Origin: Polyangiaceae bacterium
Lineage (GTDB): Bacteria; Desulfobacterota; Binatia; UTPRO1
Length of the DNA: 64,000 nucleotides
Direction: 5' to 3'
Assembly: GCA_031400185.1 (NCBI GenBank)
Contig: JANNPN010000182.1
Coordinates: 5,895 to 69,894 of the forward strand
Shown: positions 1 to 64,000 of the stretch, piece after piece
Position numbering within the stretch: position 1 is the stretch's first letter
Layout: each line of letters starts with the position of its first letter
Notes under the pieces: generated by a model
The model's input: only the letters and a program-made list of their open reading frames with translations
Databases searched by the model: none
What the model was told of the DNA's origin: nothing
Translations under genes and position numbers: made by a program

Positions 1-615
1 CTCGTGAACGAGCTCGCATTGATGTCGGCGAAGCTCGGGATCAACGTCTGGGAGGTGATCGACGCGGCGGCGACCAAGCCGTTCGGCTTCATGCCGTTCT
101 ACCCGGGCCCCGGGCTCGGCGGCCACTGCATTCCAATCGACCCGTTCTACCTCGGCTGGAAGGCCAAGATGAACGGCTTCGAGCCGCGCTTCATCGAGCT
201 TGCCGGACAGATCAACGAGTCGATGCCGAAGTTCGTCGTCGACAAGGTGACCGACGCGCTCAACGACGACGCCAAGTCGGTGCGGAACGCACGGATTCAC
301 GTGCTCGGCGTCGCCTACAAGCGGGACGTGAACGACGTCCGTGAATCGCCCGCGCTGCACGTCATCAAGATGCTCCTCGACAAGGGCGCCAAGGTCACTT
401 ACAGCGACCCGTTCGCGCCGGCGATCCGCGAAGAGGGGATGGAAATGAAGGAGACGCCGGTGCGCGAGGCCCTCGAGGCCGGCACCGACTGCGTGGTGCT
501 CCTGACCGACCACAGCTGCTTCAACTACCAGGAGATCGTCCACCTGGCCCCGATGATCGTCGACACGCGGAACGCACTCCGCGACTTCATCGGCGGAAAC
601 ATCATCCGACTGTAG
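1..615 (+). CDS. nucleotide-sugar dehydrogenase (UDP-glucose/GDP-mannose dehydrogenase family), C-terminal part; 5' end outside window
   Basis: The frame is open from position 1. The motif GGHCIPIDPFYL and the C-terminal UDP-binding domain are typical of UDP-sugar 6-dehydrogenases (WecC/Cap5O-like). The next gene is tightly coupled. Confidence 0.8.
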   Translation, partial: LVNELALMSAKLGINVWEVIDAAATKPFGFMPFYPGPGLGGHCIPIDPFYLGWKAKMNGFEPRFIELAGQINESMPKFVVDKVTDALNDDAKSVRNARIHVLGVAYKRDVNDVRESPALHVIKMLLDKGAKVTYSDPFAPAIREEGMEMKETPVREALEAGTDCVVLLTDHSCFNYQEIVHLAPMIVDTRNALRDFIGGNIIRL

Positions 616-622
616 GTCCGTC

Positions 623-1831
623 GTGGCCGCCATTCCCAGCGCCTGGCCGATCGCGGGGGGGCACGTCGCGGTCGCCCTCGTCATCGGCACCCTCGGACGC
701 GCGGGTGCGGTGCGCCACGTGCTCGATCTCGTGCGTGCGTTCGGCACCGGGCGGCACCGAGTGCGGGTCTACGCGCTTGCGGGAGCATCCGAGCCGGCGG
801 TGGCGCGGCTCCGCGCGCTCGACGTTCCGGTCACCGTGCTGCCGCGACGCTACCCCTACGAGCCCGCGCGGATCGTCGCGCTCGCGCGGGCGTTCAAGCG
901 CGACGGCATCGACGTCGTGCACGCGATCCTTCCGGCGGGCGCCGCGTACGGGGCGCTCGCGGCCCGCCTCGCCGGCGTTCCGACGGTCGTCGTCGCGAGC
1001 CGTGCCGGCGACGCGCGGGAGCAGCGCAGCGTGCGGCCGCTCCTGCATCGCATCTACCGGCATGCGGCCGCGGTCCTGGCCAACACGTGGGCGCAGGCGC
1101 GGCGCCTCGCGGCGGACGCCGACCTTCCACTCGAGCGCGTGCAGGTCGTCTACGATGGGGTCGACCTCGCGCGTCATCCCGCCCCGCGCATGCTGGATGG
1201 CCTCCGCGAGCGCGTGTGGCATCGGCCGCTCGTGATCGGCGGCGCCGGGTCGCGTGAAACGGGGCGCGCGCTCTTCTTCGCGACCGCCGAGCGCATCGTT
1301 GTGCGGCACCCTGATGCCCATTTCGTGTGGCTCCAGGAGGAGGTGGAGGGTGCCGTTCCGTCGGACGGCGCACGGTATGCGGTCCCCGCCGGGGTCTCGA
1401 TGACCTTCGTCCCACTCGGGGACGACCCGGATCCGGTGCTGCATCAGCTGGCGATGCTGTGTGTCACCGGCGACGCGGAGGATCCGGCCGTCGACGTGAT
1501 CCCGGCGGCGATGGCGGCCGGGCGGCCAATCGTGGCGCTCGAGGCACCCGGCGTCGACGAGGTCGTGACGCACGGGACGACCGGGGTGGTCGTCACGCGC
1601 AGCGAGCCGGCGGCGCTCGCGGATGCGGCGCTGGCGCTCCTCGAGGATCGGCCACGCCTTCGGGGCGTCGGTCATGCGGCGCGGTCGCATGCCGAGCGCG
1701 CGCTCGGCGCCGACGCCATGGCCCGTGCCACGGCGGCCGTCTACGAGGACGCGCTGCTCGGCCGCACCACCCCCGTGGAGCCCTCCGGGGTGCGGGCGGC
1801 CGCAGGCGTCGGGGAAGAGCTGCGGCGCTGA
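623..1831 (+). CDS. glycosyltransferase family 4 (GT4, group 1)
   Basis: 402-aa ORF with GT4 architecture: N-terminal Rossmann half, then a C-terminal EX7E-like region (VTGDAEDPAVDVIPAAMAAGRPIVALEAPG). High GC3. An internal GTG near 663 is an alternative start. Confidence 0.8.
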   Translation: MAAIPSAWPIAGGHVAVALVIGTLGRAGAVRHVLDLVRAFGTGRHRVRVYALAGASEPAVARLRALDVPVTVLPRRYPYEPARIVALARAFKRDGIDVVHAILPAGAAYGALAARLAGVPTVVVASRAGDAREQRSVRPLLHRIYRHAAAVLANTWAQARRLAADADLPLERVQVVYDGVDLARHPAPRMLDGLRERVWHRPLVIGGAGSRETGRALFFATAERIVVRHPDAHFVWLQEEVEGAVPSDGARYAVPAGVSMTFVPLGDDPDPVLHQLAMLCVTGDAEDPAVDVIPAAMAAGRPIVALEAPGVDEVVTHGTTGVVVTRSEPAALADAALALLEDRPRLRGVGHAARSHAERALGADAMARATAAVYEDALLGRTTPVEPSGVRAAAGVGEELRR

Positions 1832-1955
1832 GGGGAGGGGGCCTTGCGCGCCTCCTCCGGACGATGGCAAGGGTACCCGCCGCCGCGTGCGGGCCCGAGA
1901 AACTCGCGCGGGCCTGCGTGCCTGCCGCGTCACAACGGAGGATCGAAACGAACCG

Positions 1956-2219
1956 ATGAGCGACAACGCGATGAGACGGCGGCTGCTCAAGGAGTACCGC
2001 CAGGCGAACGACGCCAACAAGGACGTACCGTTTCTGCACACCCGCCAACACCTCACGGAGCGTCTGGGGGAGAGCTATGAGACCCTCGCTCCGCACGTGC
2101 AGTGGCTTGAGCAGAACCGCTACCTGCACTGGAAGGCCGCGGACGTGTTCAAGATCTCGCCGAAGGGCCTGCGCGCCACGCACGCGGACGCGGACTTGTT
2201 GGTGGAGTTCCCGGATTGA
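1956..2219 (+). CDS. hypothetical small protein (87 aa)
   Basis: ATG at 1956 is preceded by GGAGG about 14 nt upstream. Codon bias is coding-like. The stop TGA overlaps the TTG start of the downstream gene. No family recognised. Confidence 0.45.
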   Translation: MSDNAMRRRLLKEYRQANDANKDVPFLHTRQHLTERLGESYETLAPHVQWLEQNRYLHWKAADVFKISPKGLRATHADADLLVEFPD

Positions 2220-4105
2220 GCTCGGCCGAGTCGGCGACGGACGGAGTGCTCGGACGGTCGCTCGCGGGCGGGGCGTTGGCGGGGGCGGTCGTCGGCCTCG
2301 GCGAGGCGGTGATCGTCATTGCGGAGCGCCATCTCGGGATCGACCCGGGACTGCTGTTCTTCGCGTTCCTTGTCTATGGCGGTATCGGCGCGCTGATCGG
2401 CCTCGGGATCGGGATCGCACTTCGCGTGCTGGTGCGCGCGTCGGCGGCGACGGGCTTTGCCCTCGGCGGTGCGGTCGTCCTCGCCGTCCTGGTGACGATC
2501 ATCGGGCGGTTCCGCGTCTTCCGTGACGTCTTCAACGAGACGTTCGACGGTGCCCCGATCTCGCCCTTCATGTTCCAGATCGCGACGGTGGCCGCGGCAA
2601 TCGCCGTCTTCGCGCTCGCCTTCGCGCTCTGGCGGGCGCTGGCGCGGTGGGCTCCGGTCCTCGCCTCCCCGCTGGTGGTGCTGGGGGCGCTCGTGGCGGT
2701 GGTGATCGTCTGCCGCGCCGGCATGGCAATGAGCTCCGGCCCCGTTCCGGTGTCGTCGCCGCTTCAGGAGGCGGTTGCGCCCGCGAAGGGGCCGAACGTG
2801 ATTCTCATCGCGGTCGATACGCTCCGCGCCGATCACCTGTCGTGCTACGGCTCCAAGAACAAGACGCCGACGATCGACGGCCTCGCGGCCGAAGGGACCC
2901 GCTTCGCGCACGCGTTCGCACAGGCCTCGTGGACGCGGCCGTCGTTCGCGACCATCTTCACGTCGCTCTATCCGTCCTCGCACCGCGCGATCCACAAGGC
3001 CGACGCGCTGCCCGACGCGGTCGTGACGCTCGCCGAGGTCATGCAGGGCGCCGGCTATGCGACGGTGGGGTTCGCGAACAACATCAACGTGGCGCCGCTC
3101 TTCGGCTTTCAGCAGGGCTTCGACCAGTACCTCTTCCTCGAGCCCGAGTTCTTCTTCGGCGCGACGGAGTCGGCGGCGCAGCTCACGATCTACAACCAGC
3201 TGCGTCTCATCCGTGAGCGCTTCCTCTCCAAGAAGAAGTGGGTCGAGAATTACTACCAGCCCGCCGACGTCGTCTCGAAGCACGGGCTCGACTGGCTCGC
3301 CCGTCGCGACCAGCAGCGGCCGTACTTCATGTTCCTCCACTACATGGAGCCGCACGATCCGTACTTCGTGCACCCCTACAACGGCGAGGCCTACGCCCGC
3401 GTCGCGAATCCGAACCCCGACCCGTCGCTCGCGGACAAGTACCGCGAGCTCTACGACGGCGCGATTCGTTTCCTCGACGAGGAGCTCGCGAAGCTCTTCG
3501 CCGAGCTGAAGGCGAAGGGGCTGTACGACAACACGCTGATCCTGCTTACCGCCGACCACGGCGAGGAGTTCTACGAGCACGGCGGCTGGTGGCACGGCAC
3601 GACGCTCTACGACGAGCAGCTGAGGGTGCCGCTGATCGTGAAGCCGCCGCAGGGCGGCAGTCAGGGCGTCGTCAGCGAGGCGCTGGTCTCGAGCCTCGAC
3701 ATCGCGCCCACGATCCTCACGGCGGTCGGGATCCCGGTCCCGCAGACGATGATCGGGAAGCCGCTCGGGCTCGCCCCCGGAGCCCCCGGGCCGCGCGACC
3801 ACGTGTTCGCCGAGAGCGAGCTCGAGGGCAATGCGCTCCAGGCCTACCGGAGCGGGGCCATGAAGGTGATCCACGCGAATCCAGGCAACCCGCGCCGTCT
3901 GCCGGAGCACCAGCTCTTCGACATCGCGAGCGACCGTGGTGAGCAGAAGGACCTGATCTCCACCCAGGCCGAGACCGCCAACAAGCTCACCGCCGACATG
4001 GACGCGCTCCAGAGTCACGCCGAGGCGATCGCCGTCGAGTCGACGGGCACGTCGATCGACGCGGCCAGCGAAGAGCGCCTGCGCGCGCTCGGATACGTCC
4101 ACTGA
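2216..4105 (+). CDS. membrane-anchored sulfatase-family (alkaline phosphatase superfamily) protein, LtaS/OpgB-like phospho-alcohol transferase candidate
   Basis: About 5 N-terminal TM helices are followed by a sulfatase-fold domain (VDTLRADHLSCYGSKNKTPTIDGLAAEGTRF). The segment TRPSFATIFTSLYPSSH aligns to the CxPSRASLLTGRYPxxH sulfatase motif, but with Thr at the nucleophile position and Phe instead of Arg. Start is TTG at 2216 or GTG at 2246. Confidence 0.8.
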   Translation: MSSAESATDGVLGRSLAGGALAGAVVGLGEAVIVIAERHLGIDPGLLFFAFLVYGGIGALIGLGIGIALRVLVRASAATGFALGGAVVLAVLVTIIGRFRVFRDVFNETFDGAPISPFMFQIATVAAAIAVFALAFALWRALARWAPVLASPLVVLGALVAVVIVCRAGMAMSSGPVPVSSPLQEAVAPAKGPNVILIAVDTLRADHLSCYGSKNKTPTIDGLAAEGTRFAHAFAQASWTRPSFATIFTSLYPSSHRAIHKADALPDAVVTLAEVMQGAGYATVGFANNINVAPLFGFQQGFDQYLFLEPEFFFGATESAAQLTIYNQLRLIRERFLSKKKWVENYYQPADVVSKHGLDWLARRDQQRPYFMFLHYMEPHDPYFVHPYNGEAYARVANPNPDPSLADKYRELYDGAIRFLDEELAKLFAELKAKGLYDNTLILLTADHGEEFYEHGGWWHGTTLYDEQLRVPLIVKPPQGGSQGVVSEALVSSLDIAPTILTAVGIPVPQTMIGKPLGLAPGAPGPRDHVFAESELEGNALQAYRSGAMKVIHANPGNPRRLPEHQLFDIASDRGEQKDLISTQAETANKLTADMDALQSHAEAIAVESTGTSIDAASEERLRALGYVH

Positions 4106-4112
4106 CGAGCCC

Positions 4113-5792
4113 GTGATCGCGATCCTCGGCCTCGACGGGGCGACGTGGGACCTCGCCGAGCCGTTCATCGAGGCCGGCGACATGCCGACGCTCGCGGCGC
4201 TGCGGAAGCGCGGCGCGCACGGCGTCCTCCGGTCGACCGTTCCCCCGGTGACGTTTCCCGCATGGTCGTCGTTCATGACCGGGACGAATCCGGGGAAGCA
4301 CGGCATCTTCGATTTCACCCGTCGGATGCCGGGGACGTACGAGGTCGCGTTCGTCGGTAGCCGCGACCGCCGCGTGCCGACGATGTGGAAGCTTCTTTCC
4401 GATGCCGGCCGGCGCGTAGCCGTGATCGGCGTTCCGACCACGTACCCGCCCGAGCCCGTGAACGGCATCATGGTCGGCGGCTTCGACAGCCCGGTGGCGA
4501 CCGGCATCGACGGCTCGTTCGTGCACCCGCGGACGTTCTACGACGAGATGACGCGGGCGGTCGGCCCGTACTCGATCACCGACTTCCAGGAGCTGACGAT
4601 CGGCCCGGACTGGCACGCCGACGCGCTCCCAAAAATTCTCGCGGCCGTCGACCGCAAGCGCGACCTCGCGTGCTACGTGCTCCGGCGCGAGCCCTGGGAC
4701 TGCTTCATGCTGCTCTTCGGCGAGGCGGACACCGCGAGCCATCACTTCTGGATGTTCGCCGATCCGCGTTCGCCGCGCTTCGACCCCGCCCGCGCACCAC
4801 GGTTCGGCGGCGCGCTGCGCGATGTCTACCGGCGCCTCGATGCGGCGCTCGGCGCGATCCTCGCCGAGCTGCCCCCGGACGCGACGGTGCTCGTCGCCTC
4901 TGATCACGGCTTCGGCGGCGCCGGGACCACGGTGCTGCACCTGAACCGCTGGCTCGCGGAGCACGGGTGGCTCGCGTTTCGCGCCGGGCGTCGCGAGCTC
5001 GGCGCCAAGGCGGCCCGCGGCGTGCGGCGCGCCGCGCTCGCGTTCCTGCCGCGCGGCATCCAAGAGCGGCTCGTGCGGAGGGGCGGGCGGGCGCTCGCAC
5101 GCCGGCTCGAGAGCTGGTCGCGCTTCGGTGCGATCGACATGGCGCAGACGCACGCGTTTTCGGAGGAGCTCAACTATGCCCCGAGCATCTGGCTGAACGT
5201 TCGCGGGCGCGATCCCGAGGGCGTCGTGGCGCCGGGTGCCGCGTACGACGCGCTCGTCGAGCAGATCCGCCAGGCGCTCCTCGCGTGGCGCCATCCCGCG
5301 AACGGCGTGCCGATCGTCGCGCGCGTCCACCGCCGCGACGAGATCTACGACGGCCCGTTGGTCGCCGGCGCCCCCGATCTCGTCCTCGAGCTTGCGCTCG
5401 AGGACGGCTACTCGTTCCCGTGTCTCCCGACGACACCCGCGGAAGCGCGGAGCATCCGACGTCTCGCCGCGCACGAGCACGTGGCGGGGAAGGGCGGCGG
5501 CATGAACGGCAGCCATCGGCCCGAGGGACTCTGGGTGCTGAGCGGTCCGACCGTGACGCCGACCGCTGCGACCGAGGCCGCGATCGTCGACGTCGCGCCT
5601 TCGGTGCTGCACCTCGCGGGGATGCCCGTGCCGGCGTGGATGGACGGTCACCTCCTTCCCGGCATCGCCGGCGCGGCTACCGTCGCGAACGAGGCGCTGG
5701 AGCTCGGCGCCGAGGCGATCGACCAGGATCACGAGGGCGAGCTCCGCCGACGCCTGCACGCTCTCGGATACCTGAGCGAGCCCGCCGCATGA
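4113..5792 (+). CDS. type I phosphodiesterase / nucleotide pyrophosphatase family protein (alkaline phosphatase superfamily)
   Basis: N-terminal ILGLDGATWDL...PTLAALRKRG...FPAWSSFMTGTNPGKHG matches NPP/PF01663-like metal-site motifs. 559 aa. Confidence 0.8.
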   Translation: MIAILGLDGATWDLAEPFIEAGDMPTLAALRKRGAHGVLRSTVPPVTFPAWSSFMTGTNPGKHGIFDFTRRMPGTYEVAFVGSRDRRVPTMWKLLSDAGRRVAVIGVPTTYPPEPVNGIMVGGFDSPVATGIDGSFVHPRTFYDEMTRAVGPYSITDFQELTIGPDWHADALPKILAAVDRKRDLACYVLRREPWDCFMLLFGEADTASHHFWMFADPRSPRFDPARAPRFGGALRDVYRRLDAALGAILAELPPDATVLVASDHGFGGAGTTVLHLNRWLAEHGWLAFRAGRRELGAKAARGVRRAALAFLPRGIQERLVRRGGRALARRLESWSRFGAIDMAQTHAFSEELNYAPSIWLNVRGRDPEGVVAPGAAYDALVEQIRQALLAWRHPANGVPIVARVHRRDEIYDGPLVAGAPDLVLELALEDGYSFPCLPTTPAEARSIRRLAAHEHVAGKGGGMNGSHRPEGLWVLSGPTVTPTAATEAAIVDVAPSVLHLAGMPVPAWMDGHLLPGIAGAATVANEALELGAEAIDQDHEGELRRRLHALGYLSEPAA

Positions 5793-7048
5793 TGCCCGCG
5801 CTCGCCGCCGTCGAGCGGCGCTATCGCGTGGCGATCGTCGCCGCGTGTCCGTTCCCGGCGTTGCAGGGCTCGCAGCTCCTGATCCGGCGGCTCGCCGAGG
5901 GTCTCCGCGACCGCGGTCACGACCCGGTGGTCGTGACGTACGCCGAGGGCCTCGAGCCCGCGCTCGCGAGCACCGCGGTCCGGCGCATCCCGCGCATTCC
6001 CGGGGTCCGCGCGCTCGGCTCGGGGCCGCGCGTCGCAAAGCTGGTGCTCGACGCAGCCCTGCTGCTCCGCCTCCTCACGGTGCTCCGCCGCGAGTCGATC
6101 GAGGTGATGCACGCGCACAACTACGAGGCGGCGCTGGTCGGACTCGCGGCTCGACGTCTCACGGGCGTGCCGCTCATCTACCACAGCCACAACGCGCTCG
6201 CGGAGGAGCTGCCGACGTACTTCCGAGGCCGTACCGCGCGCCGACTGGCACGCGCCGCCGGCGCGCTCGCCGATCGCGAGGTGCCGCGTCGCGCCGACCA
6301 CTGCATCGCGATCTGTCGCGAGCTCGTCGGGTTTCTGAGAGCGCGCGGTGTGGGCGAGGAAGCGATCGAGATGATCGCGCCGGGGGGCTCGCCCGAGGAG
6401 TTCCCGACCTGCTCGACGGCGGACGTCGCGACGATCCGCGCGCGCTTCGGCTTCGGCGAGCGGCCGCTGCTCCTCTACACCGGGAACCTCGACGGCTATC
6501 AGAACCTCGAGCTGCTGCTCGCGAGCATCGGTGTCGTCCGCCGCACGATCGGCGACGCGCTGCTCGTGCTCGCGACCCACGCGACCCCGCGGCACCTGCC
6601 GCGCCACCTCCGAGGGCTGCCGCCGGGCGTGCGGCTGGTCACCGCCGGCGACTTTGCGACCGTGCGTGACCTCATCCAGGTTGCCGATCTCGCGCTCTGT
6701 CCGCGCCGCGAATGGTCCGGGTTCCCGATGAAGCTCCTCAACTACATGGCGGCGGCGAAGGCCGTCGTCGTGTCCGCCGGGTCCGCGAAAGCGGTGCGCC
6801 ACGGCGTGAACGGCATGGTCGTCGACGCCGACGGCCCCGAGGCGTTCGCTGCTGCGATCGTCACGCTGCTCGCCGACCCGGCCCGCCGGCGCAAGCTCGG
6901 CGCCGCGGCACGCCGCACCGTCGAGGACGAGTACGGCTGGGCGCGCGTCATCGACCAGGTCGAGGCGACGTATGCGACGGTGCTGCAACGACGCGCCGTC
7001 GGGGTCGTTGCCGCCCCCGCGCACCCGCTCGGGATCCTCGAAGCCTGA
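5789..7048 (+). CDS. glycosyltransferase family 4 (GT4)
   Basis: ATG at 5789 overlaps the upstream stop (ATGA). GT4 motifs are present (HAHNYEAALVG; C-terminal E..E region). 420 aa. Confidence 0.8.
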   Translation: MMPALAAVERRYRVAIVAACPFPALQGSQLLIRRLAEGLRDRGHDPVVVTYAEGLEPALASTAVRRIPRIPGVRALGSGPRVAKLVLDAALLLRLLTVLRRESIEVMHAHNYEAALVGLAARRLTGVPLIYHSHNALAEELPTYFRGRTARRLARAAGALADREVPRRADHCIAICRELVGFLRARGVGEEAIEMIAPGGSPEEFPTCSTADVATIRARFGFGERPLLLYTGNLDGYQNLELLLASIGVVRRTIGDALLVLATHATPRHLPRHLRGLPPGVRLVTAGDFATVRDLIQVADLALCPRREWSGFPMKLLNYMAAAKAVVVSAGSAKAVRHGVNGMVVDADGPEAFAAAIVTLLADPARRRKLGAAARRTVEDEYGWARVIDQVEATYATVLQRRAVGVVAAPAHPLGILEA

Positions 7049-7080
7049 ACCGCCAATTCATCGAAGGAGTACAGAACCGC

Positions 7081-8106
7081 ATGTCGCTACCAACGATCGG
7101 CATCACCATGGGGGACGCCGCCGGCATCAGCCCCGAGATCCTCGTCAAGTCCCTCGCCGACCCGAAGATCCGCGAGTACTGCGAGCCCGTCGTCCTCGGA
7201 GACGTGCGCGTGCTCGCGGCCGCCGCCAAGGAGGCGAAGCTCGACCTCGCGTTCCGTGCCGTCGAACGGCCCTCGGCGTGGCGGGGGGACGGCACGTCGG
7301 TCGCCGTCGTCGACTACGGCGACGTCGACCCCGCGACGGTCACGATCGGCGTGGTCGATCCCGCGCTCGGCGCGGCCGCCGTGCGGTACACCCGCGAGGC
7401 GGCACGCTATGCGCTCTCGGGCGAGATCGATGGCATCGTGTCGGCGCCGCTCAACAAGGAGTCGATGCGCGCCGCCGGCTTCCACTACGAGGGCGCAACC
7501 GAGATCTTCGCAGAGGAAGCGGGCGTCAAGCGCTACGCGATGGTGCTGCTGCTCGGCGAGATGCGCCTGCTCTTGCTCACCAACCACATGTCGCTGCGCG
7601 AGGCATGTGACAAAGTGACGAAGGCCCGCGTCCACGAGAAGATCCTGCTGGCGCACGAGGCGCTGATCGCGCAAGGCATCGCCGCTCCGCGGATCGCGTG
7701 CTCGGCCCTCAATCCGCACGCGGGGGAGGGTGGGCTCTTCGGACGCGAGGAGATCGAGGAGATCGAGCCTGCGATCGCCGCGGCGAAGGCCGCAGGCGTG
7801 AACGCGATCGGCCCCGTCCCAGCGGATACGGTCTTCTACAAGACCAAGCAGGGCATGTACGATCTCACGATCGCGCTCTACCACGACCAGGGTCTCGGAG
7901 CGGTCAAGCTCCTCGGGTTCGGCGACGTGGTGACGCTGCTCATCGGGCTGCCGTTCATCCGCACCTCGACCGGGCACGGCACCGCCTTCGACATCGCCGG
8001 CAAGGGCATCGCCAACCACAAGAACCTGCTCGAGGCCATCCGGACCGCGGCCGAGCTCGGCGCGCAGCGGCGTGCCGGCGCCGGACCGGCCGCGAAGAGC
8101 GCCTGA
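7081..8106 (+). CDS. PdxA-family NAD-dependent dehydrogenase (4-hydroxythreonine-4-phosphate dehydrogenase-like; PdxA2-type)
   Basis: MSLPTIGITMGDAAGISPEIL...HDQGLGAVKLLGFGDVVTLLIGLPFIRTSTGHGTAFDIAGKG is a PdxA signature. A DUF1537 kinase lies two genes downstream, which suggests a PdxA2/OtnK-type pairing. Confidence 0.8.
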   Translation: MSLPTIGITMGDAAGISPEILVKSLADPKIREYCEPVVLGDVRVLAAAAKEAKLDLAFRAVERPSAWRGDGTSVAVVDYGDVDPATVTIGVVDPALGAAAVRYTREAARYALSGEIDGIVSAPLNKESMRAAGFHYEGATEIFAEEAGVKRYAMVLLLGEMRLLLLTNHMSLREACDKVTKARVHEKILLAHEALIAQGIAAPRIACSALNPHAGEGGLFGREEIEEIEPAIAAAKAAGVNAIGPVPADTVFYKTKQGMYDLTIALYHDQGLGAVKLLGFGDVVTLLIGLPFIRTSTGHGTAFDIAGKGIANHKNLLEAIRTAAELGAQRRAGAGPAAKSA

Positions 8107-8135
8107 AGCGCGGCCGCGAGAAAGGACCCCCGAAC

Positions 8136-8786
8136 GTGTCATCCCCCGGAGAGACCGAGCCGCAGCGCGTGTGGGACATCTCGGTGCCGAACCGGCCGGA
8201 CATGCACTTCTATCCGGGCGACCCGATGCTGGAGCAAACGCAGATCCGCGCCATCAAGCGCGGTGACGCGGCGAATCTCACGCATCTTTCCCTCGGCGCC
8301 CACACCGGCACGCACGTCGACGCTCCGGCGCACTTCATCGACGGCGCCCCGACGCTCGAGCGGATCGGGCTCGACCGCATGGTGGGCCCGGCGCGGGTGC
8401 TCGACCTTCGCGGGCTCGCCGCGATCGACGCGAATGCGCTCCGCGGCCACGAGATCCAGCGTGGCGACATCGTCCTCTTCCTCACCGACAACTCGGAGCG
8501 CTGGGCGAAGCCGGGCTTCCAGCAGGACTTCACCTACGTGACGCGCGACGCGGCCGAGTACCTCGTGGAGCGCGGGGTGAAGACGATCGGCATGGACTAT
8601 CTTTCGATCGAACAGTTCGGGAGCAAGACGTTCGAGGTCCACAAGCTCCTGCTCGGCGCGGGAATCCTCATCGTCGAGGGGCTCGACCTCCGTGGGATCG
8701 CCGCGGGTCCGTACATGTTCACATGCCTGCCGCTGAAGCTCGAGGGCGTCGACGGGGCGCCGGCCCGTGCGGTGCTGATGCGGTGA
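8136..8786 (+). CDS. cyclase-family protein (kynurenine formamidase-like metal-dependent hydrolase)
   Basis: GTG start 10 nt after AAAGGA. The motif HxGTHxDAPxH (LGAHTGTHVDAPAHF) is typical of the PF04199 putative cyclase family. 216 aa. Confidence 0.75.
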   Translation: MSSPGETEPQRVWDISVPNRPDMHFYPGDPMLEQTQIRAIKRGDAANLTHLSLGAHTGTHVDAPAHFIDGAPTLERIGLDRMVGPARVLDLRGLAAIDANALRGHEIQRGDIVLFLTDNSERWAKPGFQQDFTYVTRDAAEYLVERGVKTIGMDYLSIEQFGSKTFEVHKLLLGAGILIVEGLDLRGIAAGPYMFTCLPLKLEGVDGAPARAVLMR

Positions 8787-10006
8787 CCGCGTTCGCCGCG
8801 ATCGCCGACGACCTGACCGGCGCCTGCGACGTCGCCGCCGAGCTCGCGACGGCCGGACGGTGCGTGCGCGTCGAGGTCGTCCCGGGCGCGTACGGCGGTG
8901 CGGAGGACGGCGGTCTCGTCGTGGTGAACACCCAGAGCCGCGCGCTCGCCCCTGCAGCGGCCGCGGAGCGCGTGCGTCAGGCGCTTCGCGGGCACGCGGC
9001 GCCGCTCGTGCTGAAGAAGATCGACACCGCGCTCCGTGGTCACGTCGGCGCCGAGCTCGATGCCGCGCTCGACATGCTCGGGGCTCCCGGGTTCGTGCTC
9101 GCAGCGATTCCCGCCGCCGGGCGAGTGACGCGTAACGGCTGTCAGTGGTTCGGGGGGCGACTCCTCGCAGACACCGAGTTCGCGCGCGATCCCGAGGGAC
9201 CCGGTGCCGTCTCGTCGATCCCGGTGGTCGTCGGTCGCGAGAGTCGCCGGCGGAGCGCGGTCGTCGCGCGCGAGATCGTCGCCGCCGGCACGCTCGCGGC
9301 GGAGGTGGCGCGTCAGCGTGCCGCCGGCATCGACCTGTTCGTGATGGACGCCGAAAGCGACGAGGACGTGGCGCGCGCGGTCGGAGCGATCCTGGCGCTC
9401 GGATGCGCGGTCTGTCTGGTCGGGTCGATCGCGCTCGCGGCGGCGCTCGCGCCGCACGTCGGGGCCGCGGCCGGCACGACGGCGCGCGCGCCCGAGCTCC
9501 CGCAGCCGGCGCTCATCGTGAACGGCAGCCTCCACAGCCGCGCGCGGGCGCAGGTGGAGGCAGTGCTGGCGACTGGAGAGGCCGTCACGCTGCGGCCGAC
9601 GGCGCCGCATGTCGCGCGCGACGCCGTCGACGCGTTTCGGCATGGGACGACGGTCGTGCTGGAGCCGGCTCCGGCGGTGTCCGTGCCGACCCACGCGGCG
9701 CTCCGCACGACCGAGACCGCGCTCGCCGACGCCGTCGCCGCGATCCTCGCGGCATCGCCGCCGGCCACGCTGATCTTGATCGGCGGCGAGACCAGTTACG
9801 CGATCCTCCGACGGCTCGGCACCGGCGCGATCGCGGTACACGGGCGGATCGCGCCGCTCGTGGCTTACGGGACGATCCTCGACGGCGCCGCCGCGGGGAC
9901 GGTGCTGGTCACCAAGGGCGGCTCGGGCGGCGAGCCCGACGTCCTCGCGGCGATCGTGCGCGGTAACAATTCCCCAACGGTGCGGAGCGCGGAGGACAAG
10001 GCATGA
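8783..10006 (+). CDS. four-carbon acid sugar kinase family protein (DUF1537/DUF4392, OtnK-like)
   Basis: GTG at 8783 overlaps the upstream stop (GTGA). The N-terminal IADDLTGACD motif, ~407-aa length and two-domain layout match the Otn kinase family. Confidence 0.8.
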   Translation: MTAFAAIADDLTGACDVAAELATAGRCVRVEVVPGAYGGAEDGGLVVVNTQSRALAPAAAAERVRQALRGHAAPLVLKKIDTALRGHVGAELDAALDMLGAPGFVLAAIPAAGRVTRNGCQWFGGRLLADTEFARDPEGPGAVSSIPVVVGRESRRRSAVVAREIVAAGTLAAEVARQRAAGIDLFVMDAESDEDVARAVGAILALGCAVCLVGSIALAAALAPHVGAAAGTTARAPELPQPALIVNGSLHSRARAQVEAVLATGEAVTLRPTAPHVARDAVDAFRHGTTVVLEPAPAVSVPTHAALRTTETALADAVAAILAASPPATLILIGGETSYAILRRLGTGAIAVHGRIAPLVAYGTILDGAAAGTVLVTKGGSGGEPDVLAAIVRGNNSPTVRSAEDKA

Positions 10007-10485
10007 GTGGCGGAACGGAGCTCAAGGTCGCCGACGACACGGTCGTCACGATCGAGTACCGCGCGAGCCTCACGGACGGAAAGCTCGTCGACTCGACGGA
10101 TGACTGCGGGCCGGTCACGTATCTGCACGGGAACGAGCAGATCTTTCCCGCGCTCGAGCAGGCGGTCGACGGCGCGGTCGCGGGTGAGGAGCGGCACCTG
10201 TCGCTCGCGCCGAGCCAGAGCTACGGCGAGCACCGGCCCGACCTGGTGCGGCGCATGCCGCGCGCGCAGATCCCGCCCGAGATCGCGCTCGAGGTCGGAA
10301 AGCGCTACACGATCCGGCCGCCGCGGGGCGAGCCGATGATCTTCCGGTTGGTCGGGGTGGAAGGTGACGAGGTCGTTGCGGATTTCAACAATCCCGCGGC
10401 CGGGCAGGGGCTCGAGATCTGGGCCAAGGTGATCGCGGTCCGGCCGGCCACGGCCGACGAAATCCGGCGGGGGACGCTACGATGA
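10003..10485 (+). CDS. slyD: FKBP-type peptidyl-prolyl cis-trans isomerase, SlyD-like
   Basis: The pattern [18 protein letters not shown]...[16 protein letters not shown]...DFNNPAAGQ is characteristic of SlyD/FkpB. ATGA overlap with the upstream gene. Confidence 0.8.
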
Positions 10486-11255
10486 AGCTGTCGATCGTGA
10501 TGCCGGTCTACAACGAGTCGGCGAGCATCCGGGAAATCGTGCAGCGCGTGCAGGCGTTGCCACACGCGAAAGAGCTCATCATCGTCGACGACGGATCCCT
10601 CGACGGGACGCGCGACGTCCTACGCGAGCTCGCGGGGGGCGAGATCCGCGTCTTCTTCCACGCCAACAATCGCGGCAAGGGTGCGGCGCTCCGGACCGGG
10701 TTCGCGCACGCGCGCGGCGACGTCGTGGTGGTCCAGGACGCGGACCTCGAGTACAACCCGCGCGACATCCCGCCGCTGTTGCTGCCGATCGAGCGCGGCG
10801 AAGCGGACGTCGTGTTCGGTTCGCGCTTCCTCGGGGGACCGCACCGGGTGCTGAACTTCTGGCACTACGTCGGGAACCGCGTGCTGACCCTGCTCTCGAA
10901 CATGTGCACGAACCTGAACCTCACCGACATGGAGACCGGCTACAAGCTCTTCCGGCGCGAGGTCGTGCAACAGATCGAGATCGAATGCGACCGCTTCGGG
11001 TTCGAGCCGGAGATCACCGCGAAGGTGGCCCAGTTGCGCTGCAGAATCTTCGAGCACCCCATCTCCTACGCGGGGCGCGACTACGACCAGGGGAAGAAGA
11101 TCACCTGGCGTGACGGCGTCGCCGCCCTGTACCACATCGTCCGTTTCAGCGTGCGCGGTCGTCGCGTGCGGTCGGCTCCGCCGGTCGCCGTCGAGGAGAT
11201 CGCGGCGCGGCCCGCTCAAGTCGCCGACGTTCGCCGTCTCGACGTCGAGCGCTGA
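10482..11255 (+). CDS. glycosyltransferase family 2, polyprenol-phosphate sugar transferase (DPM1/Ppm1-like)
   Basis: [12 protein letters not shown]...[11 protein letters not shown]...[12 protein letters not shown] carries the GT2 DxD motifs of dolichol/polyprenol-phosphate mannosyl/glucosyl transferases. It overlaps the slyD stop. Confidence 0.8.
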
Positions 11256-11277
11256 CCCTCCACCAAAGGAAGCAGTC

Positions 11278-11532
11278 ATGAGGAAACGCGAAAAATTGAC
11301 GCCCGAGGAGCGCTTTGCGCTCGCCCTCGACCTCATCAAACGCGAGCATTCGTTCGCGGAGGTGTGCTCGCACTACCACGTGAGCCACACGACGGCGTAC
11401 AAGATCCGGAACGCCTTCCTCGAAGGCGGCCGGCGCGCGCTCGCAGGCGCGCGGGCGCGTGAGCCGCTCGACGTGGTGCGCGACGAGGCTGCGACGGACG
11501 GCAACGGCATCGAAGAGAACGGGATCGGATGA
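11278..11532 (+). CDS. small helix-turn-helix protein, IS3-family OrfA-like (HTH_Tnp_1-like), stand-alone
   Basis: AAAGGA RBS 8 nt upstream of the [16 protein letters not shown]...[23 protein letters not shown] resembles the N-terminal HTH of IS3/IS911 OrfA. No transposase catalytic ORF follows. The stop overlaps the next gene's ATG. Confidence 0.5.
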
Positions 11533-13976
11533 GACGGTTTGCGCCCACTGCGGCCGCGGTCGGTGCGGTGCTCGGCGTGCTCGCTCTCTTGGGGCAACCG
11601 GCGCCGAGCGGCGACGCGTATCTCTGCTACAAAGGGACGCCCGTCCACGCAGACTTCCTGCCGGCGTTCGTTCCGCGTCCCGGCCTCGTCGTCCTCGATC
11701 GTTTCAGCAAACCGGTCCCGTCCGATCAGCACCGCCTCGACGTGGTGAAGCCGCTCGCGGTCTGCAACCCGGCCGACGCGGGACACCCGGCGAGTGAGAA
11801 CGTGCGCCTGGAAGCCTACCGGACACGGCTCACGCGCACCGTGCCGAAGCAACCGAAGCGCGCCCCGGGCGTCGTCGAGGTGACCGACCAGCTCGGCACG
11901 TTGAAGCTCGCGCTCGCGTCGGCCGGGCGCGTGCTCCGTCCCGCGTCGACGTTCGACGGGCCGAACGGCGCGCCCGCGCTGCCGCCGACGAGCGTCCACG
12001 ACTTCACCTGCTACGACGCCAAGGTCGCGCGCGCACCCCGCGGGCAGCCGGCGTTTCCGCGCTTCGCGCCGACGTCGCTCGCGGTGAGCGACGATTTCGC
12101 GGCCCGCACCCTGACGCTCTCGAAGCCGACCCGCTTCTGCACCGCGGCCGACGTCGCGGGGCACATGCCGAGCGCGCCGTCGCACCGCGGCGCCCTCGTG
12201 TGTTATCGCGCGCACCTGACGAAGCTTCCGGGCTTTACCCAGCCGCGGTTCGTGAAGCGCGTCCTCTCGTCCAGCAGTCGTTTCGGACCGGAGGTCGTGA
12301 CGCTGCGGGCGATCGAGGAGGTGTGTCTTCCGGCCCGGCTCGCGGGCGACCCGGTGCCGACGCCGACGGAGACCGTGCGGCTGCCGACGCGCACACCGAC
12401 GCCGAGCCGCACGGCGACGCCGTCGCGCACGCGCACGCCGACCCCGAGCCGCACACCCACGGTCACGCCGACGCGGACAGTCTCGATCACCCCGACGCCC
12501 ACGGTGTCGCCGACGCCGACGGTCACCGTGAGCCCGACCCGGACGGTCACGGTGACGCCGACCGCCACGGTGACCGGCACGCCGACGGTCACGGCGACGC
12601 CGACGGTCACGATCTCGCCGACCCCCACCCTGAGCCCGACGCCGACGCTCACGCCGACCTCGACGGCCGCGACGCCCATTCGGACCTCGACGCCGACCGC
12701 GACGGCCACGGCGACCGTCACGCCGACGCCGACCTTCACCGCGAGCGGTACGCCGACCGTGACGTCGACGGCAGCGACGCCCACGAGCACGCCAACCGCC
12801 ACGCGCACCTTCCCGCCGACGGCGACCGTGCCGGCGACCGCGACGGTCACGCTCTCGGCGACGCCCACCGTGACGAGCACGCCGACCGTCACCGTGACCG
12901 CCACGCCGACCGTCACCGCGACGCCGACGCGGACGGTGACGCCGCCGCCGACGCTCACCGCGACGCCGACCGTGACGCGGACCGCAACGCCGACGGTCAC
13001 CGTCACGGGGACGCCGACCCGCACGGCCACCCCCACGATCAGCCGGACGCCGACGCCCACCAAGTCGGCGACGCCGACGGTTACGAAGACTCCGACGCCG
13101 ACGCTGACCGTCACGCCGACGTCCACCAGGACGGCAACGCCGACGGTGACCAAGACGGCGACGCCGACGAGGACGACGACCCCCACGCCGACGCGGACCG
13201 CGACCCCGACGGTGACCAAGACACCGACGCCGACGAAGACCACGACGCCGACCCCCACGCGGACGGCAACGCCGACCGCCACCAGGACGGCGACGCCGAC
13301 GAAGAGCGCGACGCCGACGGTGACCAAGTCGCCGACGCCGACGCTCTCGGCGACGTCGACGCCGACCTTCACCCCGAGCCCGTCGCCGACCGTGTCGCCG
13401 GTCGGCGATCCGATCGCGCTCGACGTGGATCCCGACAACAAGACGATCACGCAGGGCACGACGGCGAACGGGCAGTGCACGGCGATCTACGCGAACGGTG
13501 CGACCCGGAACTACACGCAGCGGGTCGAGTGGTCGTCGAGCGATCCTGCGATCGCCTCGGTCACCAACACCGAAGGCCAGCGCGGCAAGGTGACCGGGAA
13601 CGGTCCCGGAACGATCGTGCTGCGCGCGCGCGATCCGATCACCGGCATCGACTCGAACGACTCGGGGCAGAACGGCTCCATCACCGTGCTCGGCCTGCTC
13701 GAAACCATCGAGCTCACGCCGGTGAGCACGACCGACACCGTTGGCGACGAGCGTTTCTTCACCGCGAAGGGGCACTTCGACGGCGGCACCGAGAGTAACA
13801 TCACCCAGGACGTCGATTACTCGTCGTCCGACCCCAACGTCGCGGTCGCGCCCAACGAGGCCGGGAGGAAGAGTCGTGTGGTCGCGGTCGGGCCTGGCGT
13901 TGCCACCATCCGCGCGACCGATCCAACGACCGGTGTCGTCAGCAACGATGCCACGTACACCGTCGAGGCGCCGTGA
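11529..13976 (+). CDS. secreted multidomain surface protein: signal peptide, 2x novel Cys-containing ~115-aa module, ~350-aa Pro/Thr-rich linker, C-terminal Big_2 (Ig-like) domains
   Basis: N-terminal signal peptide. Two tandem copies of a module starting CYKG / CYDAK with conserved Cys positions. A P/T/S/A/V-only region spans aa ~275-625. The C-terminus has Big_2-like repeats (NYTQ..W.SS.P..A.V...G). It is a paralog of the next gene. Confidence 0.8.
12351..13404 (+). repeat. in-frame tandem degenerate repeats (ACGCCGAC-rich) encoding a Pro/Thr-rich linker
   Basis: About 1 kb of short imperfect repeats translating to (T/S/A/V)PT(P/A/V) units. The antisense and alternative frames give long spurious Arg/Gly-rich or Asp-rich ORFs. 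Confidence 0.8.
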
Positions 13977-14072
13977 GTTGCCTACGGAGCGTCATGTGTC
14001 CATGGTGACGGAGCGCGCCACGTGCCGTGACGTCCGCCGCCGTTCGAAAACACACTCGGAGCACACTCAACG

Positions 14073-16691
14073 ATGACCAAGCTTTGGATCAGCCTCCTCG
14101 TGACCTGTGCGGTCACGCTCGGATCCGTGCCTGCGCTCGCGCAGCCGGTCGGGGACTCCTTCGTCTGCTACAAGAGCCGGCAGCTCGGCCCGCGCGGCGG
14201 TCTGCCGGCGTTCACGCCCCGCCCCGGCGAGGTCGTGATCGACACCTTCAGCACGGCCCGCCCCGAGGATCAGCACAAGGTGGATCTGAAGAAGTCGATC
14301 GGGCTGTGTGCGCCCGCTGGCCTCGAGGGCGATCTCCTCCTCGATCCCGCGATCCACCTCGAAGCGTACGGCATGGCCGTGACCAAGACGTCGCCGCGGC
14401 AGCCGAAGCACGGCGACAGCCTGCACGAGATCGTGAACCGCTTCGGCACGCTGAAGCTCCGGGTCCGCAACGAAAACCGTTTGCTCGCGCCGACTGCGAA
14501 GGCGCTCGGGACGGGCGGCGTTGGCGGGATCGGCGCCACGGTCTTCGACAACTTCAAGTGCTACGACGCCAAGGTCGCGCGCGCCGCGACCGGGGCGCCA
14601 CCGTTTCCCGTCTTCACGCCGACGCAGGTGTCGGTGACCGACCAGTTCGGGACGCGGGTCTACAAGGTGACGAAGCCGAGGCGTTTCTGCGCGCCCGCCG
14701 ACGTCGCGGGCGCCAACCCGTCGTCGCCGACGCACGTCCGCTCCCTCGTCTGCTACCAGGTGCGGGTCGCGTCGACGAAGCCGAAGCAACCGAAGTTCGT
14801 CGCGACGCAGGTCTCCACGCACCCGTCCTTCGGTCCCGAGGCGCTCGTGCTGAACAAGGCGGACGAGCTCTGCCTGCCGTCGTTCAAGGATCCCGGCCAG
14901 CCGACGCCGGTGCCAACGGCGACGCCGGGCGGCGGCCAGCCGGGCTCGGTGCTCGCGATCCGCATCAGCCCGCTGACGCGCTACGTGAGCCCGGGCGGCA
15001 GCTCGACGTTCACCGCGACCGCCGACCTCGTCGGCGGCGGCACGGAGAACTACACGCAGAAGGTCATCTGGACGTCGAACAATGCCGGGGTCGCGCTCGC
15101 AGCGAACGCCACCAACGACCGCAGCCGGATCCAGGCCGTGAGCCCGGGAATCGCCACCATCTCGGCGACCGACCCGGTGAGCGGAGTGACCTCGACGGCG
15201 TCCGGAGACGCCACCTTCAATGTCCCTGGCGCGTTGCTCAGCATCGCGCTCACGCCGGCTGCGCCCGCGCTCGACATCGGTGAAGCGCGGAGCCTGGTCG
15301 CGACCGGCACGTTCGAAGGCAACGTCACGCGCAACATCACGCAGCTGCTGACGTACGCTTCCAGCAATTCCGGAGTCGTCGCCGCGCCGAACGCCGACGG
15401 CAACAAGAGCCGCGTCGAGGGCGTCGCACCCGGCACCGCGACGATTTCCGCGGTCGACACCGTGACGGGCGTCAGCAGCGGCGATTCAGGGGGCAATGCG
15501 ACGGTGAGCGTGCTCGGCGCGCTCGAGAGCATCACGCTGAGCCCGGTCACCAAGACGAAGGCCGCCGGCCAATTCGTGAACTACCTCGCGACGGGGCACT
15601 ACGCGGGCGGCGGCATGCAGAACATCACGCAAGAGGTCGACTACGCGTCGAGCAATCCGAGCGTCGCGACCGCGTCGAATCCGGTCGGCAACAAGGGGCG
15701 CGTCGACACCGTCGCGCCCGGCACCGCCACGATCTCGGCCTCGCACCCGAGCGGCATCACGACGACCGCCGGCGGCAACGACGCCACGCTCACCGTGTCC
15801 GCGGCGGTGACGAACCTTTTGCGCATATCCCTCGCACCGACGTCCGCGACACGCAGCGTGGGCGAGCTCCAGAGGTTCACCGTGACCGGCCACTACGAGG
15901 GCGACGGCGTTGCCAACCTGACCCAGCAGGCCGTGTACAGCTCGTCGAACCCCAGCATGGCCGCAGCACCCAACACCCAGGGCGACAAGAGCCGGGTCGA
16001 CATGGTGGCCCCAGGGGTCGCGACGATTTCGGCGACCTACATCGACCCGAATACCCAGCTCGAGGTGAGCACGACCGATTCCGGGGACGATGCGACGATC
16101 ACCGTGATCGGGGCGCTCGAGCGGATCACGCTCTCGCCGGTGCAGGCGACGCGTGCGTCGGGACAGTCGATCACCTACACGGCGATCGGGCACTTCGGCG
16201 GCGGTTCCACGAAGAACCTCACGCAGCGGGTCGACTACGCGAGCAGCAACCCGGCCGTCGCGACCGCGCCGAACGCGACCGGCAACAAGAGCAAGGTCGA
16301 CACCGTCGCGCCCGGACAGGTCACGATCTCCGCGACCGACACGCTGACGGGCCTCAGTACCACGACGACCGGCGACGACGTGGCGCTGACGGTGATCGGC
16401 GCGCTCGAGCGCATTACCTTGAGCCCCGCGAACGCGACGCGCGCGCCGGGAGGCCTCCAGCGCTACACGGCGACGGGCCACTTCGGCGGTACCGTGACGC
16501 AGAATCTGACGCAGGATGTGCTCTACTCGTCGAGCGACCCCGCAGTCGCGAGCGCGCCGAACGATGAGGGCGATCGGAGCCGCGTCGATGCGCTCGCGCC
16601 GGGAACCGGAACGATCACAGCTACGCACCCGACCGCGAACATCAGCACGACCGACACCGGCGACGACGCGCAGCTGATCGTCGAGCCCTGA
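14073..16691 (+). CDS. secreted protein: signal peptide, 2x novel Cys-containing module, ~8 Big_2 (bacterial Ig-like group 2) repeats
   Basis: The signal peptide ends ALAQP. The N-terminal modules match those of the upstream gene (FVCYKSRQLG..., [12 protein letters not shown]...). Eight ~88-aa repeats carry the consensus N(I/Y)TQ...Y.SSN..VA.A.N..G.KS.V..VAPGTATISA. Confidence 0.85.
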   Translation: MTKLWISLLVTCAVTLGSVPALAQPVGDSFVCYKSRQLGPRGGLPAFTPRPGEVVIDTFSTARPEDQHKVDLKKSIGLCAPAGLEGDLLLDPAIHLEAYGMAVTKTSPRQPKHGDSLHEIVNRFGTLKLRVRNENRLLAPTAKALGTGGVGGIGATVFDNFKCYDAKVARAATGAPPFPVFTPTQVSVTDQFGTRVYKVTKPRRFCAPADVAGANPSSPTHVRSLVCYQVRVASTKPKQPKFVATQVSTHPSFGPEALVLNKADELCLPSFKDPGQPTPVPTATPGGGQPGSVLAIRISPLTRYVSPGGSSTFTATADLVGGGTENYTQKVIWTSNNAGVALAANATNDRSRIQAVSPGIATISATDPVSGVTSTASGDATFNVPGALLSIALTPAAPALDIGEARSLVATGTFEGNVTRNITQLLTYASSNSGVVAAPNADGNKSRVEGVAPGTATISAVDTVTGVSSGDSGGNATVSVLGALESITLSPVTKTKAAGQFVNYLATGHYAGGGMQNITQEVDYASSNPSVATASNPVGNKGRVDTVAPGTATISASHPSGITTTAGGNDATLTVSAAVTNLLRISLAPTSATRSVGELQRFTVTGHYEGDGVANLTQQAVYSSSNPSMAAAPNTQGDKSRVDMVAPGVATISATYIDPNTQLEVSTTDSGDDATITVIGALERITLSPVQATRASGQSITYTAIGHFGGGSTKNLTQRVDYASSNPAVATAPNATGNKSKVDTVAPGQVTISATDTLTGLSTTTTGDDVALTVIGALERITLSPANATRAPGGLQRYTATGHFGGTVTQNLTQDVLYSSSDPAVASAPNDEGDRSRVDALAPGTGTITATHPTANISTTDTGDDAQLIVEP

Positions 16692-16705
16692 TTCGGGTCG
16701 GCAAC

Positions 16706-16795
16706 GGGGGAGATTGCGCGCATCAGCGCGCAGGGAATTGCGCGCGTCAGCGGGCGGGGATTGCGCGCTCAGCGCGCAGGGGATTGCGGCGGCAG
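16706..16795. repeat. three to four tandem ~23-nt palindromic units (ATTGCGCGC-N-TCAGCGCGCAGGG), each able to form a GCGCGC hairpin
   Basis: Direct repeats are visible between the convergent Big_2 gene (+) and the histidine kinase (-). The last units overlap the 3' end of the kinase CDS. This is a likely bidirectional terminator or REP-like element. Confidence 0.5.
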
Positions 16796-17965
16796 ATCGA
16801 CGGTGAAGCGCGTGCCGCTCCCGACGGTACTCGCGACGCTCACCTCGCCGCCGAGCGTTTCGCAGAAGCGCTTCACGATGTAGAGCCCGAGCCCCGACCC
16901 GGTGCGACCGCGGCTGCCCGTGCGGAACGGAGCGAAGACGTGCGGCAAGTCTTCGGCCGCGATTCCCGTCCCGGTGTCCGAGACCTGCAGGCGGATGCGA
17001 CGGTCGTGCGGGGTTGCCGTCACCGTGACCTCGCCGCTCTCAGTGTGGCGGAGCGCGTTGTCGATCAGATTTTGCAACACCTGCCGGACCCGGAAACGAT
17101 CGCTCCGAAACGGGGGTGTTGCGGGATCGGCGTGCCAGGTGAGCGCGACGTGCTGACCGGCGCGATGGGCGAGCGAGCCCGTACAGAGCTCGTGCATGAC
17201 CTCGCCGGCCGTGAACGGCTCGACGATCTGTTGGTCGGCCTGACGCTCGATCCGCACCAGATCGAGCGCGCCTGCGAGCACGTCGTAGAGCTCGCGCGCA
17301 TGGCGCTCGATCGTCGTCAGCACTTCGCGCTGTTCGCCGGTGCAGGGGCCGTAGGTGTCGTCGATCAGGAGCTGCGTGTAGCCGAGCATCACGTTGAGCG
17401 GCTGCCGCAGGTCGTGCGAGAGCGAGGCGAGGATCTCGGCGGGCCCGGACTGGCTCGCCGCGTCGACGTGCCGTTTGTGCGCGTGCCGCAGCGCCACCGC
17501 CGCGAGCGACGCAGCGTACCGGGCGAGCCCGACGTGCTCGAGCCCGAACGCCGCACCGATCCATGGGCGGAGCTGCATCGCGAGGGGCGCGGCGTCGGCG
17601 TCGATCGGGAGCGTCAGCATCGCCGAATCGTGCATGGCGTCGCCGAGCGTCGGACGGTGCTCCGCGAGGGCGCGGCGCACGAGGGCGTCGTCACCGGCCG
17701 CGAACGGGATGCCGTAGGCGCCGCGCGTGACGAGCGTGTCGTCGCTCCGCATCTCGACGAGCCGCGCACCCGAGGCACCGAGCACGAGCGCGGTGCTTTG
17801 GCAGAGGCGGTCGGCGAGCGACGCGTCGTCGGGCGGCGCCACCAGCAGACGCTCCTGCACCTGCAGGAGCTGCTCCAGGCGGGTCGGATCGACGGGGAAG
17901 ATCGGCTCGGTGCTCACGGCGTCGACGTTGCGGACGACGGCACGCCTTCCGCTAGGTGTCGGCAC
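16769..17965 (-). CDS. sensor histidine kinase (N-terminal GAF-like sensor, HisKA, HATPase_c)
   Basis: The H-box is LSHDLRQPLNVMLGY. The N, G1 and G2 boxes are QVLQNLIDNALRHT, DTGTGI and GSGLGLYIV. No response regulator is adjacent. Confidence 0.8.
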   Translation of the reverse strand: MPTPSGRRAVVRNVDAVSTEPIFPVDPTRLEQLLQVQERLLVAPPDDASLADRLCQSTALVLGASGARLVEMRSDDTLVTRGAYGIPFAAGDDALVRRALAEHRPTLGDAMHDSAMLTLPIDADAAPLAMQLRPWIGAAFGLEHVGLARYAASLAAVALRHAHKRHVDAASQSGPAEILASLSHDLRQPLNVMLGYTQLLIDDTYGPCTGEQREVLTTIERHARELYDVLAGALDLVRIERQADQQIVEPFTAGEVMHELCTGSLAHRAGQHVALTWHADPATPPFRSDRFRVRQVLQNLIDNALRHTESGEVTVTATPHDRRIRLQVSDTGTGIAAEDLPHVFAPFRTGSRGRTGSGLGLYIVKRFCETLGGEVSVASTVGSGTRFTVDLPPQSPAR

Positions 17966-18042
17966 TCTAACGTCGGCGCTCTTCGAGGGTCAAGGGAAGT
18001 TGCGCATATCGGTGCCGATCGACTGGTCGCTCGAGGTCGCGT

Positions 18043-19092
18043 GTGGCAGGATGCCGCGTTCCCAATGCACGCCTTTCTGCACATCGTGGGTCGCGCGGGA
18101 GCACCGTGGTGATCGCCGCGCGTCCGCTTCCGGCGTCCGCGGCGCCCGCGGCCGCAGTCACGATCACGGGGCTCACGCATTGCTACGGCGAGCGCCTCGC
18201 GCTCCGCGGGGTCGATCTGCAGATCGCCCGCGGCGAGATCTTCGGCGTGCTCGGGCCCAACGGAGGCGGGAAAACCACGCTCTTCAAGGTGCTGGCGACG
18301 CTCGTGGCGCCGCAGGCCGGCACGGTCGTGGTCTTCGACGAGGATGCCGGCCGGCATCCTGAGCGGGTCAGGCGGCGACTCGGGGTCGTGTTCCAGCACC
18401 CCGCGCTCGACGGCAAGCTCACCGTCGACGAGAACCTGCACTGCCATGCGGCTCTCTATGGCCTCAGCGCGGTCGAGGGGCGCGCGCGGGCGGCGGCGCT
18501 CCGCGAGCGGCTCGGGCTCGCCGATCGCGGCCGCGACTACGTGGAGACGCTCTCCGGCGGGCTTGCCCGTCGCGTCGAGCTCGCGAAGGGTCTGCTGCAC
18601 GCGCCGGATCTGCTCCTCCTCGACGAGCCGTCGACCGGGCTCGACCCGGGTGCGCGCCGCGACTTCTTCGAGTACCTCGTGCACCTCCGCGACCGCGAGG
18701 GCCTGACCGTGGTGCTCACGACGCACTACATGGAGGAGGCCGAGCGCTGCGACCGTATCGGCTTCATGCACCAGGGCGGCCTCGTCGCAGTCGGCACGCC
18801 CGCCGCGCTGAAGGCGGAGATCGGCGGTGACGTGGTCGTCGTCGACGCGCTGGAGCCCGAACGCCTGCGCGGCCGCATCCAGCAGCGCTTCGGCTGCGAG
18901 CCGCGGCTCGTCGACGGCGTCCTCCGGATCGAGCTGCCGCGCGGTCACGAGTTCGTCCGCGAGGTCGTGGAGGCGTTTCCCGGCGACATCCGCGCGGTGA
19001 CGTTCGGGAAGCCCACCCTCGAAGACGTCTTCGTGCACCTGACCGGCGAGCGCTTCTGGAGCGAAATGCCGTCGCCGGCGGAGCGAGCGTAG
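18043..19092 (+). CDS. ABC transporter ATP-binding protein
   Basis: Walker A is GPNGGGKTT, the signature is LSGGLARRVELAKGL and Walker B is LLLLDEP. The start may instead be the GTG near 18103. Confidence 0.8.
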   Translation: MAGCRVPNARLSAHRGSRGSTVVIAARPLPASAAPAAAVTITGLTHCYGERLALRGVDLQIARGEIFGVLGPNGGGKTTLFKVLATLVAPQAGTVVVFDEDAGRHPERVRRRLGVVFQHPALDGKLTVDENLHCHAALYGLSAVEGRARAAALRERLGLADRGRDYVETLSGGLARRVELAKGLLHAPDLLLLDEPSTGLDPGARRDFFEYLVHLRDREGLTVVLTTHYMEEAERCDRIGFMHQGGLVAVGTPAALKAEIGGDVVVVDALEPERLRGRIQQRFGCEPRLVDGVLRIELPRGHEFVREVVEAFPGDIRAVTFGKPTLEDVFVHLTGERFWSEMPSPAERA

Positions 19093-19096
19093 CGGC

Positions 19097-19870
19097 ATGG
19101 CGATGCGCGGCGTGGCAGCGCTCTGGTGGCGCGAGATCATCCGTTTCGTCCGGCAGCGGAGCCGGCTCGTCGGCGCGTTCGCGCAGCCGTTGCTCTTCTG
19201 GGTGCTTCTGGGAGCCGGATTCAGCGCGTCGCTGCGTCCGCCCGGCGCGCCGGAGGATCTCGGCACGATGGCGTACTTCTATCCCGGCATCATCGGCCTC
19301 GTGCTGCTCTTCACCGCGATCTTCGCGACGATCGCAGTCGTCGAGGATCGGAAGTCGGGGTTCCTCCAGGGCGTGCTCGTGTCGCCGATCTCACGGTCCG
19401 GCATCGTGCTCGGGCAGGCGCTCGGTGGGACGACGCTCGCGGTGCTGCAGGGGGTCTTGTTCCTCGCACTCGCGCCGCTCGTCGGGATCACGCTCACCCC
19501 GACGTCGGTCGTCGCGGTCGTCCTGGTGCTTGCGGCGGTCGCGTTCGCACTCACGTCCCTCGGGCTCGTGATCGCCTGGCGGATGGAATCGACGCAGGGC
19601 TTCCACGCGATCATGAACCTGATCCTGATGCCGATCTGGCTCCTCTCCGGCGCGTTTTTCCCGGCCTCGGGCGCGGCCGGCTGGCTCGGCTGGCTGATGC
19701 AGCTGAACCCGCTGACGTACGGCATGGCGGCGCTTCGCCACTGTCTCTACTTGGATGCGCCGGCCGCCGTCGGGCGCATCCCGCCCCTCGGGCCGTCGCT
19801 GGTCGTGACGCTGCTCTTCTGTGCCGTCACGTTCGCCGCTGCCACGGCGGTCGCGCGGCGCAGTCGCTGA
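19097..19870 (+). CDS. ABC-2 type transporter permease
   Basis: 257 aa with 6 predicted TM helices. It lies immediately downstream of the ATPase. Confidence 0.8.
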   Translation: MAMRGVAALWWREIIRFVRQRSRLVGAFAQPLLFWVLLGAGFSASLRPPGAPEDLGTMAYFYPGIIGLVLLFTAIFATIAVVEDRKSGFLQGVLVSPISRSGIVLGQALGGTTLAVLQGVLFLALAPLVGITLTPTSVVAVVLVLAAVAFALTSLGLVIAWRMESTQGFHAIMNLILMPIWLLSGAFFPASGAAGWLGWLMQLNPLTYGMAALRHCLYLDAPAAVGRIPPLGPSLVVTLLFCAVTFAAATAVARRSR

Positions 19871-19880
19871 CGCCGGCCGT

Positions 19881-20816
19881 CTACCAGGGTGCGGCGGCGA
19901 GCTTGTCCGCCGCCATGATCGCGAAGAGGCATGGCAGGTAGATCAGGCTCGCGAACATCACGCGGCGTGCGTCGGCGGTCTTTGCCGAACGTGCCAATCG
20001 GAGTGATGGTGCCAGCATGCCGAGCCCGAGCAGGATCGACGCCACGAAGTAGACGGGCCCCGCGAGCCCGAGCAGCGTCGGCACCATCCCGACGCTCACG
20101 AGTGCGAGCGAATAGGTGAGGATCTGGTGCGCTGTGCTGCGTCCGTCCGGGTCGACGACTGGCAGCAGGCGGAAGCCCGCGCGCGCGTAGTCGTCCCGGT
20201 ACATCTGGGCGATCGCGAGGGAATGCGGGATCTGCCAGACGAACATGATTGCGAAGACCGCCCACGCCGCCGCGTCGAGGCTTCCGCTCGCTCCCGCCCA
20301 GCCGGTGAGGGGAGGCAGCGCGCCGGGCACGGCGCCGATCAGCGTGCAGAGCGAGGTGCGCGTCTTCGCCGGCGTGTAGGCGAAGAGGTAGCTGACGCTC
20401 GTCGCTGCGGTGATGGCGGCGGCGAGCGCAGTGCTGCCCGCGAGCAATACCAGCAGCCCGAGGAGCGTGAGCGCGGCGCCAAACGCGAGCGCGTCCGCAG
20501 GTGCCACGCGGCCGTCCGGGAGCGGGCGCCGGCGCGTCCGCGTCATCTGCGCGTCGAGGTCGCGTTCGAGGTACTGGTTCAGCGTCATGGTGCCCGCGGC
20601 CGCGAGGCCCGTGCCGACCAGCGTCATCACGAGCCGGAGCCAGTCGAACGCCGCGACGCCGGCGCCGAGCGAGTAGCCGAAGAGCGTAGTCAGCACGACC
20701 ATGGCCACAATGCGCGGCTTCGTGAGCTCGACGAAGTCGGCGATGCGGCGCTGCGCGAGCGGCAGGACCTCGGTCGCGAGGCTGAGCTCCTCGGCGGGCT
20801 TCACGGCGGGCATCAT
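19881..20816 (-). CDS. ctaB: protoheme IX farnesyltransferase (heme O synthase)
   Basis: UbiA-superfamily motifs are present (NQYLERDLDAQMTRTRRRPLPDG). ATG at 20816 sits 14 nt downstream of the ctaA stop. The upstream Arg-rich extension of the ORF was discarded. Confidence 0.85.
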   Translation of the reverse strand: MMPAVKPAEELSLATEVLPLAQRRIADFVELTKPRIVAMVVLTTLFGYSLGAGVAAFDWLRLVMTLVGTGLAAAGTMTLNQYLERDLDAQMTRTRRRPLPDGRVAPADALAFGAALTLLGLLVLLAGSTALAAAITAATSVSYLFAYTPAKTRTSLCTLIGAVPGALPPLTGWAGASGSLDAAAWAVFAIMFVWQIPHSLAIAQMYRDDYARAGFRLLPVVDPDGRSTAHQILTYSLALVSVGMVPTLLGLAGPVYFVASILLGLGMLAPSLRLARSAKTADARRVMFASLIYLPCLFAIMAADKLAAAPW

Positions 20817-20832
20817 GTGGAGACCCGTTCCG

Positions 20833-21792
20833 TCATGCGGGCACCCGTTCCGTCGCGAGCACGGCGCGCGCCGCTCCGGCATCCGGCGCTTCGGCGCGAT
20901 GGGCGCGGAGCGCCAGCACGACGGTCGTCCCAAGGATCGCGGCGCCGCAGGCGACGTGCAGGGTCGTCGGCAGCACGGCCTTCTGCGTCCAGATGGTGAG
21001 CGCCCCGAGCGTCACTTGCGTGACGACGAGCGCCGCGGCGACGAGTGCAGGGCGGACGAGCGCGCGTTCGCGCCCATGCCCGCGGAGCGTGCGGACGATC
21101 GTCCATCCGATCACCGCCGTCACCACGACCGCGCCCAGGCGATGCAGGAAGTGGAGTGCGACTGCCGCCGAGTCGAAGGGCGGGACGATGCGTCCGAAGG
21201 CGAGCGGAAAGTCCGGAATCGCGAGCCCGGCTCCCGTGTGCCGCATGGTCGCCCCGAGGATGAGCTGGCAGTAGACGGTCGCCGCTGCCACGGCCGTGAG
21301 GCGTGCGTAGCCGGGATCGGCGGCCGGCCGCGCGGCGGGTGACCAATCGGGCCGGGTCATGACCGCGAGCGCGACCGTCAGGCAAAGAAACGCCTGCGCA
21401 AGGCACGCATGTGCCGACGAGATTGCGGGCGGAAGGAGGAAGATCACCGTGAGGCCGCCGAGCAGACCCTGCGCGATCACCGTCACGACGGCCACGAGTG
21501 CCAGGCGGCGGACGATCGCGTGGGTCTCGACGAGCCACGCGGCGATCGCGAACGCCACCGTCAGCGCGCCGACCGCCGCCGCCACCATGCGGTGTCCGTG
21601 CTCGTAGAACACGCCGCCGACCATGCGCGGGAAGAACTGCCCGAACGAGAGCGGCCAGTCGGGAACGGCGAGGCCCGAGCCGGTGCTGGTGACGAGACCG
21701 CCGACGAAGATCAGGAAGAGGGTCGCGCCCGCCAGGACGACGGCGAACCTGTGGAGGGTCTGCGACGAACGGCTCACAGCGGATGCCGGCAC
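20833..21792 (-). CDS. ctaA: heme A synthase (CtaA/COX15 family)
   Basis: LHRFAVVLAGATLFLIFVGGLVTSTGSGLAVPDWPLSFG, 8 TM helices and conserved His residues. The GTG start at 21792 is preferred because AGGTAA lies 7 nt upstream. An ATG at 21843 is the alternative. Confidence 0.8.
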   Translation of the reverse strand: MPASAVSRSSQTLHRFAVVLAGATLFLIFVGGLVTSTGSGLAVPDWPLSFGQFFPRMVGGVFYEHGHRMVAAAVGALTVAFAIAAWLVETHAIVRRLALVAVVTVIAQGLLGGLTVIFLLPPAISSAHACLAQAFLCLTVALAVMTRPDWSPAARPAADPGYARLTAVAAATVYCQLILGATMRHTGAGLAIPDFPLAFGRIVPPFDSAAVALHFLHRLGAVVVTAVIGWTIVRTLRGHGRERALVRPALVAAALVVTQVTLGALTIWTQKAVLPTTLHVACGAAILGTTVVLALRAHRAEAPDAGAARAVLATERVPA

Positions 21793-21799
21793 GCTGTCG

Positions 21800-22066
21800 T
21801 TACCTGCCGTTCTCGCAGGCAACCTGGGGCCGCGCTGCAGCAATCGCGCTCGCCGCCCGATGGCTCACGACCCCGAAGCCGAGCAGCAGGAGCACCGGCA
21901 CGAGCGCCCAGACGACCGCGCGCGCGCGGATGCCCCCCAGTGCGGGCCGCTGCTGCCGCGACAGCAATGCCTGCACGACGATCATGGCGATCGCGGAGCT
22001 CCAATAGAGCAGGAGAAACACTCCGCCATCGATCGAGCCGTTTTCCGGAAGCCACCAGCCGAGCAT
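21800..22066 (-). CDS. hypothetical small membrane protein (88 aa, 2 TM)
   Basis: High GC3 and two hydrophobic helices. The TAA stop lies 7 nt before the ctaA GTG start. The ORF is in the track but otherwise unexplained. Confidence 0.4.
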   Translation of the reverse strand: MLGWWLPENGSIDGGVFLLLYWSSAIAMIVVQALLSRQQRPALGGIRARAVVWALVPVLLLLGFGVVSHRAASAIAAARPQVACENGR

Positions 22067-22225
22067 TGTGATGTCTTTGGTGATGCCTTTTGGGGATGCC
22101 TCTAGGGTCGTACGCCGTGCGCGTGATCCGCGCGGGAGAATGGCGGGGTTCGGCGAATGCGGCTGTGTACCGAATTACCTTCGGCGTCGCAAGCTTGCGC
22201 GCGGTAGCCGGGCTTCTTCCGCGGA

Positions 22226-23098
22226 TCAGATGACCTTGTTGAGACTGTACTCGATGATCCCGACGGCACCCGCCTTCATGAGCTTCGGGATGAGCTCGCG
22301 AACGACGTCCTCGGCGATCACGCTCTCCACCGAGCACCAGTCCTTGCCGTAGAGATTCGAGACCGTGGGTGCGGTGATGCTCGGGAGCATGGCGACGATC
22401 GTGTCGAGGTGCTGTTTCGGGACGTTGAGCTTGAGCCCGACCTGCGTTTCCGCGCGCAGAGCGCCCGTCAGCAACAACCCGATCTGTTCGATCTTCTCGC
22501 GCTTCCATGGGTCGGCGAGCGCGTGCGCGTTGGCGATCAGCTGCGGATTCGAGCTGAAGAGCTCGTCGACGATGCGGAGCCCGTTCGCACGGAGCGTGCT
22601 GCCGGTCTCGGTCACCTCGACGATGGCGTCGACGAGGCCCTCCGCGGCCTTCGCCTCGGTAGCCCCCCACGAGAATTCGACGTCGACATCGATCCCGCGG
22701 TCCGTGAAGTAGCGCTTGGTGTAGTTCACGAGCTCGGTCGCGACCGTCTTGCCGCGGAGGTCTTCGGGCTTTTTCACCGGGGACGCGTCCGGCACGACCA
22801 ACACCCAACGCGTCGGGCGGATCGTCGCCTTCGAGTAGACGAGGTCGCAGATCACCTCGACCTTCGAGTCGTTCTCGAGGATCCAGTCGTGGCCGGTGAT
22901 GCCGGCGTCGAGCGTGCCCGCCTCGACGTACCGCGCCATCTCCTGCGCGCGGATGAGGTTGCAGCGGAGCGCGGGGTCGTCGACGGAAGGGAAGTAACTT
23001 CGCCCGCCCGAGCTGATCCGCCAGCCCGACTTGCGGAAAAGCTCGATGGTCGCTTCCTCGAGGCTGCCCTTCGGAATCCCGAGCTTCAGAATGCTCAT
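22226..23098 (-). CDS. hisG: ATP phosphoribosyltransferase, long form
   Basis: [15 protein letters not shown]...[13 protein letters not shown], with a C-terminal regulatory domain. The upstream ORF extension was discarded. Confidence 0.9.
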
Positions 23099-23105
23099 TT
23101 CAAGC

Positions 23106-23483
23106 TCATTTCGCGTAGACCTTCGCGGGATCGAAGACGCGGGTCTCGACGACCTGCCAGCCCGCGCCGTCGCGGCGGCGAAAGAAGCAGCTCGGATAGC
23201 CCTCGTGGCAGGCGGCGCCCTCCTGCTCGACCTTGAGGAGCACGGTGTCGCCGTCACAGTCGACGTGGATGGCCGTCACCTTCTGGCGATGGCCGGAGGT
23301 CTCGCCCTTCACCCAGAACGTCTGCCGGGAGCGGCTCCAGTACGTCGCCCACCCGGTCGCCACCGTGCGGTCGAACGACTCCTGGTTCATGTAGGCGAGC
23401 ATCAGGACGGCGCCCGAGCCGGCGTCCTGGACGATGACGGGGACGAGGCCGTCCCCCTTGGCGAAATCGATGGTCGAGCTCAT
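23106..23483 (-). CDS. hisI: phosphoribosyl-AMP cyclohydrolase (monofunctional HisI)
   Basis: [16 protein letters not shown]...[19 protein letters not shown]...[12 protein letters not shown]. 125 aa. Confidence 0.85.
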
Positions 23484-23577
23484 GAAGGCAAATCCGGAAC
23501 CGAGCGTCGTAACACAGGGCTCCTGCACCGGCAAATTCGCATGGGAGGCGGCTTGCGGGGCATGACGCTTCGGCCTA

Positions 23578-24627
23578 ATGCTCGCGACGATGACGCTCGC
23601 GGAGATCGCGGAACGCCTCGGCTGCGAGCTCCGGGGCGATGGCTCGATCGTCGTCAACGCCATTCGCGGTCTCGAGGAAGCGGGGCCGGGCGACCTCACG
23701 TTCCTCGCCAACCCCAAGTACGCCGCGCAGCTCGCGGCAACGCGCGCCTCCGCGGCGATCGTCGCCGCGAGCCAACCCGAGATAGCGATCGCGACCCTCC
23801 GCGCGGACAATCCCTATCTCTGTTTCGCGCGGGCGCTCGAGCTCTTTCACCGGCCGGTGGTTCCGCCGGTCGGCGTGCACCCGACGGCGGTCGTCGCGGC
23901 GAGCGCCCGCATCGCCGAGCCCGTTTCCATTGGCCCCTACGCGGTCGTCGGCGACGACGTGGTGATCGGTCCCGGAGCCACGATCCACCCACACGTGACG
24001 ATCTATGCCGGCGTGCAGATCGGCCGCGACTTCGTCGCGCACGCAGGCGTCGTCGTCCGCGAGTACGTACGGATCGGCGACCGCGTGGTGCTGCACGCGG
24101 GTGTCGTGATCGGCGCCGACGGGTTCGGGTTCGCGCCGAGCCCGACGGGCGCGGTCAAGATCCCGCAGGCCGGCATCGTGGTCGTCGAGGACGACGTCGA
24201 GATCGGCGCCAACACGACCGTCGATCGCGCCACGCTCGAGGCGACGACCATTCGCCGCGGCGCGAAGCTCGACAACCTCGTGATGGTCGCCCACAACTGC
24301 GAGGTCGGCGCGCACAGCTTCCTCGCAGCGCAGGTCGGGATCGCGGGTTCGACGAAGATCGGCCGCGGCGTGCAGATGGGCGGCCAGGCGGGCGCCGCCG
24401 GCCACCTGACGATCGGCGACGGGGTACAGATCGCGGGCCAGAGCGGGGTGCCGAACTCGATCCCGGCCGGCACGACCGTCGGCGGGTATCCCGCGATCGA
24501 GGTCGGGCTCTGGCGGCGCACGTCGGCCGCGCTGCTCCGGCTCCCGGAATTGTTGCGGCGGGTCCGGCGCTTGGAGCGCCGCCTCGGGCTCCGCCGGGAC
24601 GGGTCGGACGAGAGCGGGGCGAGCTGA
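23578..24627 (+). CDS. lpxD: UDP-3-O-(3-hydroxyacyl)glucosamine N-acyltransferase
   Basis: Left-handed beta-helix hexapeptide repeats with an LpxD N-terminal domain ([10 protein letters not shown]). ATG at 23590 is an alternative start. Confidence 0.9.
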
Positions 24628-24729
24628 GCGCGACGGCCACACGCTTGTCGCCGTCGGCTCGGGCCCGTATACCTTCCCCTCCGGGTTCGCATCCGCGTCC
24701 TCTTCGGGGCGCCGGCAGCTCTTTCGACG

Positions 24730-25263
24730 ATGAAGATCCAGCTGAACGACATCCTCGCGGTCGAAGATCAACTCGACTACGCCGAGCCAGTCGAGGCGCT
24801 GAACGCGACGCTCGCGAGCGCCAACCACGAGTACGAGTTTCGGGAACCACTGCAGGTTCGCGTGCGCTACTCCCGGTCGCAGATGGATCTGTTCTTCGAG
24901 GGCGAGGTGCGGGGGCGGGGGGTCGGGATCTGCGGCCGTTGCCTCGAGGAGTTCCCCCTGGACGTCGGGCAGGAGCTCTCGCTGGTGCTGACCCCGGCGA
25001 CTCGGCTCAGCGGCGAGATCGAGCTCGCGCCGGGCGATCTCACCCAGTCCTTCTACGAGGGCACCGAGATCGACCTCACCCCGCTCATGTACGAGCAGAT
25101 CATGCTCGCCTTGCCCACGCGGCCACTCTGTGGTGAAGAGTGCCGCGGGCTTTGCCCGCAGTGCGGGAGCAACCGTAACACCGGCCAATGTGCCTGTGTG
25201 GTCGACGCCGGCGATCCCCGCTGGTCCGCGCTCCGCAATCTCAAGATCGACCGCGACGCCTAG
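24730..25263 (+). CDS. yceD: YceD/DUF177 family protein (large-subunit rRNA accumulation protein)
   Basis: C-terminal CGEECRGLCPQCGSN...C.C motif. Its position immediately upstream of rpmF matches the conserved synteny. Confidence 0.85.
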   Translation: MKIQLNDILAVEDQLDYAEPVEALNATLASANHEYEFREPLQVRVRYSRSQMDLFFEGEVRGRGVGICGRCLEEFPLDVGQELSLVLTPATRLSGEIELAPGDLTQSFYEGTEIDLTPLMYEQIMLALPTRPLCGEECRGLCPQCGSNRNTGQCACVVDAGDPRWSALRNLKIDRDA

Positions 25264-25281
25264 CGCGCGGAGGAGGATTCC

Positions 25282-25464
25282 ATGGCAGTTCCGAAACGAC
25301 GGACGTCGACGACCAAGCGCAACAAGCGTCGTGCGCACGACGCGCTCCGGCCCGCGAGCTTCATCACCTGTCCCAATTGCAACGAGCCGATGCTGCGACA
25401 TCGCGCCTGTTCCCACTGCGGTGAGTACCGGGGCCGCAAGGTGCTCGACACCGCGGAGGCGTGA
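25282..25464 (+). CDS. rpmF: 50S ribosomal protein L32
   Basis: MAVPKRRTS..KRNKRRAH with a C-terminal Cys cluster. AGGAGG RBS. Confidence 0.95.
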   Translation: MAVPKRRTSTTKRNKRRAHDALRPASFITCPNCNEPMLRHRACSHCGEYRGRKVLDTAEA

Positions 25465-26411
25465 GTTCGTCGTCGGCCGCGACGCCGCCAACCCGGGACG
25501 TCGAGTCCAGCGGGGTGACGGCGCTCCTCTTCCCCGGCCAAGGGTCGCAGCGCGTCGGAATGGGCCAGCGCCTCGCCGCCGAGCACCCGGCGGCGCGCGC
25601 GGTGATGGAAGAGGCGGACGACGCGCTCGAGTACCCGCTCTCCCGGCTCTGCTGGGAAGGTTCGGAAGCCGACCTCACGCGCACGGAGTTCTGTCAGCCC
25701 GCGATCCTCGCGGTGAGCGTCGCCATGTGGCGCGCGCTCGGTGCGGCACGCGGGCTCGCGCCACGCTGGGTTGCCGGGCACAGCCTCGGGGAGTACACGG
25801 CCCTCGTCGTGGCCGACGCGCTCGCGTTTCGTGACGCGGTCCGCCTGGTGCGTCTCCGTGGCCGCTTCATGCAGGCGGCGGTGCCCGAGGGTATCGGGGC
25901 CATGGCGGCGATCGTCGGCCTCGACGACGCGCGGGTGACGGAGCTCTGCGCGGCCTTCGCGCACGGCGAGGTCGTGAGTCCCGCGAACTTCAACGGCGGC
26001 GGCCAGGTGGTCGTGGCGGGTCACCGCGGCGCGGTCGCGCGCGTGATGGACGCAGCGCGAGCGCTGCGTGGCCGCGTCGTGCCGCTCGCGGTGAGCGCCC
26101 CGTTCCACTGCGCGCTCATGGCGCCGGCGGCGGCCGAGCTCGAGGGTGTGCTCGCGACGGTCGCGATCGCAGACCCGACCATTCCGGTCGTGGGCAACGT
26201 CGACGCCGCGCCGAACACCGACGGCCGCCGCATCCGCGAGCTGCTCGTCACCCAGGTGACCGCGCCCGTCCGATGGGCCGAGTCGATGCTGCGTTTGCAG
26301 GCACTCGGCTGCGGGCGCGCGATCGAGGTCGGACCGGGACAGGTGCTGGCGAAGATTCTTCAGCGGATGAAGCTCGGCATCGCGACCAGCGGCATCGAGG
26401 AGCTCGCGTGA
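25461..26411 (+). CDS. fabD: malonyl-CoA:ACP transacylase
   Basis: LFPGQGSQ and the GHSLGEY active site. GTG at 25461 overlaps the rpmF stop. GTG near 25515 is an alternative start. Confidence 0.9.
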   Translation: MSSSSAATPPTRDVESSGVTALLFPGQGSQRVGMGQRLAAEHPAARAVMEEADDALEYPLSRLCWEGSEADLTRTEFCQPAILAVSVAMWRALGAARGLAPRWVAGHSLGEYTALVVADALAFRDAVRLVRLRGRFMQAAVPEGIGAMAAIVGLDDARVTELCAAFAHGEVVSPANFNGGGQVVVAGHRGAVARVMDAARALRGRVVPLAVSAPFHCALMAPAAAELEGVLATVAIADPTIPVVGNVDAAPNTDGRRIRELLVTQVTAPVRWAESMLRLQALGCGRAIEVGPGQVLAKILQRMKLGIATSGIEELA

Positions 26412-27151
26412 CGCTCGCCGGTCAGGTCGCGCTCGTGACCGGTGCGTCGCGGGGCATCGGCGCGGCGATCGCCCGTGAGCTCGCGGCCTCCGGCGCGCAC
26501 GTCGTGCTGGGCTGCCGCGCGCAGCGCGAGCAGGCCGAGGCGATCGTCGGCGAAATCGCGGCGCGCGGAGGCTCTGCGGAAGCGGTGAGCTTCGACGTTG
26601 CGAACGGCGCGGAGGTCGATGCGGCCGTCCGGGAGATGCTCGCGCGCCTTGGCAAGATAGACGTTCTGGTAAATAATGCCGGCGTTTCTGCGGACGCCCT
26701 GATCGTACGCATCACCGACGATCAGTGGCAGCGTGTCCTCGACGTCAACCTCAAGGGGGTCTTCAACTGCACCAAGTCCGTCGCCCGTTCGATGATGCGG
26801 GCGCGGAGTGGTCGAATCGTCAACCTCAGCTCGGTCGTGGGCGTCACGGGCAATGCGGGACAGGCGGCCTACGCCGCCGCGAAGGCCGGAATCATCGGGT
26901 TCACCAAATCGACCGCGCGTGAGCTCGCGTCGCGGGGCGTCACCGCCAACGCAGTGGCACCCGGAATCATCGAGACCGACATGACCGAAGCCCTGGACGC
27001 GAGCACGAAGGAGATGTACCGAGCCATGGTCCCCCTCGGCCGATTGGGGCGGGGGGAGGACGTCGCAGCCGCCGTCACCTTTCTCGCGGGTCCGGGCGCG
27101 AGCTACATCACGGGACAAGTCATTCACATCAACGGCGGTATGTACGTGTGA
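26408..27151 (+). CDS. fabG: 3-oxoacyl-ACP reductase
   Basis: The SDR motif TGASRGIGAAIA, plus NAG..., S...YxxxK and PGIIETDMT. GTG overlaps the fabD stop. Confidence 0.9.
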   Translation: MTLAGQVALVTGASRGIGAAIARELAASGAHVVLGCRAQREQAEAIVGEIAARGGSAEAVSFDVANGAEVDAAVREMLARLGKIDVLVNNAGVSADALIVRITDDQWQRVLDVNLKGVFNCTKSVARSMMRARSGRIVNLSSVVGVTGNAGQAAYAAAKAGIIGFTKSTARELASRGVTANAVAPGIIETDMTEALDASTKEMYRAMVPLGRLGRGEDVAAAVTFLAGPGASYITGQVIHINGGMYV

Positions 27152-27160
27152 GGAGGAAGC

Positions 27161-27397
27161 ATGGCATCAGCGGTTGAGGCCAAGGTACGCGAGATCATCT
27201 GCGAGCAGCTTGGCGTCAGTGAAGACGAGGTCACGCCCGAGGCGTCGTTCATCGAGGATCTCGGTGCCGACTCGTTGGACATCGTCGAGCTGGTGATGGC
27301 CCTGGAGGAAGAGTACGAGATGGAGATCTCGGACGAAGAGGCCGAGAAGATCCGCACCGTGCAGGACGTAGTGAACTACATCGAAAGTCAGAAGTAG
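27161..27397 (+). CDS. acpP: acyl carrier protein
   Basis: [20 protein letters not shown] with the conserved Ser. 78 aa. Confidence 0.95.
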
Positions 27398-27463
27398 AGG
27401 GAGCGTCGGTCGGCGTTGCCTGTCGATCCGGCGACGCTCGACGCTCCGGGGTTGCGTGACGAT

Positions 27464-27512
27464 CGCAGAGGCCCGCCGACGTCGTACGGAAGGGCCAGCT
27501 CTGCGTTTTTTA
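27464..27512 (+). terminator. putative intrinsic terminator after acpP (structured stem followed by TTTTTT)
   Basis: cGCAGAG ... CTCTGCg outer stem with an inner GGCCC/GGGCC stem and a CGACGTCG palindrome. A T6 run follows at 27506-27511. Confidence 0.4.
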
Positions 27513-27547
27513 GCGGTGAAGGACGCTCCGAGCGAGGGACGCGAAGC

Positions 27548-28831
27548 ATGACCACCAGCCATCTAGCCACGGCAGATCCGGAAGTGATGGACGCCATCCG
27601 TCGCGAGACGGGGCGGCAACAAAAGAACCTCGAGCTTATCGCATCCGAGAACATCGTGAGCGAAGCCGTGCTCGAGGCGCAGGGCTCGGTCCTCACCAAC
27701 AAGTACGCCGAGGGGTACTCGGGGAAGCGCTACTACGGCGGGTGCGAGTTCGTAGACGTCGTCGAGGACCTGGCGATCGCACGCGTGAAGGAGCTCTTCG
27801 GCGCCGAGCACGCCAACGTGCAGCCGCATTCGGGCTCGCAGGCCAACATGGCCGTGTATTTTTCGCAGCTCGAGCCGGGCGCGACGATGCTCGCCATGAA
27901 CCTGAGCCACGGCGGACATCTTACCCACGGGAGTCCCGTCAACTTCTCTGGCAAGTTCTTCAACGTCGTCCACTACGGCGTTCGCGAGTCGGACCACCGG
28001 CTCGACTACGAGCAACTCGAGGCGCTCGCTCGCCAGCACCGTCCGAAGATGATCGTCGCCGGCTACAGCGCGTACCCGCGCGATCTCGACTTCGCCCGGT
28101 TCCGCGCGATAGCGGACGACGTCGGTGCGCTGTTGATGACCGACATGGCGCACTTCGCAGGGCTGGTCGCCGCGGGGGTTCACGCGTCGCCCGTGCCGCA
28201 CTGCGACTTCGTGACCAGTACGACGCACAAGACGCTGCGCGGGCCGCGCGGCGGCCTCATCCTCTGCAAGGAGAAGCACGCCAAGAGCGTGAACTCGTCC
28301 GTCTTTCCGGGTAACCAGGGCGGCCCGCTGATGCACGCGATCGCCGCGAAGGCGGTCGCCTTCAAAGAAGCGCTCGCCCCGGAGTTCAAGGCGTATCAGC
28401 GGCAGACCGTCGCCAACGCGAAGGCCCTCGCGGCGAGCCTCATCGAGCACGGGTTTCAGCTGCTGACGGGCGGCACCGACAACCACCTCATGATGATGGA
28501 TCTCCGCGGCAGCGAGCTCACCGGCAAGGTCGCCGAGGCGACGCTCGACCGGGCGCGTATCACGGTGAACAAGAACACCGTGCCGTTCGACCCGCGTTCG
28601 CCGATGGTGACGAGCGGCGTGCGGATCGGAACGCCGGCGGTGACGTCGCGGGGCATGCGCGAGCCGGAGATGGCCGTCATCGGCGGGCTCGTGGCGCAGG
28701 CGCTCTCGCGGGTGGGGGACGAGGGCGGGCTGCGGGCGATCGGCGACGAGGTCGAGGCGCTGTGCGCGCGCTTCCCGATTTATCTCGAGCGGCCTTCGGA
28801 CCGCTCGGCGCCTGAACGCGTCGGGGCGTAG
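27548..28831 (+). CDS. glyA: serine hydroxymethyltransferase
   Basis: [30 protein letters not shown]; PLP site [14 protein letters not shown] at 27548 with a GAGGGA RBS. The upstream extension was discarded. Confidence 0.95.
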
Positions 28832-28837
28832 TCGCCA

Positions 28838-29329
28838 GTGAAGTGCCCCTTCTGCCGCGATCTCGAGAACAAGGTCATCGATTCGCGTCTCTCGAAAGAG
28901 GGTGATGTCATCCGGCGGCGCCGCGAGTGTCTGCAGTGCACGCGGCGCTTCACGACCTACGAGCGTGCCGAGGAAGCATTCCCGCTGATCGTCAAGAAGG
29001 ATGGCCGACGGGAGCCGTTCGACCGCATGAAGATCGTCGCGGGCCTCAAGCGGGCCTGCGAGAAGCGGCCCGTGGGCATTGAGGCGATCGAAGCGGTTGT
29101 CGACCGGATCGAGCGCGGGCTGCAAGAGCGCGGCGAGAAGGAGCTCCCGAGCTCGACCATAGGTGAGGCGTTGATGCGCGAGCTCCACGGCCTCGACAAG
29201 GTCGCCTACGTGCGTTTTGCCTCGGTGTATCGGTCTTTCGAGGACATCGGCGAGTTCATGGAGGAGCTCGAGACGCTGCTGAAGGAGCGCCGTCACGACG
29301 CGCAAAGCCGGAAGCCGAAGGACCGCTGA
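28838..29329 (+). CDS. nrdR: transcriptional repressor NrdR
   Basis: [17 protein letters not shown]...[12 protein letters not shown] zinc ribbon plus an ATP-cone domain. Confidence 0.95.
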
Positions 29330-29354
29330 GCCATCCGCCACCGACGCGCGCTGG

Positions 29355-30425
29355 ATGCGGCGCGCGGCCGCGCTCGCCGAGCGTGCGATCGGGCGGACCA
29401 GCCCGAACCCTCCGGTCGGCGCGGTGATCGTGAAGGGGGGGCGCGTCGTCGGCGAAGGCTCGACGCGGCCCGCAGGTGGCCCCCACGCCGAGGTCGTAGC
29501 GCTCCGGCGCGCGGGCACGCGGGCGCGCGGCGCGACGCTCTATGTGACGCTCGAGCCGTGCGCGCACTTCGGACGCACGCCGCCGTGCGCGGACGCCGTG
29601 CTCGCGGCCGGGCTCGCGCGGGTCGTCGTGGCCGTCGGCGACCCGAACCCGCGCGTGCGCGGCCGTGGGCTCCGCCGGCTCCGCGCGGCGGGCATTGCGG
29701 TCACGACCGGCGTGCTCGCGGAGGAAGCGGGCGCCGCGTCGCACTGGTTCCGCCACTTCGTCGTTCACCGAAGACCCTACGTGCTGCTGAAGCTCGCGGC
29801 GTCGCTCGACGGGCGGATCGCGACCGCGCGTGGTGAGTCGCGCTGGATCAGCGGCGCGGCCGCACGCCGCTGGGTGCACGAGCTCCGGAACCGCGTCGAC
29901 GCGGTGATGGTCGGCTCGGGCACGGTCCTCGCCGACGACCCCGCGCTCACCTGTCGCATCCCGCGGGGGCGCGACCCGATGCGTGTTGTCGTCGACGGCG
30001 GGTTGCGTATGACGCCGCGGGCGACGGTCCTTCGCCAGCGCTCCATCGCGCCGACCCTCGTCGTGACGACCGCGGCGGCGTCGAGGGCGCGACGGCGGAC
30101 GCTCGAGCGGGCGGGCGCAGAGGTCGTGGTCGTCCCGGCACGCAGCGGCAAGGTGTCGCTCGTCGCGCTGCTGCGCGCGCTTGCCGCCCGCGACGTCGTG
30201 AGCGTGCTGATCGAGGGGGGAGGGGAGCTCGCCGCGGCCGCGCTCCGGGCGCGCGTCGTCGACCGTGTCCTACTGGTGACCGCACCCATGCTGATCGGGG
30301 GCGACGGCCGTCCCATGCTGGGAGCCCTCGGCGCGAGCCGGCTCGCGTCCGTCCCCCGGCTCGTCGACGAACGGATCACCCGCCTCGGAGCGGATCTCGT
30401 GCGCGAAGGCACGGTGGCATACTGA
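29355..30425 (+). CDS. ribD: bifunctional riboflavin biosynthesis deaminase/reductase RibD
   Basis: The CMP/dCMP deaminase motif HAEVVAL...TLEPCAHFGRTPPC, plus a C-terminal RibD reductase domain. Confidence 0.9.
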   Translation: MRRAAALAERAIGRTSPNPPVGAVIVKGGRVVGEGSTRPAGGPHAEVVALRRAGTRARGATLYVTLEPCAHFGRTPPCADAVLAAGLARVVVAVGDPNPRVRGRGLRRLRAAGIAVTTGVLAEEAGAASHWFRHFVVHRRPYVLLKLAASLDGRIATARGESRWISGAAARRWVHELRNRVDAVMVGSGTVLADDPALTCRIPRGRDPMRVVVDGGLRMTPRATVLRQRSIAPTLVVTTAAASRARRRTLERAGAEVVVVPARSGKVSLVALLRALAARDVVSVLIEGGGELAAAALRARVVDRVLLVTAPMLIGGDGRPMLGALGASRLASVPRLVDERITRLGADLVREGTVAY

Positions 30426-31663
30426 TGGGGAGGGGCTATAGTGCCCGGACCCGCATGTTGTCCCCGATCGAAGAGATTCTCGCCGACGTCCGGGCGGGCT
30501 CGATGGTTGCTTTGGTCGACGAGCGCGAGGATGCCGAGGGCGTGCTGTGCGTGGCGGCCGAGCGGGTGACGCCGGAAGCGATCAACTTCATGGCGACGCA
30601 CGCGCGCGGCCTGATCTGCCTGGCCCTCACCGACGGTCGGATGCGCCGGCTCGGGATTCCGCTCCTCGGGAACCCCCTGGCGCCGAACCGCCAGCCCGCG
30701 TTCGGCGCCTCGATCGAAGCCCGGACCGGCGTCACGACCGGCATCTCCGCGGGCGACCGCGCACGGACCATCCGGGTCGCCGTCGCCGACGGCACCGAGG
30801 CCAAAGACCTCGCGATGCCGGGGCACGTGTTCCCGATCCAGGTGCAGCGCGGCGGCGTGCTCGCGCATCGCCGCCATCCCGAGGGATCCGTGGATCTCAT
30901 GCGGCTCGCCGGCATGCGGCCGGCGGCGGTCCTCTGCACGGTGCTTTGCGAGGACGGTTCGGTCGCAACCCGCGCCGACATCGAGCGGCTCGTGGTCGAG
31001 CACGACCTCCGGATGACGACGCTCGGGGCGCTCGGGGCGCATCGCTTGCGGAGCGAGCTGCTCGTGGAGCGTGTGGTCGAGTCGGATTTCACGACCGCCA
31101 ACGGCGGCCGATATCGCGCGATCGTCTATCGGAACGCCGTCGATCGCCACGAGCACATGGCCCTTGTGAAGGGCACGCTCAGGCCGACCGACGTGCCGCT
31201 CGTGCGGGTGCACTCGCAATGCCTCACGGGCGACGTGTTCCTGTCCGAGCGCTGTGACTGCGGCGAGCAGCTCGACCAGGCGCTGCGCATCATCGAGTCG
31301 CTCGGGCAGGGCGTGGTCGTCTACATGCATCAGGAGGGCCGCGGCATCGGCCTCGCCAACAAGATCCGCGCGTATGCCCTCCAGGACCAGGGACGCGACA
31401 CCGTCGAGGCCAACCTCGAGCTCGGCTTCGAGGAGGACCTCAGGGACTACGGCATCAGCGCTCAGATCCTCCGCGACCTCGGGATCCGCCGCGTGAAGCT
31501 CCTGACGAACAACCCGCGGAAGGTCGTCGGCCTCGAGGCATACGGCATCGAGGTCGACGAGCGCGTCCCGCTCGAGGTGCCGGCCCGGAGCGGCAACCTG
31601 GCGTATCTGCGCACCAAGCAGGAGAAGCTCGGCCACCTCTTCACCGGCTTGAAGCCGAGCTGA
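30425..31663 (+). CDS. ribBA: bifunctional 3,4-dihydroxy-2-butanone-4-phosphate synthase / GTP cyclohydrolase II
   Basis: The DHBP synthase part (VDEREDAEGVL...RTGVTTGISAGDRA) is followed by the GCH-II part (HSQCLTGDVFLSERCDCG). The ATG overlaps the ribD stop (TGATG). Confidence 0.9.
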   Translation: MGRGYSARTRMLSPIEEILADVRAGSMVALVDEREDAEGVLCVAAERVTPEAINFMATHARGLICLALTDGRMRRLGIPLLGNPLAPNRQPAFGASIEARTGVTTGISAGDRARTIRVAVADGTEAKDLAMPGHVFPIQVQRGGVLAHRRHPEGSVDLMRLAGMRPAAVLCTVLCEDGSVATRADIERLVVEHDLRMTTLGALGAHRLRSELLVERVVESDFTTANGGRYRAIVYRNAVDRHEHMALVKGTLRPTDVPLVRVHSQCLTGDVFLSERCDCGEQLDQALRIIESLGQGVVVYMHQEGRGIGLANKIRAYALQDQGRDTVEANLELGFEEDLRDYGISAQILRDLGIRRVKLLTNNPRKVVGLEAYGIEVDERVPLEVPARSGNLAYLRTKQEKLGHLFTGLKPS

Positions 31664-31681
31664 CGCCACGGAGTCCGATGG

Positions 31682-32149
31682 ATGGCACGTGAGCTCACAG
31701 GGCCGCTCGAGGGTCGGGGACTGCGATTCGGCATCGTCGTGTCGCGCTTCAACCGCAGCATCACGGCGCCACTGCTCGCCGGCGCGCTCGAAGCGCTCAC
31801 AGTGCACGGCATCTCCGACGACGACGTCGTCGTGGCGCACGTGCCCGGGGCCTTCGAAATCCCGTTCGCGGCCGACGCCATGGCGCGCAGCGGGCAGTAC
31901 CACGCGCTCATCTGTCTCGGGGCCGTCGTGCGCGGCGAGACGCCGCACTTCGACTACATCTGCGCCGAGGTCACCCGCGGGGTCGGCCGCATCGTCGCCG
32001 AGCACCGCCTGCCGGCGGCGTTTGGCGTCCTCACCACGGACACGATAGAGCAGGCGCTCGCGCGTGCCGGCGAGGGGCACGGCAACAAGGGGTACGAGGC
32101 CGCGGTGACGGCGATCGAGATGGCGCAGCTCGCGCGCCTCTTGGAATGA
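31682..32149 (+). CDS. ribH: 6,7-dimethyl-8-ribityllumazine synthase
   Basis: [13 protein letters not shown]...VPGAFEIP...[18 protein letters not shown]. Confidence 0.9.
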
Positions 32150-32183
32150 CGGCGCGCACGCGCCGGTTGGTGACGAATCCACG

Positions 32184-32612
32184 ATGGGCATGCGACGAAA
32201 AGGGCGGGAGCTGGCGCTGCAGGCGCTCTACCAGATCGACCTCCGCGGCGACGATGCGGGAGTGGCGATTGGCACGTTCTTCGAGCATTGCGACGCCCCG
32301 AACGACGCGCGCACCTTCGGGGAGGATCTCGTCGGCGGCGTGCTGGACGAGCGGACGCGCATCGATGAGCTGATCGGAGCCAGCTCGGACAACTGGCGCG
32401 TCGACAGGTTGTCGCTCGTCGATCGCAACATCCTGCGGGTCGCCACCTACGAGCTTCTCTGCCGGCGTGACGTGCCCGCGAGCGTCGCGATCGACGAGGC
32501 CATCGAGATCGCCAAGCGCTTCGGCAGCGACGAGTCGGCGACGTTCGTGAACGGTGTGCTCGACCACATCGCCGCCACGGTGGGTGCCAAAGAGCGCCGC
32601 CGCGCGCTCTAG
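32184..32612 (+). CDS. nusB: transcription antitermination factor NusB
   Basis: RRKGRELALQALYQIDL...; downstream of ribH, as in the conserved synteny. Confidence 0.9.
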   Translation: MGMRRKGRELALQALYQIDLRGDDAGVAIGTFFEHCDAPNDARTFGEDLVGGVLDERTRIDELIGASSDNWRVDRLSLVDRNILRVATYELLCRRDVPASVAIDEAIEIAKRFGSDESATFVNGVLDHIAATVGAKERRRAL

Positions 32613-32621
32613 GCTCGCTGC

Positions 32622-35117
32622 ATGGAGCACCGCTACGATCCCCGCGCGGTCGAGCTGCGCTGGCAAGAGCGCTGGGCGGCCGACCGCACGCACCACGCCG
32701 AAGCCGACCCGTCACGCCCGAAGTTCTATTGCCTCGAGATGTTCCCGTATCCATCCGGGCGCATTCACATGGGGCACGTCCGGAACTACACGATCGGCGA
32801 CGTGGTGGCGCGGCAGCGTCGCATGCGCGGCTTCAACGTGCTCCACCCTATCGGGTGGGACGCGTTCGGGATGCCGGCCGAGAACGCCGCGATCGAGCGC
32901 GGCGCTCACCCCGCCGACTGGACCCGCGACAACATCGCCTACATGCGCGAGCAGATTCGCCGCATGGGATTCAGCTACGACTGGGACCGGGAGCTCGCGA
33001 CTTGCGACCCCATCTATTATCGCTGGGAGCAGGCGTTCTTCGTGGCGATGCTCGAGCGCGGGCTGGCGTATCGGCGGAAGTCCATCGTCAACTGGTGCGA
33101 GCGCTGCCAGACGGTGCTCGCGAACGAGCAGGTCGAGGACGGGAAGTGCTGGCGCTGCGAGTCAGTGGTGCAAGAGCGCGACCTCGAGCAGTGGTTCCTC
33201 CGCATCACCGCCTACGCCGACGAGCTGCTGGCGGGCTGCGATCGACTCTCCGGATGGCCGGAGAAGGTGCTCGTCATGCAGCGGCACTGGATCGGACGGA
33301 GCACCGGGGCGGAGCTGCGTTTTCCGCTCGACGGCCGCGACGGTGACGTCCGCGTGTTCACGACCCGCCCCGACACCGTCTTCGGCGCGACCTTCGTGAG
33401 CCTCGCAGTCGAGCACCCGCTCGTCGGCGACCTCTCGCGCGGCACGAGCGAGGAGGCGAAGGTCGCCGCGTTCGTTCAGAAGGTGCGTGTCCAGTCGCCC
33501 GACGAGCGGGCCGAGGGAAAGGACGGTGTCTTCACGGGCGCGTATTGCCGGAACCCGTTCACCGGCGAGCGCCTGCCGATCTACGCAGCGAGCTTCGTGC
33601 TGATGGCATACGGCGCAGGGGCGGTGATGGCGGTGCCCGCGCACGACCAACGCGATTTCGAGTTTGCACGCGCGCACGACCTACCCGTGCGCGTCGTCGT
33701 GCAGCCGGACGGGCCTCCGCTCCTGGCGGGGAGCATGGATGCGGCGCACGAAGGCTCCGGAACCCTCGTGGCATCAGGCGAGTTCGACGGGCTACCGAGC
33801 GAAGCAGGGAAGACGCGTATCACCGAGGCCGCCGCCGCCCGCGGCATCGGACGCAGCGAGACGCAGTACCGGTTGCGTGACTGGGGCGTCTCGCGGCAGC
33901 GCTACTGGGGTACGCCGATCCCGGTCGTGTATTGCGAGCGCGACGGCATCGTCCCGGTGCCGCTCGCCGAGTTGCCGGTGCTTCTACCCGTGGATGCGGA
34001 GTTCACGGGGTCCGGTGGTTCACCGCTCGCGAGGCTCGAGCACTTCGTGCAGACCACGTGCCCGACGTGCAAGGGTCCGGCGCGCCGGGAGACCGACACG
34101 TTCGACACCTTCATGGAGTCGTCGTGGTACTTCCTGCGCTACACCGGGCCGGAGAACACGACGCGTGCGTTCGATCCCGAGGCGATCCGCTATTGGATGC
34201 CGGTCGATCAGTACATCGGCGGGGTGGAGCACGCAGTCTTGCACCTGCTCTACGCCCGCTTCTTCACGAAGGTGCTGCGCGACCTCGGCGAGATCCCCGA
34301 TTGGGAGCCGCCGGGCCAGACGATCGAGCCCTTCGCGAATCTGCTGACTCAGGGCATGGTCATCAAGGACGGCGCCAAGATGAGCAAGTCGAAGGGCAAC
34401 GTCGTCGACCCCGACTACCTGATCGAGCGTTACGGTGCGGACACGGCGCGTCTCTTCTCGATCTTCGCGGCGCCGCCCGAGCGCGACCTCGACTGGAGCG
34501 ACCAGGGCGTTGAGGGCGCGTCGCGCTTCCTCCACCGCATCTGGCGGGTCGTCGCCCGCGGCCAGGCGTGGCTCGCGGCGCCGCTGGATCCGGCCCCGAC
34601 CGACACGAGCGACGCGGCCCGGACGCTCCGCCGTCTGACGCACAAGACGATCGCCCGTGTCACCGACGACATCGAGCGGCGGAACCATTTCAACACGGCG
34701 GTGGCGGCGGTCATGGAGCTCGTGAACGGCTACGGCGAGCTCATCCAGGACGAGCCGCCTGCCGATCCGAGCCTGCGCTCGGCGATTCGGGAGGCGGTGC
34801 GGACGACGCTCGTGCTGCTGGCGCCCTTCGTCCCTCACATCACGAGCGAGCTGTGGGACGTGGTCGGCGGCGGCGTCCCGCTCGCGGGAACACCCTGGCC
34901 GGACGCGGACCCGTCGGCGCTGGTCGAGGACGTGGTCGAGCTCGTCGTGCAGGTGAACGGCAAGGTGCGCGGACGCTTCACTGCCGCGCCGGACATCGCC
35001 GACGACGAGCTCCTCGCGCGTGCGCTCGCGGATCCCAAGGTGCAGGCCCTGGTCGCCGGGAAGACGATTCGGAAGACGCACGTCGTGCCGGGTCGCCTGG
35101 TCAGCATCGTCGTATGA
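32622..35117 (+). CDS. leuS: leucine--tRNA ligase
   Basis: HMGH motif ([15 protein letters not shown]) and KMSKS ([10 protein letters not shown]). 831 aa. Confidence 0.95.
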
Positions 35118-35725
35118 CCGCTCGCAGGCAGAGCGCGTTCCCCGCAGTGGCGCCCGTCGCGACGCTCGTCGTGCTGTTGCTCTGGTCGGGTTGCGGCTAT
35201 CAATTCGCGGCCGGCGGCCGGCAGTTCGAACCCGACGTCCGCACCATCGCCATCCGGACCTTCGCGAACGAGACGCGCGAGATCGGCGTCGAGAAGCGGT
35301 TGGCGATGGCGATCGAACGCGAGTTCGTGATCCGGGGCCCACTCAAGGCGGCGAAGCCGGACGAGGGGGACCTGGTGCTCACCGGCACCGTGAAGGCCGC
35401 TGAGGATCGTCCAGTCGCGTTCAACCGCGACGACGAGGTGTTGATTTACCAGACGGTGCTCGCCCTCGACCTCGATCTCCGCCGGCGCGACACGGGGAAG
35501 CTCGTCTGGAAGGTGCGCGGGCTTCGCGTCGCCGACGACTACGAGAGCGTTGCGTCCGTGGTCGTGACGACGGCCTCCGACTTCCGGAAAAGCACCCTGA
35601 ACCCCGAGGACCTTGGCGGCTTCACCGACATCCAGCTCGCGGAGACGCGGCGGCGCCAGACGCTGGAGCGCATGATCGGCACCCTCGCGAAGGACGTCTA
35701 CGACCAGATCATGGAGGACTTCTGA
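35114..35725 (+). CDS. lptE: LPS-assembly lipoprotein LptE (RlpB-like)
   Basis: The ATG overlaps the leuS stop. A signal peptide carries a lipobox-like LLLWSGCGY. The leuS-lptE-holA synteny is conserved in Proteobacteria. Confidence 0.7.
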
Positions 35726-36733
35726 GTGGCGGGTGCGGGTGAGGGGGGCTCGTCGCTCTATCTGCTCGCCGAGGAGCGGCGGGGGGAGTTCGATGGCTGG
35801 CGGGCCGACCGGGCCCTCGCGGAGATCCAGCGTGGCCTCGAACGCAAGGGGGGCGTTGCCGTCCACGGCTACAACGCTGCCGAGTGCGACGTCGTGGTGG
35901 TTGCGGATGCGATCGAGACCCCGTCGCTTTTCGGGGCGCGCACGCTCGTAATCGTACGCGGCGCCGAACAGCTCGACGAGCGGAGCCAGGAGCGCCTCAC
36001 TGCCGCGCTCGACCGCCAGGCGCCGCAGGTCACCGTCGCCGTGGTGGCGCGGAGCGCCGACATGCGGCGGCGCTTTTTCGCCCGTTGCCGCGAGCTAGCG
36101 ACCCGCGTGCCGGTCGACCATCCCCGACACGGTGAGATGCGCGGCTGTGCGGACGCCTTCGCCCGCGAGCGCGGGCGTGAGCTCGGGGAGGAGGCGCGTG
36201 AGCTCCTGCTCGACTGCGTCGGCCGGGATTTGCTTCTGCTCGCGAGCGAGCTCGACAAGCTCGCCTCCGCCGTCACGGCGCGTGTGATCGGCGTCGAGGA
36301 CGTACGCCGCGTGACGGCCCCCGGGCGAGAGCACGGGAACTTCGAGGTCGCGGATGCGCTTTGCGCCCGCGATGCGGCCGCAGCAACCCGGCTCCTCGCG
36401 TGCGCGCTCGACGAAGGGGCGGCGCCGATCGCGCTCATCGGCGCGCTCGCGGCGAGCTTGAAACCGCTCGTCGCGGGGGCAGAGCTCGTGGCGCGCGGGC
36501 GGAGTGTCGACGAGGCGCTCCGCGAGCTCGCGGTCGCACCGTATCAGCGGATCGCGTGTCAGCGCGGGCTACGGGCCTATCGCCCCGGCGAGCTCCGCCG
36601 CGCGTTCAGCGAGCTCGCCGACATCGACCTCGCCGCGAAGAGCGGCGGCGACGGCCGGGCGCTCCTCGAGCTCTGGATGCTGCGGGTCTGCTCGCGAGGC
36701 GAACGCGCCCCGACGGCACCGCGGCGGCCGTGA
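35726..36733 (+). CDS. holA: DNA polymerase III delta subunit
   Basis: Size, helical C-terminus and position after lptE all fit. A GTG start abuts the lptE stop. Confidence 0.75.
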   Translation: MAGAGEGGSSLYLLAEERRGEFDGWRADRALAEIQRGLERKGGVAVHGYNAAECDVVVVADAIETPSLFGARTLVIVRGAEQLDERSQERLTAALDRQAPQVTVAVVARSADMRRRFFARCRELATRVPVDHPRHGEMRGCADAFARERGRELGEEARELLLDCVGRDLLLLASELDKLASAVTARVIGVEDVRRVTAPGREHGNFEVADALCARDAAAATRLLACALDEGAAPIALIGALAASLKPLVAGAELVARGRSVDEALRELAVAPYQRIACQRGLRAYRPGELRRAFSELADIDLAAKSGGDGRALLELWMLRVCSRGERAPTAPRRP

Positions 36734-36738
36734 CGTCG

Positions 36739-37011
36739 TCAGGCGGTGGCGGTCAGCTTCCGAACGGCGAGCGTGAGGCGCGAAATCTTCCGGGAGGCGG
36801 TGTTGCGGTGGTAGACGCCCTTGGTCGCGGCCTTGCTGATGACGCGGGTAGCGCTCAGCAGGCATTCGCTCGCTTCGGCGGCATTGCCGGAGGCGATCGA
36901 TTCGCGAAGCCGCCGTACGGAAGTGCGGACGCGCGAACGGATCGCGATATTGCGGGCCTGACGCTTGACGCTTTGACGATGACGCTTTTGTGCGGACGGA
37001 TGCTTGTTCAC
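36739..37011 (-). CDS. rpsT: 30S ribosomal protein S20
   Basis: VNKHPSAQKRHRQSVKRQARN aligns with the S20 N-terminus (ANIKSAKKRA...). A GTG start is preferred over the upstream ATG at 37068. Confidence 0.9.
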   Translation of the reverse strand: MNKHPSAQKRHRQSVKRQARNIAIRSRVRTSVRRLRESIASGNAAEASECLLSATRVISKAATKGVYHRNTASRKISRLTLAVRKLTATA

Positions 37012-37049
37012 AGTGGCGGCGCTTCTACCAGCCGACCTCACGAGCGTCA

Positions 37050-38702
37050 ATGAGCGAGAAGCGTGCAATTGCCCGTGCCGCGGGGCTGGTTGGGGGTCTC
37101 ACGGTTGTGTCGCGCGTGACGGGTCTGCTGCGCGACATCGTCGTGGGATACCTCTTCGGGGCAGGGACGGCCGCTGACGCGTTCTTCGTCGCTTACCGGA
37201 TCCCCAACCTGTTGCGCCGTCTGGTCGCGGAGGGGGCCGCGACGGCTGCGTTCATCCCCGTCTTCACGGGGTATCTCTCCGGCGGGCCGCGGAGCGAGGC
37301 CGACCGCGTCGCCCGGCTGCTCTTCACGATGATGGCCGTCGTGCTCTCCACGCTGACGGTTCTCGGCATCGTCTTCGCAGGGCCGATCACGGAGCTCTTC
37401 GCGCCCGGGTTCGCCGCGGTGCCAGGGAAGCTCGAGCTCACCGTGCAGCTCACGCGGCTCGTATTCCCGTACATCTTTTGCATCGGCATGGTCGCGGCGG
37501 CGATGGGCGTGCTGAACGCGCTGCGTGACTTCTTCGCGCCGGCGATGTCGCCGGTCGTCATGAATGTGGTCATGGTGGTCGCGACCATCGCGCTCGCGCC
37601 CTGGCTCGGAATCTACAGCCTCGCCGTCGCCGTGCTGTTCGGCGGGGTCGCGCAGATGGCCTCGCAGCTACCGGCGCTGCGGAGGCTCGCGATCCCGCTC
37701 GCGCCGCTCTGGGCGCCGCGGCATCCCGCGGCGAAGCGGGTCGGGGCCTTAATGCTCCCGACGGTGTTCGGCTCGGCGGTCTACCAGATCAACGTGCTCG
37801 TGAGCACGATGTTCGCGTCGCTCCTGCCGGCCGGCAGCGTCGCGTTCCTCTGGTACGCCGAGCGCCTCTTCGAGTTCCCGCTCGGCGTCTTCGCGGTCGC
37901 GCTCAGCACGGCGGCGCTCCCGAGCTTCGCGACGCTCGCAAAGCACGATCTCGCCGCCTTCCGCGACACCGTCGGGTTCGCGCTTCGGCTCGTGAACCTG
38001 ATCGCGTTGCCGGCCGCCGTCGGGCTCGCGCTCACCGCCGAGCCGTTGACCTCGGTGCTCTTCGTCCGCGGGCAGTTCACGCCGGCCGACGCCGCGTCGA
38101 CCGCGGTCGCGGTGCGCTACTACGCAGTCGGGCTCTGGTCGGTCGCCTGTGTGCGGGTGTTGGTGCCGGCCTTCTACGCGCTCGAAGACACACGGACGCC
38201 GGTCGTGACGGCCACCGCGGCGTTCCTTGCGAACCTGCTGTTCGTCGTGCTGCTGATCGGGCCGTTGACCGCGCCGCCCGATTCGCTGTTCGGGCACTGG
38301 ATGGCGGCGGCGACGCAGGCGATCGGCCTCGTCGACCTCCGCCACGGCGGCCTGGCGCTCTCGACGTCGCTCGCGGCGACGGTCAACCTGGTGCTGCTGG
38401 CGGCGTTGCTCGGCCGGAGGGTCGGCGGGTTTGCGTGGGGGTCGTGGCTCGCGTCGCTATTCCGCACCGCGATCGCGTCGCTCGCGATGGTCCCGATCGT
38501 GCTCGCGATCGTGTCGCGCGTCGCGTGGTTCGATGGCCTCGTTCCGCTGCACGTGCGGATCGCCTGGCTCCTGCTTGCGGTCGGCGCCGGGGCCGCGGTC
38601 TGCGCGCTCGTGTTGAACCTGATCGGTGGGGCAGAAGTCGCGTCGTTCCGGCGCGCGCTCGTCTCGCGGGTCACCCGTCGTGCGACGCCCCGGGCCTCAT
38701 AG
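37050..38702 (+). CDS. murJ: lipid II flippase MurJ (MviN)
   Basis: MSEKRAIARAAGLVGGLTVVSRVTGLLRDIVVGYLFGAG...AFFVAYRIPNLLRRL. About 14 TM helices. Confidence 0.9.
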   Translation: MSEKRAIARAAGLVGGLTVVSRVTGLLRDIVVGYLFGAGTAADAFFVAYRIPNLLRRLVAEGAATAAFIPVFTGYLSGGPRSEADRVARLLFTMMAVVLSTLTVLGIVFAGPITELFAPGFAAVPGKLELTVQLTRLVFPYIFCIGMVAAAMGVLNALRDFFAPAMSPVVMNVVMVVATIALAPWLGIYSLAVAVLFGGVAQMASQLPALRRLAIPLAPLWAPRHPAAKRVGALMLPTVFGSAVYQINVLVSTMFASLLPAGSVAFLWYAERLFEFPLGVFAVALSTAALPSFATLAKHDLAAFRDTVGFALRLVNLIALPAAVGLALTAEPLTSVLFVRGQFTPADAASTAVAVRYYAVGLWSVACVRVLVPAFYALEDTRTPVVTATAAFLANLLFVVLLIGPLTAPPDSLFGHWMAAATQAIGLVDLRHGGLALSTSLAATVNLVLLAALLGRRVGGFAWGSWLASLFRTAIASLAMVPIVLAIVSRVAWFDGLVPLHVRIAWLLLAVGAGAAVCALVLNLIGGAEVASFRRALVSRVTRRATPRAS

Positions 38703-39506
38703 CGCGGAGCCCGGATCCTCGTCGCGCTCGGCCGCCTTCTCCGCGTCCCACAGCGCCTCCAGCTCGGGTTGCGGGACCGCGTGGATGTCGCGCCCCTCCG
38801 CCACGAGCGCGCGCTCGATCCCGCGGAATCGGCGCGAGAAGCGCGCGAGCGCCTCGCGGAGACACACTTCGACGTTCTGATCCGCGAGGCGCCCGACGCT
38901 CGCGAGCGCGAAAAGCGCGTCGCCGAGCTCGTGAGCGACACGGCTGCCGACCCCGCTTGCGAGGGCCTCTTCGAGCTCTCGGATCTCCTCGTGCACCTTG
39001 CCCATCGCCGCCTCCGGCGACGACCAGTCGAAGCCGACCCGCGCCGCTTTCTCGCCCATACGATGCGCGGCGTGCAGCGCGGGAAGCTCGCGGGGAAGGC
39101 CACTCAGGATCGAGGTATCCGCCGCCGCGCCCTTCTTCGCACGCTCGTCCGCCTTGATCCGCGACCAGTTGCGTAAGACCTCGTCGGTATCGGCGACCGT
39201 CGTGTTGCCGAAGACGTGCGGATGGCGGCGCACCATCTTGTCGATCGTGCCGGTGACGACGTCGTCGATGGTGAAGCGTCCGGCGGCAGCCGCCATGTCC
39301 GCCTGGAAGACGATCTGCAAGAGTAGGTCGCCGAGCTCGTCGCGGAGGTCCGCCGGGTCGTCGCGATCGAGCGCGTCGAGGGCCTCGTACGACTCTTCGA
39401 GGAGACAGCCGCGAAGACTCTGCGGCGTTTGCTCGCGATCCCACGGGCAACCGTCGGGACCACGCAGGCGGCGGACGACGTCGACGAGTTCGCTGAATCG
39501 GCTCAT
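38697..39506 (-). CDS. mazG: nucleoside triphosphate pyrophosphohydrolase MazG
   Basis: Tandem MazG domains with EExYE motifs (LLEESYEALDA; HEEIRELEEALA). ATG at 39506. Confidence 0.85.
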   Translation of the reverse strand: MSRFSELVDVVRRLRGPDGCPWDREQTPQSLRGCLLEESYEALDALDRDDPADLRDELGDLLLQIVFQADMAAAAGRFTIDDVVTGTIDKMVRRHPHVFGNTTVADTDEVLRNWSRIKADERAKKGAAADTSILSGLPRELPALHAAHRMGEKAARVGFDWSSPEAAMGKVHEEIRELEEALASGVGSRVAHELGDALFALASVGRLADQNVEVCLREALARFSRRFRGIERALVAEGRDIHAVPQPELEALWDAEKAAERDEDPGSAL

Positions 39507-39603
39507 CGTGCAAACGTTCCGAGGTCGATGGCGGTTGTCAAATCGCGGGTCGCCGACGGGCAATGCGGTTGCGGCAGCCCGGGGACGCCGTTAGGCTCCG
39601 TGC

Positions 39604-39855
39604 ATGGCGAGGGTGATCGTCTACACGACGCAAATGTGTCCGTACTGCGTGCAAGCGAAGCGACTGCTCGGCGAGAAGTCTATTCCCTACGACGAGATCG
39701 ACGTCGGCAGCGACGCCGCGGTCCGCGACGAGATGATCCAGAAGGCGGGGGGTCGTCGGACGGTGCCGCAGATCTTCATCGACGGCGCGCACGTAGGCGG
39801 ATACACCGAGCTCCGCGCGCTGGCGGACAAAGGCGGTCTCACGGGGCTTCCGTAG
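39604..39855 (+). CDS. grxC: glutaredoxin 3
   Basis: The CPYC active site (YTTQMCPYCVQAKRLL) and TVPQIFIDG. Confidence 0.9.
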   Translation: MARVIVYTTQMCPYCVQAKRLLGEKSIPYDEIDVGSDAAVRDEMIQKAGGRRTVPQIFIDGAHVGGYTELRALADKGGLTGLP

Positions 39856-39867
39856 GCGCGGCAGTGT

Positions 39868-40425
39868 TCAGTCGGCGTCGGCGCCGAACGTTACGTCGAT
39901 TTGCAGCTCTTCGCTGATCGCCTGGAGCCGTCGTCCAAGCGCTGCCCCGTCCACCTGCTGAGGCACGTCGAGATCCATCCGCATCGTGTAGATCGGCGTC
40001 CCGCTCTCGGGCTCCGGCCGCGACTGGGTGGTCATCGCGGCGATCGTGACCGCGTGATCGGCGAGGCAGCGCGCGATCTTCGCGACGATCCCGGCGCGAT
40101 CGACGCCGATCGCCTGCAAGCCGTAGCGCTGGGCGCGGGCGCGGGTCGCGTACGGCACCGGCTCCCCTTCGAGAGGCCGGAAGAAGACGGTCAGGCGCTT
40201 CTCCCACTCGAGACGCTTGCAGCCAGACGAAAGGCGTTGTTCCGCGTCCGCGCTCGCCGAGGAGAGCAGCAACAGCACGGCGAACTCGCTCCCAAGGATC
40301 GTCATGCTCGAGTCCTCGAGGTTGCAGTCACACTCGTAGATGAGCTCGGCGAGGTCGGCGACGATGCCGGGGCGGTCGCGTCCAATGGCCGACAGCGCGT
40401 ACCAGCTCTTCATGGCGTCGCGCAT
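39868..40425 (-). CDS. ACT-domain protein, GcvR-like (glycine cleavage system regulator family)
   Basis: Two ACT domains (LSAIGRDRPGIVADLAELI; LQAIGVDRAGIVAKIARCLA). ATG at 40425 with GAGCGG upstream. ATG at 40413 is an alternative. Confidence 0.7.
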   Translation of the reverse strand: MRDAMKSWYALSAIGRDRPGIVADLAELIYECDCNLEDSSMTILGSEFAVLLLLSSASADAEQRLSSGCKRLEWEKRLTVFFRPLEGEPVPYATRARAQRYGLQAIGVDRAGIVAKIARCLADHAVTIAAMTTQSRPEPESGTPIYTMRMDLDVPQQVDGAALGRRLQAISEELQIDVTFGADAD

Positions 40426-40445
40426 AGCGGCCGCTCTGGTCGTGG

Positions 40446-41255
40446 TCAATCGGCGGCGGAGGCGGCGAGCTCGAGCCCGCCGAAGAAGGCGAGGATCGCG
40501 GCCGTGAAAAGCGCTGGCATTTCGATCGGCAGATTGTGTCCCGCGTCCGGCACCATGACGAGCCGCGAACGCGGAATGCGACGCGACAGGATTACCGAGC
40601 CCCCCGGCGGCGTCATCTGGTCGGCGAGGCCCTGGAGGATGAGCGTCGGGGCGCGGACGGCGCCGAGCTCTTGGGTCCAGTTGTACGCGCCGAAGGCACG
40701 GGCGCTCGCGGCGTAGGCCCGCGGGTCGTTCGCGCGAGTCTGCTCCGCGAGCGCACGGACCGCGTCGGGGTATGCCGCCGCGAACGCGGGACCGAAGCCG
40801 CGCGGATCCGGGTCGCGGTCGGCAGGACCGAACCCGCTCCGCTCGATCGTGTCGGCGAGGCGGTTCCACGCCACTGCGGCCTTCGGGCCGACCTCGCTCG
40901 ACGTGCTCGCGAGTACGAGACCGAGCGCGCGCTCCGGGAAGTCGAGGGCGAAACGCTGCGCGACCACGCCGCCGCCGGAATGGCCGACGACGTACGCCGT
41001 CGGGGATCCGACGTGGTCGAGCAGCCCCGCGAGATCGCGGGCGAAGAGTGTCGGGGAATAGGGGCCCGTCGGCGTGTCGGACCGACCCGCGCCCCGGAGG
41101 TCCCAGCGCAAGACCCGGTAGCGCTTCGCCAGCGCGTCGACGTGCGGCGCGAAGAACTCGAGCCGGCCGCCGAGGCCGTGCGTCAACACCACGAGCGGAC
41201 CGATTTCGCCGGTCAGCTCGTAGTGTAGACGCACTCCTGCGACGCTCGCATCCAC
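40446..41255 (-). CDS. alpha/beta-fold hydrolase
   Basis: HGLGG oxyanion motif and a GHSGGG nucleophile elbow. 269 aa. Confidence 0.8.
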   Translation of the reverse strand: MDASVAGVRLHYELTGEIGPLVVLTHGLGGRLEFFAPHVDALAKRYRVLRWDLRGAGRSDTPTGPYSPTLFARDLAGLLDHVGSPTAYVVGHSGGGVVAQRFALDFPERALGLVLASTSSEVGPKAAVAWNRLADTIERSGFGPADRDPDPRGFGPAFAAAYPDAVRALAEQTRANDPRAYAASARAFGAYNWTQELGAVRAPTLILQGLADQMTPPGGSVILSRRIPRSRLVMVPDAGHNLPIEMPALFTAAILAFFGGLELAASAAD

Positions 41256-41315
41256 GGCGAGCGCAGCTTTAGCGCAACCTCGTCCGCCCGGGAAAGCGTA
41301 CCCGGTCCGTGACCG

Positions 41316-41726
41316 TCAAGCCGAGTCGGCGAAGATGAGCGGTTGCTTCCCAGCGAGCAGCCGACGCCGCGCCGCCGGGCTCCGGTTCGCTGATGCGACC
41401 CTCCAGCGCCACGCGATGAGCGCACGCCGGAGCGGCTCGTGGGCGAGGCCCAGGGCATCGCACACGTTGACGAAGGAATAGAGCCAACGGCGGTCGTCGG
41501 ACAGGATCCAGCGCTCGGCCTCGTTGGGCCGTGTGGGGGAGCCCGCAGTCCCGACCACGCGTCGTTGGAACACGACGATGGCGTCGCAAAGAACCGCCAA
41601 CAGGAGTCGACGTTCTGGTTCCGCTACCTCGAGCGCCCGGGTAGTCTCGGCAAACTGCTCGGGCAGGAGCGGGAACGTGTCATCCCACTGATGATCTCCA
41701 CGATGGAGCATTGCAGGGTTTGACAT
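41316..41726 (-). CDS. hypothetical protein (136 aa), last gene of the CDP-alcohol cluster
   Basis: ATG at 41726 with an AGAGGA RBS 7 nt upstream. Coding-like codon usage. The upstream 340 codons of the listed ORF are Arg-rich antisense-type junk and were excluded. Confidence 0.6.
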   Translation of the reverse strand: MSNPAMLHRGDHQWDDTFPLLPEQFAETTRALEVAEPERRLLLAVLCDAIVVFQRRVVGTAGSPTRPNEAERWILSDDRRWLYSFVNVCDALGLAHEPLRRALIAWRWRVASANRSPAARRRLLAGKQPLIFADSA

Positions 41727-41827
41727 GGCGTTATCCTCTCTACTGGCAGGTACGCAGGTCCTCGGCGGGAAGTTTCGCATGCCGGGTGCCCCGCTCCGGC
41801 GCGGCGCGTCAGTTCGCCCGCACGGAG

Positions 41828-42955
41828 TCAGGCCGTGGCGCGGCGGCCGAGAGCGATCAACGCGATCGAGAAGGCATACGTCCCGAGCGCCGACATCCAG
41901 AGGAACCAGTCGAGGCGTCCGACGAGCGTCAAGCCCACGAGCAGATAGGCGAACTCCCGGCTCGCGAAGGCCTCGTAGACCGTTCGTTGGGCGTCTGTCG
42001 GAGGCCGGCGCACGATACACGTGTAGACGGTCGTCATCGCCAGCAGCACGCCGGTGAGGAGCACCCAACCCAGCACGGCTACGGTCGGGTCGCCGCTCCG
42101 ACGATGGAGGCCGCTCGCGATGCCGCCGAAGAGGAAGAGGTGGACGAGGTTGTCCCCGAGGATGTCGAGCTTCGCGCCGAAGGAGCTCTCGCGAAACGTG
42201 AGACGGGCGATCTCGCCGTCGCAGCCGTCGATGATCGTCGAGAGCAGGAAAAGCAGCGCGCCGCACATCGCTGCACCCGGCGTCCCGCGCGCGAAGCACA
42301 ACCCGCCGGCGATCCCGATGGCGATCGATGCAATCGTCACCTGGTTCGGCGAAATGCCCGTCGGGAGCAGCAGGCGTGTGAGCGCGCGTGAGAAGCGCCG
42401 GTCGACCACGCGTGTGAACCAGCCGTCGCCGGTACGCCCGATGCGCGCGTAGAGCGCGAGCTCGGCGGCGATGCGGCTTTCGGCGTCGCGCGCGCTCGTC
42501 ACGAGCCCGCCCGGGGGCGGGGTCCACGCGGTCGCCTCCGCGGGCGGTGCCAGGGAGGCGGCATCCCGAGCGTCGCGGAGCTGCGCAGCGACGGTTGCGC
42601 CGTCTGCGCGCCAGAGGCAGGCCGGGGGCGGCGCCGCGAGGGGACGCGACTCGGTGGCGGCGACGAGCGCGGCGATCGTCGCGGGCTCCGTGACGGTGGT
42701 CGCCGCAGTGACCACGACGATCGCCGTGGCGTCGTAGCTCCATGGAGGCGCGTCAGCGCTCCAGCCGACCGCGATCTGCGGCAGGCGCAAGGGCATCGAC
42801 GGTCGCGGGCCCACGCAGAGGAGCCGTCGCGCGCCCGCGCGTGCGAGCACGAACGCGGCGCGTTCCACGAGGCGAAGACCACCGACGATCTCGCCCGCGC
42901 CCGGACCGACTGCGATCACCCCGTCAAAGGGCGGCCCGGCCCCGGCGTCAGGCAC
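41828..42955 (-). CDS. fusion protein: N-terminal nucleotidyltransferase-like domain + CDP-alcohol phosphatidyltransferase (DIPP-synthase-like architecture)
   Basis: The C-terminal TM region carries the CDP-OH phosphotransferase motif DGCDGEIARL...G...D...D. The N-terminal ~215 aa are soluble with a degenerate G-rich loop (IAVGPGAGEIVGGLRL). The GTG start overlaps the upstream stop. Confidence 0.8.
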   Translation of the reverse strand: MPDAGAGPPFDGVIAVGPGAGEIVGGLRLVERAAFVLARAGARRLLCVGPRPSMPLRLPQIAVGWSADAPPWSYDATAIVVVTAATTVTEPATIAALVAATESRPLAAPPPACLWRADGATVAAQLRDARDAASLAPPAEATAWTPPPGGLVTSARDAESRIAAELALYARIGRTGDGWFTRVVDRRFSRALTRLLLPTGISPNQVTIASIAIGIAGGLCFARGTPGAAMCGALLFLLSTIIDGCDGEIARLTFRESSFGAKLDILGDNLVHLFLFGGIASGLHRRSGDPTVAVLGWVLLTGVLLAMTTVYTCIVRRPPTDAQRTVYEAFASREFAYLLVGLTLVGRLDWFLWMSALGTYAFSIALIALGRRATA

Positions 42956-44027
42956 CGCTGGTCGGATTCGAGGGCCGCGCGTCCGGGACCGGGTCGACCA
43001 GTATCACGCGCACGCCGCCGTTCGCCGCCGATTGATAGCCCCGCTCGACCAGCCGGCAGCAGGCTTCGGCCTCGCGAAAGTTCTCGCCGCGCACGTTCGG
43101 ATCGTGCAGCTCCTGATGGAAGTCATCGAGCATCGTCGCGAACCAGTCCGCGTGATACGAGCCTGCGGACAGCGGCTGCGCGAAGGCCGTTTCAACCGGC
43201 GTGCGCTCGCCGACCGCCGTGACGAGCGTCCGATCGGCGATCGTCACGCTGCCGAGCGCGCCGGTCACCATGCCGGTGTTGCGGCGCACGTCACCCGCCC
43301 ACGTGAGGAAGATTTCTGCCCGCGCATTCGGGAACTCGACCGCGCACTCGGCGGTGTCCTCGACGCCGGCCGTAGTGAACTTGCGCTGCGAGGTGACGGC
43401 TGTGATCGCGACCGGGTCGGCGTCGACGAGATGCCGTGCCAGATAAAAGGCATGCCATCCGTGGTCCACCATGATGCCGCCGCCGGCGCGCGCAGGATCG
43501 AGCCGCCATGTGCCGCCGTCGCCTGCGTCCGTCGGCGGTGTCGTACGGATCGTCTCGAGCCGGACGTGCGTGACCGCGCCGACGTCGCCGCGCCGGAGCG
43601 TGCGCTTCGCTGTGCGGATGATCGGCGCGTACTTCCAGTTGTGGGTCGTGAACACCACCGCGCGCGCCGCGCTCGCGGCGCTCCGGATTCGGCGGCACTC
43701 GTCCCACTGGACCGTGAGCGGCTTTTCGCAGAGCACGTGCACCCGTTTTGCGAGGGCCTCGAGCACGATCGCGGTGTGGCTCGCGGGCGGGGTCGCGACG
43801 TCGACGAAGTCGAGGCGCTCGGTCTTGAGCAGCTCCTCGAGCGTCGCGTAACGCTTCGCGGTTGGCAGGAGCTCGGCCGCAAGCGCGAGGCGCGCCTCGT
43901 CGGAATCGCACACGGCCACGATCGTGAACTGCCGGTGCTTCTGCCATGCGGGCAGGTGGCCCTCGACGGCGACGTTGCCAAACCCGACGATCGCGCCGCG
44001 AAGCGGTCGGGGACGTCGCGCGGTCAC
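42948..44027 (-). CDS. Gfo/Idh/MocA family NAD(P)-dependent oxidoreductase (inositol/sugar dehydrogenase-like)
   Basis: GAIVGFGNVAVEGHLPAW Rossmann motif and the EKP motif (VLCEKPL). ATGA overlap with the upstream aminotransferase. Confidence 0.85.
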   Translation of the reverse strand: MTARRPRPLRGAIVGFGNVAVEGHLPAWQKHRQFTIVAVCDSDEARLALAAELLPTAKRYATLEELLKTERLDFVDVATPPASHTAIVLEALAKRVHVLCEKPLTVQWDECRRIRSAASAARAVVFTTHNWKYAPIIRTAKRTLRRGDVGAVTHVRLETIRTTPPTDAGDGGTWRLDPARAGGGIMVDHGWHAFYLARHLVDADPVAITAVTSQRKFTTAGVEDTAECAVEFPNARAEIFLTWAGDVRRNTGMVTGALGSVTIADRTLVTAVGERTPVETAFAQPLSAGSYHADWFATMLDDFHQELHDPNVRGENFREAEACCRLVERGYQSAANGGVRVILVDPVPDARPSNPTSGA

Positions 44028-45346
44028 GGCGTCCCGAGCTCGGCTGCGGCGCGCGCGAACACCTGGTCCAGGATGTCGAGACCATGGTCCGCTTGCTCGC
44101 GCGTGATCGTGAGGGGCGGATTGATCCGGACGCGCGGGAAGTAGCCCATCATCAGGAGGCCGTGCTGCAGTGCATCGAGGAAGATGTGCTCGGTCGCGGA
44201 TCGGCTCAGCAGCTCGTTCGTCGAGCGATCGGCGACGAGGTCCACCCCGATCATGAGGCCGACGCCGCGCACGTCGCCGATGAACGCATATTTCTCCTGC
44301 ATGGCGCGTAGGCGATCGAGCATGTGGGCCCCGACTTGCGCGGCATGCTCGACCAGGCCCTCGTCCACGATAGCCTCGAGCGTCGCGAGCGCGGCCGTCG
44401 ACGCGAGGGGGTTGCCGCCGTAACTCGAGGATGACGCGCTCGCACGCGCGAACGGCTCGGCCGAGACCACGTCATCGGACGAGATGAGCCCGCTGATCGG
44501 ATACCCGTTCCCCATTCCCTTGCCGACGGTCAGGATGTCCGGGACCACGTCGGTGTGGTTGCAGCCGAACCACCGGCCGGTGCGTCCGAAGCCAGTAATC
44601 ATCTCGTCCGCGATCAGGAGCGCACCGATATCCTTGGCGATGTCTTGAATCGCGGGCAGGAACTCGCGGGGCGGAATGACGTTCCCCGCCGTACCCTGCA
44701 TCGGCTCGATGACGATCGCCGCGACCGCACCCGAGGTCTGGCGCTTGATCGCTTGGCGGGCGAAATCCGCGCACGCGAGTCCGCAGTCGGGGTAGCGGAG
44801 CTGAAACGGACACCGTGCGCAATCGGCGTATGGCACTGAAAACCGTCCGCCTGGCAGCGGTCCCCATCCGTGCTTCGACTCGTCGCCGATGAGCCCCATG
44901 ACGCCGGCGGTCTTGCCGTGGAACCCGCCCCAAAATCCGACGATCTCGTGCTTTCCCGTGAAGGACATGGCGAGACGGAACGCCGCCTCGACCGCCTCCG
45001 CGCCGCCGCTGTAGAGCTGTGTGCGGCCGAGGTTCCCGGGTGCGAGCTTGGCGATCAGCTTCAGCAGCTTCGCGCGGTTCTCGGTCGTGAAGCTGCCGAC
45101 TGAGATGCGGCGGAGCTGCGCTTCGACTTTCTCGATGTAGCTGGGGTGCGCGTGCCCGAGGCTTGCCACCGCGACGCCGGCAAAGAAATCGAGGTAAGTG
45201 TTGCCGTCGAGGTCGGTGACGGTGGCGCCGCGTCCGGAGGCGAGCGCAAGCTCCGAGAGCAGCGCGATGCGTTGCTGCCCGGGCGCGACCACCGCTTGCT
45301 CGTCGCGGAAGAGGCTGCGGGTCTTGGGGCCGGGTTTCTTATCCAT
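44024..45346 (-). CDS. class-III (GabT/ornithine-type) PLP-dependent aminotransferase
   Basis: Aminotran_3 motifs are present (DEMITGFGRTGRWFG; the lysine in TVGKGMGNG). AAGGA RBS before the ATG at 45346. Confidence 0.85.
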   Translation of the reverse strand: MDKKPGPKTRSLFRDEQAVVAPGQQRIALLSELALASGRGATVTDLDGNTYLDFFAGVAVASLGHAHPSYIEKVEAQLRRISVGSFTTENRAKLLKLIAKLAPGNLGRTQLYSGGAEAVEAAFRLAMSFTGKHEIVGFWGGFHGKTAGVMGLIGDESKHGWGPLPGGRFSVPYADCARCPFQLRYPDCGLACADFARQAIKRQTSGAVAAIVIEPMQGTAGNVIPPREFLPAIQDIAKDIGALLIADEMITGFGRTGRWFGCNHTDVVPDILTVGKGMGNGYPISGLISSDDVVSAEPFARASASSSSYGGNPLASTAALATLEAIVDEGLVEHAAQVGAHMLDRLRAMQEKYAFIGDVRGVGLMIGVDLVADRSTNELLSRSATEHIFLDALQHGLLMMGYFPRVRINPPLTITREQADHGLDILDQVFARAAAELGTP

Positions 45347-46154
45347 ACCGTCCTTGCCTATGGCGAGCGGCCGCTCCGAGCCGGTCGGCGACGTAGCCGG
45401 CAATGGCGTCGGCGGCTTCGTCGCGGCAGCGTGCGAAGCTCGGCCAATCGTTGACGTCGACGAGGAACGGGGTGCCGGCGGGTGTCACGACGAGGTCGCC
45501 GCCGAAGACGTCGAGCCCGAGCGCGGATGCGCCGGCGTGGGCGGCTTCCCAGAGCACGGGGATGGGCGCGGGGATCTCGGATGTCGAGCCGTAGCAGCGA
45601 AAGAAGCGACCGTCCGCGACGCCGTAGAACTTCACGACCACGCCGCCGACGTGATCCTGCACGACGGCCCGTGTGATGCCGCGGGCCGCGAACTGCGCGA
45701 GCGCCTCCCGCACGCCCGACGAGGTGTCGGCGAAAACGACGTCGTCGGCCGCCATCGCATGGACGTCGCCGCGTTTCACCCAGCACGGTGCGTGCTGGGC
45801 GACGTTCGATGCTGCAGTGTCGGTTGCGACGATGCGGGTTCGTGGGTACGGCGCCGACGTCGCTGCGAGGCGCCGCACCGTCTCGTGGCGATGGCAGGCG
45901 CGAATCGCGTCGGGCGCATTGATGACCGGGATGCTCCCGGCGACGTCGTCGAGCACCGCCAGGCTCCGGGGCGATTGGCACATCGCAAGCACCGCTGCCG
46001 GCCGTTCGCGTGCGAGATCGTCGACCGTCCCGAGCGCCATCGCGATGCCGCGCGCGGCCAGCGCATCGCGCGTGCGCTCGAGGATCGCAGCATCGTCGTC
46101 GACGCGGCCCGGAGAGTACTCGGGCTCGCGGAGCATCCCTACGAGGAGCGTCAT
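45339..46154 (-). CDS. ATP-grasp-like protein (putative ligase/kinase)
   Basis: The C-terminal region GVVVKFYGVADGRFF...DVFGGDLVVTPAGTPFLVDVNDWPSF resembles an ATP-grasp fold. The assignment is tentative. Confidence 0.55.
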   Translation of the reverse strand: MTLLVGMLREPEYSPGRVDDDAAILERTRDALAARGIAMALGTVDDLARERPAAVLAMCQSPRSLAVLDDVAGSIPVINAPDAIRACHRHETVRRLAATSAPYPRTRIVATDTAASNVAQHAPCWVKRGDVHAMAADDVVFADTSSGVREALAQFAARGITRAVVQDHVGGVVVKFYGVADGRFFRCYGSTSEIPAPIPVLWEAAHAGASALGLDVFGGDLVVTPAGTPFLVDVNDWPSFARCRDEAADAIAGYVADRLGAAARHRQGRYG

Positions 46155-46161
46155 CGGTGCT

Positions 46162-46860
46162 TCACGGCTTCACGCCGAGCAGGTGCTCGGCGGCGACGAT
46201 GTCCTCGGGGCGATCGACGTCGATGCATGGTCCCACGTCGAATCCGTAGAGGGGATGACCGCGGGCGAGCAGGGCCGCGAGGATCGCGCGAAAAGCCGTG
46301 AAACGTCGCGCCGGCGCGTCATCCGCGAGGCCATACACGAGGGGTTGCAGGAAGTAAACGCCGGCCGTCACGTGGCGTGCGCGCATCGCGTCGCCGAGCG
46401 ATCGAATGCGCTCCGCGGCGTCGACCTCGGCCCAGAGGGGCTTCTCGTCGTCGACCGTTTCCGTGACCCCGAGCACGCTCGTCCCCGGGGGAAGGTCGCA
46501 CGCGCGCCGCACGAGCGCCGCGAGCGCGCCCGGGTTGCACACGGTGTCGACCGTTGTGAGTAAGAACGGCGCGTGCTCGAGGTGGGGCCTGAGCGCGAGG
46601 AAGCTCTCGGCCGAGCTGACCGTCGTACGCTGGACGACGTCGAGCGGGACGGGCCACGCCGTCGCGTGCAGATAGTTTCGCACGAGATCGGTCTCGGCGT
46701 TCACGATGCACGCGATGCGCGTCGCCCCGGCGCCAGCGAGCGCGTCGATCGTGCGTGCGATGAGCGGCCGGCCGCCGATTTCGAGAAGCGGCTTCGGCGT
46801 GGTGATCCCACGCGCCTGGAGGCGCTCGCCGAGCCCGGCGGCGATGATTCCCGCGATCAT
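46162..46860 (-). CDS. nucleotidyltransferase (NTP_transferase / MobA-like; candidate CTP:alcohol-phosphate cytidylyltransferase)
   Basis: MIAGIIAAGLGERL...PKPLLEIGGRPLI matches the G-rich loop and substrate loop of sugar/alcohol-phosphate nucleotidyltransferases. ATGA overlap with the upstream HAD gene. Confidence 0.8.
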   Translation of the reverse strand: MIAGIIAAGLGERLQARGITTPKPLLEIGGRPLIARTIDALAGAGATRIACIVNAETDLVRNYLHATAWPVPLDVVQRTTVSSAESFLALRPHLEHAPFLLTTVDTVCNPGALAALVRRACDLPPGTSVLGVTETVDDEKPLWAEVDAAERIRSLGDAMRARHVTAGVYFLQPLVYGLADDAPARRFTAFRAILAALLARGHPLYGFDVGPCIDVDRPEDIVAAEHLLGVKP

Positions 46861-47570
46861 GCGAGCAGCGCCTCGAGATCGAGGAGCGACGCGAGCCGCC
46901 AGATGCCCGTGGGCTCCGCCGGCATGGTGACCTCGGGGCGTGCGAGCCAGGCGGTGCGCATCCCGATCGCGTGCGCCGGAACGACGTCGCGCTCCCATGA
47001 GTCGCCGACGTGGAGGATGACGTCGGCGGGAAGGGCGAGCCGAGCCGCTGCGAGCTCGTAGATCGCGGGATCGGGTTTGGTGATTCCGACCAGCGCCGAG
47101 TCGACGACCACTGCGAACGGCGCGAGCTTCGCTTCGGCGAGAAGCGCCGGCATGTTGCCGTACGAGTTGGAGACGACGCCGAGACGGAACTCCCGACTCA
47201 GCCGTTGCAGCAGCAGCCGATTGCGATCCCACGCATCCCGCGTCTTGGCGACGAACGCGTCCGTGAGGCTGTTCGCGAGCCTGCGGTCGTCGCACGCGAG
47301 CCGCTGGAGCTGCAGCGCCACGTGCGTACGTACCATGCGGTCGAGACCGTACGTCCGGATCTCGGGCTCGCGGGCGAGTGCGGCGTCGGCGGAGTAAAAC
47401 GCGTCCTTCAGCGCTGGATACGCCACGTCGGCACCGGCCTCCGCGTACAGGCGGACGAAGTGATCGAACCAGTGCTGGGCGTCGCCGTCGAGCGTGCCCC
47501 CGTAGTCGAGCAGTACCGCCGCGAGGCCGTCGCGCCTCCCGACTTCGCGAGACGTCGCCGCCGCGGTCAC
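46857..47570 (-). CDS. HAD-superfamily hydrolase (phosphatase)
   Basis: Motif I LLDYGGTL, motif II VVSNS and motif IV GDSWERD. It is the first gene of the minus-strand operon. Confidence 0.8.
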   Translation of the reverse strand: MTAAATSREVGRRDGLAAVLLDYGGTLDGDAQHWFDHFVRLYAEAGADVAYPALKDAFYSADAALAREPEIRTYGLDRMVRTHVALQLQRLACDDRRLANSLTDAFVAKTRDAWDRNRLLLQRLSREFRLGVVSNSYGNMPALLAEAKLAPFAVVVDSALVGITKPDPAIYELAAARLALPADVILHVGDSWERDVVPAHAIGMRTAWLARPEVTMPAEPTGIWRLASLLDLEALLA

Positions 47571-47589
47571 GCGGCAGAGCTACCAGGCG

Positions 47590-48900
47590 ATGCGTGGCCC
47601 TTCAATTGACGCGCGTAGGCTCGAGCGCTACGTGACCGCGGACGTGAGGGCGGTGGAGATTCCGGCGGTCGCAGTCGCCGAACGGGCGACGGGCGCGTCG
47701 GAAGCACGCGCGGTGGTCTTCGTGCCGAGCCCGCGTGTCTGGCATCGTCAGGGAACGCCGGGCGGGCTGTCGTTGCTCGAGCGCCAGCTGAAACAGCTCC
47801 GCACGCTCGGCGCGAGTCCGGCGTTGCTCCTGGTGCCTGCGGATCAGCCCGAGCCCATTCTGTCAAACGGCCTCGGTCCGGTCGCGATTGCCCGCGTGCC
47901 GCGCGCCACGAGCGATCTGGGGGCGGCGCTCGCGGCAGCACCGGCGTTGCCACACGCGAGCCTCGCGCTCAGCGCCGATCGCCTGGTCGACCTCCGTGTG
48001 CTGCGGGCGCTCGCCGACGCCGGCGACACGACGTTCGCGACGGTCGACGGCGTCCGTCCCGAGCCCGTCGGCTGGGTGCAGGCGGCCGACGTCGCCCGTC
48101 ATGGCGCCGCCGTCACTGCACGTGCGCGACGCCTGCCGCTCGCGTCGCTCGACCCGTACAGCGCCGAGCTCCGCGGTACGGCGATGCCGTACGTGATCGC
48201 GAGCGGGACGACGGCGGAGCGTCGCCGCGCCTGGGACGTGCTGATCGACCATGTGCAGAAACGGTCGCTCGACCTTCCGGGGCAGTACTTCGACACTCCG
48301 TTCGAGAATTTCCTCGTCCGCCGTCTCGCGCCGACCGACGTGACGCCGAACCAGATCACGCTGCTCACGCTGGTCGTGGCGTGCGTGGTCGCCGGTTTTT
48401 TTCTGCACGGCTGGCTCCGGGTCGGGATCCTGCTGGCGCTCGTCGTCGGGGTCCTCGATGGGGTCGACGGCAAGCTCGCGCGTCTGAAGCTCGCCACCTC
48501 GAAGCTCGGCGAGCTCGAGCACGTCGGCGACTTCTTCTACGAGAGCTCCTGGTACCTGACGTTGGCCTCGTATCTCGCGAGCGCAACCGCGCGCGTCGGG
48601 CTCTGGTACGCGGGGCTCGTGCTCGTCGCCTGCGACCTGGCGGACAGCCTGCTCTATTTCGCCGCGCAGCGCCGCACCGGGAAGATGCTCGACGAGCTCA
48701 CGCCGTTCGACCGGCGATTCCGCGCGATCGCGGGGCGCCGGAACATCTACGTCGTGATCTTCGTCGTCGGGTTTTTCACCGGGCACGCGACGACGGCGTT
48801 TCTCTGCGTGGTTGCGTGGGCGATCTGTACGGTCGCCGTGCACGCGTCACGGGTCGCGTGGCTGCTCGCCACCGAACCGCGCCCGCTTCGGGCCGAATGA
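47590..48900 (+). CDS. fusion protein: N-terminal nucleotidyltransferase-like domain + CDP-alcohol phosphatidyltransferase (paralog of 41828..42955)
   Basis: DGVDGKLARLK...G...D...D in a C-terminal TM domain. The N-terminal GGLSLLERQLKQL...PALLLVP is nucleotidyltransferase-like. Divergent from the HAD operon. The start is uncertain; a GTG near 47632 is possible. Confidence 0.75.
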   Translation: MRGPSIDARRLERYVTADVRAVEIPAVAVAERATGASEARAVVFVPSPRVWHRQGTPGGLSLLERQLKQLRTLGASPALLLVPADQPEPILSNGLGPVAIARVPRATSDLGAALAAAPALPHASLALSADRLVDLRVLRALADAGDTTFATVDGVRPEPVGWVQAADVARHGAAVTARARRLPLASLDPYSAELRGTAMPYVIASGTTAERRRAWDVLIDHVQKRSLDLPGQYFDTPFENFLVRRLAPTDVTPNQITLLTLVVACVVAGFFLHGWLRVGILLALVVGVLDGVDGKLARLKLATSKLGELEHVGDFFYESSWYLTLASYLASATARVGLWYAGLVLVACDLADSLLYFAAQRRTGKMLDELTPFDRRFRAIAGRRNIYVVIFVVGFFTGHATTAFLCVVAWAICTVAVHASRVAWLLATEPRPLRAE

Positions 48901-49869
48901 CAGCGCGGCGAACGCCGCAAGGCCGATCGCCGCGCCGGCGAGCTGGTTCAGGCGCAGGATGACGGCGACCGCGAGTCCGGTCGCGGCGTCGAAACCGAAC
49001 GTCGTGAACACGAGGACGCGGCCGGCCTCCTGCACGCCGATCCGTCCCGGCACGAGGAACGCCGCCGAATCGAGCACGAGCGCAAACGCCTCGATCGCGA
49101 GGCACGTCGCGAACGGCGTCGGCATGCCGAGTGCCCACAAGATGAATGCGAGCTGGACGAGGCTCACGAGCTGGCCGCCGGCGTGCCACGCCACCGAGCC
49201 GACGAACGCCCGCGGACGCTCGCGATAGAACGCCGACAGGTGCGCGTCGAGGGCGGCACTCCCGGCGTGAAGACGGTCGGCGAGGGCGCGCGCGACGCCG
49301 AGGCGGCGAACGGCGTTGGCTGCGAGCCCGAAGATGCCGCGCTGCTGCAGCTGCACGAACCCGAAGACGCCGCCGACCGTCGCTGCGAACGCCACGACGA
49401 TCGCAATCGCGAGATCGGGCGTGTCCCGCGTCCGTCCGAGCACCGCGGAGAGCCCGAGCAGCACGAGGGTTGCTTGGCCGAGGGCGTAGCTCATGCGGGC
49501 GGCGACGAGCGAGGCGGCGGTGACGGCGGTCGGGAGGCGCGGGCGTAGCAGCATGGTCTTCACGACCTCGCCCCCGACAGTCGCGGTCGGTGTCAGCTGG
49601 TTGATCGCGACGCCCGCCTGGCGGACCCAGAACAGCAGCGTGAACGGGACCGCGGCGTCGGGCGGCAAGGTCCGGCGCCACGCGATCGTGTTGCAGAAGT
49701 CGATCACGAGCTCGAGCACGATGACCCCGACGATCGCCCAGCCGAAGCCGTGGAGATCGTCCAGTAGGCGGCGCGCGCCGACGTGATGCACGAGGAGACC
49801 GAGCAGCACGAGGCCCGCGACGAGCAATGCCGCCTGGACGGTGCGCGCGGTGCGCAACGCTCCGGTCAC
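48776..49869 (-). CDS. lysylphosphatidylglycerol-synthase-like TM-region / flippase-like domain protein (UPF0104)
   Basis: Eight or more TM helices. The pattern resembles the PF03706 family (...GVQEAG...). The GTG start at 49869 overlaps the purN stop (GTGA). The Arg-rich N-terminal extension was excluded. Confidence 0.65.
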
Positions 49870-50531
49870 GCCGTCGGCGGCTCGGGATTTGCGAGTGCCG
49901 CGTCGCGCGCGGATGTGGCACCGGCGATCTCGACGCGCCGCCCGTCGATGCGCACGCGGCCTTCGGCGATCAGCTGGATCGCGTACGGAAAGAGGCGGTG
50001 CTCCTGGCACTGGACGCGGGCGTGCAGCGTTTGCTCGGTGTCGTCCGGGAGGATCGGGACGGCGGCCTGTGCGAGGATCGGGCCGTGATCGGTCTCCTCG
50101 TCGACGAAGTGCACCGTTACCCCGGTGATGCGTGCGCCATGCGCCAGCGCTTGCCGTTCGGCGTGCAGCCCGGGAAACGCCGGGAGCAGCGCGGGGTGGA
50201 CGTTCAGCACGCGCTGCGGAAAGGCCGCAAGCAGCACCGGCGTGACGAGGCGCATGAACCCCGCCAGGACCACGAGCTCCACCTGATGGGTACGCAGGAC
50301 CTCGACGAGTCGTGCGTCGTACGCTTCGCGCGACGGCGCATCGCGGTGGGGAAGTGAGATTGTGGTGAGGTCGTGGCGCCGTGCACGCTCGATCCCGAGC
50401 GCATCGGGGACGTTGCTCACGACGACCGCGATCCGGGCGTCGAGCCGGCGCGCGCCGATGGCATCGATCAGGGCTTGCAGATTGGTGCCGCTGCCCGAAA
50501 GCAGGACGCCGAGCGCGAGCGGCTCAGGCAT
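49866..50531 (-). CDS. purN: phosphoribosylglycinamide formyltransferase
   Basis: LGVLLSGSGTNLQALID...NVHPALLPAFPG... Confidence 0.9.
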   Translation of the reverse strand: MPEPLALGVLLSGSGTNLQALIDAIGARRLDARIAVVVSNVPDALGIERARRHDLTTISLPHRDAPSREAYDARLVEVLRTHQVELVVLAGFMRLVTPVLLAAFPQRVLNVHPALLPAFPGLHAERQALAHGARITGVTVHFVDEETDHGPILAQAAVPILPDDTEQTLHARVQCQEHRLFPYAIQLIAEGRVRIDGRRVEIAGATSARDAALANPEPPTA

Positions 50532-51582
50532 CGCCCTCGAACGCGAGCCCGCGCGTGCCCCGCACGATCGTTCCGATGCGATACGCGCCGGCGCGGCGAG
50601 TCCGCAGGAAGGCGAGCGCGCGGTCGGCGTGCGCGGCCGCCACGACGAGGACGTACCCGATTCCATTGTTGAAGGTGCGATCCATCTCGTCGCGAGACAC
50701 GCGCCCGTGGCGGGCGATCAGGCCGAAGATCGGCGGCACGCGCCACGCGCCGCGCCGTACCACCGCGCGACAGCGCGCGGGCAGCACGCGGGGCAAGTTC
50801 CCGGGCAGGCCGCCGCCGGTGATGTGAGCCATGGCGTGGACCGCGCCCGCGGGAAGGCGACGGAGGAGCTCGCGCACGAGCGGGACGTAGATGCGGGTCG
50901 GGCGGAGCAGCTCGTTGCCGAGGGCGGTACGCAGCCCGGGCGCTGGACGATCGAGCGGCAACTTGGCGCGCTCGAGCAGCACGCGCCGCGCGAGCGCGAA
51001 CCCGTTGCTGTGGAGGCCGCTCGACGCGAGGCCGATCAGCACGTCGCCGGGGCGCACCGCGCGCCCGTCGATGAGCCGCCTTCGCTCGACGACGCCGACG
51101 GCGAATCCGGCGAGGTCGTACTCGCCGTCCGGATAGAACGACGGCATCTCTGCGGTCTCGCCGCCAACGAGGCTGCAGCCTGCGAGCTTGCAGCCACGTG
51201 CGATGCCGCGGACCAAGTCCGTCCCGCGGCGGACGTCGAGGCGCCCCGTTGCGAAGTAGTCGAGGAAGAGGAACGGCTCGGCCCCGATCGTCAGCAGGTC
51301 GTTCACGCTCATGGCGACGAGGTCGATGCCGACGGTGTCGTGGCGGTCCAGCGCGAAGGCGATGCGGAGCTTCGTGCCGACGCCGTCGGTCGACGTGACC
51401 AGCAACGGTTCGCGGTATCCGCGCGGCAGCCGCGCGAGCGCGGCGAATCCGCCGACCCCGGCGACGATCTCCGGCCGGCGCGTCGAGCGCGCGAGCTTGC
51501 CGATGTGCTTCACGAGACGATCGCCGGCGTCGATGTCGACGCCGGCGGCGGCATAGGTCAACGCGCGAGCGACGTTCGGCAT
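50524..51582 (-). CDS. purM: phosphoribosylformylglycinamidine cyclo-ligase (AIR synthetase)
   Basis: LTYAAAGVDIDAGDRLV...DGVGTK...GGETAEMP. ATG at 51582. The upstream Arg-rich extension was excluded. Confidence 0.9.
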   Translation of the reverse strand: MPNVARALTYAAAGVDIDAGDRLVKHIGKLARSTRRPEIVAGVGGFAALARLPRGYREPLLVTSTDGVGTKLRIAFALDRHDTVGIDLVAMSVNDLLTIGAEPFLFLDYFATGRLDVRRGTDLVRGIARGCKLAGCSLVGGETAEMPSFYPDGEYDLAGFAVGVVERRRLIDGRAVRPGDVLIGLASSGLHSNGFALARRVLLERAKLPLDRPAPGLRTALGNELLRPTRIYVPLVRELLRRLPAGAVHAMAHITGGGLPGNLPRVLPARCRAVVRRGAWRVPPIFGLIARHGRVSRDEMDRTFNNGIGYVLVVAAAHADRALAFLRTRRAGAYRIGTIVRGTRGLAFEGDA

Positions 51583-51614
51583 GGCGCGGATAGCATCGGA
51601 AAGATCCCGACGTG

Positions 51615-52220
51615 TCAATGCGCCGTGCAGGTCGGTCGCGCCGCGAGAACGCCCGACCGGATCGCCGTCTTGCCGTGATACGTGCTGCGGATGTCGGCGC
51701 GCAGGAGCACGCGCCACCCGGCACACAGGGCGTCGAGCTCGCCGGGCGCCAGCAGAAACTCCGGTCGGCGCGCGAGCGCCGCGTGTGGGTCGTTGTCGCG
51801 GCGCTGCGTCTCGTAGAGCAGCGCACCGCCGGGTGCCACCGCCGCGCGGAGCGCGGGGAAGAGCGCACGCTCGAGGAAGTCGACGACGACGACGACGAGC
51901 CCGTAGCGCCCGACCGGCAATGGCCATGACGTCACATCGGCAGCGACGCAGTGAACCGGGAGGTGGCGCGCGGACGCCTCTCGTCGAAGTGTCGAGAGGG
52001 CCGGGCGGGCGAAGTCGACGGCGTCGACGGCGAAACCATGGGCGGCGAGCAGCAGCGCATGCCGGCCGCGGCCGCACGCGAGGTCGAGCGCACGGCGGGG
52101 CGCGGCCCAGGGTAGCCCGGCGAGGGCATCCAGCGCGCGCATCACGAACGGCGAGGGCGCGTTGATCGTGTCATCCGCCGCGTGCCGCCGCTCCCACGTA
52201 TGCCGACGATCGTCCGTCAC
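51615..52220 (-). CDS. class I SAM-dependent methyltransferase
   Basis: Motif I is ALDLACGRGRHAL. 201 aa. Confidence 0.8.
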   Translation of the reverse strand: MTDDRRHTWERRHAADDTINAPSPFVMRALDALAGLPWAAPRRALDLACGRGRHALLLAAHGFAVDAVDFARPALSTLRREASARHLPVHCVAADVTSWPLPVGRYGLVVVVVDFLERALFPALRAAVAPGGALLYETQRRDNDPHAALARRPEFLLAPGELDALCAGWRVLLRADIRSTYHGKTAIRSGVLAARPTCTAH

Positions 52221-52298
52221 TGGCGGGAGCCATAGCGCGCACTGGGCTGGGCTGCGACCGACGCCCTGCGGGCCGGGCTCACAGCACGCGGGCGATGG

Positions 52299-53000
52299 TC
52301 ACGACGTCGACGGCCGCGGTCCCAGCGTCGGACAGCGCGCGCGCGCGACCTCGCGTACTGTCGCGCCGGAAGTCCACACGTCGTCGACCACGAGCGCCGT
52401 GCGTCCGGCGACCGTCGCCCGGTCCACCACGGCGAATGCCGCCTCCACGTTGCGGGCGCGTTCGGCGGAGCCGAGCCCGACTTGTGATGGCGTATCGCGA
52501 CGTCGCACCACGGCCGTCAGCAGGGCACGGCTGCCGAGCGCGCGTGCCAGATGGCGCGCGACGAGCGCGCTCTGGTTGAAGCCGCGCGCGCGGAGTCGCC
52601 GCGGGTGGAGCGGTACGGGTACGACGACGTCGACACGAGGGTCCGGAACGCGCGGAACGAGCGCGGCGGCGAAGCGCCGTCCCAATCGGCGGGCGCCGCC
52701 GTACTTGAGCCGTGCGATGGCGACCGCGACCGGGTCCGCGCCCGTGTCGCGATCGTAGGCAGCGAATGCGCGCGCCATCCGGATCGGCGCGGCGGCCGCC
52801 CCGCACGCCGCGCAACGCTCCAGCCGCGGTGTGGGCATTCCGCACGCCACGCACTCAGGTGGTCCCAGCCGGTGGGCCGACGCATCGCATGGTCGACAGA
52901 ACAACGCCTTCGGGTCGATCGAGGATTCACATGCAGCGCAGCGCTCGGGGCACACGAGGTCGGCGGCGAGACCGACGATCGGCAGGTCATCGATGGCCAT
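52299..53000 (-). CDS. ComF family protein (phosphoribosyltransferase domain, ComFC-like)
   Basis: An N-terminal 4-Cys zinc ribbon (CPERCAACE...CRPCD...CVACG...CAACG) is followed by a PRTase motif (ALVVDDVWTSGAT). GGAGG RBS. Confidence 0.8.
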   Translation of the reverse strand: MAIDDLPIVGLAADLVCPERCAACESSIDPKALFCRPCDASAHRLGPPECVACGMPTPRLERCAACGAAAAPIRMARAFAAYDRDTGADPVAVAIARLKYGGARRLGRRFAAALVPRVPDPRVDVVVPVPLHPRRLRARGFNQSALVARHLARALGSRALLTAVVRRRDTPSQVGLGSAERARNVEAAFAVVDRATVAGRTALVVDDVWTSGATVREVARARCPTLGPRPSTS

Positions 53001-53227
53001 GCGACCTCCGTCGCAGGGGGGCTGGGGGGTTGCACGGGAAGGTATCGAGGCGCCAGTGTCATGCGCAAATGCGCGCTCGGGCGGATGGCTACGTGAACCT
53101 CCGCGATGGCATGGCGGCCGACATGACGAATCACCGGCCGCTGTCGAGATGCCGACTGGACACCGCGTGAACGGCGCCGCTACACTCATGAAAGCGTTCG
53201 CTTTCGGAGGGGCCGAAAGGGCACGTC

Positions 53228-53392
53228 ATGCGACGATTTGTGGCAGGCCTCCTGCTCGGGTTGGCTTCTATGTATTGGTATGCGTATCAGAAGGAAGCGT
53301 TCGTCCAGGCGGCGAACGATTGGTTCGCGGAAGCGTCCTCCGATCCCAACGCCAAGGCAAAGATCGATAAGATGACGTCACGTAAACGCTGA
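53228..53392 (+). CDS. hypothetical small membrane protein (54 aa), not in the ORF track
   Basis: ATG with AAAGGG 10 nt upstream. One TM helix (FVAGLLLGLASMYWYAY) and a charged C-terminal tail. I found it by reading the frame directly. Confidence 0.35.
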   Translation: MRRFVAGLLLGLASMYWYAYQKEAFVQAANDWFAEASSDPNAKAKIDKMTSRKR

Positions 53393-53414
53393 GAGTTGAT
53401 AGTGCGAGACCGAC

Positions 53415-53864
53415 GTGGGTGAGCAGCCGCTCTCCGAAGCGCGACTCCGTGAGCAACTGCAGGGCGCGATGAAGGGGCGCGACATGCCGACGGTCTACGT
53501 CCTGCGCGGCGTCCTCGCTGCCGTCGCCAACGGCCGCATCGACGCCGGCGGGGGCGAGCTTCCCGCCGGCGAGATCATGGCCATCGTGCAGCGCGAGGCG
53601 AAAAAGCGGGAAGAGGCCGAAGAGTTTGCCCGCCGCGCCAACCGTGAGGATCTGGTCGCGCAGAACGCCGCCGAGCGTGCGATCCTTGCACGTTACCTTC
53701 CGACCATGCTCGACGACGAGGCGCTCACGACGGCCATCAAGGGCTGGATGGCCGAGGGCGTCACGGCGATGGGGTCACTCATGGCCCGTCTGAAGGAGCG
53801 ACACCCCGGCCAGTACGACGGTAAGCGTGCGAGTGAGATCGTACGCGGTCTCCTCGCCGGCTGA
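53415..53864 (+). CDS. GatB/YqeY domain-containing protein
   Basis: LREQLQGAMKGRDMPTVYVLRGVLAAV... is a typical YqeY family sequence. GTG start. Confidence 0.85.
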   Translation: MGEQPLSEARLREQLQGAMKGRDMPTVYVLRGVLAAVANGRIDAGGGELPAGEIMAIVQREAKKREEAEEFARRANREDLVAQNAAERAILARYLPTMLDDEALTTAIKGWMAEGVTAMGSLMARLKERHPGQYDGKRASEIVRGLLAG

Positions 53865-53961
53865 CGCGTCACCGCAGCGTCGTCTCCCGTCCCAAAACGG
53901 CGTCGCGCGTTTTGACTTGGCGGAAGGGATGCGGCTAGCATCGTCGCCCGCGGAGGAAGGC

Positions 53962-54453
53962 ATGGAGCTACCGGTCGTCACACGCCTCAAGAAGGAGCTT
54001 CACGAGCTCAAGCACGAGCTCACGGTGAAGGTCCCGAAGGAGCTGCACGAGGCTGCGGCGCATGGGGACCTCTCCGAGAACGCCGAGTACGACGCCGCCA
54101 AGGCCCGGCAGGAATTCCTGAAGGCGCGCATCGGGCAGATGCAGACGAGGATTCGGGAGCTTTCCATGTACACGCTGGCGTCGATCCCGCATGACGTGGT
54201 GGCGTATGGCAGTCGCGTCACCGTGATGGACGGCGAGGAAGGGACGAAGTCCGAGTACCGCATCGTGTTTCCCGAGGAGGTCGACGCAGCGAGCGGCGCG
54301 ATCTCGCTGAGCTCCCCGATCGGGAAGGCCCTTCTCAATAGGTCGGTCGGCGACGAGGTCGAGGTGCAGGCCCCCGGCGGCAAGCGTAGCTACCAGATCC
54401 TGGGGCTCGTGACCCTGCACGAGTCCGTTGGCGGCGCCTCCGGCGGGCAGTAG
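53962..54453 (+). CDS. greA: transcription elongation factor GreA
   Basis: GGAGGAAGG RBS. TRLKKELHELK...GDLSENAEYDAAKARQ...; C-terminal FKBP-like domain. Confidence 0.9.
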   Translation: MELPVVTRLKKELHELKHELTVKVPKELHEAAAHGDLSENAEYDAAKARQEFLKARIGQMQTRIRELSMYTLASIPHDVVAYGSRVTVMDGEEGTKSEYRIVFPEEVDAASGAISLSSPIGKALLNRSVGDEVEVQAPGGKRSYQILGLVTLHESVGGASGGQ

Positions 54454-54462
54454 TCGGACGAC

Positions 54463-56303
<1,841 letters not shown>

Positions 56304-56394
56304 CTGCGCCGGTGCGCGCTCATGGCGCACCGCGTCCCCGACTTGCGCCTCCGCACGACCCATGTTAGTTCCCGGCCTGCTTCACTGCTTCAAG

Positions 56395-56424
56395 AAGTGG
56401 GCCCGCGCCCACTTTTTTGTTTTG
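56395..56424 (+). terminator. rho-independent terminator downstream of the fadD-like gene
   Basis: AAGTGGGC-ccgc-GCCCACTT perfect 8-bp stem followed by TTTTGTTTTG. Confidence 0.8.
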
Positions 56425-56554
56425 GAAGGCGCACTTCAGCTCTCGCCCTGCCTTCCGCTCGCCGGGGTTCCTTGAACGCAGCCGATGCAGTGCCTCACCC
56501 CGGTCGCGGAGACTCGGACGGGAGAGCGAACGTGCGTCAAGAGATCTCGACACC

Positions 56555-57094
56555 ATGGACATCGATCCCAAGACCGCGGCGGTGTGGACCATCGCCGAAC
56601 CGATCGCCCTCGAGCTCGGGCTCGAGCTGGTGGACGTCGAGCTCCGTCGAGAGGGACGGGGAAACATCCTGCGGCTACTGGTCGATCGGGTGGGCGGGGG
56701 CGTGTCGCTGAACGACCTGACGGCCGTCAGCCGCCAGGTGTCCGACGTGCTGGATGTTCGCGAGGACGCCGTCCGCGGCGCGTACACCCTCGAGGTCTCG
56801 TCTCCCGGCATCAACCGTCCATTGACTCGGCCGAGCCACTTCCCGCCGTTCATTGGCAAGCGCGTCCACGTCCAGACGCGGAAGGACGTCGGCACGCGCC
56901 ACTCGTTTCGGGGCACTCTCACGGCGACGTCCCCCGACGGCATCACGATCACCGGCGACGATCAGGAGACGTACGACGTCGCCTTCGACGCGATCACACG
57001 GGCCAACTACCAGCACGAGTTCCCCGCGCTCGGGCAGCGTGGACCGGATCGCCGTGGTTCGCAGCGTCAAGCACACCGGGCAGGCTCGCGGTAG
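56555..57094 (+). CDS. rimP: ribosome maturation factor RimP
   Basis: WTIAEPIALELGLELVDVELRREGRGNILRLLVD...LEVSSPGINRPL. Immediately upstream of nusA. Confidence 0.85.
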   Translation: MDIDPKTAAVWTIAEPIALELGLELVDVELRREGRGNILRLLVDRVGGGVSLNDLTAVSRQVSDVLDVREDAVRGAYTLEVSSPGINRPLTRPSHFPPFIGKRVHVQTRKDVGTRHSFRGTLTATSPDGITITGDDQETYDVAFDAITRANYQHEFPALGQRGPDRRGSQRQAHRAGSR

Positions 57095-57109
57095 GCGGAA
57101 GGAGACGAC

Positions 57110-58489
57110 ATGCAACCGGATCTGAATCGCGTCATCGAGCAAGTGAGTAAGGAAAAGGGCATCGACAAGGGCATCATCATCGCCGCTCTCGAAGAAGCCA
57201 TGCTCTCGGCGGCGCGCCGCACGTTCGGCCTCGAGCATCAGATCGAGGCCAAGTTCAATGCCGAGATCGGCGAGGTCGAGCTATTCGAGATCAAGACGGT
57301 CGTCGATGAGGTCACCGATGCGTCGAATCAGGTCACGCTGAAGGATGCGAAGGCGACGCTCGACCCCGAGGCCGAAGTCGGCGACGAGCTGTTGTCGAAG
57401 CTCTCGCAGGAGAAGTTCGGTCGCATCGCGGCGCAGGCCGCCAAGCAGAACATCATCCAGAAGGTCCGCGAGGCCGAGCGGACGATCATCTTCAACGAGT
57501 TCAAGGACCGCAAGGGAGAGCTCTTTTCCGGCATCGTGCAGCGTTTCGAGCGCAAGAACATCATCGTGAACCTCGGCCGTACCGACGCGATCCTACCCGA
57601 GAAGGAGCAGATCCCGCGTGAGCGCTACCGGCAGGGCGACCGCATCCGCGCCTACATCCTCGACGTCGAGCTCACGAGCAAAGGTCCGCAGATCGTTCTT
57701 TCGCGGACCCATCCGGGCCTGCTCATCAAACTCTTCGAGCAGGAAGTGCCCGAAATTTACGAGGGCATCGTCGAAGTGAAGGGTGCCGCGCGCGAGCCGG
57801 GCGGGCGGGCGAAGATCGCGGTGTACTCCAACGATCGCGACGTCGATCCCGTCGGCGCGTGCGTCGGCATGCGCGGCACGCGCGTCCAGTCGGTCGTCCA
57901 GGAGCTGCGCGGCGAAAAGATCGACATCGTGCCGTGGATCCAGGACCAGCCCGAGTATGTCTGCCGCGCGCTGTCGCCGGCCAAGGTGTCGAAGATCATC
58001 ATGGACGAGGACGAGCGCGCCATGGAGGTGATCGTGCCCGACGATCAGCTCTCGCTCGCAATCGGCAAGAAGGGGCAGAACGTCCGTCTGGCGTCGCGCC
58101 TGACGGGCTGGCGTCTCGACGTGAAGGGTGAGGCCGAGGCGGAGGAGGAAGCACGGAACGCGCGGCAGTCGCTGATGGCGGTCCCCGGGATCGGTGACGT
58201 GACGGCCGAGCTGCTCTATCAGGACGGGTTCAAATCCGCCGAGGAGCTCGCGAGTGCCGATGTGGACCGTGTCGGGCAGGTCGAAGGCGTGAGCAGCGAC
58301 AAGGCGTCGGGCATCGTCAAGTCCGCCCAGGAGCACGTCGCGCAGAAGCGCATCGAGGCCGAGGCGCGCGCCGCCGAAGACGCGGCCGCAGCCGAGAACG
58401 CGGCGCTCGAAGCGGCGGCGGCGTTCGCGGCGAGCGCAGAGCCCGGCACTGCAAAGACGACAGAAGGTGAAGGCGCAGACGAAGCGTGA
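57110..58489 (+). CDS. nusA: transcription termination/antitermination factor NusA
   Basis: S1 and KH domains (FSGIVQRFERKNIIVNLG; GACVGMRGTRVQSV). Acidic C-terminal repeat. Confidence 0.95.
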   Translation: MQPDLNRVIEQVSKEKGIDKGIIIAALEEAMLSAARRTFGLEHQIEAKFNAEIGEVELFEIKTVVDEVTDASNQVTLKDAKATLDPEAEVGDELLSKLSQEKFGRIAAQAAKQNIIQKVREAERTIIFNEFKDRKGELFSGIVQRFERKNIIVNLGRTDAILPEKEQIPRERYRQGDRIRAYILDVELTSKGPQIVLSRTHPGLLIKLFEQEVPEIYEGIVEVKGAAREPGGRAKIAVYSNDRDVDPVGACVGMRGTRVQSVVQELRGEKIDIVPWIQDQPEYVCRALSPAKVSKIIMDEDERAMEVIVPDDQLSLAIGKKGQNVRLASRLTGWRLDVKGEAEAEEEARNARQSLMAVPGIGDVTAELLYQDGFKSAEELASADVDRVGQVEGVSSDKASGIVKSAQEHVAQKRIEAEARAAEDAAAAENAALEAAAAFAASAEPGTAKTTEGEGADEA

Positions 58490-58491
58490 AC

Positions 58492-58752
58492 ATGCACGAA
58501 CCGATCCGAACCTGCCTGGGATGTCGTCGGCGCGACGCGCGGTCCGCACTCGTGCGTCTGGTGACGCGTCAGGGGATCCTCGTCGTGGATCGCGCGAGTC
58601 GCCTCGGTGGTCGCGGCGGCTACGTGCACGCGGCCGATGCGTGCATCGAGACGTTCGCGCGCCGAGGCGGGTTTGTGCGCTCGTTCCGTTGCATGGTAGC
58701 TAAACCCGAGCGCGAAAGGTTTCGTGCCCGTTTCCCGGAGGTGCATGCTTGA
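58492..58752 (+). CDS. ylxR: YlxR/DUF448 family RNA-binding protein
   Basis: [19 protein letters not shown]... between nusA and infB. A GTG at 58486 is an alternative start. Confidence 0.8.
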
Positions 58753-61508
58753 TCGGGAAGAAGCGCATCCACGAGCTCGCGAAGGACTGGGACGTTCCTG
58801 TGAAGGACGTGCTCGCCAAGATCGAAAAGCTCGGGATTCGAAACAAGAAATCGCAGAGTTCTCTCTCCGACGAGCAGGTCCCGCGCGTCCGCGAGGCCCT
58901 GGGCTTGCGCGACAAGGCGTCCGTTGCGATCGGCACCGAGCGTGTCGTGTCGGAACGCGCCGGCGAGCAGGTCGTCGAGAATCGCGTCGGCACGAACCTC
59001 ATCCGTCGGCGCACCAAGCAGGTCGAGGCGCCGAAACGCGAAGAAGTCGCGATCGAGCCTCTCCCTGACGTCTCGGCGACGCTGGCACCGGTCGAGATGC
59101 CGGTCGTCGAGAGCCCCCCGGTCGAGTTCATGCCGCTGGTCGAACCGCCGCCGGTCATGGAGCCAGAGCCGACGCTGCCCGAGATCGGTGAGATCGAGCA
59201 GGAGTTCTTGAACGCGAGCGCTGCTGCCGCGGCGGCGGACGCCGCGGCGGCGGCCGCCGCCGCGGCCGCCGAAGCAGAGGCGCAAGCGGCCGTTGAACGC
59301 GCCGCTGCCGAGCAGGCCGCGGCGGCCGAGGTCGAGGTCGAGGTCGCCGTGGCAACGCCCGCGCGTCGCGAGGGCGAGCCGCAGCAGGTGCGTGTGCTCG
59401 GTCGCATCGATCTCAAGAAGGCGGCCGCGCCGCCGCCGCCGCGACCCGCGGCGCGTCGCACGGACGCGCCGGCGACGACCCGCCCGGCCCCCGGCACGCC
59501 CGCTGCTCCTGAGGCGCCGAAGAAAGAGAACGAGTTCGCCAAGAAGGCGGGCAGCAAGAAGCGCAAGGTCATCAAAAAGACCGACATGCTCGAGACGCTT
59601 GAGCGCGATCGGCGTCCGGGAAAGCTGCGTCGCAAGAAGCGCGCGCTGCCCGGGAAGGAGCAACACCACACCGAGATCACGACGCCGAAGGCCAGCAAGC
59701 GTGTGGTCAAGATCTCCGAGGCCATCACGGTCGGCGATCTGGCGAAGGCGATCGGCGTCAAGTCGGGCGAGGTCATCCGGAAGCTCATGGACATGGGCAT
59801 GATGACCACCGTCAATCAGGTGCTCGATGTCGACACCGCGACCCTCGTCGCGGCGGAGTTCGACTACACGGTCGAGAATGTCGCCCTGAACGTCGAGTCC
59901 CTGCTCGAGGTCGCGGTTGAAGAGGATGGCGGAGAAGGGGAGCGCTCGCCGCGGCCGCCCGTCGTGACTATCATGGGCCACGTCGACCACGGCAAGACGT
60001 CGCTCCTCGACGCGATCCGCGAAGCCAACGTCACGGCGGGCGAGGCCGGCGGCATCACACAGCACATCGGCGCGTACTCGGTGCAGGTGAACGACCGCCG
60101 CGTCGCGTTCCTCGATACCCCGGGCCACGAAGCGTTCACCGCCATGCGTGCCCGCGGCGCGAAGGTCACGGACCTGGTCGTGCTCGTCGTCGCGGCCGAC
60201 GACGGCATCATGCCGCAGACCCAGGAGGCGATCGATCACGCCCGCGCCGCCGAGGTGCCGATCATCGTCGCCGTCAACAAGATCGACAAGCCCGAGGCCG
60301 ACCTCGACCGGGTGACGCGCGAGCTCGGCAACTTCGGGTTGGCGCCGGAAGACTGGGGCGGCGATACGATCGTCGTGCCCGTCTCTGCGAAGACGCGGCA
60401 AGGCATTCCACAGCTCCTCGAGATGCTCTTGCTCCAAGCCGACGTGCTCGAGCTGACCGCCCGAACCGATCGGCGCGCTCGCGGCACGATCATCGAGGCG
60501 AAGCTCGACCGCGGCCGGGGTCCTGTCGCGACGGTGCTCGTGCAGGAGGGAACGCTCAAGGTAGGGGACGCGTTCGTCTGCGGCCTCGAATACGGCCGCA
60601 TCCGCGCGATGATCGACGACACCGGTCGGAAGGTCGACCAGGCGGGACCGTCGACGCCCGTCGAGATACTCGGCCTGACCGGCGTTCCAGCGGCGGGCGA
60701 TACCTTCGTCGCCGTGTCCGACGAGGCAAAGGCGCGCCAGGTCGCCGAGCACCGTCGCGCGAAGCAGCGCGAGAGCGAGCTCGCCACGACGAGCAAGGTT
60801 TCGCTCGAGGACCTCTACTCGCAGATTCAGGCGGGCGGCGTGAAAGAGCTTAAGCTCGTGCTCAAGGCCGACGTCCAGGGCTCGGTCGAGGCGATCCGCG
60901 ACGCGCTCACACGTCTCGGTACAGACGAGGTCAAGCTCACCGTCATCCACGCCTCCGTCGGCGGCATCACCGAGTCCGACGTCCTCCTCGCGGCGGCGTC
61001 GAACGCGATCGTCATCGGGTTCAATGTCCGGCCGGAGTCGAAGGCGGCGGACCTCGCGGGTCGCGAGGGTGTCGACATCCGGCTCTACAACATCATCTAC
61101 GAGGTCGTGAGCGACATCCGCGACGCGCTCGAGGGTCTCCTCGAGCCGACGCTCCGCGAGCGCATTCTCGGACGCGCCGAGGTGCGGCAGGTCTTCAGCA
61201 TCCCGAGCGCTGGGCGAATTGCCGGTTGCTTCATCGTCGACGGTAAGATGCAACGCGGCGGGAAGGCGCGGCTCGTACGCGACCACGTCGTCGTGTACGA
61301 CGGTAAGATCGATACGCTGCGGCGCTTCAAGGACGACGCTCGCGAGGTCGCGGCGGGCTACGAGTGCGGGCTCGGCCTCGAGAACTTCCAGGACGTCAAG
61401 GAAGGAGACGTGGTCGAGGCGTACGACATCGAAGCGGTCGCCCGGCAGCTGGCACCGTCGACGCGGTCCATCGGCGGTACGCAGGCGTCCGCCGAACGGC
61501 GGGTCTAA
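58749..61508 (+). CDS. infB: translation initiation factor IF-2
   Basis: The TTG start overlaps the ylxR stop. The GTP-binding domain carries [20 protein letters not shown] and NKIDK. An Ala/Glu/Pro-rich linker is present. Confidence 0.95.
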
Positions 61509-61546
61509 GCACAGCGTCGTGAAGCGCGTGTCGAACCGGCACGCGC

Positions 61547-61849
61547 ATGTTCGGATCGGTCGTGACCGTCGGCGTCCTACGTCTCACGCTGTACCTGCAC
61601 GAGAACCACTCGCTGAAGGGGAAGCGCAGCGTCCTGCGTACGATCAAGGCGCGCATTCGCAACAAGTTCAACGTCTCGATCGCTGAGGCCGACGACCACG
61701 ATCTCTGGCAACGCGCCGTACTGGGCATCAGCCAGGTCGGCACCGACCAAGCCTTCGTCGACGGCGCGCTTCGCGAAGTCGTGCGCTGCATCGACGACAT
61801 GCACATCGCCGAGCTCGGCGAAGAGCAGCTCGAGTTCCTGCACTACTGA
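61547..61849 (+). CDS. DUF503 family protein (YlxP-like)
   Basis: 100 aa between infB and rbfA, matching the conserved synteny. Confidence 0.85.
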   Translation: MFGSVVTVGVLRLTLYLHENHSLKGKRSVLRTIKARIRNKFNVSIAEADDHDLWQRAVLGISQVGTDQAFVDGALREVVRCIDDMHIAELGEEQLEFLHY

Positions 61850-61854
61850 CGCAA

Positions 61855-62223
61855 ATGTCCGGACATCGTACCGATCGCGTGGGAGCGCTGCTGCAAGCAG
61901 CGCTGTCGGAGCTCGTGCTCCGCGGCGTGAAGGATCCGCGGATCGGCATGGTGACGTTCACCGGCGTGAAGCTCTCACCTGACCTGAAGCACGCGACGGT
62001 GTATGTCTCGACGCTCGGCGACGACGCGGCGCACGCGCGCATGCTCGCGGGGCTCGCGAGCGCGCGTCCGTATCTGCAATCCCAGGCGGGACGACGGCTC
62101 GGCTTGCGATTCACTCCCGAGCTGCGTTTCGAGGTCGACCCCGCGATCGCCGCGGCTGAGCGGGTGGAGCAGTTGCTGCGCGAGGTGGAGACGAAGCGCC
62201 CGGCGGACGACGACGATGCGTGA
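61855..62223 (+). CDS. rbfA: ribosome-binding factor A
   Basis: RVGALLQAALSELVLRGVKDPRIGMVTFTGVKLSPDLKHATVYVS. Confidence 0.9.
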   Translation: MSGHRTDRVGALLQAALSELVLRGVKDPRIGMVTFTGVKLSPDLKHATVYVSTLGDDAAHARMLAGLASARPYLQSQAGRRLGLRFTPELRFEVDPAIAAAERVEQLLREVETKRPADDDDA

Positions 62224-63148
62224 ACGCGGGCCCGAGTTGCACGGTCTCCTGCTCGTCGACAAGCCAGAGGGGATGACCTCGGCCGCCGTGGTCGCGAACG
62301 TCAAGCGTACGCTTCGGCAGCGGAAGGTCGGCCATCTCGGGACCCTCGATCCGTTCGCGACGGGACTCTTGCCCGTCTGCATCGGCGAAGGGACGAAGAT
62401 CGCGCCATTCCTCGCGGAGGATGAGAAGCGATACGTTGGAGAGATCGTGCTCGGCGTCGCGACCGACACGCTCGACCGCACGGGGACGGTGCAAGATCGG
62501 CGCGCCGTGCCGGTATTGTGCAGCGCGCGAGTCGCTGCGGCCGTCGCGGCGCTCCGCGGCGACATTCTTCAGATCCCACCGATGTACTCGGCCCTGAAGC
62601 GCGACGGGGTGCCGCTGTATCGCCTTGCCCGCGCCGGACAGACCATCGAACGGACGCCGCGGCCGGTGCGGATTGCCCGCTTCGACGTGGCGCAGACGGC
62701 GGCCAATCGCCTCGCCTTCGCCGTCACGTGCTCGCGCGGTACGTACGTGCGTGTGCTCGCGCACGACGTGGGCGAGGCGCTCGGGACCGGTGCCCATCTC
62801 GGCACGCTCCGCCGCACGGCCTGCGGGCGGTTCGAGGTGCGCGACGCGGTCCGTCTCGCCGACCTGGAGCGTGTGGCCGCCGAGGGGAACCTCCCGCTCC
62901 TCACGCCGTCCGCGGCGCTCGCCAGCCTTCGTGCGGTCGAAGTCGATCAGCAGACCATCGTGGCGATCCGGCGGGGTCAGCAGCGGGCGCTTGCGGCGCT
63001 CGGAGTGCCTCGGCGCGCCGGAGAGATGATTCGTGTCGCGAGCCGGGCAGGGGACCTCGTCGCGGTCGCGGCGGCGACGGCCGACGGCACCGCCTGGCAC
63101 TTGGCGCGGGTGCTGGTGGGCGCCGACGTCGACGGCAGTGCCGCATGA
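62216..63148 (+). CDS. truB: tRNA pseudouridine(55) synthase
   Basis: [17 protein letters not shown]...[25 protein letters not shown], with the catalytic Asp in TLDP. Confidence 0.9.
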
Positions 63149-63215
63149 ACGCGCGCCCGCTGACTTTACATTATGGGACCCCCATGGTACTGCTTCGCCC
63201 CTGACGAGAAACGAC

Positions 63216-63497
63216 ATGGGAGAAGGAACGAGCGGCGCGGCATTGCGCACCCAGGGAATCCTGACGTCGTACCGACGGCACGACACCGACACCGGTTCGC
63301 CCGAGGTACAGATCGCATTGCTGAGTGACCGCATCGGGTATTTGACCGAACACTTCAAGGCCCACGCCAAGGATCATCACTCGCGTCGCGGCCTGTTGAA
63401 GCTCGTGGGGCAGCGGCGGCGGTTGCTGGATTACCTGAAGCGCATCGATTTCCAGCGCTACAAAACCGTCATCGAACGCCTCAACATCCGCAAGTAG
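63216..63497 (+). CDS. rpsO: 30S ribosomal protein S15
   Basis: [52 protein letters not shown]. Confidence 0.9.
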
Positions 63498-63554
63498 TAG
63501 TCTTTCCCTTCCCGCCCGTCTCAGTTTCTCGCCTCGCATCACACACACATCTTC

Positions 63555-63585
63555 AGGGACAGTCCCATCGTGGGACGGGAGTGGG
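63555..63585 (+). promoter_or_regulatory. hairpin in the rpsO-pnp intergenic leader (GTCCCA-tcg-TGGGAC) adjacent to the pnp RBS
   Basis: A perfect 6-bp inverted repeat with a 3-nt loop at 63562-63576, preceded by a polypyrimidine tract. The pnp RBS GGGAGTGGGAAAG follows. Confidence 0.4.
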
Positions 63586-63589
63586 AAAG

Positions 63590-64000
63590 ATGAAAAAAGT
63601 CACGGTCGATTTTCACGGACGGGCTCTGTCGATCGAGGTCGGGCGCATGGCGAAGCAGGCCGGCGGCTCCGCGCTGGTCCAGTACGGGGACACGGTGGTG
63701 CTGGTCACCGCTACCGCCGCCAGGGAAGCACGTGAGAACATCGATTTCTTTCCGCTCACCTGCGACTACCAGGAGAAGACGTTCGCGGCCGGCAAGATTC
63801 CAGGTGGGTTCTTCAAGCGTGAGGGACGCCAGAGCGAGAAGGAGATCCTCAACTCGCGTCTCATAGACCGTCCCCTCCGCCCGCTCTTTCCCGAAGGTTT
63901 CCGCTGCGAGACGCAGATCGTTGCGACGGTGCTTTCGTTCGACAAGGAGAACGACGCCGACATGCCGGCGCTGATCGGTGCGTCGGCCGCGCTCGAGGTG
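63590..64000 (+). CDS. pnp: polyribonucleotide nucleotidyltransferase (PNPase), N-terminal part; 3' end outside window
   Basis: [41 protein letters not shown]...[28 protein letters not shown]. Confidence 0.95.

Follow-up and report, generated by a model that had tools for sequence, protein, structure and literature searches.

A composite locus of about 20 genes in Candidatus Binatia that may serve a cell-envelope glycan

What do 14 consecutive genes that begin with a nucleotide-sugar dehydrogenase and end with two exported proteins have in common? They form the plus-strand run at positions 1–16691 of the window, the whole 64-kb stretch of DNA analysed here, which belongs to a metagenome-assembled genome of an uncultured Candidatus Binatia bacterium (Table 1; genes numbered g1–g14). 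The initial annotation saw in them a dedicated system for glycosylating surface proteins, encoded together with its own substrates. GC3 frame analysis and start-codon mapping confirmed the co-directional layout and its two larger gaps. The junctions from g1 to g14 measure 7, 124, −4, 7, −4, 32, 29, −4, −4, −4, 22, −4 and 96 nt, and the six 4-nt start–stop overlaps suggest co-translation. Terminator-like sites number 10 in the whole region (5.6 ± 2.3 in shuffles), with none on the plus strand in either larger gap. A search of the gap before g3 for a terminator or promoter consensus site found none, and in loci without g2 the g3 gene lies within about 25 nt of the dehydrogenase gene. Co-directional tight packing is normal for this genome: a second plus-strand run (23566–38702) comprises 12 or more unrelated housekeeping genes, among them those for LpxD, YceD, FabD, SHMT, RibBA, LeuRS, HolA and MurJ. 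Because LpxD is encoded in the window, the organism makes lipid A and is hence a diderm.

Table 1. Features of the array and its downstream boundary (window coordinates)
Feature	Position	Strand	Remarks
g1, NDP-sugar 6-dehydrogenase, C-terminal 204 aa, cut by the window edge	1..615	+	Pfam UDPG_MGDP_dh, UDPG_MGDP_dh_C
g2, GT4 glycosyltransferase	623..1831	+	Pfam Glyco_transf_4, Glycos_transf_1
Intergenic gap before g3, 124 nt	1832..1955	.	
g3, 87-aa lineage-restricted winged-helix protein	1956..2219	+	predicted fold; stop overlaps g4 start
g4, 5-TM membrane enzyme with extracytoplasmic sulfatase-fold (alkaline-phosphatase superfamily) domain	2216..4105	+	PF00884, 182.6 bits
g5, cytosolic NPP-type alkaline-phosphatase-superfamily enzyme (COG3379 type)	4113..5792	+	PF01663, 149.9 bits
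g6, GT4 glycosyltransferase	5789..7048	+	Pfam
g7, PdxA/PdxA2-family NAD-dependent dehydrogenase	7081..8106	+	PF04166, 327.9 bits
g8, cyclase-family metal hydrolase	8136..8786	+	PF04199
g9, DUF1537 four-carbon acid-sugar kinase family	8783..10006	+	PF07005, PF17042
g10, SlyD-like FKBP peptidyl-prolyl isomerase	10003..10485	+	PF00254
g11, soluble GT2 resembling polyprenyl-phosphate sugar synthases	10482..11255	+	PF00535, 135.9 bits
g12, 84-aa HTH_23 protein	11278..11532	+	stop overlaps g13 start
g13, exported protein: signal peptide, double DUF7450-like N-domain with 6 Cys, 362-aa stalk, 2 Big_2	11529..13976	+	
g13 Thr/Pro-rich stalk, aa 275–636, degenerate tandem repeats	12351..13436	+	TRF periods 18, 24, 42, 66 nt
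Intergenic gap between paralogues g13 and g14, 96 nt	13977..14072	.	
g14, exported paralogue: signal peptide, double DUF7450-like N-domain, ~20-aa linker, 6 Big_2	14073..16691	+	
Convergent orphan histidine kinase	16769..17965	-	HisKA + HATPase_c

The g13 stalk is the only PT-rich segment in the window. It had been described as a linker of about 350 residues made solely of Pro, Thr and Ser; the length was right, but these residues account for 68% (T 41.7%, P 19.9%, S 6.9%), the remainder being V, A, R and K. For synteny we compared 15 genome loci of the window's clade (L numbers), all from Binatia or 'delta proteobacterium' MAGs. An exported DUF7450–Big_2 protein closes the array at its 3′ end in 12 of the 15 and is missing from L008, L012 and L018. 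Long-stalk g13 orthologues occur in L004 (525 aa), L017 (364 aa) and L013 (about 254 aa); across loci, stalks range from 0 to about 525 aa, and there are 0, 1 or 2 copies of the exported protein per locus. Identity of the exported N-domain drops to 39–46% where g5 holds 71–75%. Most related Binatia loci have g12 in the same position, even L008 and L012 with no exported proteins. The start–stop overlap of g12 with the exported gene is confined to the window, L004 and L017, a spacer of 70–400 nt being present elsewhere. Together, g12 and the exported proteins are an optional, clade-specific, copy-number-variable and fast-evolving tail. The DUF7450–Big_2 proteins are probably surface or periplasmic binding proteins; distant DUF7450 proteins occur in unrelated gene contexts, some of them with PT-rich linkers too.

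The opposite end of the array proved to lie outside the window. The dehydrogenase had been taken as its start, but g1 is truncated at position 1, and about 15 related species, in which the upstream part could be read, have four more co-directional genes in front of the dehydrogenase. The products of these four are a PMT/PMT_2-clan GT-C, a flippase of the MOP family, a further NPP-type enzyme that is also cytosolic (NPP2) and a COG0523/CobW GTPase. Within the window, the dehydrogenase and one GT4 (g2) do come first as annotated; the second GT4 (g6) does not, as it follows the NPP gene. The GT-C (11 TM, about 640 aa) is present in every relative whose sequence reaches that far. It scores at the Pfam threshold (18–24.5 bits against 22.7 for PMT, 23.5–25.8 against 26.1 for PMT_2), finds no sequence match among solved structures and in L020 has TPR repeats, like eukaryotic TMTC protein O-mannosyltransferases. 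The earlier statement that no PMT-type enzyme is present is thus true of the window, but not of the sequence just 5′ of it in relatives, given this borderline enzyme.

The conserved order in the clade is GT-C, Wzx, NPP2, CobW, dehydrogenase, g3, g4, g5, g6, PdxA, cyclase, kinase, FKBP. A sister clade, with g5 50–55% identical, has the same order through FKBP, followed by an epimerase and the histidine kinase; its loci also carry a PcRGLX/GH127-like glycan-degrading enzyme, and g11, g12, g13 and g14 were not found in them. The array has a conserved downstream boundary in the histidine kinase, which occupies the same position in L002, L005, L007, L009–L012, L018 and L021 as well as in sister-clade L048 and L073. 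Conservation like that of the array extends to unrelated genes further downstream (histidine kinase, ABC-2 transporter, CtaA/CtaB, HisG), and much of the array synteny may be simple inheritance.

These comparisons speak against a dedicated system with its own substrates. The enzymes occur without an exported protein in the three loci named above and, in the sister clade, without any of g11–g14. There is no co-variation of GT2 and stalk: in L002 and L005, GT2 and GT-C accompany an exported protein devoid of a PT stalk, and L007, L009, L010 and L011 have PT stalks of 50–190 aa in arrays lacking GT2. Gene order is kept in relatives, yet not always in company with a PT-linker protein. The narrow distribution of the g12 overlap and the PT-rich linkers in unrelated contexts also speak against such a system, and five array genes belong to families without a known glycan role. 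What the family assignments did bear out is that the locus encodes glycan and phospho-transfer chemistry. The NDP-sugar dehydrogenase, both GT4s, the membrane sulfatase-fold enzyme, the NPP enzyme, the GT2 and the two exported Big_2 paralogues had been correctly recognised; PdxA, the cyclase, the DUF1537 kinase, FKBP and HTH_23 had been overlooked, and the 87-aa g3 had been left unnamed.

Which part of the array, then, is most likely to act as a unit? The most widely conserved gene is g5, with 1821 homologs and 586 metagenome relatives. No signal peptide or TM segment was predicted in g5, the VTFPAWSSFMTG motif is invariant, and its sole sequence match in PDB is the N-terminal part of phosphonoacetate hydrolase. 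In metagenome loci, a GT4 gene lies immediately 3′ of g5 in 4/4 cases at ≥65% g5 identity, 16/17 at 50–65% and 26/35 at <50% (46 of the 56 testable loci); g4 lies directly 5′ in 33 of 55. The g5–g6 pair is the only part of the array kept across distant lineages, often with g4 in front. In one lineage the trio opens a Wza/Wzz locus for polysaccharide export; in L024, L039, L044 and L097 it heads loci of the composition NusG, g4, g5, GT4(::Wza), Wzz, ParA-like, DegT, Bac_transf; in L096 it is located after Bac_transf. Since the g4–g5–g6 association persists at only 38–50% g5 identity, and a Chloroflexi-like context contains the GT-C as well as the trio, a functional link can be concluded for that core at least. 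Our literature search for the g5/g6 pair found no characterised member. As for g4, its TM segments fall within residues 15–175, and its T-R-P-S-F sequence aligns with the sulfatase C/S-x-P-x-R motif, placing Thr at the nucleophile position; SWTRPS is invariant across orthologues. We considered and rejected the possibility that g4 is a sulfatase, as it has Thr instead of the formylglycine Cys/Ser and its catalytic domain is preceded by five TM segments.

Upstream of the trio, g1 is predicted to be of WecC/TviB (UDP-HexNAc) rather than Ugd type: its full-length L017 orthologue scores 445 bits with TIGR03026, and among specific models it scores best with UDP-ManNAc dehydrogenase (296 and 275 bits), then with TviB (246 bits). 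The g2 gene is variable in the clade, being detected only in L002–L005 and L016–L018. Searches with g3 against Pfam and NCBIfam gave no match; its 85 homologs are all at least 53% identical, and Foldseek with its AF2 model (pLDDT 87) returned MarR/DtxR-type wHTH proteins with probability up to 1.0, TMq 0.5–0.69 and E about 0.03.

Downstream of the trio, the PdxA2, cyclase and DUF1537-kinase genes are predicted to constitute a four-carbon acid-sugar phosphate module. The g7 protein passes the TIGR00557 cutoff (325.8 against 290 bits) and scores 278.7 bits with the D-threonate-4-phosphate dehydrogenase model (cutoff 583); g9 reaches 181 bits with the D-threonate kinase model, below its cutoff of 450. 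In many relatives g8 is fused to a class II aldolase half, as in the 406-aa Aldolase_II::Cyclase orthologue of L017, whose aldolase half resembles OtnC (107 bits); this half is absent in the window, L004, L005, L008 and L012. A PdxA gene is present in 9/10 testable loci at 50–65% g5 identity, and no related Binatia locus of testable length lacks it; with more distant g5–g6 pairs, the module was seen in 2/26. The FKBP, g10, scores 84 bits with PRK10737 (cutoff 174). The best NCBIfam matches of g11 are AglJ (118 bits), PpgS (87), ArnC (74) and PgfS (72.5), all below cutoff; no TM segments were predicted in it, and it is absent from L007, L009, L010, L011 and L012. A TviC-like epimerase occurs in some loci.

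The reading that we favour, and hold to be about as probable as all others combined, is that positions 1–16691 would be the 3′ three-quarters of a ~20-gene cell-envelope glycan locus in Candidatus Binatia, composite in make-up and vertically inherited, with the exported proteins as accessories and not obligatory partners. The dehydrogenase would produce a UDP-HexNAc-uronic acid, and the GT4s with g5 would assemble a lipid-linked or lipid-anchored glycan at the cytoplasmic membrane face for export by the MOP flippase. Outside the membrane, the GT-C could add sugar from a polyprenyl-phosphate donor, made by g11 in the subclade that has it, and g4 could transfer or trim a phospho-substituent. CobW, perhaps also the SlyD-like FKBP, may supply metal to the three alkaline-phosphatase-superfamily enzymes. 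Because the array has no initiating phosphoglycosyltransferase, Wzy polymerase, ligase or Wza/Wzc, it is not a complete canonical polysaccharide pathway, a point against this reading. Other observations also run counter to it: the GT-C clan includes protein O-mannosyltransferases and the L020 member has TMTC-like TPR repeats, an exported protein adjoins the array in most of the clade, and the unrelated downstream genes are equally conserved.

The clan of the GT-C leads to protein O-glycosylation of the Pgf kind, in which g11 would charge polyprenyl phosphate with a sugar and the upstream GT-C would transfer it in the periplasm to Thr of PT-rich stalks, either of g13 and its relatives or of PT-linker proteins genome-wide. 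Such a role would fit a borderline PMT/PMT_2 GT-C in all relatives, a GT2 that matches polyprenyl-phosphate sugar synthases best (PgfS among them), the occasional epimerase, the frequent exported neighbour and a Thr-rich stalk gene overlapping g12 by 4 nt, and it has a precedent in the S. mutans Pgf cluster (PMC11092751). We nevertheless consider it unlikely. Besides the absence of GT2–stalk co-variation, the GT-C and remaining array persist without an exported protein in three loci and the whole sister clade, translational coupling is seen in three loci only, and g11 lacks a TM anchor and misses every equivalog cutoff. Monosaccharide O-glycosylation would also leave the MOP flippase, two GT4s, three alkaline-phosphatase-superfamily enzymes and the UDP-HexNAc dehydrogenase unexplained.

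The remaining readings differ in how much they would unite. At one extreme, the array might have no common function, its glycan, acid-sugar/PLP, chaperone, regulator and adhesin modules being kept adjacent by inheritance and high-GC tight packing. The housekeeping run in the same window and the equally conserved downstream flank agree with this, as does the variation of g2, g11, g12, the epimerase and the exported proteins with the remainder undisturbed; the persistence of the trio, its company with the GT-C in a Chloroflexi-like context and the six overlaps argue against it, and we judge it quite improbable. At the other extreme, and very unlikely in our view, the whole would be one pathway to an anionic polymer or glycolipid of the envelope: the kinase, PdxA2-type dehydrogenase and aldolase::cyclase would make a phosphorylated C3/C4 acid-sugar unit that g6 glycosylates, g5 and NPP2 process and g4 installs outside, giving a teichoic- or teichuronic-acid-like product bound by the Big_2 proteins. 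Its merits are the fixed order of PdxA, cyclase, kinase and FKBP after g4–g5–g6 in two clades, the regular presence of PdxA, and three alkaline-phosphatase-superfamily enzymes with a metallochaperone in one array. Pairs of a GT and a phosphatase acting on phosphorylated acceptors are, moreover, established logic (GpgS/GpgP, MshA, sucrose-phosphate synthase). However, an E. coli envelope operon carries pdxA as a known passenger, the module rarely accompanies distant g5–g6 pairs, and five loci lack the aldolase half. PdxA2/DUF1537/OtnC modules are, furthermore, known as catabolic or salvage modules (PMC9997740).

How does the locus compare with known systems? According to Zhang et al. 2016 (PNAS), as cited in PMC9997740, DUF1537 kinase, PdxA2 and OtnC serve acid-sugar catabolism. 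The same three families stand adjacent here (g9, g7 and the aldolase half that g8 has in relatives), but no specific equivalog cutoff is reached, the aldolase is either absent or joined to a cyclase-family hydrolase, and the module lies inside a glycan locus instead of a transporter/dehydrogenase catabolic operon. Like LtaS/EptA/OpgB membrane phosphotransferases of the alkaline-phosphatase superfamily, g4 has five TM helices at the N-terminus followed by a catalytic domain outside the cytoplasm, with Thr at the nucleophile position; by sequence, this domain is nearer to S1 sulfatases and phosphonate monoester hydrolases (arylsulfatase model 158 bits, LtaS 38.5, EptA 22).

The S. mutans Pgf system, which encodes GT-A, epimerase and GT-C enzymes (PgfS, PgfE, PgfM1/M2) with Ser/Thr-rich adhesin substrates (Cnm, CnaB, CbpA) (PMC11092751), is the best precedent for the O-glycosylation idea. 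The locus described here likewise brings together genes for a GT-A, an epimerase, a GT-C and adhesin-like exported proteins that have Ser/Thr-rich regions. Unlike Pgf, it belongs to a diderm, its GT-C is PMT/PMT_2-like and not of the YfhO family, stalk and GT2 do not co-vary, and Pgf offers no counterpart to at least nine further enzymes. Actinobacterial O-mannosylation (Ppm1 and Pmt, GT39) follows the same logic, pairing a DPM1-like GT2 with a PMT-clan GT-C for action on Pro/Thr-rich linkers; here, however, the GT-C is at the Pfam threshold, has no solved-structure match and is part of a far larger enzyme set.

Three-component extracytoplasmic glycosylation combines a polyprenyl-phosphate GT2, a flippase and a GT-C, as in Gtr, ArnC/ArnEF/ArnT and CsbB/GtcA/YfhO (PMC11127046). 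The array of the window's subclade also joins a g11-type GT2, a multi-TM GT-C and a flippase. The flippase, however, is of MOP/Wzx type and not a small GtrA- or ArnEF-type protein, the C-terminal TM helices that GtrB and ArnC possess are missing from g11, which falls below all equivalog cutoffs, five loci keep the GT-C without g11, and the GT-C lies outside the window, seen in relatives only. Compared with Wzx/Wzy- and Wza/Wzc-dependent exopolysaccharide and capsule loci, the Binatia array lacks an initiating phosphoglycosyltransferase, Wzy and Wza/Wzc, and has a GT-C and three alkaline-phosphatase-superfamily enzymes instead; it shares with them the MOP flippase, GT4s, NDP-sugar dehydrogenase and epimerase, and the trio itself heads a NusG, Wza, Wzz, DegT, Bac_transf locus in the four cases described above.

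Because the window has about 70% G+C, spurious frames abound in raw ORF lists, and genes were resolved with a position-specific GC plot and start-codon mapping. This yielded 14 consecutive plus-strand genes (g1–g14; Table), separated by gaps of 7, 124, -4, 7, -4, 32, 29, -4, -4, -4, 22, -4 and 96 nt, in that order, with six 4-nt start-stop overlaps among them. The same junctions had been described in the initial annotation, and both its 14-gene run and its two larger gaps stand. Its gene list holds in part: g7–g10 and g12 had been left without an identity, and the second GT4 gene had been misplaced to the start of the array. A scan of both larger gaps found no plus-strand terminator-like or promoter-like sites, and an Rfam scan of the whole window returned no matches. 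The tRNA-Pro(tgg) of 103 nt called by ARAGORN is a false positive, as it lies inside the g4 coding sequence and lacks an Rfam tRNA match. Tight co-directional packing is nothing special in this genome, since a second plus-strand run packs at least 12 unrelated housekeeping genes, including those for LpxD, YceD, FabD, SHMT, RibBA, LeuRS, HolA and MurJ. The predicted LpxD in that run indicates lipid A synthesis in this organism. As an operon-like run, the array is real but ordinary.

Table. Array genes and other located features of the window and of related loci (L-numbers)
Feature	Location	Description
Array g1–g14	window 1–16691 (+)	14 consecutive genes
g1		NDP-sugar dehydrogenase, C-terminal part; cut by window edge
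g2		GT4
g3	window 1956–2219	87-aa protein, no family
g4		membrane protein with sulfatase-fold domain
g5		NPP-type (PF01663) enzyme without signal peptide
g6		GT4
g7		PdxA family; TIGR00557 above cutoff
g8	window 8107–8786, including the 29-nt gap before it	cyclase-family hydrolase
g9		DUF1537 acid-sugar kinase
g10		SlyD-like FKBP
g11		GT2
g12		HTH_23 protein
g13, g14		paralogous exported proteins
tRNA-Pro(tgg) call	window 3166–3268 (-)	false positive
Histidine kinase	window 16769–17965 (-)	orphan; converges on g14
Second co-directional run	window 23566–38702 (+)	unrelated housekeeping genes
g3 directly before g5	L012 and L029, 9699–10001	one Binatia species without g4
g8 fusion (example)	L017 14039–15259	class II aldolase and cyclase-family hydrolase
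GT-C with TPR repeats	L020 5682–7835	Chloroflexi-like contig; adjoins g4–g5–g6
g4–g5–GT4(::Wza) polysaccharide locus	L024 1061–8286 (also L039, L044, L097)	trio after a NusG-like gene; GT4 called in one ORF with Wza-like Poly_export/SLBB domain
PcRGLX/GH127-like enzyme	L046 16106–18355 (-)	sister clade
PcRGLX/GH127-like enzyme	L055 16690–19482 (-)	sister clade
PcRGLX/GH127-like enzyme	L076 8488–10968 (-)	sister clade

Scanning a genome collection with g5 identified 15 loci, all in MAGs labeled Candidatus Binatia or 'delta proteobacterium', and the right-hand part of the window matches a Logan metagenome contig exactly. The relatives are MAGs or metagenome contigs throughout, some of them with frameshifts (L016, L021), and presence or absence of genes was called by tblastn at E ≤ 1e-6 to 1e-8. 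By these calls, g2 is restricted to part of the clade, g11 is missing from L007, L009, L010, L011 and L012, g12 from L005 and L018, and g4 from L012, where g3 stands directly before g5. Downstream, genes unrelated to the array (for a histidine kinase, an ABC-2 transporter, CtaA/CtaB and HisG) are conserved as well, and therefore much of the synteny is probably simple inheritance. The histidine kinase has no adjacent response regulator, and its position is unchanged even in loci and clades without the exported proteins.

Two small genes of the array call for separate comment. The g3 protein has 85 homologs, each at least 53% identical and all within this lineage; its conservation (67–94% identity) exceeds that of its neighbors. 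It matched no Pfam or NCBIfam family, its gene overlaps the start of g4, and its model is a confidently predicted winged helix. For g12, we considered a remnant of an IS481/IS630 transposase marking an insertion. The NCBIfam matches are weak, and g12 occupies the same position in most related Binatia loci, including two that lack the exported proteins (L008 and L012), so this origin was rejected.

The g4 protein matches the sulfatase fold (PF00884, 182.6 bits) and aligns best to S1 sulfatases. It is not a true formylglycine-dependent S1 sulfatase, as the formylglycine position C/S-x-P-x-R reads T-R-P-S-F, aligned to S-T-P-S-R of PDB chain 6s20. The T-R-P-S-F stretch does not vary among orthologues, and 16 of them all have Thr as the nucleophile residue. 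Five transmembrane helices (residues 15–37, 42–78, 80–103, 113–144 and 146–175) precede the catalytic domain. The protein shares with LtaS/EptA-type enzymes a set of about five N-terminal transmembrane helices, a Thr nucleophile and an extracytoplasmic domain of the alkaline-phosphatase superfamily, but curated models do not place it in these families (LtaS 38.5 vs 970, YejM 33.7 vs 825, EptA 22.1 vs 561). Because Thr replaces the formylglycine motif residue and five transmembrane helices are present, we read g4 as a predicted LtaS/EptA-style extracytoplasmic phosphoryl-transfer enzyme.

The neighboring g5 belongs to the NPP family (PF01663, 149.9 bits vs 23) and, unlike secreted NPPs, is cytosolic. 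Its Thr-containing metal-site motif VTFPAWSSFMTG..NPGKHG is invariant, and among solved structures it has sequence similarity only to the N-terminal part of phosphonoacetate hydrolase. A metagenome scan with the g5 alignment collected 586 relatives, and 80 of these loci were annotated. Where g5 identity is at least 65%, a GT4 gene lies immediately downstream in 4/4 loci, g4 immediately upstream in 5/6, PdxA is present in 2/2 and an exported DUF7450/Big_2 protein in 1/1. The corresponding counts are 16/17, 14/14, 9/10 and 0/3 at 50–65% identity, and 26/35, 14/35, 2/26 and 0/15 below 50%. Judged from these neighborhoods, the evolutionary core is g5+g6, often with g4.

A sister clade, in which g5 is 50–55% identical, has the order Wzx, NPP2, CobW, dehydrogenase, g3, g4, g5, g6, PdxA, cyclase, kinase, FKBP, epimerase and histidine kinase; g11, g12, g13 and g14 are all absent from its loci. 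Between its FKBP and epimerase genes, the site occupied by g11–g14 in the window, lies a minus-strand gene for a PcRGLX/GH127-like glycan-degrading enzyme. Six loci (L040, L048, L055, L061, L073 and L091) carry an extra NPP-like ORF, 31–36% identical to g5, just upstream of g4, where it follows g3 or CobW; this brings the alkaline-phosphatase-superfamily genes in one sister-clade array to four.

Farther afield, the g4–g5–g6 trio heads a polysaccharide locus of the order NusG, g4, g5, GT4(::Wza), Wzz, ParA-like, DegT and Bac_transf in L024, L039, L044 and L097, a context that, by its predicted gene content, is that of a classical polysaccharide-export locus. A second sulfatase-fold gene lies between Wzz and the ParA-like gene in loci of this type. 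In L096 the trio comes after Bac_transf, and on the Chloroflexi-like contig it follows a PMT_2-TPR GT-C. An initiating phosphoglycosyltransferase, a polymerase and export proteins were not found in the Binatia loci and occur beside the trio only in L024, L039, L044, L097 and L096; the Binatia relatives do carry a MOP flippase. Literature searches for COG3379, Binatia glycosyltransferases and the three-family combination returned nothing relevant. The g5+g6 pair is widespread: it occurs in hundreds of lineages and is frequently accompanied by a membrane 'sulfatase' with a Thr nucleophile. It has no characterized member.

Downstream of the trio, g7–g9 form an acid-sugar module. The g7 protein exceeds the cutoff of the PdxA model TIGR00557 (325.8 vs 290.35) and falls below that of the PdxA2-specific D-threonate-4-phosphate dehydrogenase model (278.7 vs 583); predicted membership in PdxA and in PdxA2 is indistinguishable by these scores. 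The g9 protein has SBD_N and NBD_C domains (146.2 and 47 bits) and is below the DtnK- and OtnK-specific cutoffs. In many relatives the cyclase-family hydrolase of g8 is fused to an OtnC-like class II aldolase, making a protein of 406 aa. The aldolase half is cleanly absent from the window, where only 29 nt separate the PdxA and cyclase genes, and from L004, L005, L008 and L012. Acid-sugar catabolism and salvage are roles known for the PdxA2, cyclase and DUF1537 families (PMC9997740). Here, their genes are in fixed association with g4–g5–g6 in two clades.

At the end of the array, g13 and g14 each carry a signal peptide, a DUF7450-like N-domain in double form that contains six conserved Cys, and Big_2 (PF02368) units, of which g13 has two and g14 six. 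In g14 the six PF02368 stretches score 116.4 bits; g13 scores 26 bits, and BLASTP aligns its two units to g14. The g14 match to DUF7450 (PF24247) is below cutoff (18.7 vs 27 bits), and homologs P0128–P0131 carry PF24247. The N-domain family is large, with 2196 related cluster representatives found by phmmer, and the domain sits at either end of proteins of 200–1200 aa. The g14 N-domain, modeled with confidence (pLDDT 86.7), consists of two beta modules and has no solved relative. The stalk of g13, which is the window's sole PT-rich segment, is 362 aa long and contains 68% P+T+S (T 42%, P 20%), so it is not the P/T/S-only linker it had been taken for.

An exported-protein gene is present in 12 of the 15 loci of the window's clade. 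Seven have one copy (L002, L005, L007, L009, L010, L011 and L016); the window, L004, L013 and L017 have two, as does L021, in which the genes are broken by frameshifts, and tblastn detected none in L008, L012 and L018. The N-domains are 39–46% identical where g5 is 71–75% identical. The stalk is missing in L002 and L005, is 50–190 aa long in L007, L009–L011 and L016, and reaches 254–525 aa in the g13-type paralogue. The start-stop overlap of g12 with the exported-protein gene is limited to the window, L004 and L017, and other loci have a spacer of 70–400 nt. Distant DUF7450 proteins occur in unrelated contexts, several also with PT-rich linkers. Taken across these genomes, the exported proteins and g12 make up a clade-specific, dispensable tail.

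The window starts inside g1, and none of its 14 array proteins matches PF02366 or PF13231. When all window proteins were compared with the related loci by tblastn, supplemented by four contig look-ups, the array was found to extend further upstream in relatives, with genes for a GT-C, a MOP flippase, a second cytosolic NPP-type enzyme and a CobW/COG0523 GTPase. The GT-C is about 640 aa long with 11 predicted transmembrane segments and has no sequence match in PDB. It scores 23.5–25.8 bits against PMT_2 (cutoff 26.1) and 18.4–24.5 bits against PMT (cutoff 22.7), with only L011 above the latter; the precomputed Pfam match of the L018 GT-C is unmarked. The absence of a PMT-type enzyme reported in the initial annotation holds within the window, but relatives do have a PMT-like GT-C upstream. 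The GT-C adjoining the trio on the Chloroflexi-like contig bears C-terminal TPR repeats, the architecture of eukaryotic TMTC protein O-mannosyltransferases, and genes of an archaeal-type mevalonate pathway are nearby.

The g11 protein (257 aa) has a GT2 (GT-A) catalytic domain (PF00535, 135.9 bits vs cutoff 23.3). Its best models are polyprenyl-phosphate sugar synthases, and it reaches none of their equivalog cutoffs (AglJ 118 vs 325, PpgS 87 vs 370, ArnC 74 vs 529, PgfS 72.5 vs 500). It contains no hydrophobic segment and so lacks the GtrB/ArnC-type C-terminal membrane anchor; since TM-less DPM1-type enzymes exist, it may have the activity nonetheless. The full-length dehydrogenase of relatives is of the WecC/TviB type and the epimerase of some loci is TviC-like, so the sugar is probably a HexNAc-uronic acid.

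We consider a composite envelope-glycan locus to be the best-supported reading of these data, with roughly an even chance of being right; each of its steps is drawn from family membership and context. The dehydrogenase, the GT4 enzymes and the NPP-type enzymes would carry out cytoplasmic assembly, and the MOP flippase would export the product. Finishing outside the cytoplasm would fall to g4 with its Thr nucleophile and to the GT-C, for which g11 would make the donor in loci that have it; CobW and SlyD may supply metal. The proposal made earlier, a dedicated surface-protein O-glycosylation system with its own substrate proteins, gains from the PMT-like GT-C upstream in relatives, and the Pgf cluster of S. 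mutans is a genuine precedent, as its glycosylation enzymes are clustered with their own protein substrates (PMC11092751). However, L002 and L005 have GT2 and GT-C without a stalk, and L007, L009, L010 and L011 have a stalk without GT2; donor enzyme and substrate therefore do not co-vary across relatives, the very point on which that proposal had been staked, and as a dedicated system it fails there. In addition, the enzymes persist without the exported protein in three loci and throughout the sister clade, and monosaccharide O-glycosylation would leave most of the enzymes unexplained. We regard protein O-glycosylation as unlikely, and the comparative sequence data weaken, rather than strengthen, the self-contained form of the claim. 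An Arn/Ept-like pathway of lipid A modification is not supported: ArnA- or ArnB-like genes are lacking, the dehydrogenase type is WecC/TviB rather than Ugd, and the trio also occurs in a Chloroflexi-like context.

A more specific version of the envelope-glycan reading, which we rate as distinctly improbable, joins all the parts. Here, g5+g6, as an uncharacterized two-enzyme unit, would act with the acid-sugar enzymes, g4 and the GT-C to make a new anionic polymer of the envelope, resembling teichoic acid, in a diderm phylum. In Binatia and the sister clade, a HexNAc-uronic-acid glycan would receive a phosphorylated four-carbon acid-sugar unit through the joint action of the DUF1537 kinase, the PdxA2-type dehydrogenase, the aldolase::cyclase and g5/g6. 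Outside the membrane, completion of the product would then fall to the 5-TM Thr-nucleophile sulfatase-fold transferase and the GT-C, and the DUF7450-Big_2 proteins may be binding or glycosylated partners of the polymer.

Binatia are abundant uncultured bacteria of soil and sediment, and we know of no described envelope chemistry for them. Conservation of the locus throughout the class makes it a sensible place to start on that chemistry. Two leads merit pursuit, namely the g5+g6(+g4) module, which is widespread and the more general of the two, and the acid-sugar module embedded in the locus. Knowing the reaction of g5+g6 would put an annotation on a large set of hypothetical envelope genes. 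Self-contained O-glycosylation, if true, would extend the Pgf/PMT type to a diderm phylum. On the reading preferred here, the array is a new, uncharacterized envelope-glycan locus of a known kind.

Follow-up and report, generated by a model that had tools for sequence, protein, structure and literature searches.

A gene cluster recurring across bacterial phyla, with a candidate role in making an aminated inositol-type lipid head group

A cluster of genes in a 64,000-nucleotide stretch of DNA from Polyangiaceae bacterium (the window) appears, on balance, to make an inositol-derived, aminated phospho-head group that is attached to a membrane lipid. With similarly moderate confidence, it is read as an extension of the "alternative" inositol-lipid cluster known from Bacteroidetes, which is of the CDP-inositol type. 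The order HAD hydrolase, NTP transferase, ATP-grasp protein, aminotransferase, dehydrogenase was found, as in the window, in at least eight phyla with differing flanks, usually accompanied by one or two CDP-alcohol phosphotransferases and an LPG_synthase_TM protein.

Gene content and conservation of the cluster

All nine genes listed in the initial annotation were present and intact as open reading frames of the predicted families, with coordinates slightly off in two. Seven follow one another on the minus strand: an HAD hydrolase (46857-47570; Pfam Hydrolase/HAD_2/Hydrolase_like), a MobA-like/sugar-phosphate NTP transferase (46162-46860; NTP_transf_3, NTP_transferase), a 271-aa ATP-grasp protein (45339-46154; assigned from the fold of its AlphaFold model, with no match in Pfam), a class-III (omega) aminotransferase (44024-45346; Aminotran_3, E 4e-96), a Gfo/Idh/MocA NAD(P)-dependent dehydrogenase (42948-44027; GFO_IDH_MocA and C-terminal domains), CDP-alcohol phosphotransferase 1 with its N-terminal soluble domain (41828-42955; CDP-OH_P_transf) and a 136-aa small ORF (41316-41726). 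The successive junctions were a 4-nt overlap, a 7-nt gap, overlaps of 8, 4 and 8 nt, and a gap of ~100 nt before the small ORF, with lengths taken from gene calls on an identical 9.1-kb contig. The NTP transferase gene is nested in a longer spurious ORF (46162-47295). The genome has a GC content of ~70% and is probably one of Binatota. CDP-alcohol phosphotransferase 2 is divergent (47590-48900, plus strand; CDP-OH_P_transf, E 7e-8), and with a spacing of only 19 nt to the start of the HAD gene, its own start is uncertain. The LPG_synthase_TM (flippase-like) membrane protein was present as claimed; its gene was corrected from 48776-49869 to 48847-49869 (minus strand; Pfam 85.7 bits), 48776 being where an ORF of a different frame ends. 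The gene shares 4 nt with the purN stop at its start and 54 nt with the end of transferase 2 at its 3' end. The protein is HpnL-like (TIGR03476, 145.5 bits, under the 195.65 cut-off), and no protein of the cluster reached an NCBIfam equivalog cut-off.

A search with the ATP-grasp profile recovered at least 595 genome loci, of which the best 80 were taken as relatives; neighbours were counted up to 7 kb away from the ATP-grasp gene. In these 80 loci the NTP transferase was present in 70, a CDP-alcohol transferase in 69, an HAD orthologue in 67 and the LPG_synthase_TM gene, which most often adjoins the CDP-alcohol transferase, in 36. The aminotransferase was found in 55 of the 80, every time directly after the ATP-grasp gene, and the dehydrogenase in 51, in each case along with the aminotransferase; 25 loci kept the ATP-grasp gene without either. 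Going by the titles of the records, the cluster occurs in Binatia-like lineages, Gemmatimonadota, Desulfobacterota (including the cultured Desulfoferrobacter suflitae), Methylomirabilota/Rokubacteria, Verrucomicrobiota, Ignavibacteria, Elusimicrobiota, Nitrospirota and Pseudolabrys, and a short form (NTP transferase, ATP-grasp, CDP-alcohol transferase, HAD) in Bacteroidales and Runella. Fusions were found of NTP transferase with ATP-grasp (P0267, P0271, P0282, P0304, P0379, P0380), of HAD, NTP transferase and ATP-grasp, of ATP-grasp with CDP-alcohol transferase and of ATP-grasp with aminotransferase (P0236 and, apparently, L072).

The survey of relatives for co-occurrence, proposed at the outset, thus returned a conserved cluster, and gene order kept across phyla supports the claim that the genes form one functional unit. 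The competing explanation, that they are unrelated housekeeping neighbours adjacent by chance, draws on the synteny of the whole region within Binatia, purM/purN, MurJ and MazG included; conservation within that class alone therefore proves little. It is refuted, and left with a negligible probability, by a gene order that stays the same in at least eight phyla while the flanks differ, and by the existence of several member pairs as fusion proteins. The small ORF, originally counted with the cluster, is probably no part of the pathway: Pfam and NCBIfam searches gave no match, homologues among the compared loci were confined to Binatia (L002-L005), and in L003 an opposite-strand PagL gene stands between it and the transferase.

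Candidate substrate and modifying enzymes

The pathway proposed here was inferred from family membership, gene linkage and fusions, which were observed directly. In a first step, MIPS would supply myo-inositol phosphate. Pfam-verified MIPS genes of two types were found in the fetched flank of 25 of the best 80 of at least 595 loci, 16 of the 25 being long forms with aminotransferase and dehydrogenase; MIPS beside related clusters points to an inositol phosphate as substrate. The absence of MIPS from the window was confirmed with ten queries of both prokaryotic types (phmmer, window ORFs of at least 70 aa), and none was found in Binatia loci L002-L005 either, so supply here would depend on another part of the genome or on salvage. 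This absence is one ground for a rather improbable alternative, in which the pathway in Binatia would take an alcohol phosphate other than that of inositol, e.g. of a polyol derived from glycerol, a pentitol or a sugar; an amino-polyol phospho-head group (aminopentanetetrol-like/serinol-like) as its product, rather than an inosamine, is given equally little credence. The same alternative is consistent with the dehydrogenase scoring equally well on xylose dehydrogenase and IolG, and with the binding of CDP-glycerol by AF2299 (PMC4634129). However, clear orthology links the Binatia enzymes to those of MIPS-linked clusters, where the genes also follow the same order (identities of 55-62% for the window aminotransferase, 35-44% for the dehydrogenase and 38-42% for the ATP-grasp protein), and MIPS is often encoded apart from the cluster, with exceptions noted, e.g. 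P. copri (PMC9246714).

With inositol phosphate as the preferred substrate, one ring hydroxyl would next be oxidised to a ketone by the Gfo/Idh/MocA protein, a predicted inositol(-phosphate) dehydrogenase, and the keto intermediate would be aminated by the class-III enzyme, a predicted keto-inositol(-phosphate) aminotransferase, yielding an inosamine-type cyclitol (phosphate). This inosose-to-inosamine branch, suggested in the initial annotation, gained support from MIPS beside the cluster in the 16 long-form loci. The aminotransferase is the best-conserved cluster member (51-69% identity over ~430 aa across phyla), and none of its matches attained an NCBIfam equivalog cut-off. The dehydrogenase matched weakly to D-xylose dehydrogenase Gfo6 (88.7 bits) and IolG (83 bits, cut-off 355).

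The ATP-grasp protein is a member of an undescribed subfamily and the marker of the cluster family. Its model (pLDDT 92.7) has the ATP-grasp fold, and an ITPK-like kinase role is as likely as a RimK-like ligase role. As a kinase, the reading preferred for step 3, it would add a second phosphate. A kinase is suggested because the gene also sits in clusters without the amine. The family profile has ITPK4 as its best PDB sequence match, with human and amoebal ITPK1 matching too, and Foldseek placed maize ITPK1 second. ITPK1/ITPK4 can be aligned at the D-x-N-x-x-P motif and the strand before it, and the Mg-binding motif is D-x-N, shared with the aligned ITPKs, in place of the E-x-N of the aligned RimK and PsnB ligases. 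A ligase would instead join a carboxylate, e.g. an amino acid, to the head group as an amide or ester, which is possible though doubtful; the corresponding product, an acylated inosamine or aminoacyl-inositol head group flipped by the MprF-like TM protein, is held just as tentatively. Acylation of the amine, as first proposed, was weakened by the retention of the gene in the 25 loci (best 80 of at least 595) without aminotransferase or dehydrogenase, and by the NTP transferase fusions, which fit successive kinase and activation steps. In the account of the B. vulgatus inositol ceramide there is no report of a head-group modification (PMC9246714).

Step 4 would be formation of the CDP-cyclitol by the NTP transferase, a predicted IPCT-like sugar/alcohol-phosphate nucleotidyltransferase making the CDP-activated head-group donor. 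It carries the GxGxR...KP signature, aligns with the entire IPCT half of NF041135 (36 bits, cut-off 580) and matches T. maritima inositol-1-phosphate cytidylyltransferase (4jd0) over its full length (E 2e-5). IPCT-like NTP transferases also accept phosphoglycerate, phosphocholine and phosphoglutamine (PMC12275187); family resemblance therefore leaves the substrate unfixed, a point that also favours the non-inositol alternative. The HAD-superfamily hydrolase is predicted to be the phosphatase of the pathway. Its motif I is D-Y-G-G-T, without Asp at position +2, and D[FYML]GGT was found in 69 of 71 orthologues from the best 80 of at least 595 loci; its best NCBIfam match was the REG-2-like HAD-IA subfamily, under the cut-off.

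Transferases and the lipid or solute product

In step 5, an AF2299-like CDP-alcohol phosphotransferase would form the phosphodiester to an acceptor, either diacylglycerol or ceramide, or would use a CDP-diacylglycerol/cyclitol-phosphate pair. Transferase 1 resembles A. fulgidus AF2299 (4o6m/4o6n) in size and architecture, with an N-terminal cytidylyltransferase-like soluble domain and six TM helices. Its CDP-AP signature, D243xxDGxxAR...GxxxDxxxD268, is complete and invariant in alignment A3. Among solved proteins, AF2299 was its best match by sequence (E 2e-18; IPCT/DIPPS was also among the best) and by structure, the AF2 model (pLDDT 90.2) superposing along the whole length (Foldseek TM 0.67/0.74), although overall identity is only ~20%. 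The donor in the AF2299 structure is CDP-glycerol (PMC4634129), and its physiological product is not established in the literature read; the match is thus informative on fold and reaction class but not on substrates. Transferase 2 is a divergent paralogue whose N-terminal domain is longer and whose signature is a variant, D290GVDGKLAR-x8-G-x2-E310-x3-D314, in which the third Asp is replaced by Glu; the variant is kept in the orthologues of L002, L012, L013 and L072, and in Desulfobacterales and Myxococcales loci transferase 2 is located inside the cluster. The best-scoring NCBIfam families of both were all inositol-phosphate enzymes, namely DIPPS (63.6 bits for transferase 1, its top match; cut-off 580), archaetidylinositol-phosphate synthase/DIPPS (~40 bits for transferase 2, under the cut-offs) and PIPS (42.5 and 24.1, cut-off 170). 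The HAD protein would then remove the remaining phosphate, as in PIP to PI and DIPP to DIP (step 6), and the LPG_synthase_TM protein would translocate the lipid (step 7).

A lipid head group and a solute had both been proposed. The lipid was favoured by context in other phyla: genes for Spt, GNAT-type ceramide synthase and CerR-type reductase adjoin 13 loci (Gemmatimonadota, Verrucomicrobiota, Runella) and an MMPL transporter occurs in 6, both among the best 80 of at least 595 loci, MlaC and YhdP lie beside the cluster in D. suflitae, and LPG_synthase_TM is closely linked to AF2299-like transferases in many loci. Against the lipid, the inspected ceramide-gene loci L043 and L066 carry a different, short CDP-alcohol transferase type. 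No lipid with an amine-bearing inositol-derived head group was found in the literature searched.

A soluble, aminated phosphodiester (compatible solute) related to di-myo-inositol phosphate or glycerophospho-inositol is unlikely as the product. The route to it, in which CDP-cyclitol from the NTP transferase would be coupled to a second cyclitol phosphate or a polyol phosphate by an AF2299/DIPPS-like enzyme and dephosphorylated by HAD, is regarded as no more probable. MIPS, IPCT-like, DIPPS-like and phosphatase genes are the exact DIP gene set, the six-helix layout of the membrane domain is typical of soluble-acceptor enzymes, and no ceramide genes were found in the window. To our knowledge, DIP-type solutes are found in hyperthermophiles, unlike the soil, sediment and gut mesophiles of these lineages. 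AF2299 and IPCT/DIPPS, the closest solved homologues, are described in PMC4634129 as processing soluble substrates and not lipids; against this, a homologous short cluster occurs in inositol-phosphoceramide producers without the other known route (PMC9246714).

Comparison with known systems

As first suggested, an NTP transferase combined with a CDP-alcohol transferase and a phosphatase has links both to chemistry of the CDP-inositol/DIP type and to the alternative inositol-lipid route. The DIP pathway (A. fulgidus IPCT/DIPPS 4mnd, T. maritima IPCT 4jd0) shares the four enzyme types MIPS, IPCT, DIPPS and phosphatase and the logic of a CDP-inositol donor, a phosphorylated product and a final dephosphorylation. 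It differs in that the cluster scores 63.6 and 36 against the equivalog cut-off of 580, its NTP transferase is a separate protein, and the fused N-terminal domain of the transferase has, on inspection, no recognisable GxGxR...K nucleotidyltransferase signature; the cluster also adds ATP-grasp, aminotransferase, dehydrogenase and TM-protein genes, and its hosts are mesophiles. The bacterial PIP synthase route (PgsA1/PIPS and PIP phosphatase; BT_1523/BT_1525) likewise uses a CDP-alcohol phosphotransferase on inositol phosphate and then a phosphatase, with an inositol lipid as end product. It requires no dedicated NTP transferase, because its donor is CDP-diacylglycerol.

Aminocyclitols are made via dehydrogenase/aminotransferase pairs in the rhizopine (IdhA/MosB), streptomycin, spectinomycin and validamycin pathways, in which a Gfo/Idh/MocA-type inositol dehydrogenase and then a PLP aminotransferase turn a hydroxyl of the cyclitol into an amine; validamycin biosynthesis moreover has a cyclitol kinase together with NTP transferase, aminotransferase and HAD phosphatase. 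Their aminotransferases are mostly of the DegT/StsC type, whereas that of the cluster is class III. Their products are secreted secondary metabolites rather than membrane head groups, and glycosyltransferases or other antibiotic-type genes are absent from the cluster.

The initial annotation knew of no characterised pathway with exactly this gene set. The core has a partial precedent, its four-gene form corresponding to a cluster put forward as an alternative route to inositol lipids in Bacteroidetes (BVU_RS13095/13105/13115 of B. vulgatus; Heaver et al., 2022, PMC9246714); that paper mentions neither the ATP-grasp gene nor an aminotransferase, and B. vulgatus produces inositol-phosphoceramide. 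The long form extends this proposed pathway of gut Bacteroidetes, itself experimentally unconfirmed. Like the long form, the Bacteroidetes cluster has an NTP transferase, a CDP-alcohol phosphotransferase and HAD; an LPG-synthase-type TM protein and MIPS are encoded close by. The Bacteroidales short form recovered with the ATP-grasp profile, and equated with the BVU locus tags by gene order and not by sequence, comprised NTP transferase, ATP-grasp, CDP-AP, LPG_synthase_TM and HAD, adjoining MIPS, with 32-35% identity to the window for HAD, NTP transferase and ATP-grasp. The Bacteroidetes form differs in being without aminotransferase and dehydrogenase and in having a short (~300 aa) transferase with a DS[AC]DGQLAR motif, where the window has the AF2299-like type.

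Gene content and linkage of the cluster

We regard the cluster as an extended form of an inositol head-group pathway that has been proposed but is unproven; this form is widespread, and from it an aminated cyclitol head group is predicted. Genes were placed from the ORF listing and family scans, and their starts were fixed by an identical 9.1-kb metagenome (Logan) contig with independent gene calls. The minus strand encodes a HAD hydrolase (46857-47570), an NTP transferase (46162-46860), an ATP-grasp-like protein (45339-46154; ORF listing and fold), a class-III aminotransferase (44024-45346), a Gfo/Idh/MocA dehydrogenase (42948-44027), CDP-alcohol phosphotransferase 1 (41828-42955), a small ORF (41316-41726; ORF listing) and an LPG_synthase_TM protein (48847-49869). 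CDP-alcohol phosphotransferase 2 is encoded on the plus strand (47590-48900). Every gene named in the initial annotation was present, and the tight junctions that it reported were found, with a 4-nt overlap, a 7-nt gap and then overlaps of 8, 4 and 8 nt. Position 48776, which it gave as the end of the TM protein, comes from an ORF in a different reading frame. GC content is about 70% over the full window, and spurious long alternative-frame ORFs, typical of DNA of this composition, overlap real genes at 41316-42743, 46162-47295 and 48776-49921; one of them is probably the source of the wrong coordinate.

The small ORF was rejected as a cluster member, its homologues being confined to Binatia. 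In one Binatia genome (locus L003) transferase 1 is separated from this ORF by an oppositely oriented gene for the lipid A deacylase PagL (10749-11306). The start of LPG_synthase_TM overlaps the purN stop by 4 nt (49866-49869), with equal adjacency in the related loci L002 and L003; because of this overlap, the gene appears to be translationally coupled in Binatia to purM/purN and not to the other cluster genes. A promoter and terminator scan gave signal no higher than shuffled expectation.

Clustered at 50%, the ATP-grasp family comprised 970 representatives. At least 595 loci were found on scanning one genome per species; the best 80 were fetched and their ORFs searched with the window proteins. 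Within 7 kb of the ATP-grasp gene, an NTP transferase was found in 70/80 loci, a CDP-alcohol transferase in 69, HAD in 67, the aminotransferase in 55, the dehydrogenase in 51 (always alongside the aminotransferase) and LPG_synthase_TM in 36; these counts are lower bounds, since many contigs are incomplete. Fusion proteins join NTP transferase to ATP-grasp (n = 6), ATP-grasp to CDP-alcohol transferase (n = 2) and HAD to NTP transferase and ATP-grasp. The long form of the cluster, which carries the aminotransferase and dehydrogenase, has a gene order identical to that of the window. It was found in Gemmatimonadota, Desulfobacterota (including the cultured Desulfoferrobacter suflitae DRH4), Syntrophobacteraceae, Methylomirabilota/Rokubacteria, Verrucomicrobiota, Ignavibacteria, Elusimicrobiota, Nitrospirota and Pseudolabrys. 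Among the members, conservation is highest in the aminotransferase (51-69% identity over the full length), and intact cluster copies outside Binatia scored 467-686 bits, against 32-102 bits for unrelated class-III aminotransferases at the same loci.

Window homologues at 55-72% identity carried the label Candidatus Binatia or, where the record was older, Deltaproteobacteria or Polyangiaceae UTPRO1; the window thus probably belongs to a Binatota genome, of an uncultured lineage. Two other Binatia genomes have in common with the window both the cluster and its flanks (purM/purN, MurJ, MazG, glutaredoxin and an ACT-domain protein). As these housekeeping flanks are also shared, conservation inside Binatia alone is uninformative. 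The survey of relatives for co-occurrence returned a conserved cluster, the opposite of the freely varying neighbours that the initial annotation had named as evidence against a pathway. The cluster is real and is not ordinary housekeeping.

Several loci showed local irregularities. In two Binatia MAGs, transferase 1 (L003/L005, 8827-10735) and the aminotransferase (L004, 10698-12152) are broken into several overlapping ORF fragments, through either long-read frameshift errors or pseudogene formation. In D. suflitae (L007) a B12-binding radical SAM gene (7097-8557) ends 12 nt inside the HAD gene, and downstream (14235-20789) lie an outer-membrane efflux protein, MlaC, a second radical SAM protein, an AF2299-like transferase on the other strand, and YhdP. 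A locus labelled Bifidobacterium sp. MAG (L016) holds a Verrucomicrobia-like cluster with ceramide genes, and one labelled [Ruminococcus] lactaris (L035) holds a Bacteroidales-like version, which suggests mis-binned or mislabelled contigs in public records.

Substrate and predicted reactions

The entry metabolite is most probably an inositol phosphate, on the basis of linkage to myo-inositol-phosphate synthase (MIPS) and of the inositol-phosphate enzymes that head the transferase match lists. MIPS, of two sequence types, was found in the fetched flank of 25/80 loci and was Pfam-verified in ten cases. Sixteen of the 25 loci are long form, from Gemmatimonadales, Ignavibacteria, Methylomirabilota/Rokubacteria, Nitrospirota, Pseudolabrys, Thermodesulfobacteriota and others; the Runella operon has a PfkB-family kinase instead of MIPS. 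MIPS searches found none in the 64-kb window, as the initial annotation had stated, and none in the Binatia loci L002-L005. When a protein search was run with a cluster-linked MIPS, none of the at least 8000 near-equal matches listed was traceable to a Binatia contig. The NTP transferase aligns along the entire IPCT half of the model for the di-myo-inositol-phosphate enzymes IPCT/DIPPS, and with the T. maritima inositol-1-phosphate cytidylyltransferase (4jd0). Assignment to inositol calls for caution, as IPCT-like NTP transferases act on several substrates, including phosphoglycerate, phosphocholine and phosphoglutamine (PMC12275187), and this genome is without MIPS within 64 kb.

The dehydrogenase and aminotransferase genes form an insertion between those for ATP-grasp and the transferase. 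They are most naturally read as a pair in which the dehydrogenase would oxidise a ring hydroxyl and the aminotransferase would then transaminate the product. Oxidation followed by transamination is how inosamines are classically made in the pathways to rhizopine and aminocyclitol antibiotics. The dehydrogenase scored 83.2 bits against IolG (TIGR04380, cut-off 355) and is a Gfo/Idh/MocA member at the superfamily level only. Of 71 HAD orthologues (L004-L083), 69 have D-[FYML]-G-G-T as motif I (window protein aa 22-26). Position +2 is Gly instead of the usual general acid/base Asp, a substitution that may matter for the assignment as a simple phosphatase.

The initial annotation had the ATP-grasp enzyme acylating the amine. 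As a general function this is unlikely, because the gene is a core member, is kept in loci that have no amine branch and is fused to the NTP transferase. In profile comparisons, a Pfam scan including Ins134_P3_kin (PF05770) gave no match for the window protein, weak PF05770 matches were seen in 12 of 55 relatives, and the family profile matched ITPK4 in the PDB (E 8.6e-8). With hhalign only the C-terminal 46 residues aligned to an approximate ITPK1 query sequence. The RimK/LysX subfamily score (TIGR00768) was not reached, and structure comparisons did not separate kinase from ligase. A kinase role would account for the conserved HAD phosphatase, which is superfluous in a simple Kennedy-type transfer. 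The MIPS product is D-Ins-3-P. We infer a scheme in which the kinase would phosphorylate it at the enantiotopic position to give Ins(1,3)P2. One phosphate would be activated as the CDP ester and then transferred, giving a PI-3-P-like intermediate of the same kind as in the PIP synthase route, from which HAD would remove the phosphate.

Transferases and nature of the product

Both transferases pass the Pfam cut-off for the CDP-alcohol phosphotransferase superfamily (PF01066). Transferase 1 has the complete signature DxxDGxxAR...GxxxDxxxD (D243...D268), invariant in the alignment. Its AF2 model (pLDDT 90.2) has an N-terminal cytidylyltransferase-like soluble domain and a six-TM transferase domain, an AF2299-like architecture. 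Foldseek gave a full-length match to AF2299 (4o6n/4o6m, TM 0.67/0.74), and the N-terminal domain by itself also matched IspD, HddC and IPCT. Transferase 2 forms a separate clade with the variant signature DGVDGKLAR-x8-G-x2-E-x3-D (aa 290-314), with Glu in place of the third Asp and a spacing shorter by one residue. This variant is kept in orthologues from three lineages, Binatia, Myxococcales and Desulfobacterales (L002 4045-5319, L012 405-1676, L013 5682-6929 and L072 13150-14367). The homologues P0108-P0118 (~437 aa) were rejected as transferase 2 orthologues after alignment placed them in another transferase-1-type clade.

No cluster protein reached an NCBIfam equivalog cut-off. Against IPCT/DIPPS (NF041135, cut-off 580) transferase 1, transferase 2 and the NTP transferase scored 63.6, 40.4 and 36.1 bits. 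The two transferases scored 42.5 and 24.1 against the PIP synthase model (NF045883, cut-off 170), and 50.4 and 41.0 against the archaetidylinositol-phosphate synthase model (NF040950, cut-off 180). The LPG_synthase_TM protein (340 aa) has PF03706 as its sole Pfam match; the MprF C-terminal aminoacyl-PG synthase domain was absent in the Pfam scan, and the HpnL score (TIGR03476, 145.5 bits) was below the cut-off of 195.65.

The product is probably a lipid. In 13 loci the cluster adjoins genes for Spt, a ceramide synthase of GNAT type and a CerR-type reductase; six of these loci are from Gemmatimonadota, five from Verrucomicrobiota, one from a mislabelled MAG and one from Runella, where the genes form one co-directional string with a fatty-acid hydroxylase. 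An MMPL transporter in six loci, MlaC and YhdP adjoining the cluster in D. suflitae, and the LPG_synthase_TM gene, which mostly abuts a transferase gene, were also counted for a lipid, as was the presence of the short form of the cluster in species that make inositol-phosphoceramide (PMC9246714). A soluble phosphodiester, the less probable product, would suit the six-helix layout of the Binatia transferases and their affinity to AF2299 and DIPPS. These two are the top sequence matches of transferase 1, and both are reported not to handle lipids (PMC4634129). The solute reading also draws on the lack of ceramide genes in the window and on the ceramide-adjoining loci inspected (L043 and L066), which have the other, short transferase type.

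Relation to the putative Bacteroidetes inositol-lipid cluster

Neither aminotransferase nor dehydrogenase was found in 25/80 loci. This short form consists of NTP transferase, ATP-grasp, a short transferase and HAD, with the TM protein in some, and occurs mostly in Bacteroidales (Muribaculaceae, Prevotellaceae, Bacteroides, Phocaeicola and Alloprevotella) and in Runella. The alternative cluster of Heaver et al. consists of an NTP transferase, a CDP-alcohol phosphatidyltransferase and a HAD hydrolase adjoining MIPS, with an LPG-synthase homologue near; a Kennedy-type route through CDP-inositol was proposed and is functionally unconfirmed, and neither an ATP-grasp protein nor an aminotransferase is mentioned (PMC9246714). 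The order of the five genes in L080, a Phocaeicola locus, agrees with how their locus tags are spaced, and from gene order, not from sequence, we infer that L080 corresponds to this cluster. No follow-up on it was found in the open-access papers searched.

In 17 Bacteroidales short-form loci (L035, L040, L044, L048, L057, L058, L062, L069, L071, L073-L075, L077 and L079-L082) a PdxA-family dehydrogenase gene lies directly upstream of the NTP transferase. As pdxA of the window is 35 kb distant, it was set aside as a cluster member, being probable lineage synteny. In Runella defluvii DSM 17976 (L066, 3089-15883) co-directional genes encode, in order, Spt-like, GNAT-type ceramide synthase-like, epimerase/reductase, CarboxypepD_reg+DUF5686, NTP transferase, ATP-grasp, CDP-alcohol transferase, LPG_synthase_TM, HAD, PfkB kinase, DUF4833 and fatty-acid hydroxylase proteins. 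The string has the appearance of a full candidate operon for inositol sphingolipids, and its host is in culture. A carboxypeptidase-regulatory-like BT_1527 homologue lies near both clusters of Heaver et al. (PMC9246714).

These data show that the proposed Bacteroidetes alternative route includes an ATP-grasp enzyme as the product of a fourth core gene, that the core is spread well beyond gut Bacteroidetes, and that an oxidation and transamination module is carried with it in most environmental lineages. Together they predict a cyclitol head group, zwitterionic or cationic, that is so far unreported. Inositol lipids are regarded as rare in bacteria. Tentatively, and at somewhat under an even chance, we propose a new class of bacterial membrane lipid, phospho-inosamine (aminocyclitol) glycerolipids and sphingolipids. 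They would be made by a conserved six-to-eight-gene cluster in several hundred species of at least eight phyla, with an ITPK-like ATP-grasp enzyme as a bacterial inositol-phosphate kinase and a CDP-cyclitol step of Kennedy type. This kinase would also fill an overlooked gap in the Bacteroidetes alternative pathway and, if so, would explain its requirement for a HAD phosphatase. The predicted head group would alter membrane charge, and so could affect cationic-peptide resistance, metal binding and envelope biophysics. It could account for unidentified aminophospholipids of environmental lipidomics, and would provide further lipid biomarkers for Gemmatimonadota, Verrucomicrobiota, Binatota, Methylomirabilota and related groups.

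Searches on Binatota CDP-alcohol/inositol, inosamine lipids and Gemmatimonadetes/Verrucomicrobia sphingolipid head groups found no description of such a lipid or gene set in open-access papers; since only these were covered, this does not prove novelty. The statement in the initial annotation that it knew of no characterised pathway with exactly this gene set holds for that literature, with the qualification that the core had already been proposed in Bacteroidetes.

Like the Bacteroidetes alternative cluster, the window cluster has NTP transferase, CDP-alcohol phosphotransferase and HAD hydrolase genes co-located; unlike it, it has no adjoining MIPS. The window HAD, NTP transferase and ATP-grasp proteins are 32-35% identical over 200-280 aa to those of L040, L066 and L080, whereas the window transferase matches the Bacteroidales short transferase weakly and is of a different subtype.

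Follow-up and report, generated by a model that had tools for sequence, protein, structure and literature searches.

Why a single bacterial gene cluster should encode two membrane-bound CDP-alcohol phosphotransferases, each fused to a nucleotidyltransferase (NT)-like domain, and a separate NT besides, is the question raised by this locus. Within the window (the whole stretch of DNA analysed, 64,000 nucleotides) protein A (41828..42955, minus strand, 375 aa) closes a six-gene operon, and protein B (47590..48900, plus strand) is read as 436 aa from a start that is uncertain, residues 1-34 being of low model confidence. Both are real conserved open reading frames with hundreds of homologues each. 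An earlier sequence-only reading of this DNA, whose overall interpretation is partly supported by the present analysis, had described the two genes as divergent. This holds for B relative to the operon led by a HAD-superfamily hydrolase gene, and only in that sense, A being the operon's last gene.

Each protein consists of a relic, cytoplasmic NT-fold N-terminal domain and a six-helix CDP-alcohol phosphotransferase, and the proposal that they are paralogous fusions of this kind is confirmed by several lines of evidence. Both match PF01066 above its gathering cut-off of 22 bits (A 41 bits, B 33.4 bits), and the AlphaFold2 models (pLDDT 91.6 for A and 89.7 for B) give full-length Foldseek matches to the archaeal protein AF2299 (4o6n) and to IPCT-DIPPS (4mnd), with E around 1e-11 for A; for B 4mnd is the best fold match, at E 3.5e-12. 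The N-domains also match the stand-alone NTs IspD, MurU, HddC, RmlA and IPCT (2xme). They are smaller than the 215 or so soluble residues first estimated, at about 175 aa in A (NT fold at about residues 10-175) and about 190 structured residues in B, where they follow some 35-40 poorly conserved residues modelled with low confidence. BLASTP aligns A and B only in the membrane domain (32% identity over 99 aa) and leaves the N-domains unaligned; profile-profile comparison aligns them at full length with an E of 5.5e-34, and on their sequences the two are ancient paralogues.

Comparison by hhalign with 11 intact IPCT-DIPPS-like fusions, the common reference for the A, B and stand-alone NT families (E 7.4e-62 for A and 1.4e-31 for B), shows that both proteins descend from a bifunctional enzyme of the IPCT-DIPPS type, a cytidylyltransferase joined to a six-helix CDP-alcohol phosphotransferase, and that the G-loop arginine and lysine were lost from both through short deletions with the NT fold retained. 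The AAGxGxR(L/M)...PK loop was looked for in A and B and found in neither, so that the claim of missing canonical loops stands, and the Lys, the Arg and the loop are not intact in the fused domains when aligned with their intact relatives. In the A remnant (residues 13-32, VIAVGPGAGEIVGGLRLVER, 42860..42919, minus strand) a 12-residue deletion has taken out both the catalytic arginine and the lysine of PK, VRLQTVTGQVPK being the stretch that deletions removed from A; the central Asp is missing as well, as is much of the substrate lobe. In that of B (residues 41-65, AVVFVPSPRVWHRQGTPGGLSLLER, 47710..47784, plus strand) other residues stand in place of the glycines, a nine-residue deletion is seen and no PK lysine remains. 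The peptides GGLRLVER in A and GGLSLLER in B, previously taken for the G-loops themselves, turn out to be the strand-helix following the loop position, where the alignments show VGGCEIILR in 4mnd and LGLTLRER in AF2299.

Both membrane domains, as judged from motif conservation, keep a complete acidic active site, canonical in A and a spacing variant in B. The motif of A (residues 243-268, DGCDGEIARLTFRESSFGAKLDILGD, 42152..42229, minus strand), D-x2-DG-x2-AR-x8-G-x3-D-x3-D, is invariant among 34 homologues. That of B (residues 290-318, DGVDGKLARLKLATSKLGELEHVGDFFYE, 48457..48543, plus strand) reads D-x2-DG-x2-AR-x8-G-x2-E-H-x2-D-x3-E, with the first two Asp residues, Gly, Ala and Arg intact; it is one residue shorter than the canonical form, the missing residue coming after the Gly and before the third acidic position, and the third Asp has become Glu. 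The acidic pair is retained in 84/84 family members, with E310, D314 and E318 invariant, and in a MAFFT alignment most B members show a gap of one residue where Gemmatimonadota-type members, with the canonical GDRLDHTLD, have none. This non-canonical spacing, like the inositol and aminocyclitol context considered below, was absent from the sequence-only reading.

If neither fused domain has its loop, which enzyme makes the CDP-alcohol? The separate canonical NT noted earlier in the operon is indeed there (46162..46860, minus strand, 232 aa; the mechanical reading frame over-extends to 47295), with its G-loop and PK lysine intact as AAGLGERL...TPKPL (residues 7-25, AAGLGERLQARGITTPKPL, 46786..46842, minus strand), a loop whose conservation is at least 95% in an alignment of 45 NTs, 35 of them stand-alone and the rest fused domains. 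Its family matches the NT domain of the intact fusions with an E of 1.9e-34 and 31% identity (hhalign). In the loci surveyed, which come from 80 related genomes, a stand-alone NT lies beside partner transferases with an intact G-loop in 0/11 loci and beside loop-less ones in 25/37 (Fisher p = 6e-5, without phylogenetic correction). Two natural fusion proteins also join an NT to a membrane domain of the B type: P0397, in which the NT is active and a relic NT-like domain is present besides, and P0501, in which the NT is intact. The IPCT/DIPPS model NF041135 is matched from end to end, with 237 bits, by the intact fusion at 6031-7482 of L063, and intact bacterial IPCT-DIPPS relatives adjoin B-type genes in Gemmatimonadota, Latescibacterota and Zixibacteria. 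Because the stand-alone NT is IPCT-like, is distributed in a complementary manner and is found fused in P0397, it is the likely CDP-alcohol provider, as had been suggested, and we strongly infer that the product of 46162-46860 performs the cytidylyltransferase step in trans.

What the relic domains now do is suggested by AF2299, in which an N-terminal cytoplasmic 'cytidylyltransferase-like' domain precedes a six-helix CDP-alcohol phosphotransferase and is in structural contact with the membrane domain (PMC4634129). By this analogy the relics, which are conserved and confidently folded yet evolve faster than the membrane domains, are probably structural caps or ligand-binding modules on those domains. 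A and B themselves appear to be cooperating partners and not duplicates, since their pairing is kept across several phyla (33/46 loci of at least 20 kb, the set used for all large-locus counts) and a natural A-B fusion protein, P0371, exists; this lends indirect support to the earlier idea of two transferases working together. Either of them can stand directly after the dehydrogenase gene.

Other readings of the proteins fare poorly. That B is a non-catalytic pseudo-enzyme, heterodimerising with A or handing substrate to it, is improbable; it comes up because His and Phe sit at the canonical third and fourth Asp positions, strict register giving H311 for D3 and F315 for D4, and the dimeric state of CDP-alcohol phosphotransferases (PMC4634129) and the A-B fusion would suit it. 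However the shift is explained by the single-residue gap, the invariance of E310, D314 and E318 and the intact remainder of the motif speak for catalysis, and B occurs without A in many loci. Slightly less probable again is that A and B are redundant isoenzymes for one reaction, the second copy being dispensable. Their common architecture and preserved active-site residues would allow it, but their divergence is ancient, each family has an invariant motif of its own (ASREF in A, GRRN in B), the pairing and the fusion have been retained, and each type also stands alone in different contexts (A in L003; B in L005 and L006). Least credible is that the N-domains still act as cytidylyltransferases by means of an unusual loop, which would leave the separate NT redundant or at work in another pathway. 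The NT fold is kept in both with high model confidence, the Asp of 'ADRLVD' in B aligns with 'MADHLF' of intact enzymes, and PF12804 gives scores with a few distant homologues of B. Set against this are the loss of the GxGxR Arg and the PK Lys from both families, the eroded substrate lobe and absent central Asp of A, hhalign alignments in which the stand-alone NT pairs with A and B only from beyond the PK motif, and the occurrence of stand-alone NTs where the fused loop is missing.

The remaining operon genes, all on the minus strand, may indicate what is being activated. The order is HAD, NT, ATP-grasp, class-III aminotransferase, IolG-like dehydrogenase and A, with every junction a 4-8 bp overlap or a 7-bp gap. 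The first gene (46857..47570, 237 aa) encodes a HAD hydrolase of the REG-2-like IA subfamily, in which motif I is DxGGTLD and the usual second Asp is absent. The ATP-grasp protein (45339..46154, 271 aa) when searched alone against Pfam gave no match; its family profile has ITPK4 (E 3.6e-5) and ITPK1 (E 3e-3) as best PDB matches and then RimK/LysX ligases, the ITPK match being limited to the common C-terminal Mg-ATP motif with RimK-type ligases close behind. The class-III (omega) aminotransferase (44024..45346, 440 aa) likely starts at the ATG at 45346, which has an AAGGA ribosome-binding site, within a frame extending to 45403; its orthologues in other loci share 66-91% identity with it, and its named matches are generic (GABA/ornithine-type). 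The Gfo/Idh/MocA oxidoreductase (42948..44027, 359 aa), whose stop overlaps the start of A by 8 bp, has sugar and inositol dehydrogenases (IolG and others) as best named relatives, its matches too being generic (glucose-fructose oxidoreductase-type). Convergent with B, and overlapping its 3' end by 54 bp, is a gene for a flippase-like membrane protein (48847..49869, minus strand, 340 aa; LPG_synthase_TM, with a sub-threshold HpnL-like match), whose likely start codon, the GTG at 49869, overlaps the stop of purN in the sequence GTGA.

Related loci extend this context. In 32/46 large loci a homologue of the flippase-like protein is found no more than 10 kb from B, MMPL is found in 11/46 and MlaC in 13/46, and MlaA, MlaD and PagL are also near the cluster in some. 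In other phyla the cluster can also include MMPL and Mla genes and inositol-1-phosphate synthase (MIPS). MIPS is within the cluster in L006, L036, L039, L041, L052, L054 and L069 and is present in only 6/46 large loci; it was looked for in the 64-kb window and not found. B often has no NT nearby, standing beside MIPS, the flippase-like protein, MMPL and Mla genes. The link to inositol is drawn because of the MIPS in the cluster, the IolG-model match, the ITPK matches of the ATP-grasp protein and the nearest families of A and B, namely DIPPS, archaetidylinositol-phosphate synthase and PIP synthase; and the company that the core keeps, of MIPS, MMPL and Mla genes, indicates a lipid cargo.

From this context the favoured reading, held with a little better than even confidence, is a pathway with two transferases whose product is a head group derived from inositol, probably aminated and most likely carried by a lipid. 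The six-gene operon would turn an inositol-type cyclitol, provided by inositol-1-phosphate synthase, into a CDP-activated head group; for all steps we infer the substrates. The dehydrogenase would give a keto-cyclitol, and the aminotransferase an amine, an inosamine-type compound, which the ATP-grasp protein may either re-phosphorylate as an ITPK-like kinase or acylate as an amidoligase. The NT would then form the CDP-cyclitol, from which DIPPS-like A may move the phospho-cyclitol onto a soluble or interfacial hydroxyl acceptor, and the HAD enzyme would take off a phosphate, before oxidation or from the product. B would most likely be PIP synthase-like, joining housekeeping CDP-diacylglycerol and a cyclitol phosphate to make the lipid anchor, and the completed lipid would be carried across to the outer leaflet by the flippase-like protein (48847-49869).

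The same chemical logic, a ring CHOH converted to CHNH2 and then phosphorylated, is seen in the making of aminocyclitols from myo-inositol in the streptomycin and rhizopine pathways, which employ an IolG-type dehydrogenase, then an aminotransferase of the DegT type, then a kinase, and make secondary metabolites. The likeness, which includes the Gfo/Idh/MocA dehydrogenase and an aminotransferase, is one of logic; the aminotransferase here is class III and its product would be passed to CDP-alcohol chemistry.

For B the working analogy is with the PIP synthases (PgsA1, RsPIPS; PDB 5D92, 6H59), six-helix enzymes acting on CDP-diacylglycerol and inositol-1-phosphate, B being found beside MIPS and lipid-transport genes, with no NT dedicated to it. 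Foldseek gives E around 1e-8 to crystallised fusions of PIP synthase with the AF2299 cytoplasmic domain (5D91/5D92, 6WM5/6WMV) and around 1e-4 to native MtPgsA1 (6H53/6H59). PIP synthases however have no cytoplasmic NT-like domain and differ from B in motif spacing, and against the NF045883 cut-off of 170 bits A scores 42.5 and B 24.1. AF2299 of Archaeoglobus fulgidus (PDB 4O6M, 4O6N, 4Q7C), with the same two-domain plan, is the best sequence match for both A (E 2e-18) and B (E 6e-8), at only 18-20% identity, and the best fold match for A (TM-score 0.69/0.76); according to its depositors it binds CDP-glycerol and does not process lipids, and neither its physiological role nor its gene context can be compared. 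IPCT-DIPPS (PDB 4MND; NF041135), of the di-myo-inositol-phosphate pathway, shares the architecture, is evidently the ancestral type, and has an IPCT domain homologous to the stand-alone NT. It differs in that A and B are without the catalytic G-loop and Lys (63.6 and 40.4 bits respectively, the family cut-off being 580) and the NT is a separate gene, and in that the present cluster also encodes dehydrogenase, aminotransferase, ATP-grasp and flippase-like proteins.

A resemblance is also seen to the putative inositol-lipid cluster of Bacteroides (Heaver et al. 2022, PMC9246714), a proposed and unconfirmed grouping of MIPS, NT, CDP-alcohol transferase, HAD and LPG-synthase-like genes. The Bacteroides vulgatus-type cluster is proposed to act via CDP-inositol and often includes a lysyl-PG-synthase-like (flippase-like) gene (PMC9246714). 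Compared by description only, the two have in common genes for an NTP transferase, a HAD hydrolase and a CDP-alcohol phosphatidyltransferase, which in Bacteroides lie near MIPS; the Bacteroides cluster as described has one transferase and lacks the dehydrogenase, aminotransferase, ATP-grasp and relic NT domains.

Whether the product is a lipid at all has to be weighed. DIPPS and AF2299, the closest characterised relatives, yield soluble phosphodiesters and not lipids, and six-helix CDP-alcohol phosphotransferases are thought to use soluble acceptors (PMC4634129), so the ways for a lipid to enter the pathway are limited. There is some chance, if a minor one, that the product is a soluble compatible solute, a phosphodiester like the di-inositol-phosphate of hyperthermophiles or an amino form of it. 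In this route IPCT would make the CDP-cyclitol, the DIPPS-like transferase would couple it to a cyclitol phosphate and the HAD enzyme would remove the terminal phosphate. A final DIPP to DIP step does suit a HAD phosphatase, IPCT-DIPPS and AF2299 act on soluble substrates alone, and the six helices of A and B are the architecture associated with soluble acceptors. Yet the flippase-like gene is persistently adjacent, MMPL, MlaC, MlaA, MlaD and PagL recur, and DIP needs no second transferase per cluster. The hosts moreover are metagenome-assembled genomes of Binatia, Verrucomicrobiota, Gemmatimonadota and similar groups, and no known thermophile was seen among those of the related loci. A lipid rather than a solute therefore remains the most likely product in view of the flippase-like, MMPL and Mla neighbours. 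It is distinctly unlikely that an envelope glycoconjugate (LPS core/lipid A, or a teichoic-acid-like cyclitol phosphate polymer) is decorated instead of a free phospholipid. A distant version of the cluster (L003, L004) does carry GT4 and GT9 (heptosyltransferase-family) genes with MlaD, PagL adjoins the cluster in L002 and L006, and a GT2 gene adjoins the flippase-like gene in L007; but the glycosyltransferases are outside the conserved core, none is beside the cluster in this window, and the company of the core points to a lipid cargo.

A literature search found no account of this cluster, which with its neighbours looks like a pathway spread over many uncultured bacterial phyla. A natural fusion of B with a radical SAM protein also exists.

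Eight genes occupy 41828-50010, a stretch of a window with about 70% G+C, as read from open reading frames, third-position G+C and family searches, and six of them form an operon on the reverse strand. The operon starts with a HAD hydrolase (46857-47570) and continues through a stand-alone nucleotidyltransferase (NT, 46162-46860, where the mechanical ORF reaching to 47295 is too long and the real start reads MIAGIIAAG), an ATP-grasp protein (45339-46154, with no Pfam match as a single sequence), a class-III aminotransferase (44024-45346, an ATG with an AAGGA site) and a Gfo/Idh/MocA oxidoreductase (42948-44027) to protein A (41828-42955), with neighbours either overlapping by 4-8 bp or set 7 bp apart. 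Protein B (47590-48900) is divergent on the forward strand, its annotated ATG separated from the HAD start by 19 bp only (47571-47589), and the promoter scan found no sigma-70-like promoter between the two. The first 35-40 residues of B (47590-47710) are unconserved and modelled with low confidence (pLDDT <50), so that translation may in fact begin further downstream, perhaps at a GTG. The terminator scan gave weak sites only and no Rfam families were found in the window.

The eighth gene, convergent with B, codes for a flippase-like membrane protein (LPG_synthase_TM; 48847-49869, reverse strand, with a likely GTG start at 49869 in an ORF reaching to 50010). It lies downstream of purM-purN and appears to be translationally coupled to purN (49866-50666, reverse strand) through a GTGA start/stop overlap at 49866-49869, and the same purN then flippase-like order is seen in three related genome loci (L001, L002 and L007). 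The protein passes the general flippase-like model TIGR00374 (46.2 against 43.2) and scores 145.5 bits with HpnL TIGR03476, below the cut-off of 195.65. A hopanoid link had been prompted by the HpnL-like match together with radical SAM and MMPL genes in relatives, and was dropped given the score below cut-off, a window free of hopanoid genes and radical SAM matches that are generic and sub-threshold (MoaA, SPASM, Tes-like).

Both A and B carry an NT-like N-domain fused to a CDP-alcohol phosphotransferase, a fusion already seen in the sequence-only reading and now borne out by PF01066 matches (41 bits for A and 33.4 for B, gathering cut-off 22), by AlphaFold2 models (pLDDT 91.6 for A from a 34-sequence alignment and 89.7 for B from 36 sequences) and by Foldseek. 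The best PDB sequence matches of the two are the characterised archaeal proteins AF2299 and IPCT-DIPPS, although single-sequence phmmer against the PDB covers the membrane domains only, and the relationship of the N-domains needed profiles, AlphaFold2 with Foldseek, and hhalign. By Foldseek the two models match AF2299 and IPCT-DIPPS over nearly their whole length (E 1e-11 to 1e-12; 374-406 alignment columns and a target-normalised TM-score of 0.76-0.80 to 4o6n/4mnd), and the N-domains alone match IspD, MurU, HddC, RmlA and the stand-alone IPCT 2xme. Six transmembrane helices and a juxtamembrane helix are present in the modelled secondary structure of each. Like A and B, AF2299 carries its NT-like domain on the cytoplasmic side, packed against a six-helix transferase (PMC4634129); its type is further marked by a CDP-glycerol donor and non-lipid substrates. 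By analogy AF2299 is already a precedent for CDP-alcohol phosphotransferases that have a relic cytidylyltransferase-like domain. The IPCT-DIPPS model NF041135 is matched through the membrane part alone (63.6 bits for A and 40.4 for B, cut-off 580), and neither protein passes the bacterial PIP synthase model NF045883 (42.5 and 24.1 bits, cut-off 170).

Degeneracy of the G-loops, as first proposed for both proteins, stands and indeed amounts to absence of the loop, but the peptides then quoted as the loop, GGLRLVER in A and GGLSLLER in B, are the strand-helix after it, their aligned counterparts being VGGCEIILR in IPCT-DIPPS and LGLTLRER in AF2299. What an intact version looks like came from a search of the B-family alignment against 185,579 species genomes, which gave relatives in 263, the best 80 loci of these being kept. 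At 11 loci of the best 80 the second CDP-alcohol transferase, about 480 aa long, has a perfect loop (ALIIAGGAGVRLQTVTGQVPKPLMKLCGVPLIKR is one instance), the hosts being Gemmatimonadota, Latescibacterota and Zixibacteria, and one such fusion is matched from end to end by the IPCT/DIPPS model with 237 bits. In profile-profile alignment with these intact fusions the A family (E 7.4e-62) shows a 12-residue deletion that takes out 'VRLQTVTGQVPK', containing the catalytic Arg and Lys, and lacks also the central 'MADHLF' Asp and one substrate-lobe segment. The B family (E 1.4e-31) has nine residues deleted with the Lys gone and its loop glycines replaced (VPSPRVWH), and the Asp of 'SADRLVD' is retained. 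The GxGxR(L/M) loop and the PK lysine are missing from all 34 aligned homologues of A and all 36 of B. The proposed check of catalytic residues, made here against IPCT-DIPPS-like fusions, thus finds no intact Lys, Arg and G-loop in either N-domain, and because of this the fused NT domains are, as far as alignment can tell, relics.

The stand-alone NT is by the same kind of evidence canonical. Its family aligns with the whole IPCT domain of the intact fusions (E 1.9e-34, 31% identity), but with A or B only from just past the PK motif (E about 1e-5); the protein itself matches PF12804 with 52.9 bits and PF00483 with 35 bits, and in an alignment of 45 NT sequences, 35 of them stand-alone and 10 from fused domains, conservation of the loop AAGLGERL...PKPL is 95% or more. 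The relic domains fold confidently and carry invariant residues, and are still under constraint, but their evolution is quicker (mean pairwise identity 45-49%, as against 67-69% for the membrane domains). In intact fusions that adjoin B-type genes the AR of DGxxAR, elsewhere invariant, is changed to AV or AK (DGCDGEVAVLTF, DGSDGEIAKLTF), as at locus L063, 6031-7482, and likewise at L057, L058, L060, L065, L070, L075, L079-L081 and L085.

Loss in the fusion and gain of the separate gene go together across relatives. Among the best 80 of the 263 genomes' loci a stand-alone NT is found near the partner transferase in none of 11 cases with an intact loop and in 25 of 37 without one, a difference with a Fisher p of 6e-5 that is to be read with the shared ancestry of the loci in mind, the counts not being phylogenetically independent. 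Natural fusions add to this. A profile of B run against 1.84 billion representative proteins returned 361 clusters at E <= 1e-30 (50% identity clusters), and among these proteins P0501 (485 aa) has an intact NT joined directly to a B-type membrane domain, and P0397 (666 aa) an apparently active NT followed by a relic NT-like domain and a B-type membrane domain. The latter shows that an NT predicted to be active and a relic domain coexist, with what would be different roles. A third protein, P0371 (768 aa), is a fusion of A-type with B-type, and since this fusion exists it argues that A and B would act together; P0454 (702 aa) joins B-type to a radical SAM/SPASM enzyme.

The membrane active site of A is of the expected kind, with DGCDGEIAR-x8-GAKLDILGD giving the full D-x2-D-G-x2-A-R-x8-G-x3-D-x3-D signature, the eight conserved residues of class I CDP-alcohol phosphotransferases, invariant in 34 homologues. 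That of B (DGVDGKLAR-x8-GELEHVGDFFYE) departs from it, in that two residues and not three separate the Gly from the third acidic residue; the motif G-x2-E-H-x2-D is one residue shorter and Glu replaces the third Asp. If the register is kept strictly, H311 and F315 take the places of the third and fourth Asp, and B would then be catalytically dead, a reading rejected on family members that have the canonical spacing (GDRLDHTLD) and on the one-residue gap that MAFFT places in the others. The acidic pair of B is retained in 84 of 84 family sequences, and E310, D314 and E318 are conserved. On account of these conserved residues, the canonical members and the single-residue gap, B is probably an active enzyme with a variant motif that works as the rest of the family does. 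In B-type proteins of Thermodesulfobacteriota (L033, L036, L037, L039-L044 and L047-L053) the residue after the conserved Glu, His in Binatia, is D, C, N, S, A or G, and E...D...E is fixed.

Binatia-class MAGs, among which the nearest relatives are found, keep the six-gene operon, B and the flippase-like gene in synteny. How far the arrangement extends was surveyed by tblastn in the 46 loci that are centred on B and at least 20 kb long, every related locus coming from a MAG. Within 10 kb of B there is a second CDP-alcohol transferase in 33 of the 46, a flippase-like gene in 32, MlaC in 13, MMPL in 11 and MIPS (inositol-1-phosphate synthase) in 6; a radical SAM gene is found in 26 and the full set of HAD, NT, ATP-grasp, aminotransferase and dehydrogenase in 21, where matches to HAD, aminotransferase, dehydrogenase and radical SAM may include low-identity non-orthologues. 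All five of these genes are present together in Binatia, Myxococcota, Rokubacteria, Thermodesulfobacteriota, Planctomycetota and Chthoniobacterales; Hydrogenedentota have four of them. The Thermodesulfobacteriota clusters run MIPS, HAD, NT, ATP-grasp, aminotransferase, dehydrogenase, B, flippase-like, MMPL, MlaC, radical SAM and A-like, so that B occupies the position that A has in this window. Seven related loci, all of other phyla, have MIPS within the cluster.

Partial versions exist in both directions. B is found with no NT nearby at L005 (radical SAM, B, flippase-like) and L006 (MlaC, MIPS, MlaA, MMPL, flippase-like, radical SAM, B), and an A-type transferase accompanies the five-gene set without B at L003 and L004. 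These last two are distant versions of the cluster (445-7599 in L003, with L004 alike) having the A-type transferase only, and bring in addition glycosyltransferases of families GT4 and GT9, a 365-aa protein whose weak matches are dimethylargininase-like, a 286-aa protein matching no known family, and MlaD downstream. In many lineages a small radical SAM/SPASM-twitch gene stands directly upstream of B and overlaps it (L005 9006-10004, L006 9252-10022, L007 9036-10004), the two being fused in P0454; no radical SAM homologue was found close to B either here or at the other Binatia loci, and against NCBIfam the radical SAM genes gave sub-threshold matches only (MoaA, PqqE, Tes-like).

Clues to the substrate come from the operon enzymes. 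The dehydrogenase matches IolG and sugar dehydrogenase models, and the family profile of the ATP-grasp protein finds ITPK4 (E 3.6e-5) and ITPK1 (3e-3) best and then RimK-type ligases, its Pfam matches being weak ones to ATPgrasp_ST and Ins134_P3_kin. Compared with the PDB, the aminotransferase and dehydrogenase have generic relatives only. The HAD protein has DxGGTLD as motif I (LLDYGGTLD), with Gly at D+2 where the second Asp, the general acid/base, is usual; 95% or more of 36 orthologues share this Gly and the protein falls in the REG-2-like IA subfamily, and so it may not be a standard phosphomonoesterase. An aminopentanetetrol head group was considered and is unsupported, the literature on it consisting of lipid surveys with no biosynthesis.

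Around the domain decay in A and B, the separate canonical NT, the intact acidic sites, the conserved operon and the conserved A/B pairing, all of them observed, the pathway with the best support can be sketched. The NT would activate a cyclitol phosphate using CTP, and the dehydrogenase and aminotransferase would turn a ring hydroxyl of an inositol-type substrate into an amine. The ATP-grasp protein could either phosphorylate the free aminocyclitol or acylate its amine, and the HAD protein might take off phosphate, either from the product or, ahead of the oxidation, from inositol phosphate. A, being DIPPS-like, would transfer the activated phospho-cyclitol, and B, being PIP-synthase-like, would make the lipid anchor from CDP-diacylglycerol and a cyclitol phosphate, these being of the kind that PIP synthase uses (CDP-diacylglycerol and inositol phosphate; PMC4634129). 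The flippase-like protein would then move the lipid outward, as MMPL and Mla proteins may in other lineages. Taken furthest, this would be an undescribed two-transferase pathway for a membrane lipid with an aminated cyclitol-phosphate head group (inosamine-phosphate type), for which B possibly makes a phosphatidylinositol-like anchor, and the lipid would be flipped and then exported to the outer membrane. Such a pathway would have a wide distribution, across Binatia, Thermodesulfobacteriota, Rokubacteria, Planctomycetota, Verrucomicrobiota, Myxococcota and further phyla that are mostly uncultured, with a non-aminated version through intact IPCT-DIPPS-like enzymes in Gemmatimonadota and Latescibacterota. 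We hold this furthest reading to be tentative, possible but somewhat on the doubtful side.

The main rival is that the product is a soluble DIP-like solute, and here the nearest characterised enzymes weigh in its favour: six-helix CDP-alcohol phosphotransferases use soluble acceptors, and AF2299 and DIPPS do no lipid processing (PMC4634129). The membrane-transport genes among the neighbours of B speak against a solute. For a lipid there is also the likeness to the Bacteroides inositol-lipid cluster, for which Heaver et al. proposed, so far without confirmation, a route through CDP-inositol using MIPS, NT, HAD and a CDP-alcohol transferase, an LPG-synthase-like gene being close by (PMC9246714). 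NT, CDP-alcohol transferase, HAD and flippase-like genes of this B. vulgatus-type cluster are all present here (41828-49869), but that cluster adjoins MIPS and the 64-kb window has none. Were the product of the aminocyclitol-lipid genes proposed here ordinary phosphatidylinositol or a DIP-like solute, the value of the cluster would shrink to that of a well-documented domain decay.

Inositol lipids are regarded as rare in bacteria, IPCT and DIPPS as separate genes are familiar from the DIP literature, and to our knowledge an alternative CDP-inositol route in bacteria is still unproven. No relevant description of the gene combination was found in the literature searched, nor there any description of a large B family with the variant motif, of the systematic pairing of two such transferases, of fused NTs being lost and stand-alone ones gained in complementary fashion, or of linkage to an IolG-like dehydrogenase, class-III aminotransferase and ATP-grasp protein. 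These features all belong to one cluster that spans several phyla and has MIPS and lipid-transport genes among its members. The cluster can be looked on as a natural experiment in which a bifunctional cytidylyltransferase/phosphotransferase splits its functions, the relic domain being kept and the active enzyme placed in a separate gene. G-x2-E-H-x2-D-x3-E with GRRN appears to be the signature of a large unstudied branch of CDP-alcohol phosphotransferases, with its 361 clusters and at least 263 species genomes. A new and possibly cationic aminocyclitol head-group lipid is predicted in abundant soil and groundwater phyla without cultured lipid chemistry, and the natural fusions (A-B, NT-relic-B and B-radical SAM) are starting material for biochemistry.

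Elsewhere in the window, a 425-aa ORF at 12203-13480 (reverse strand) has coding-like third-position G+C (0.94) without a Pfam match, and sits in the strongest AT skew of the window (+0.26), where GC skew is negative. Two neighbouring genes at 2216-5792 (forward strand) code for a sulfatase-family protein of 629 aa and a type-I phosphodiesterase/nucleotide pyrophosphatase-family protein of 559 aa. Within the sulfatase-family gene but on the other strand, ARAGORN predicts a 'tRNA-Pro' of 103 nt (3166-3268), which is probably a false positive. At 6712-10006 (forward strand) a PdxA-family dehydrogenase of 464 aa, with an N-terminal extension of about 150 aa, lies upstream of an SBD_N and NBD_C protein (8723-10006), a pairing that we take to be typical of four-carbon acid-sugar kinase operons.
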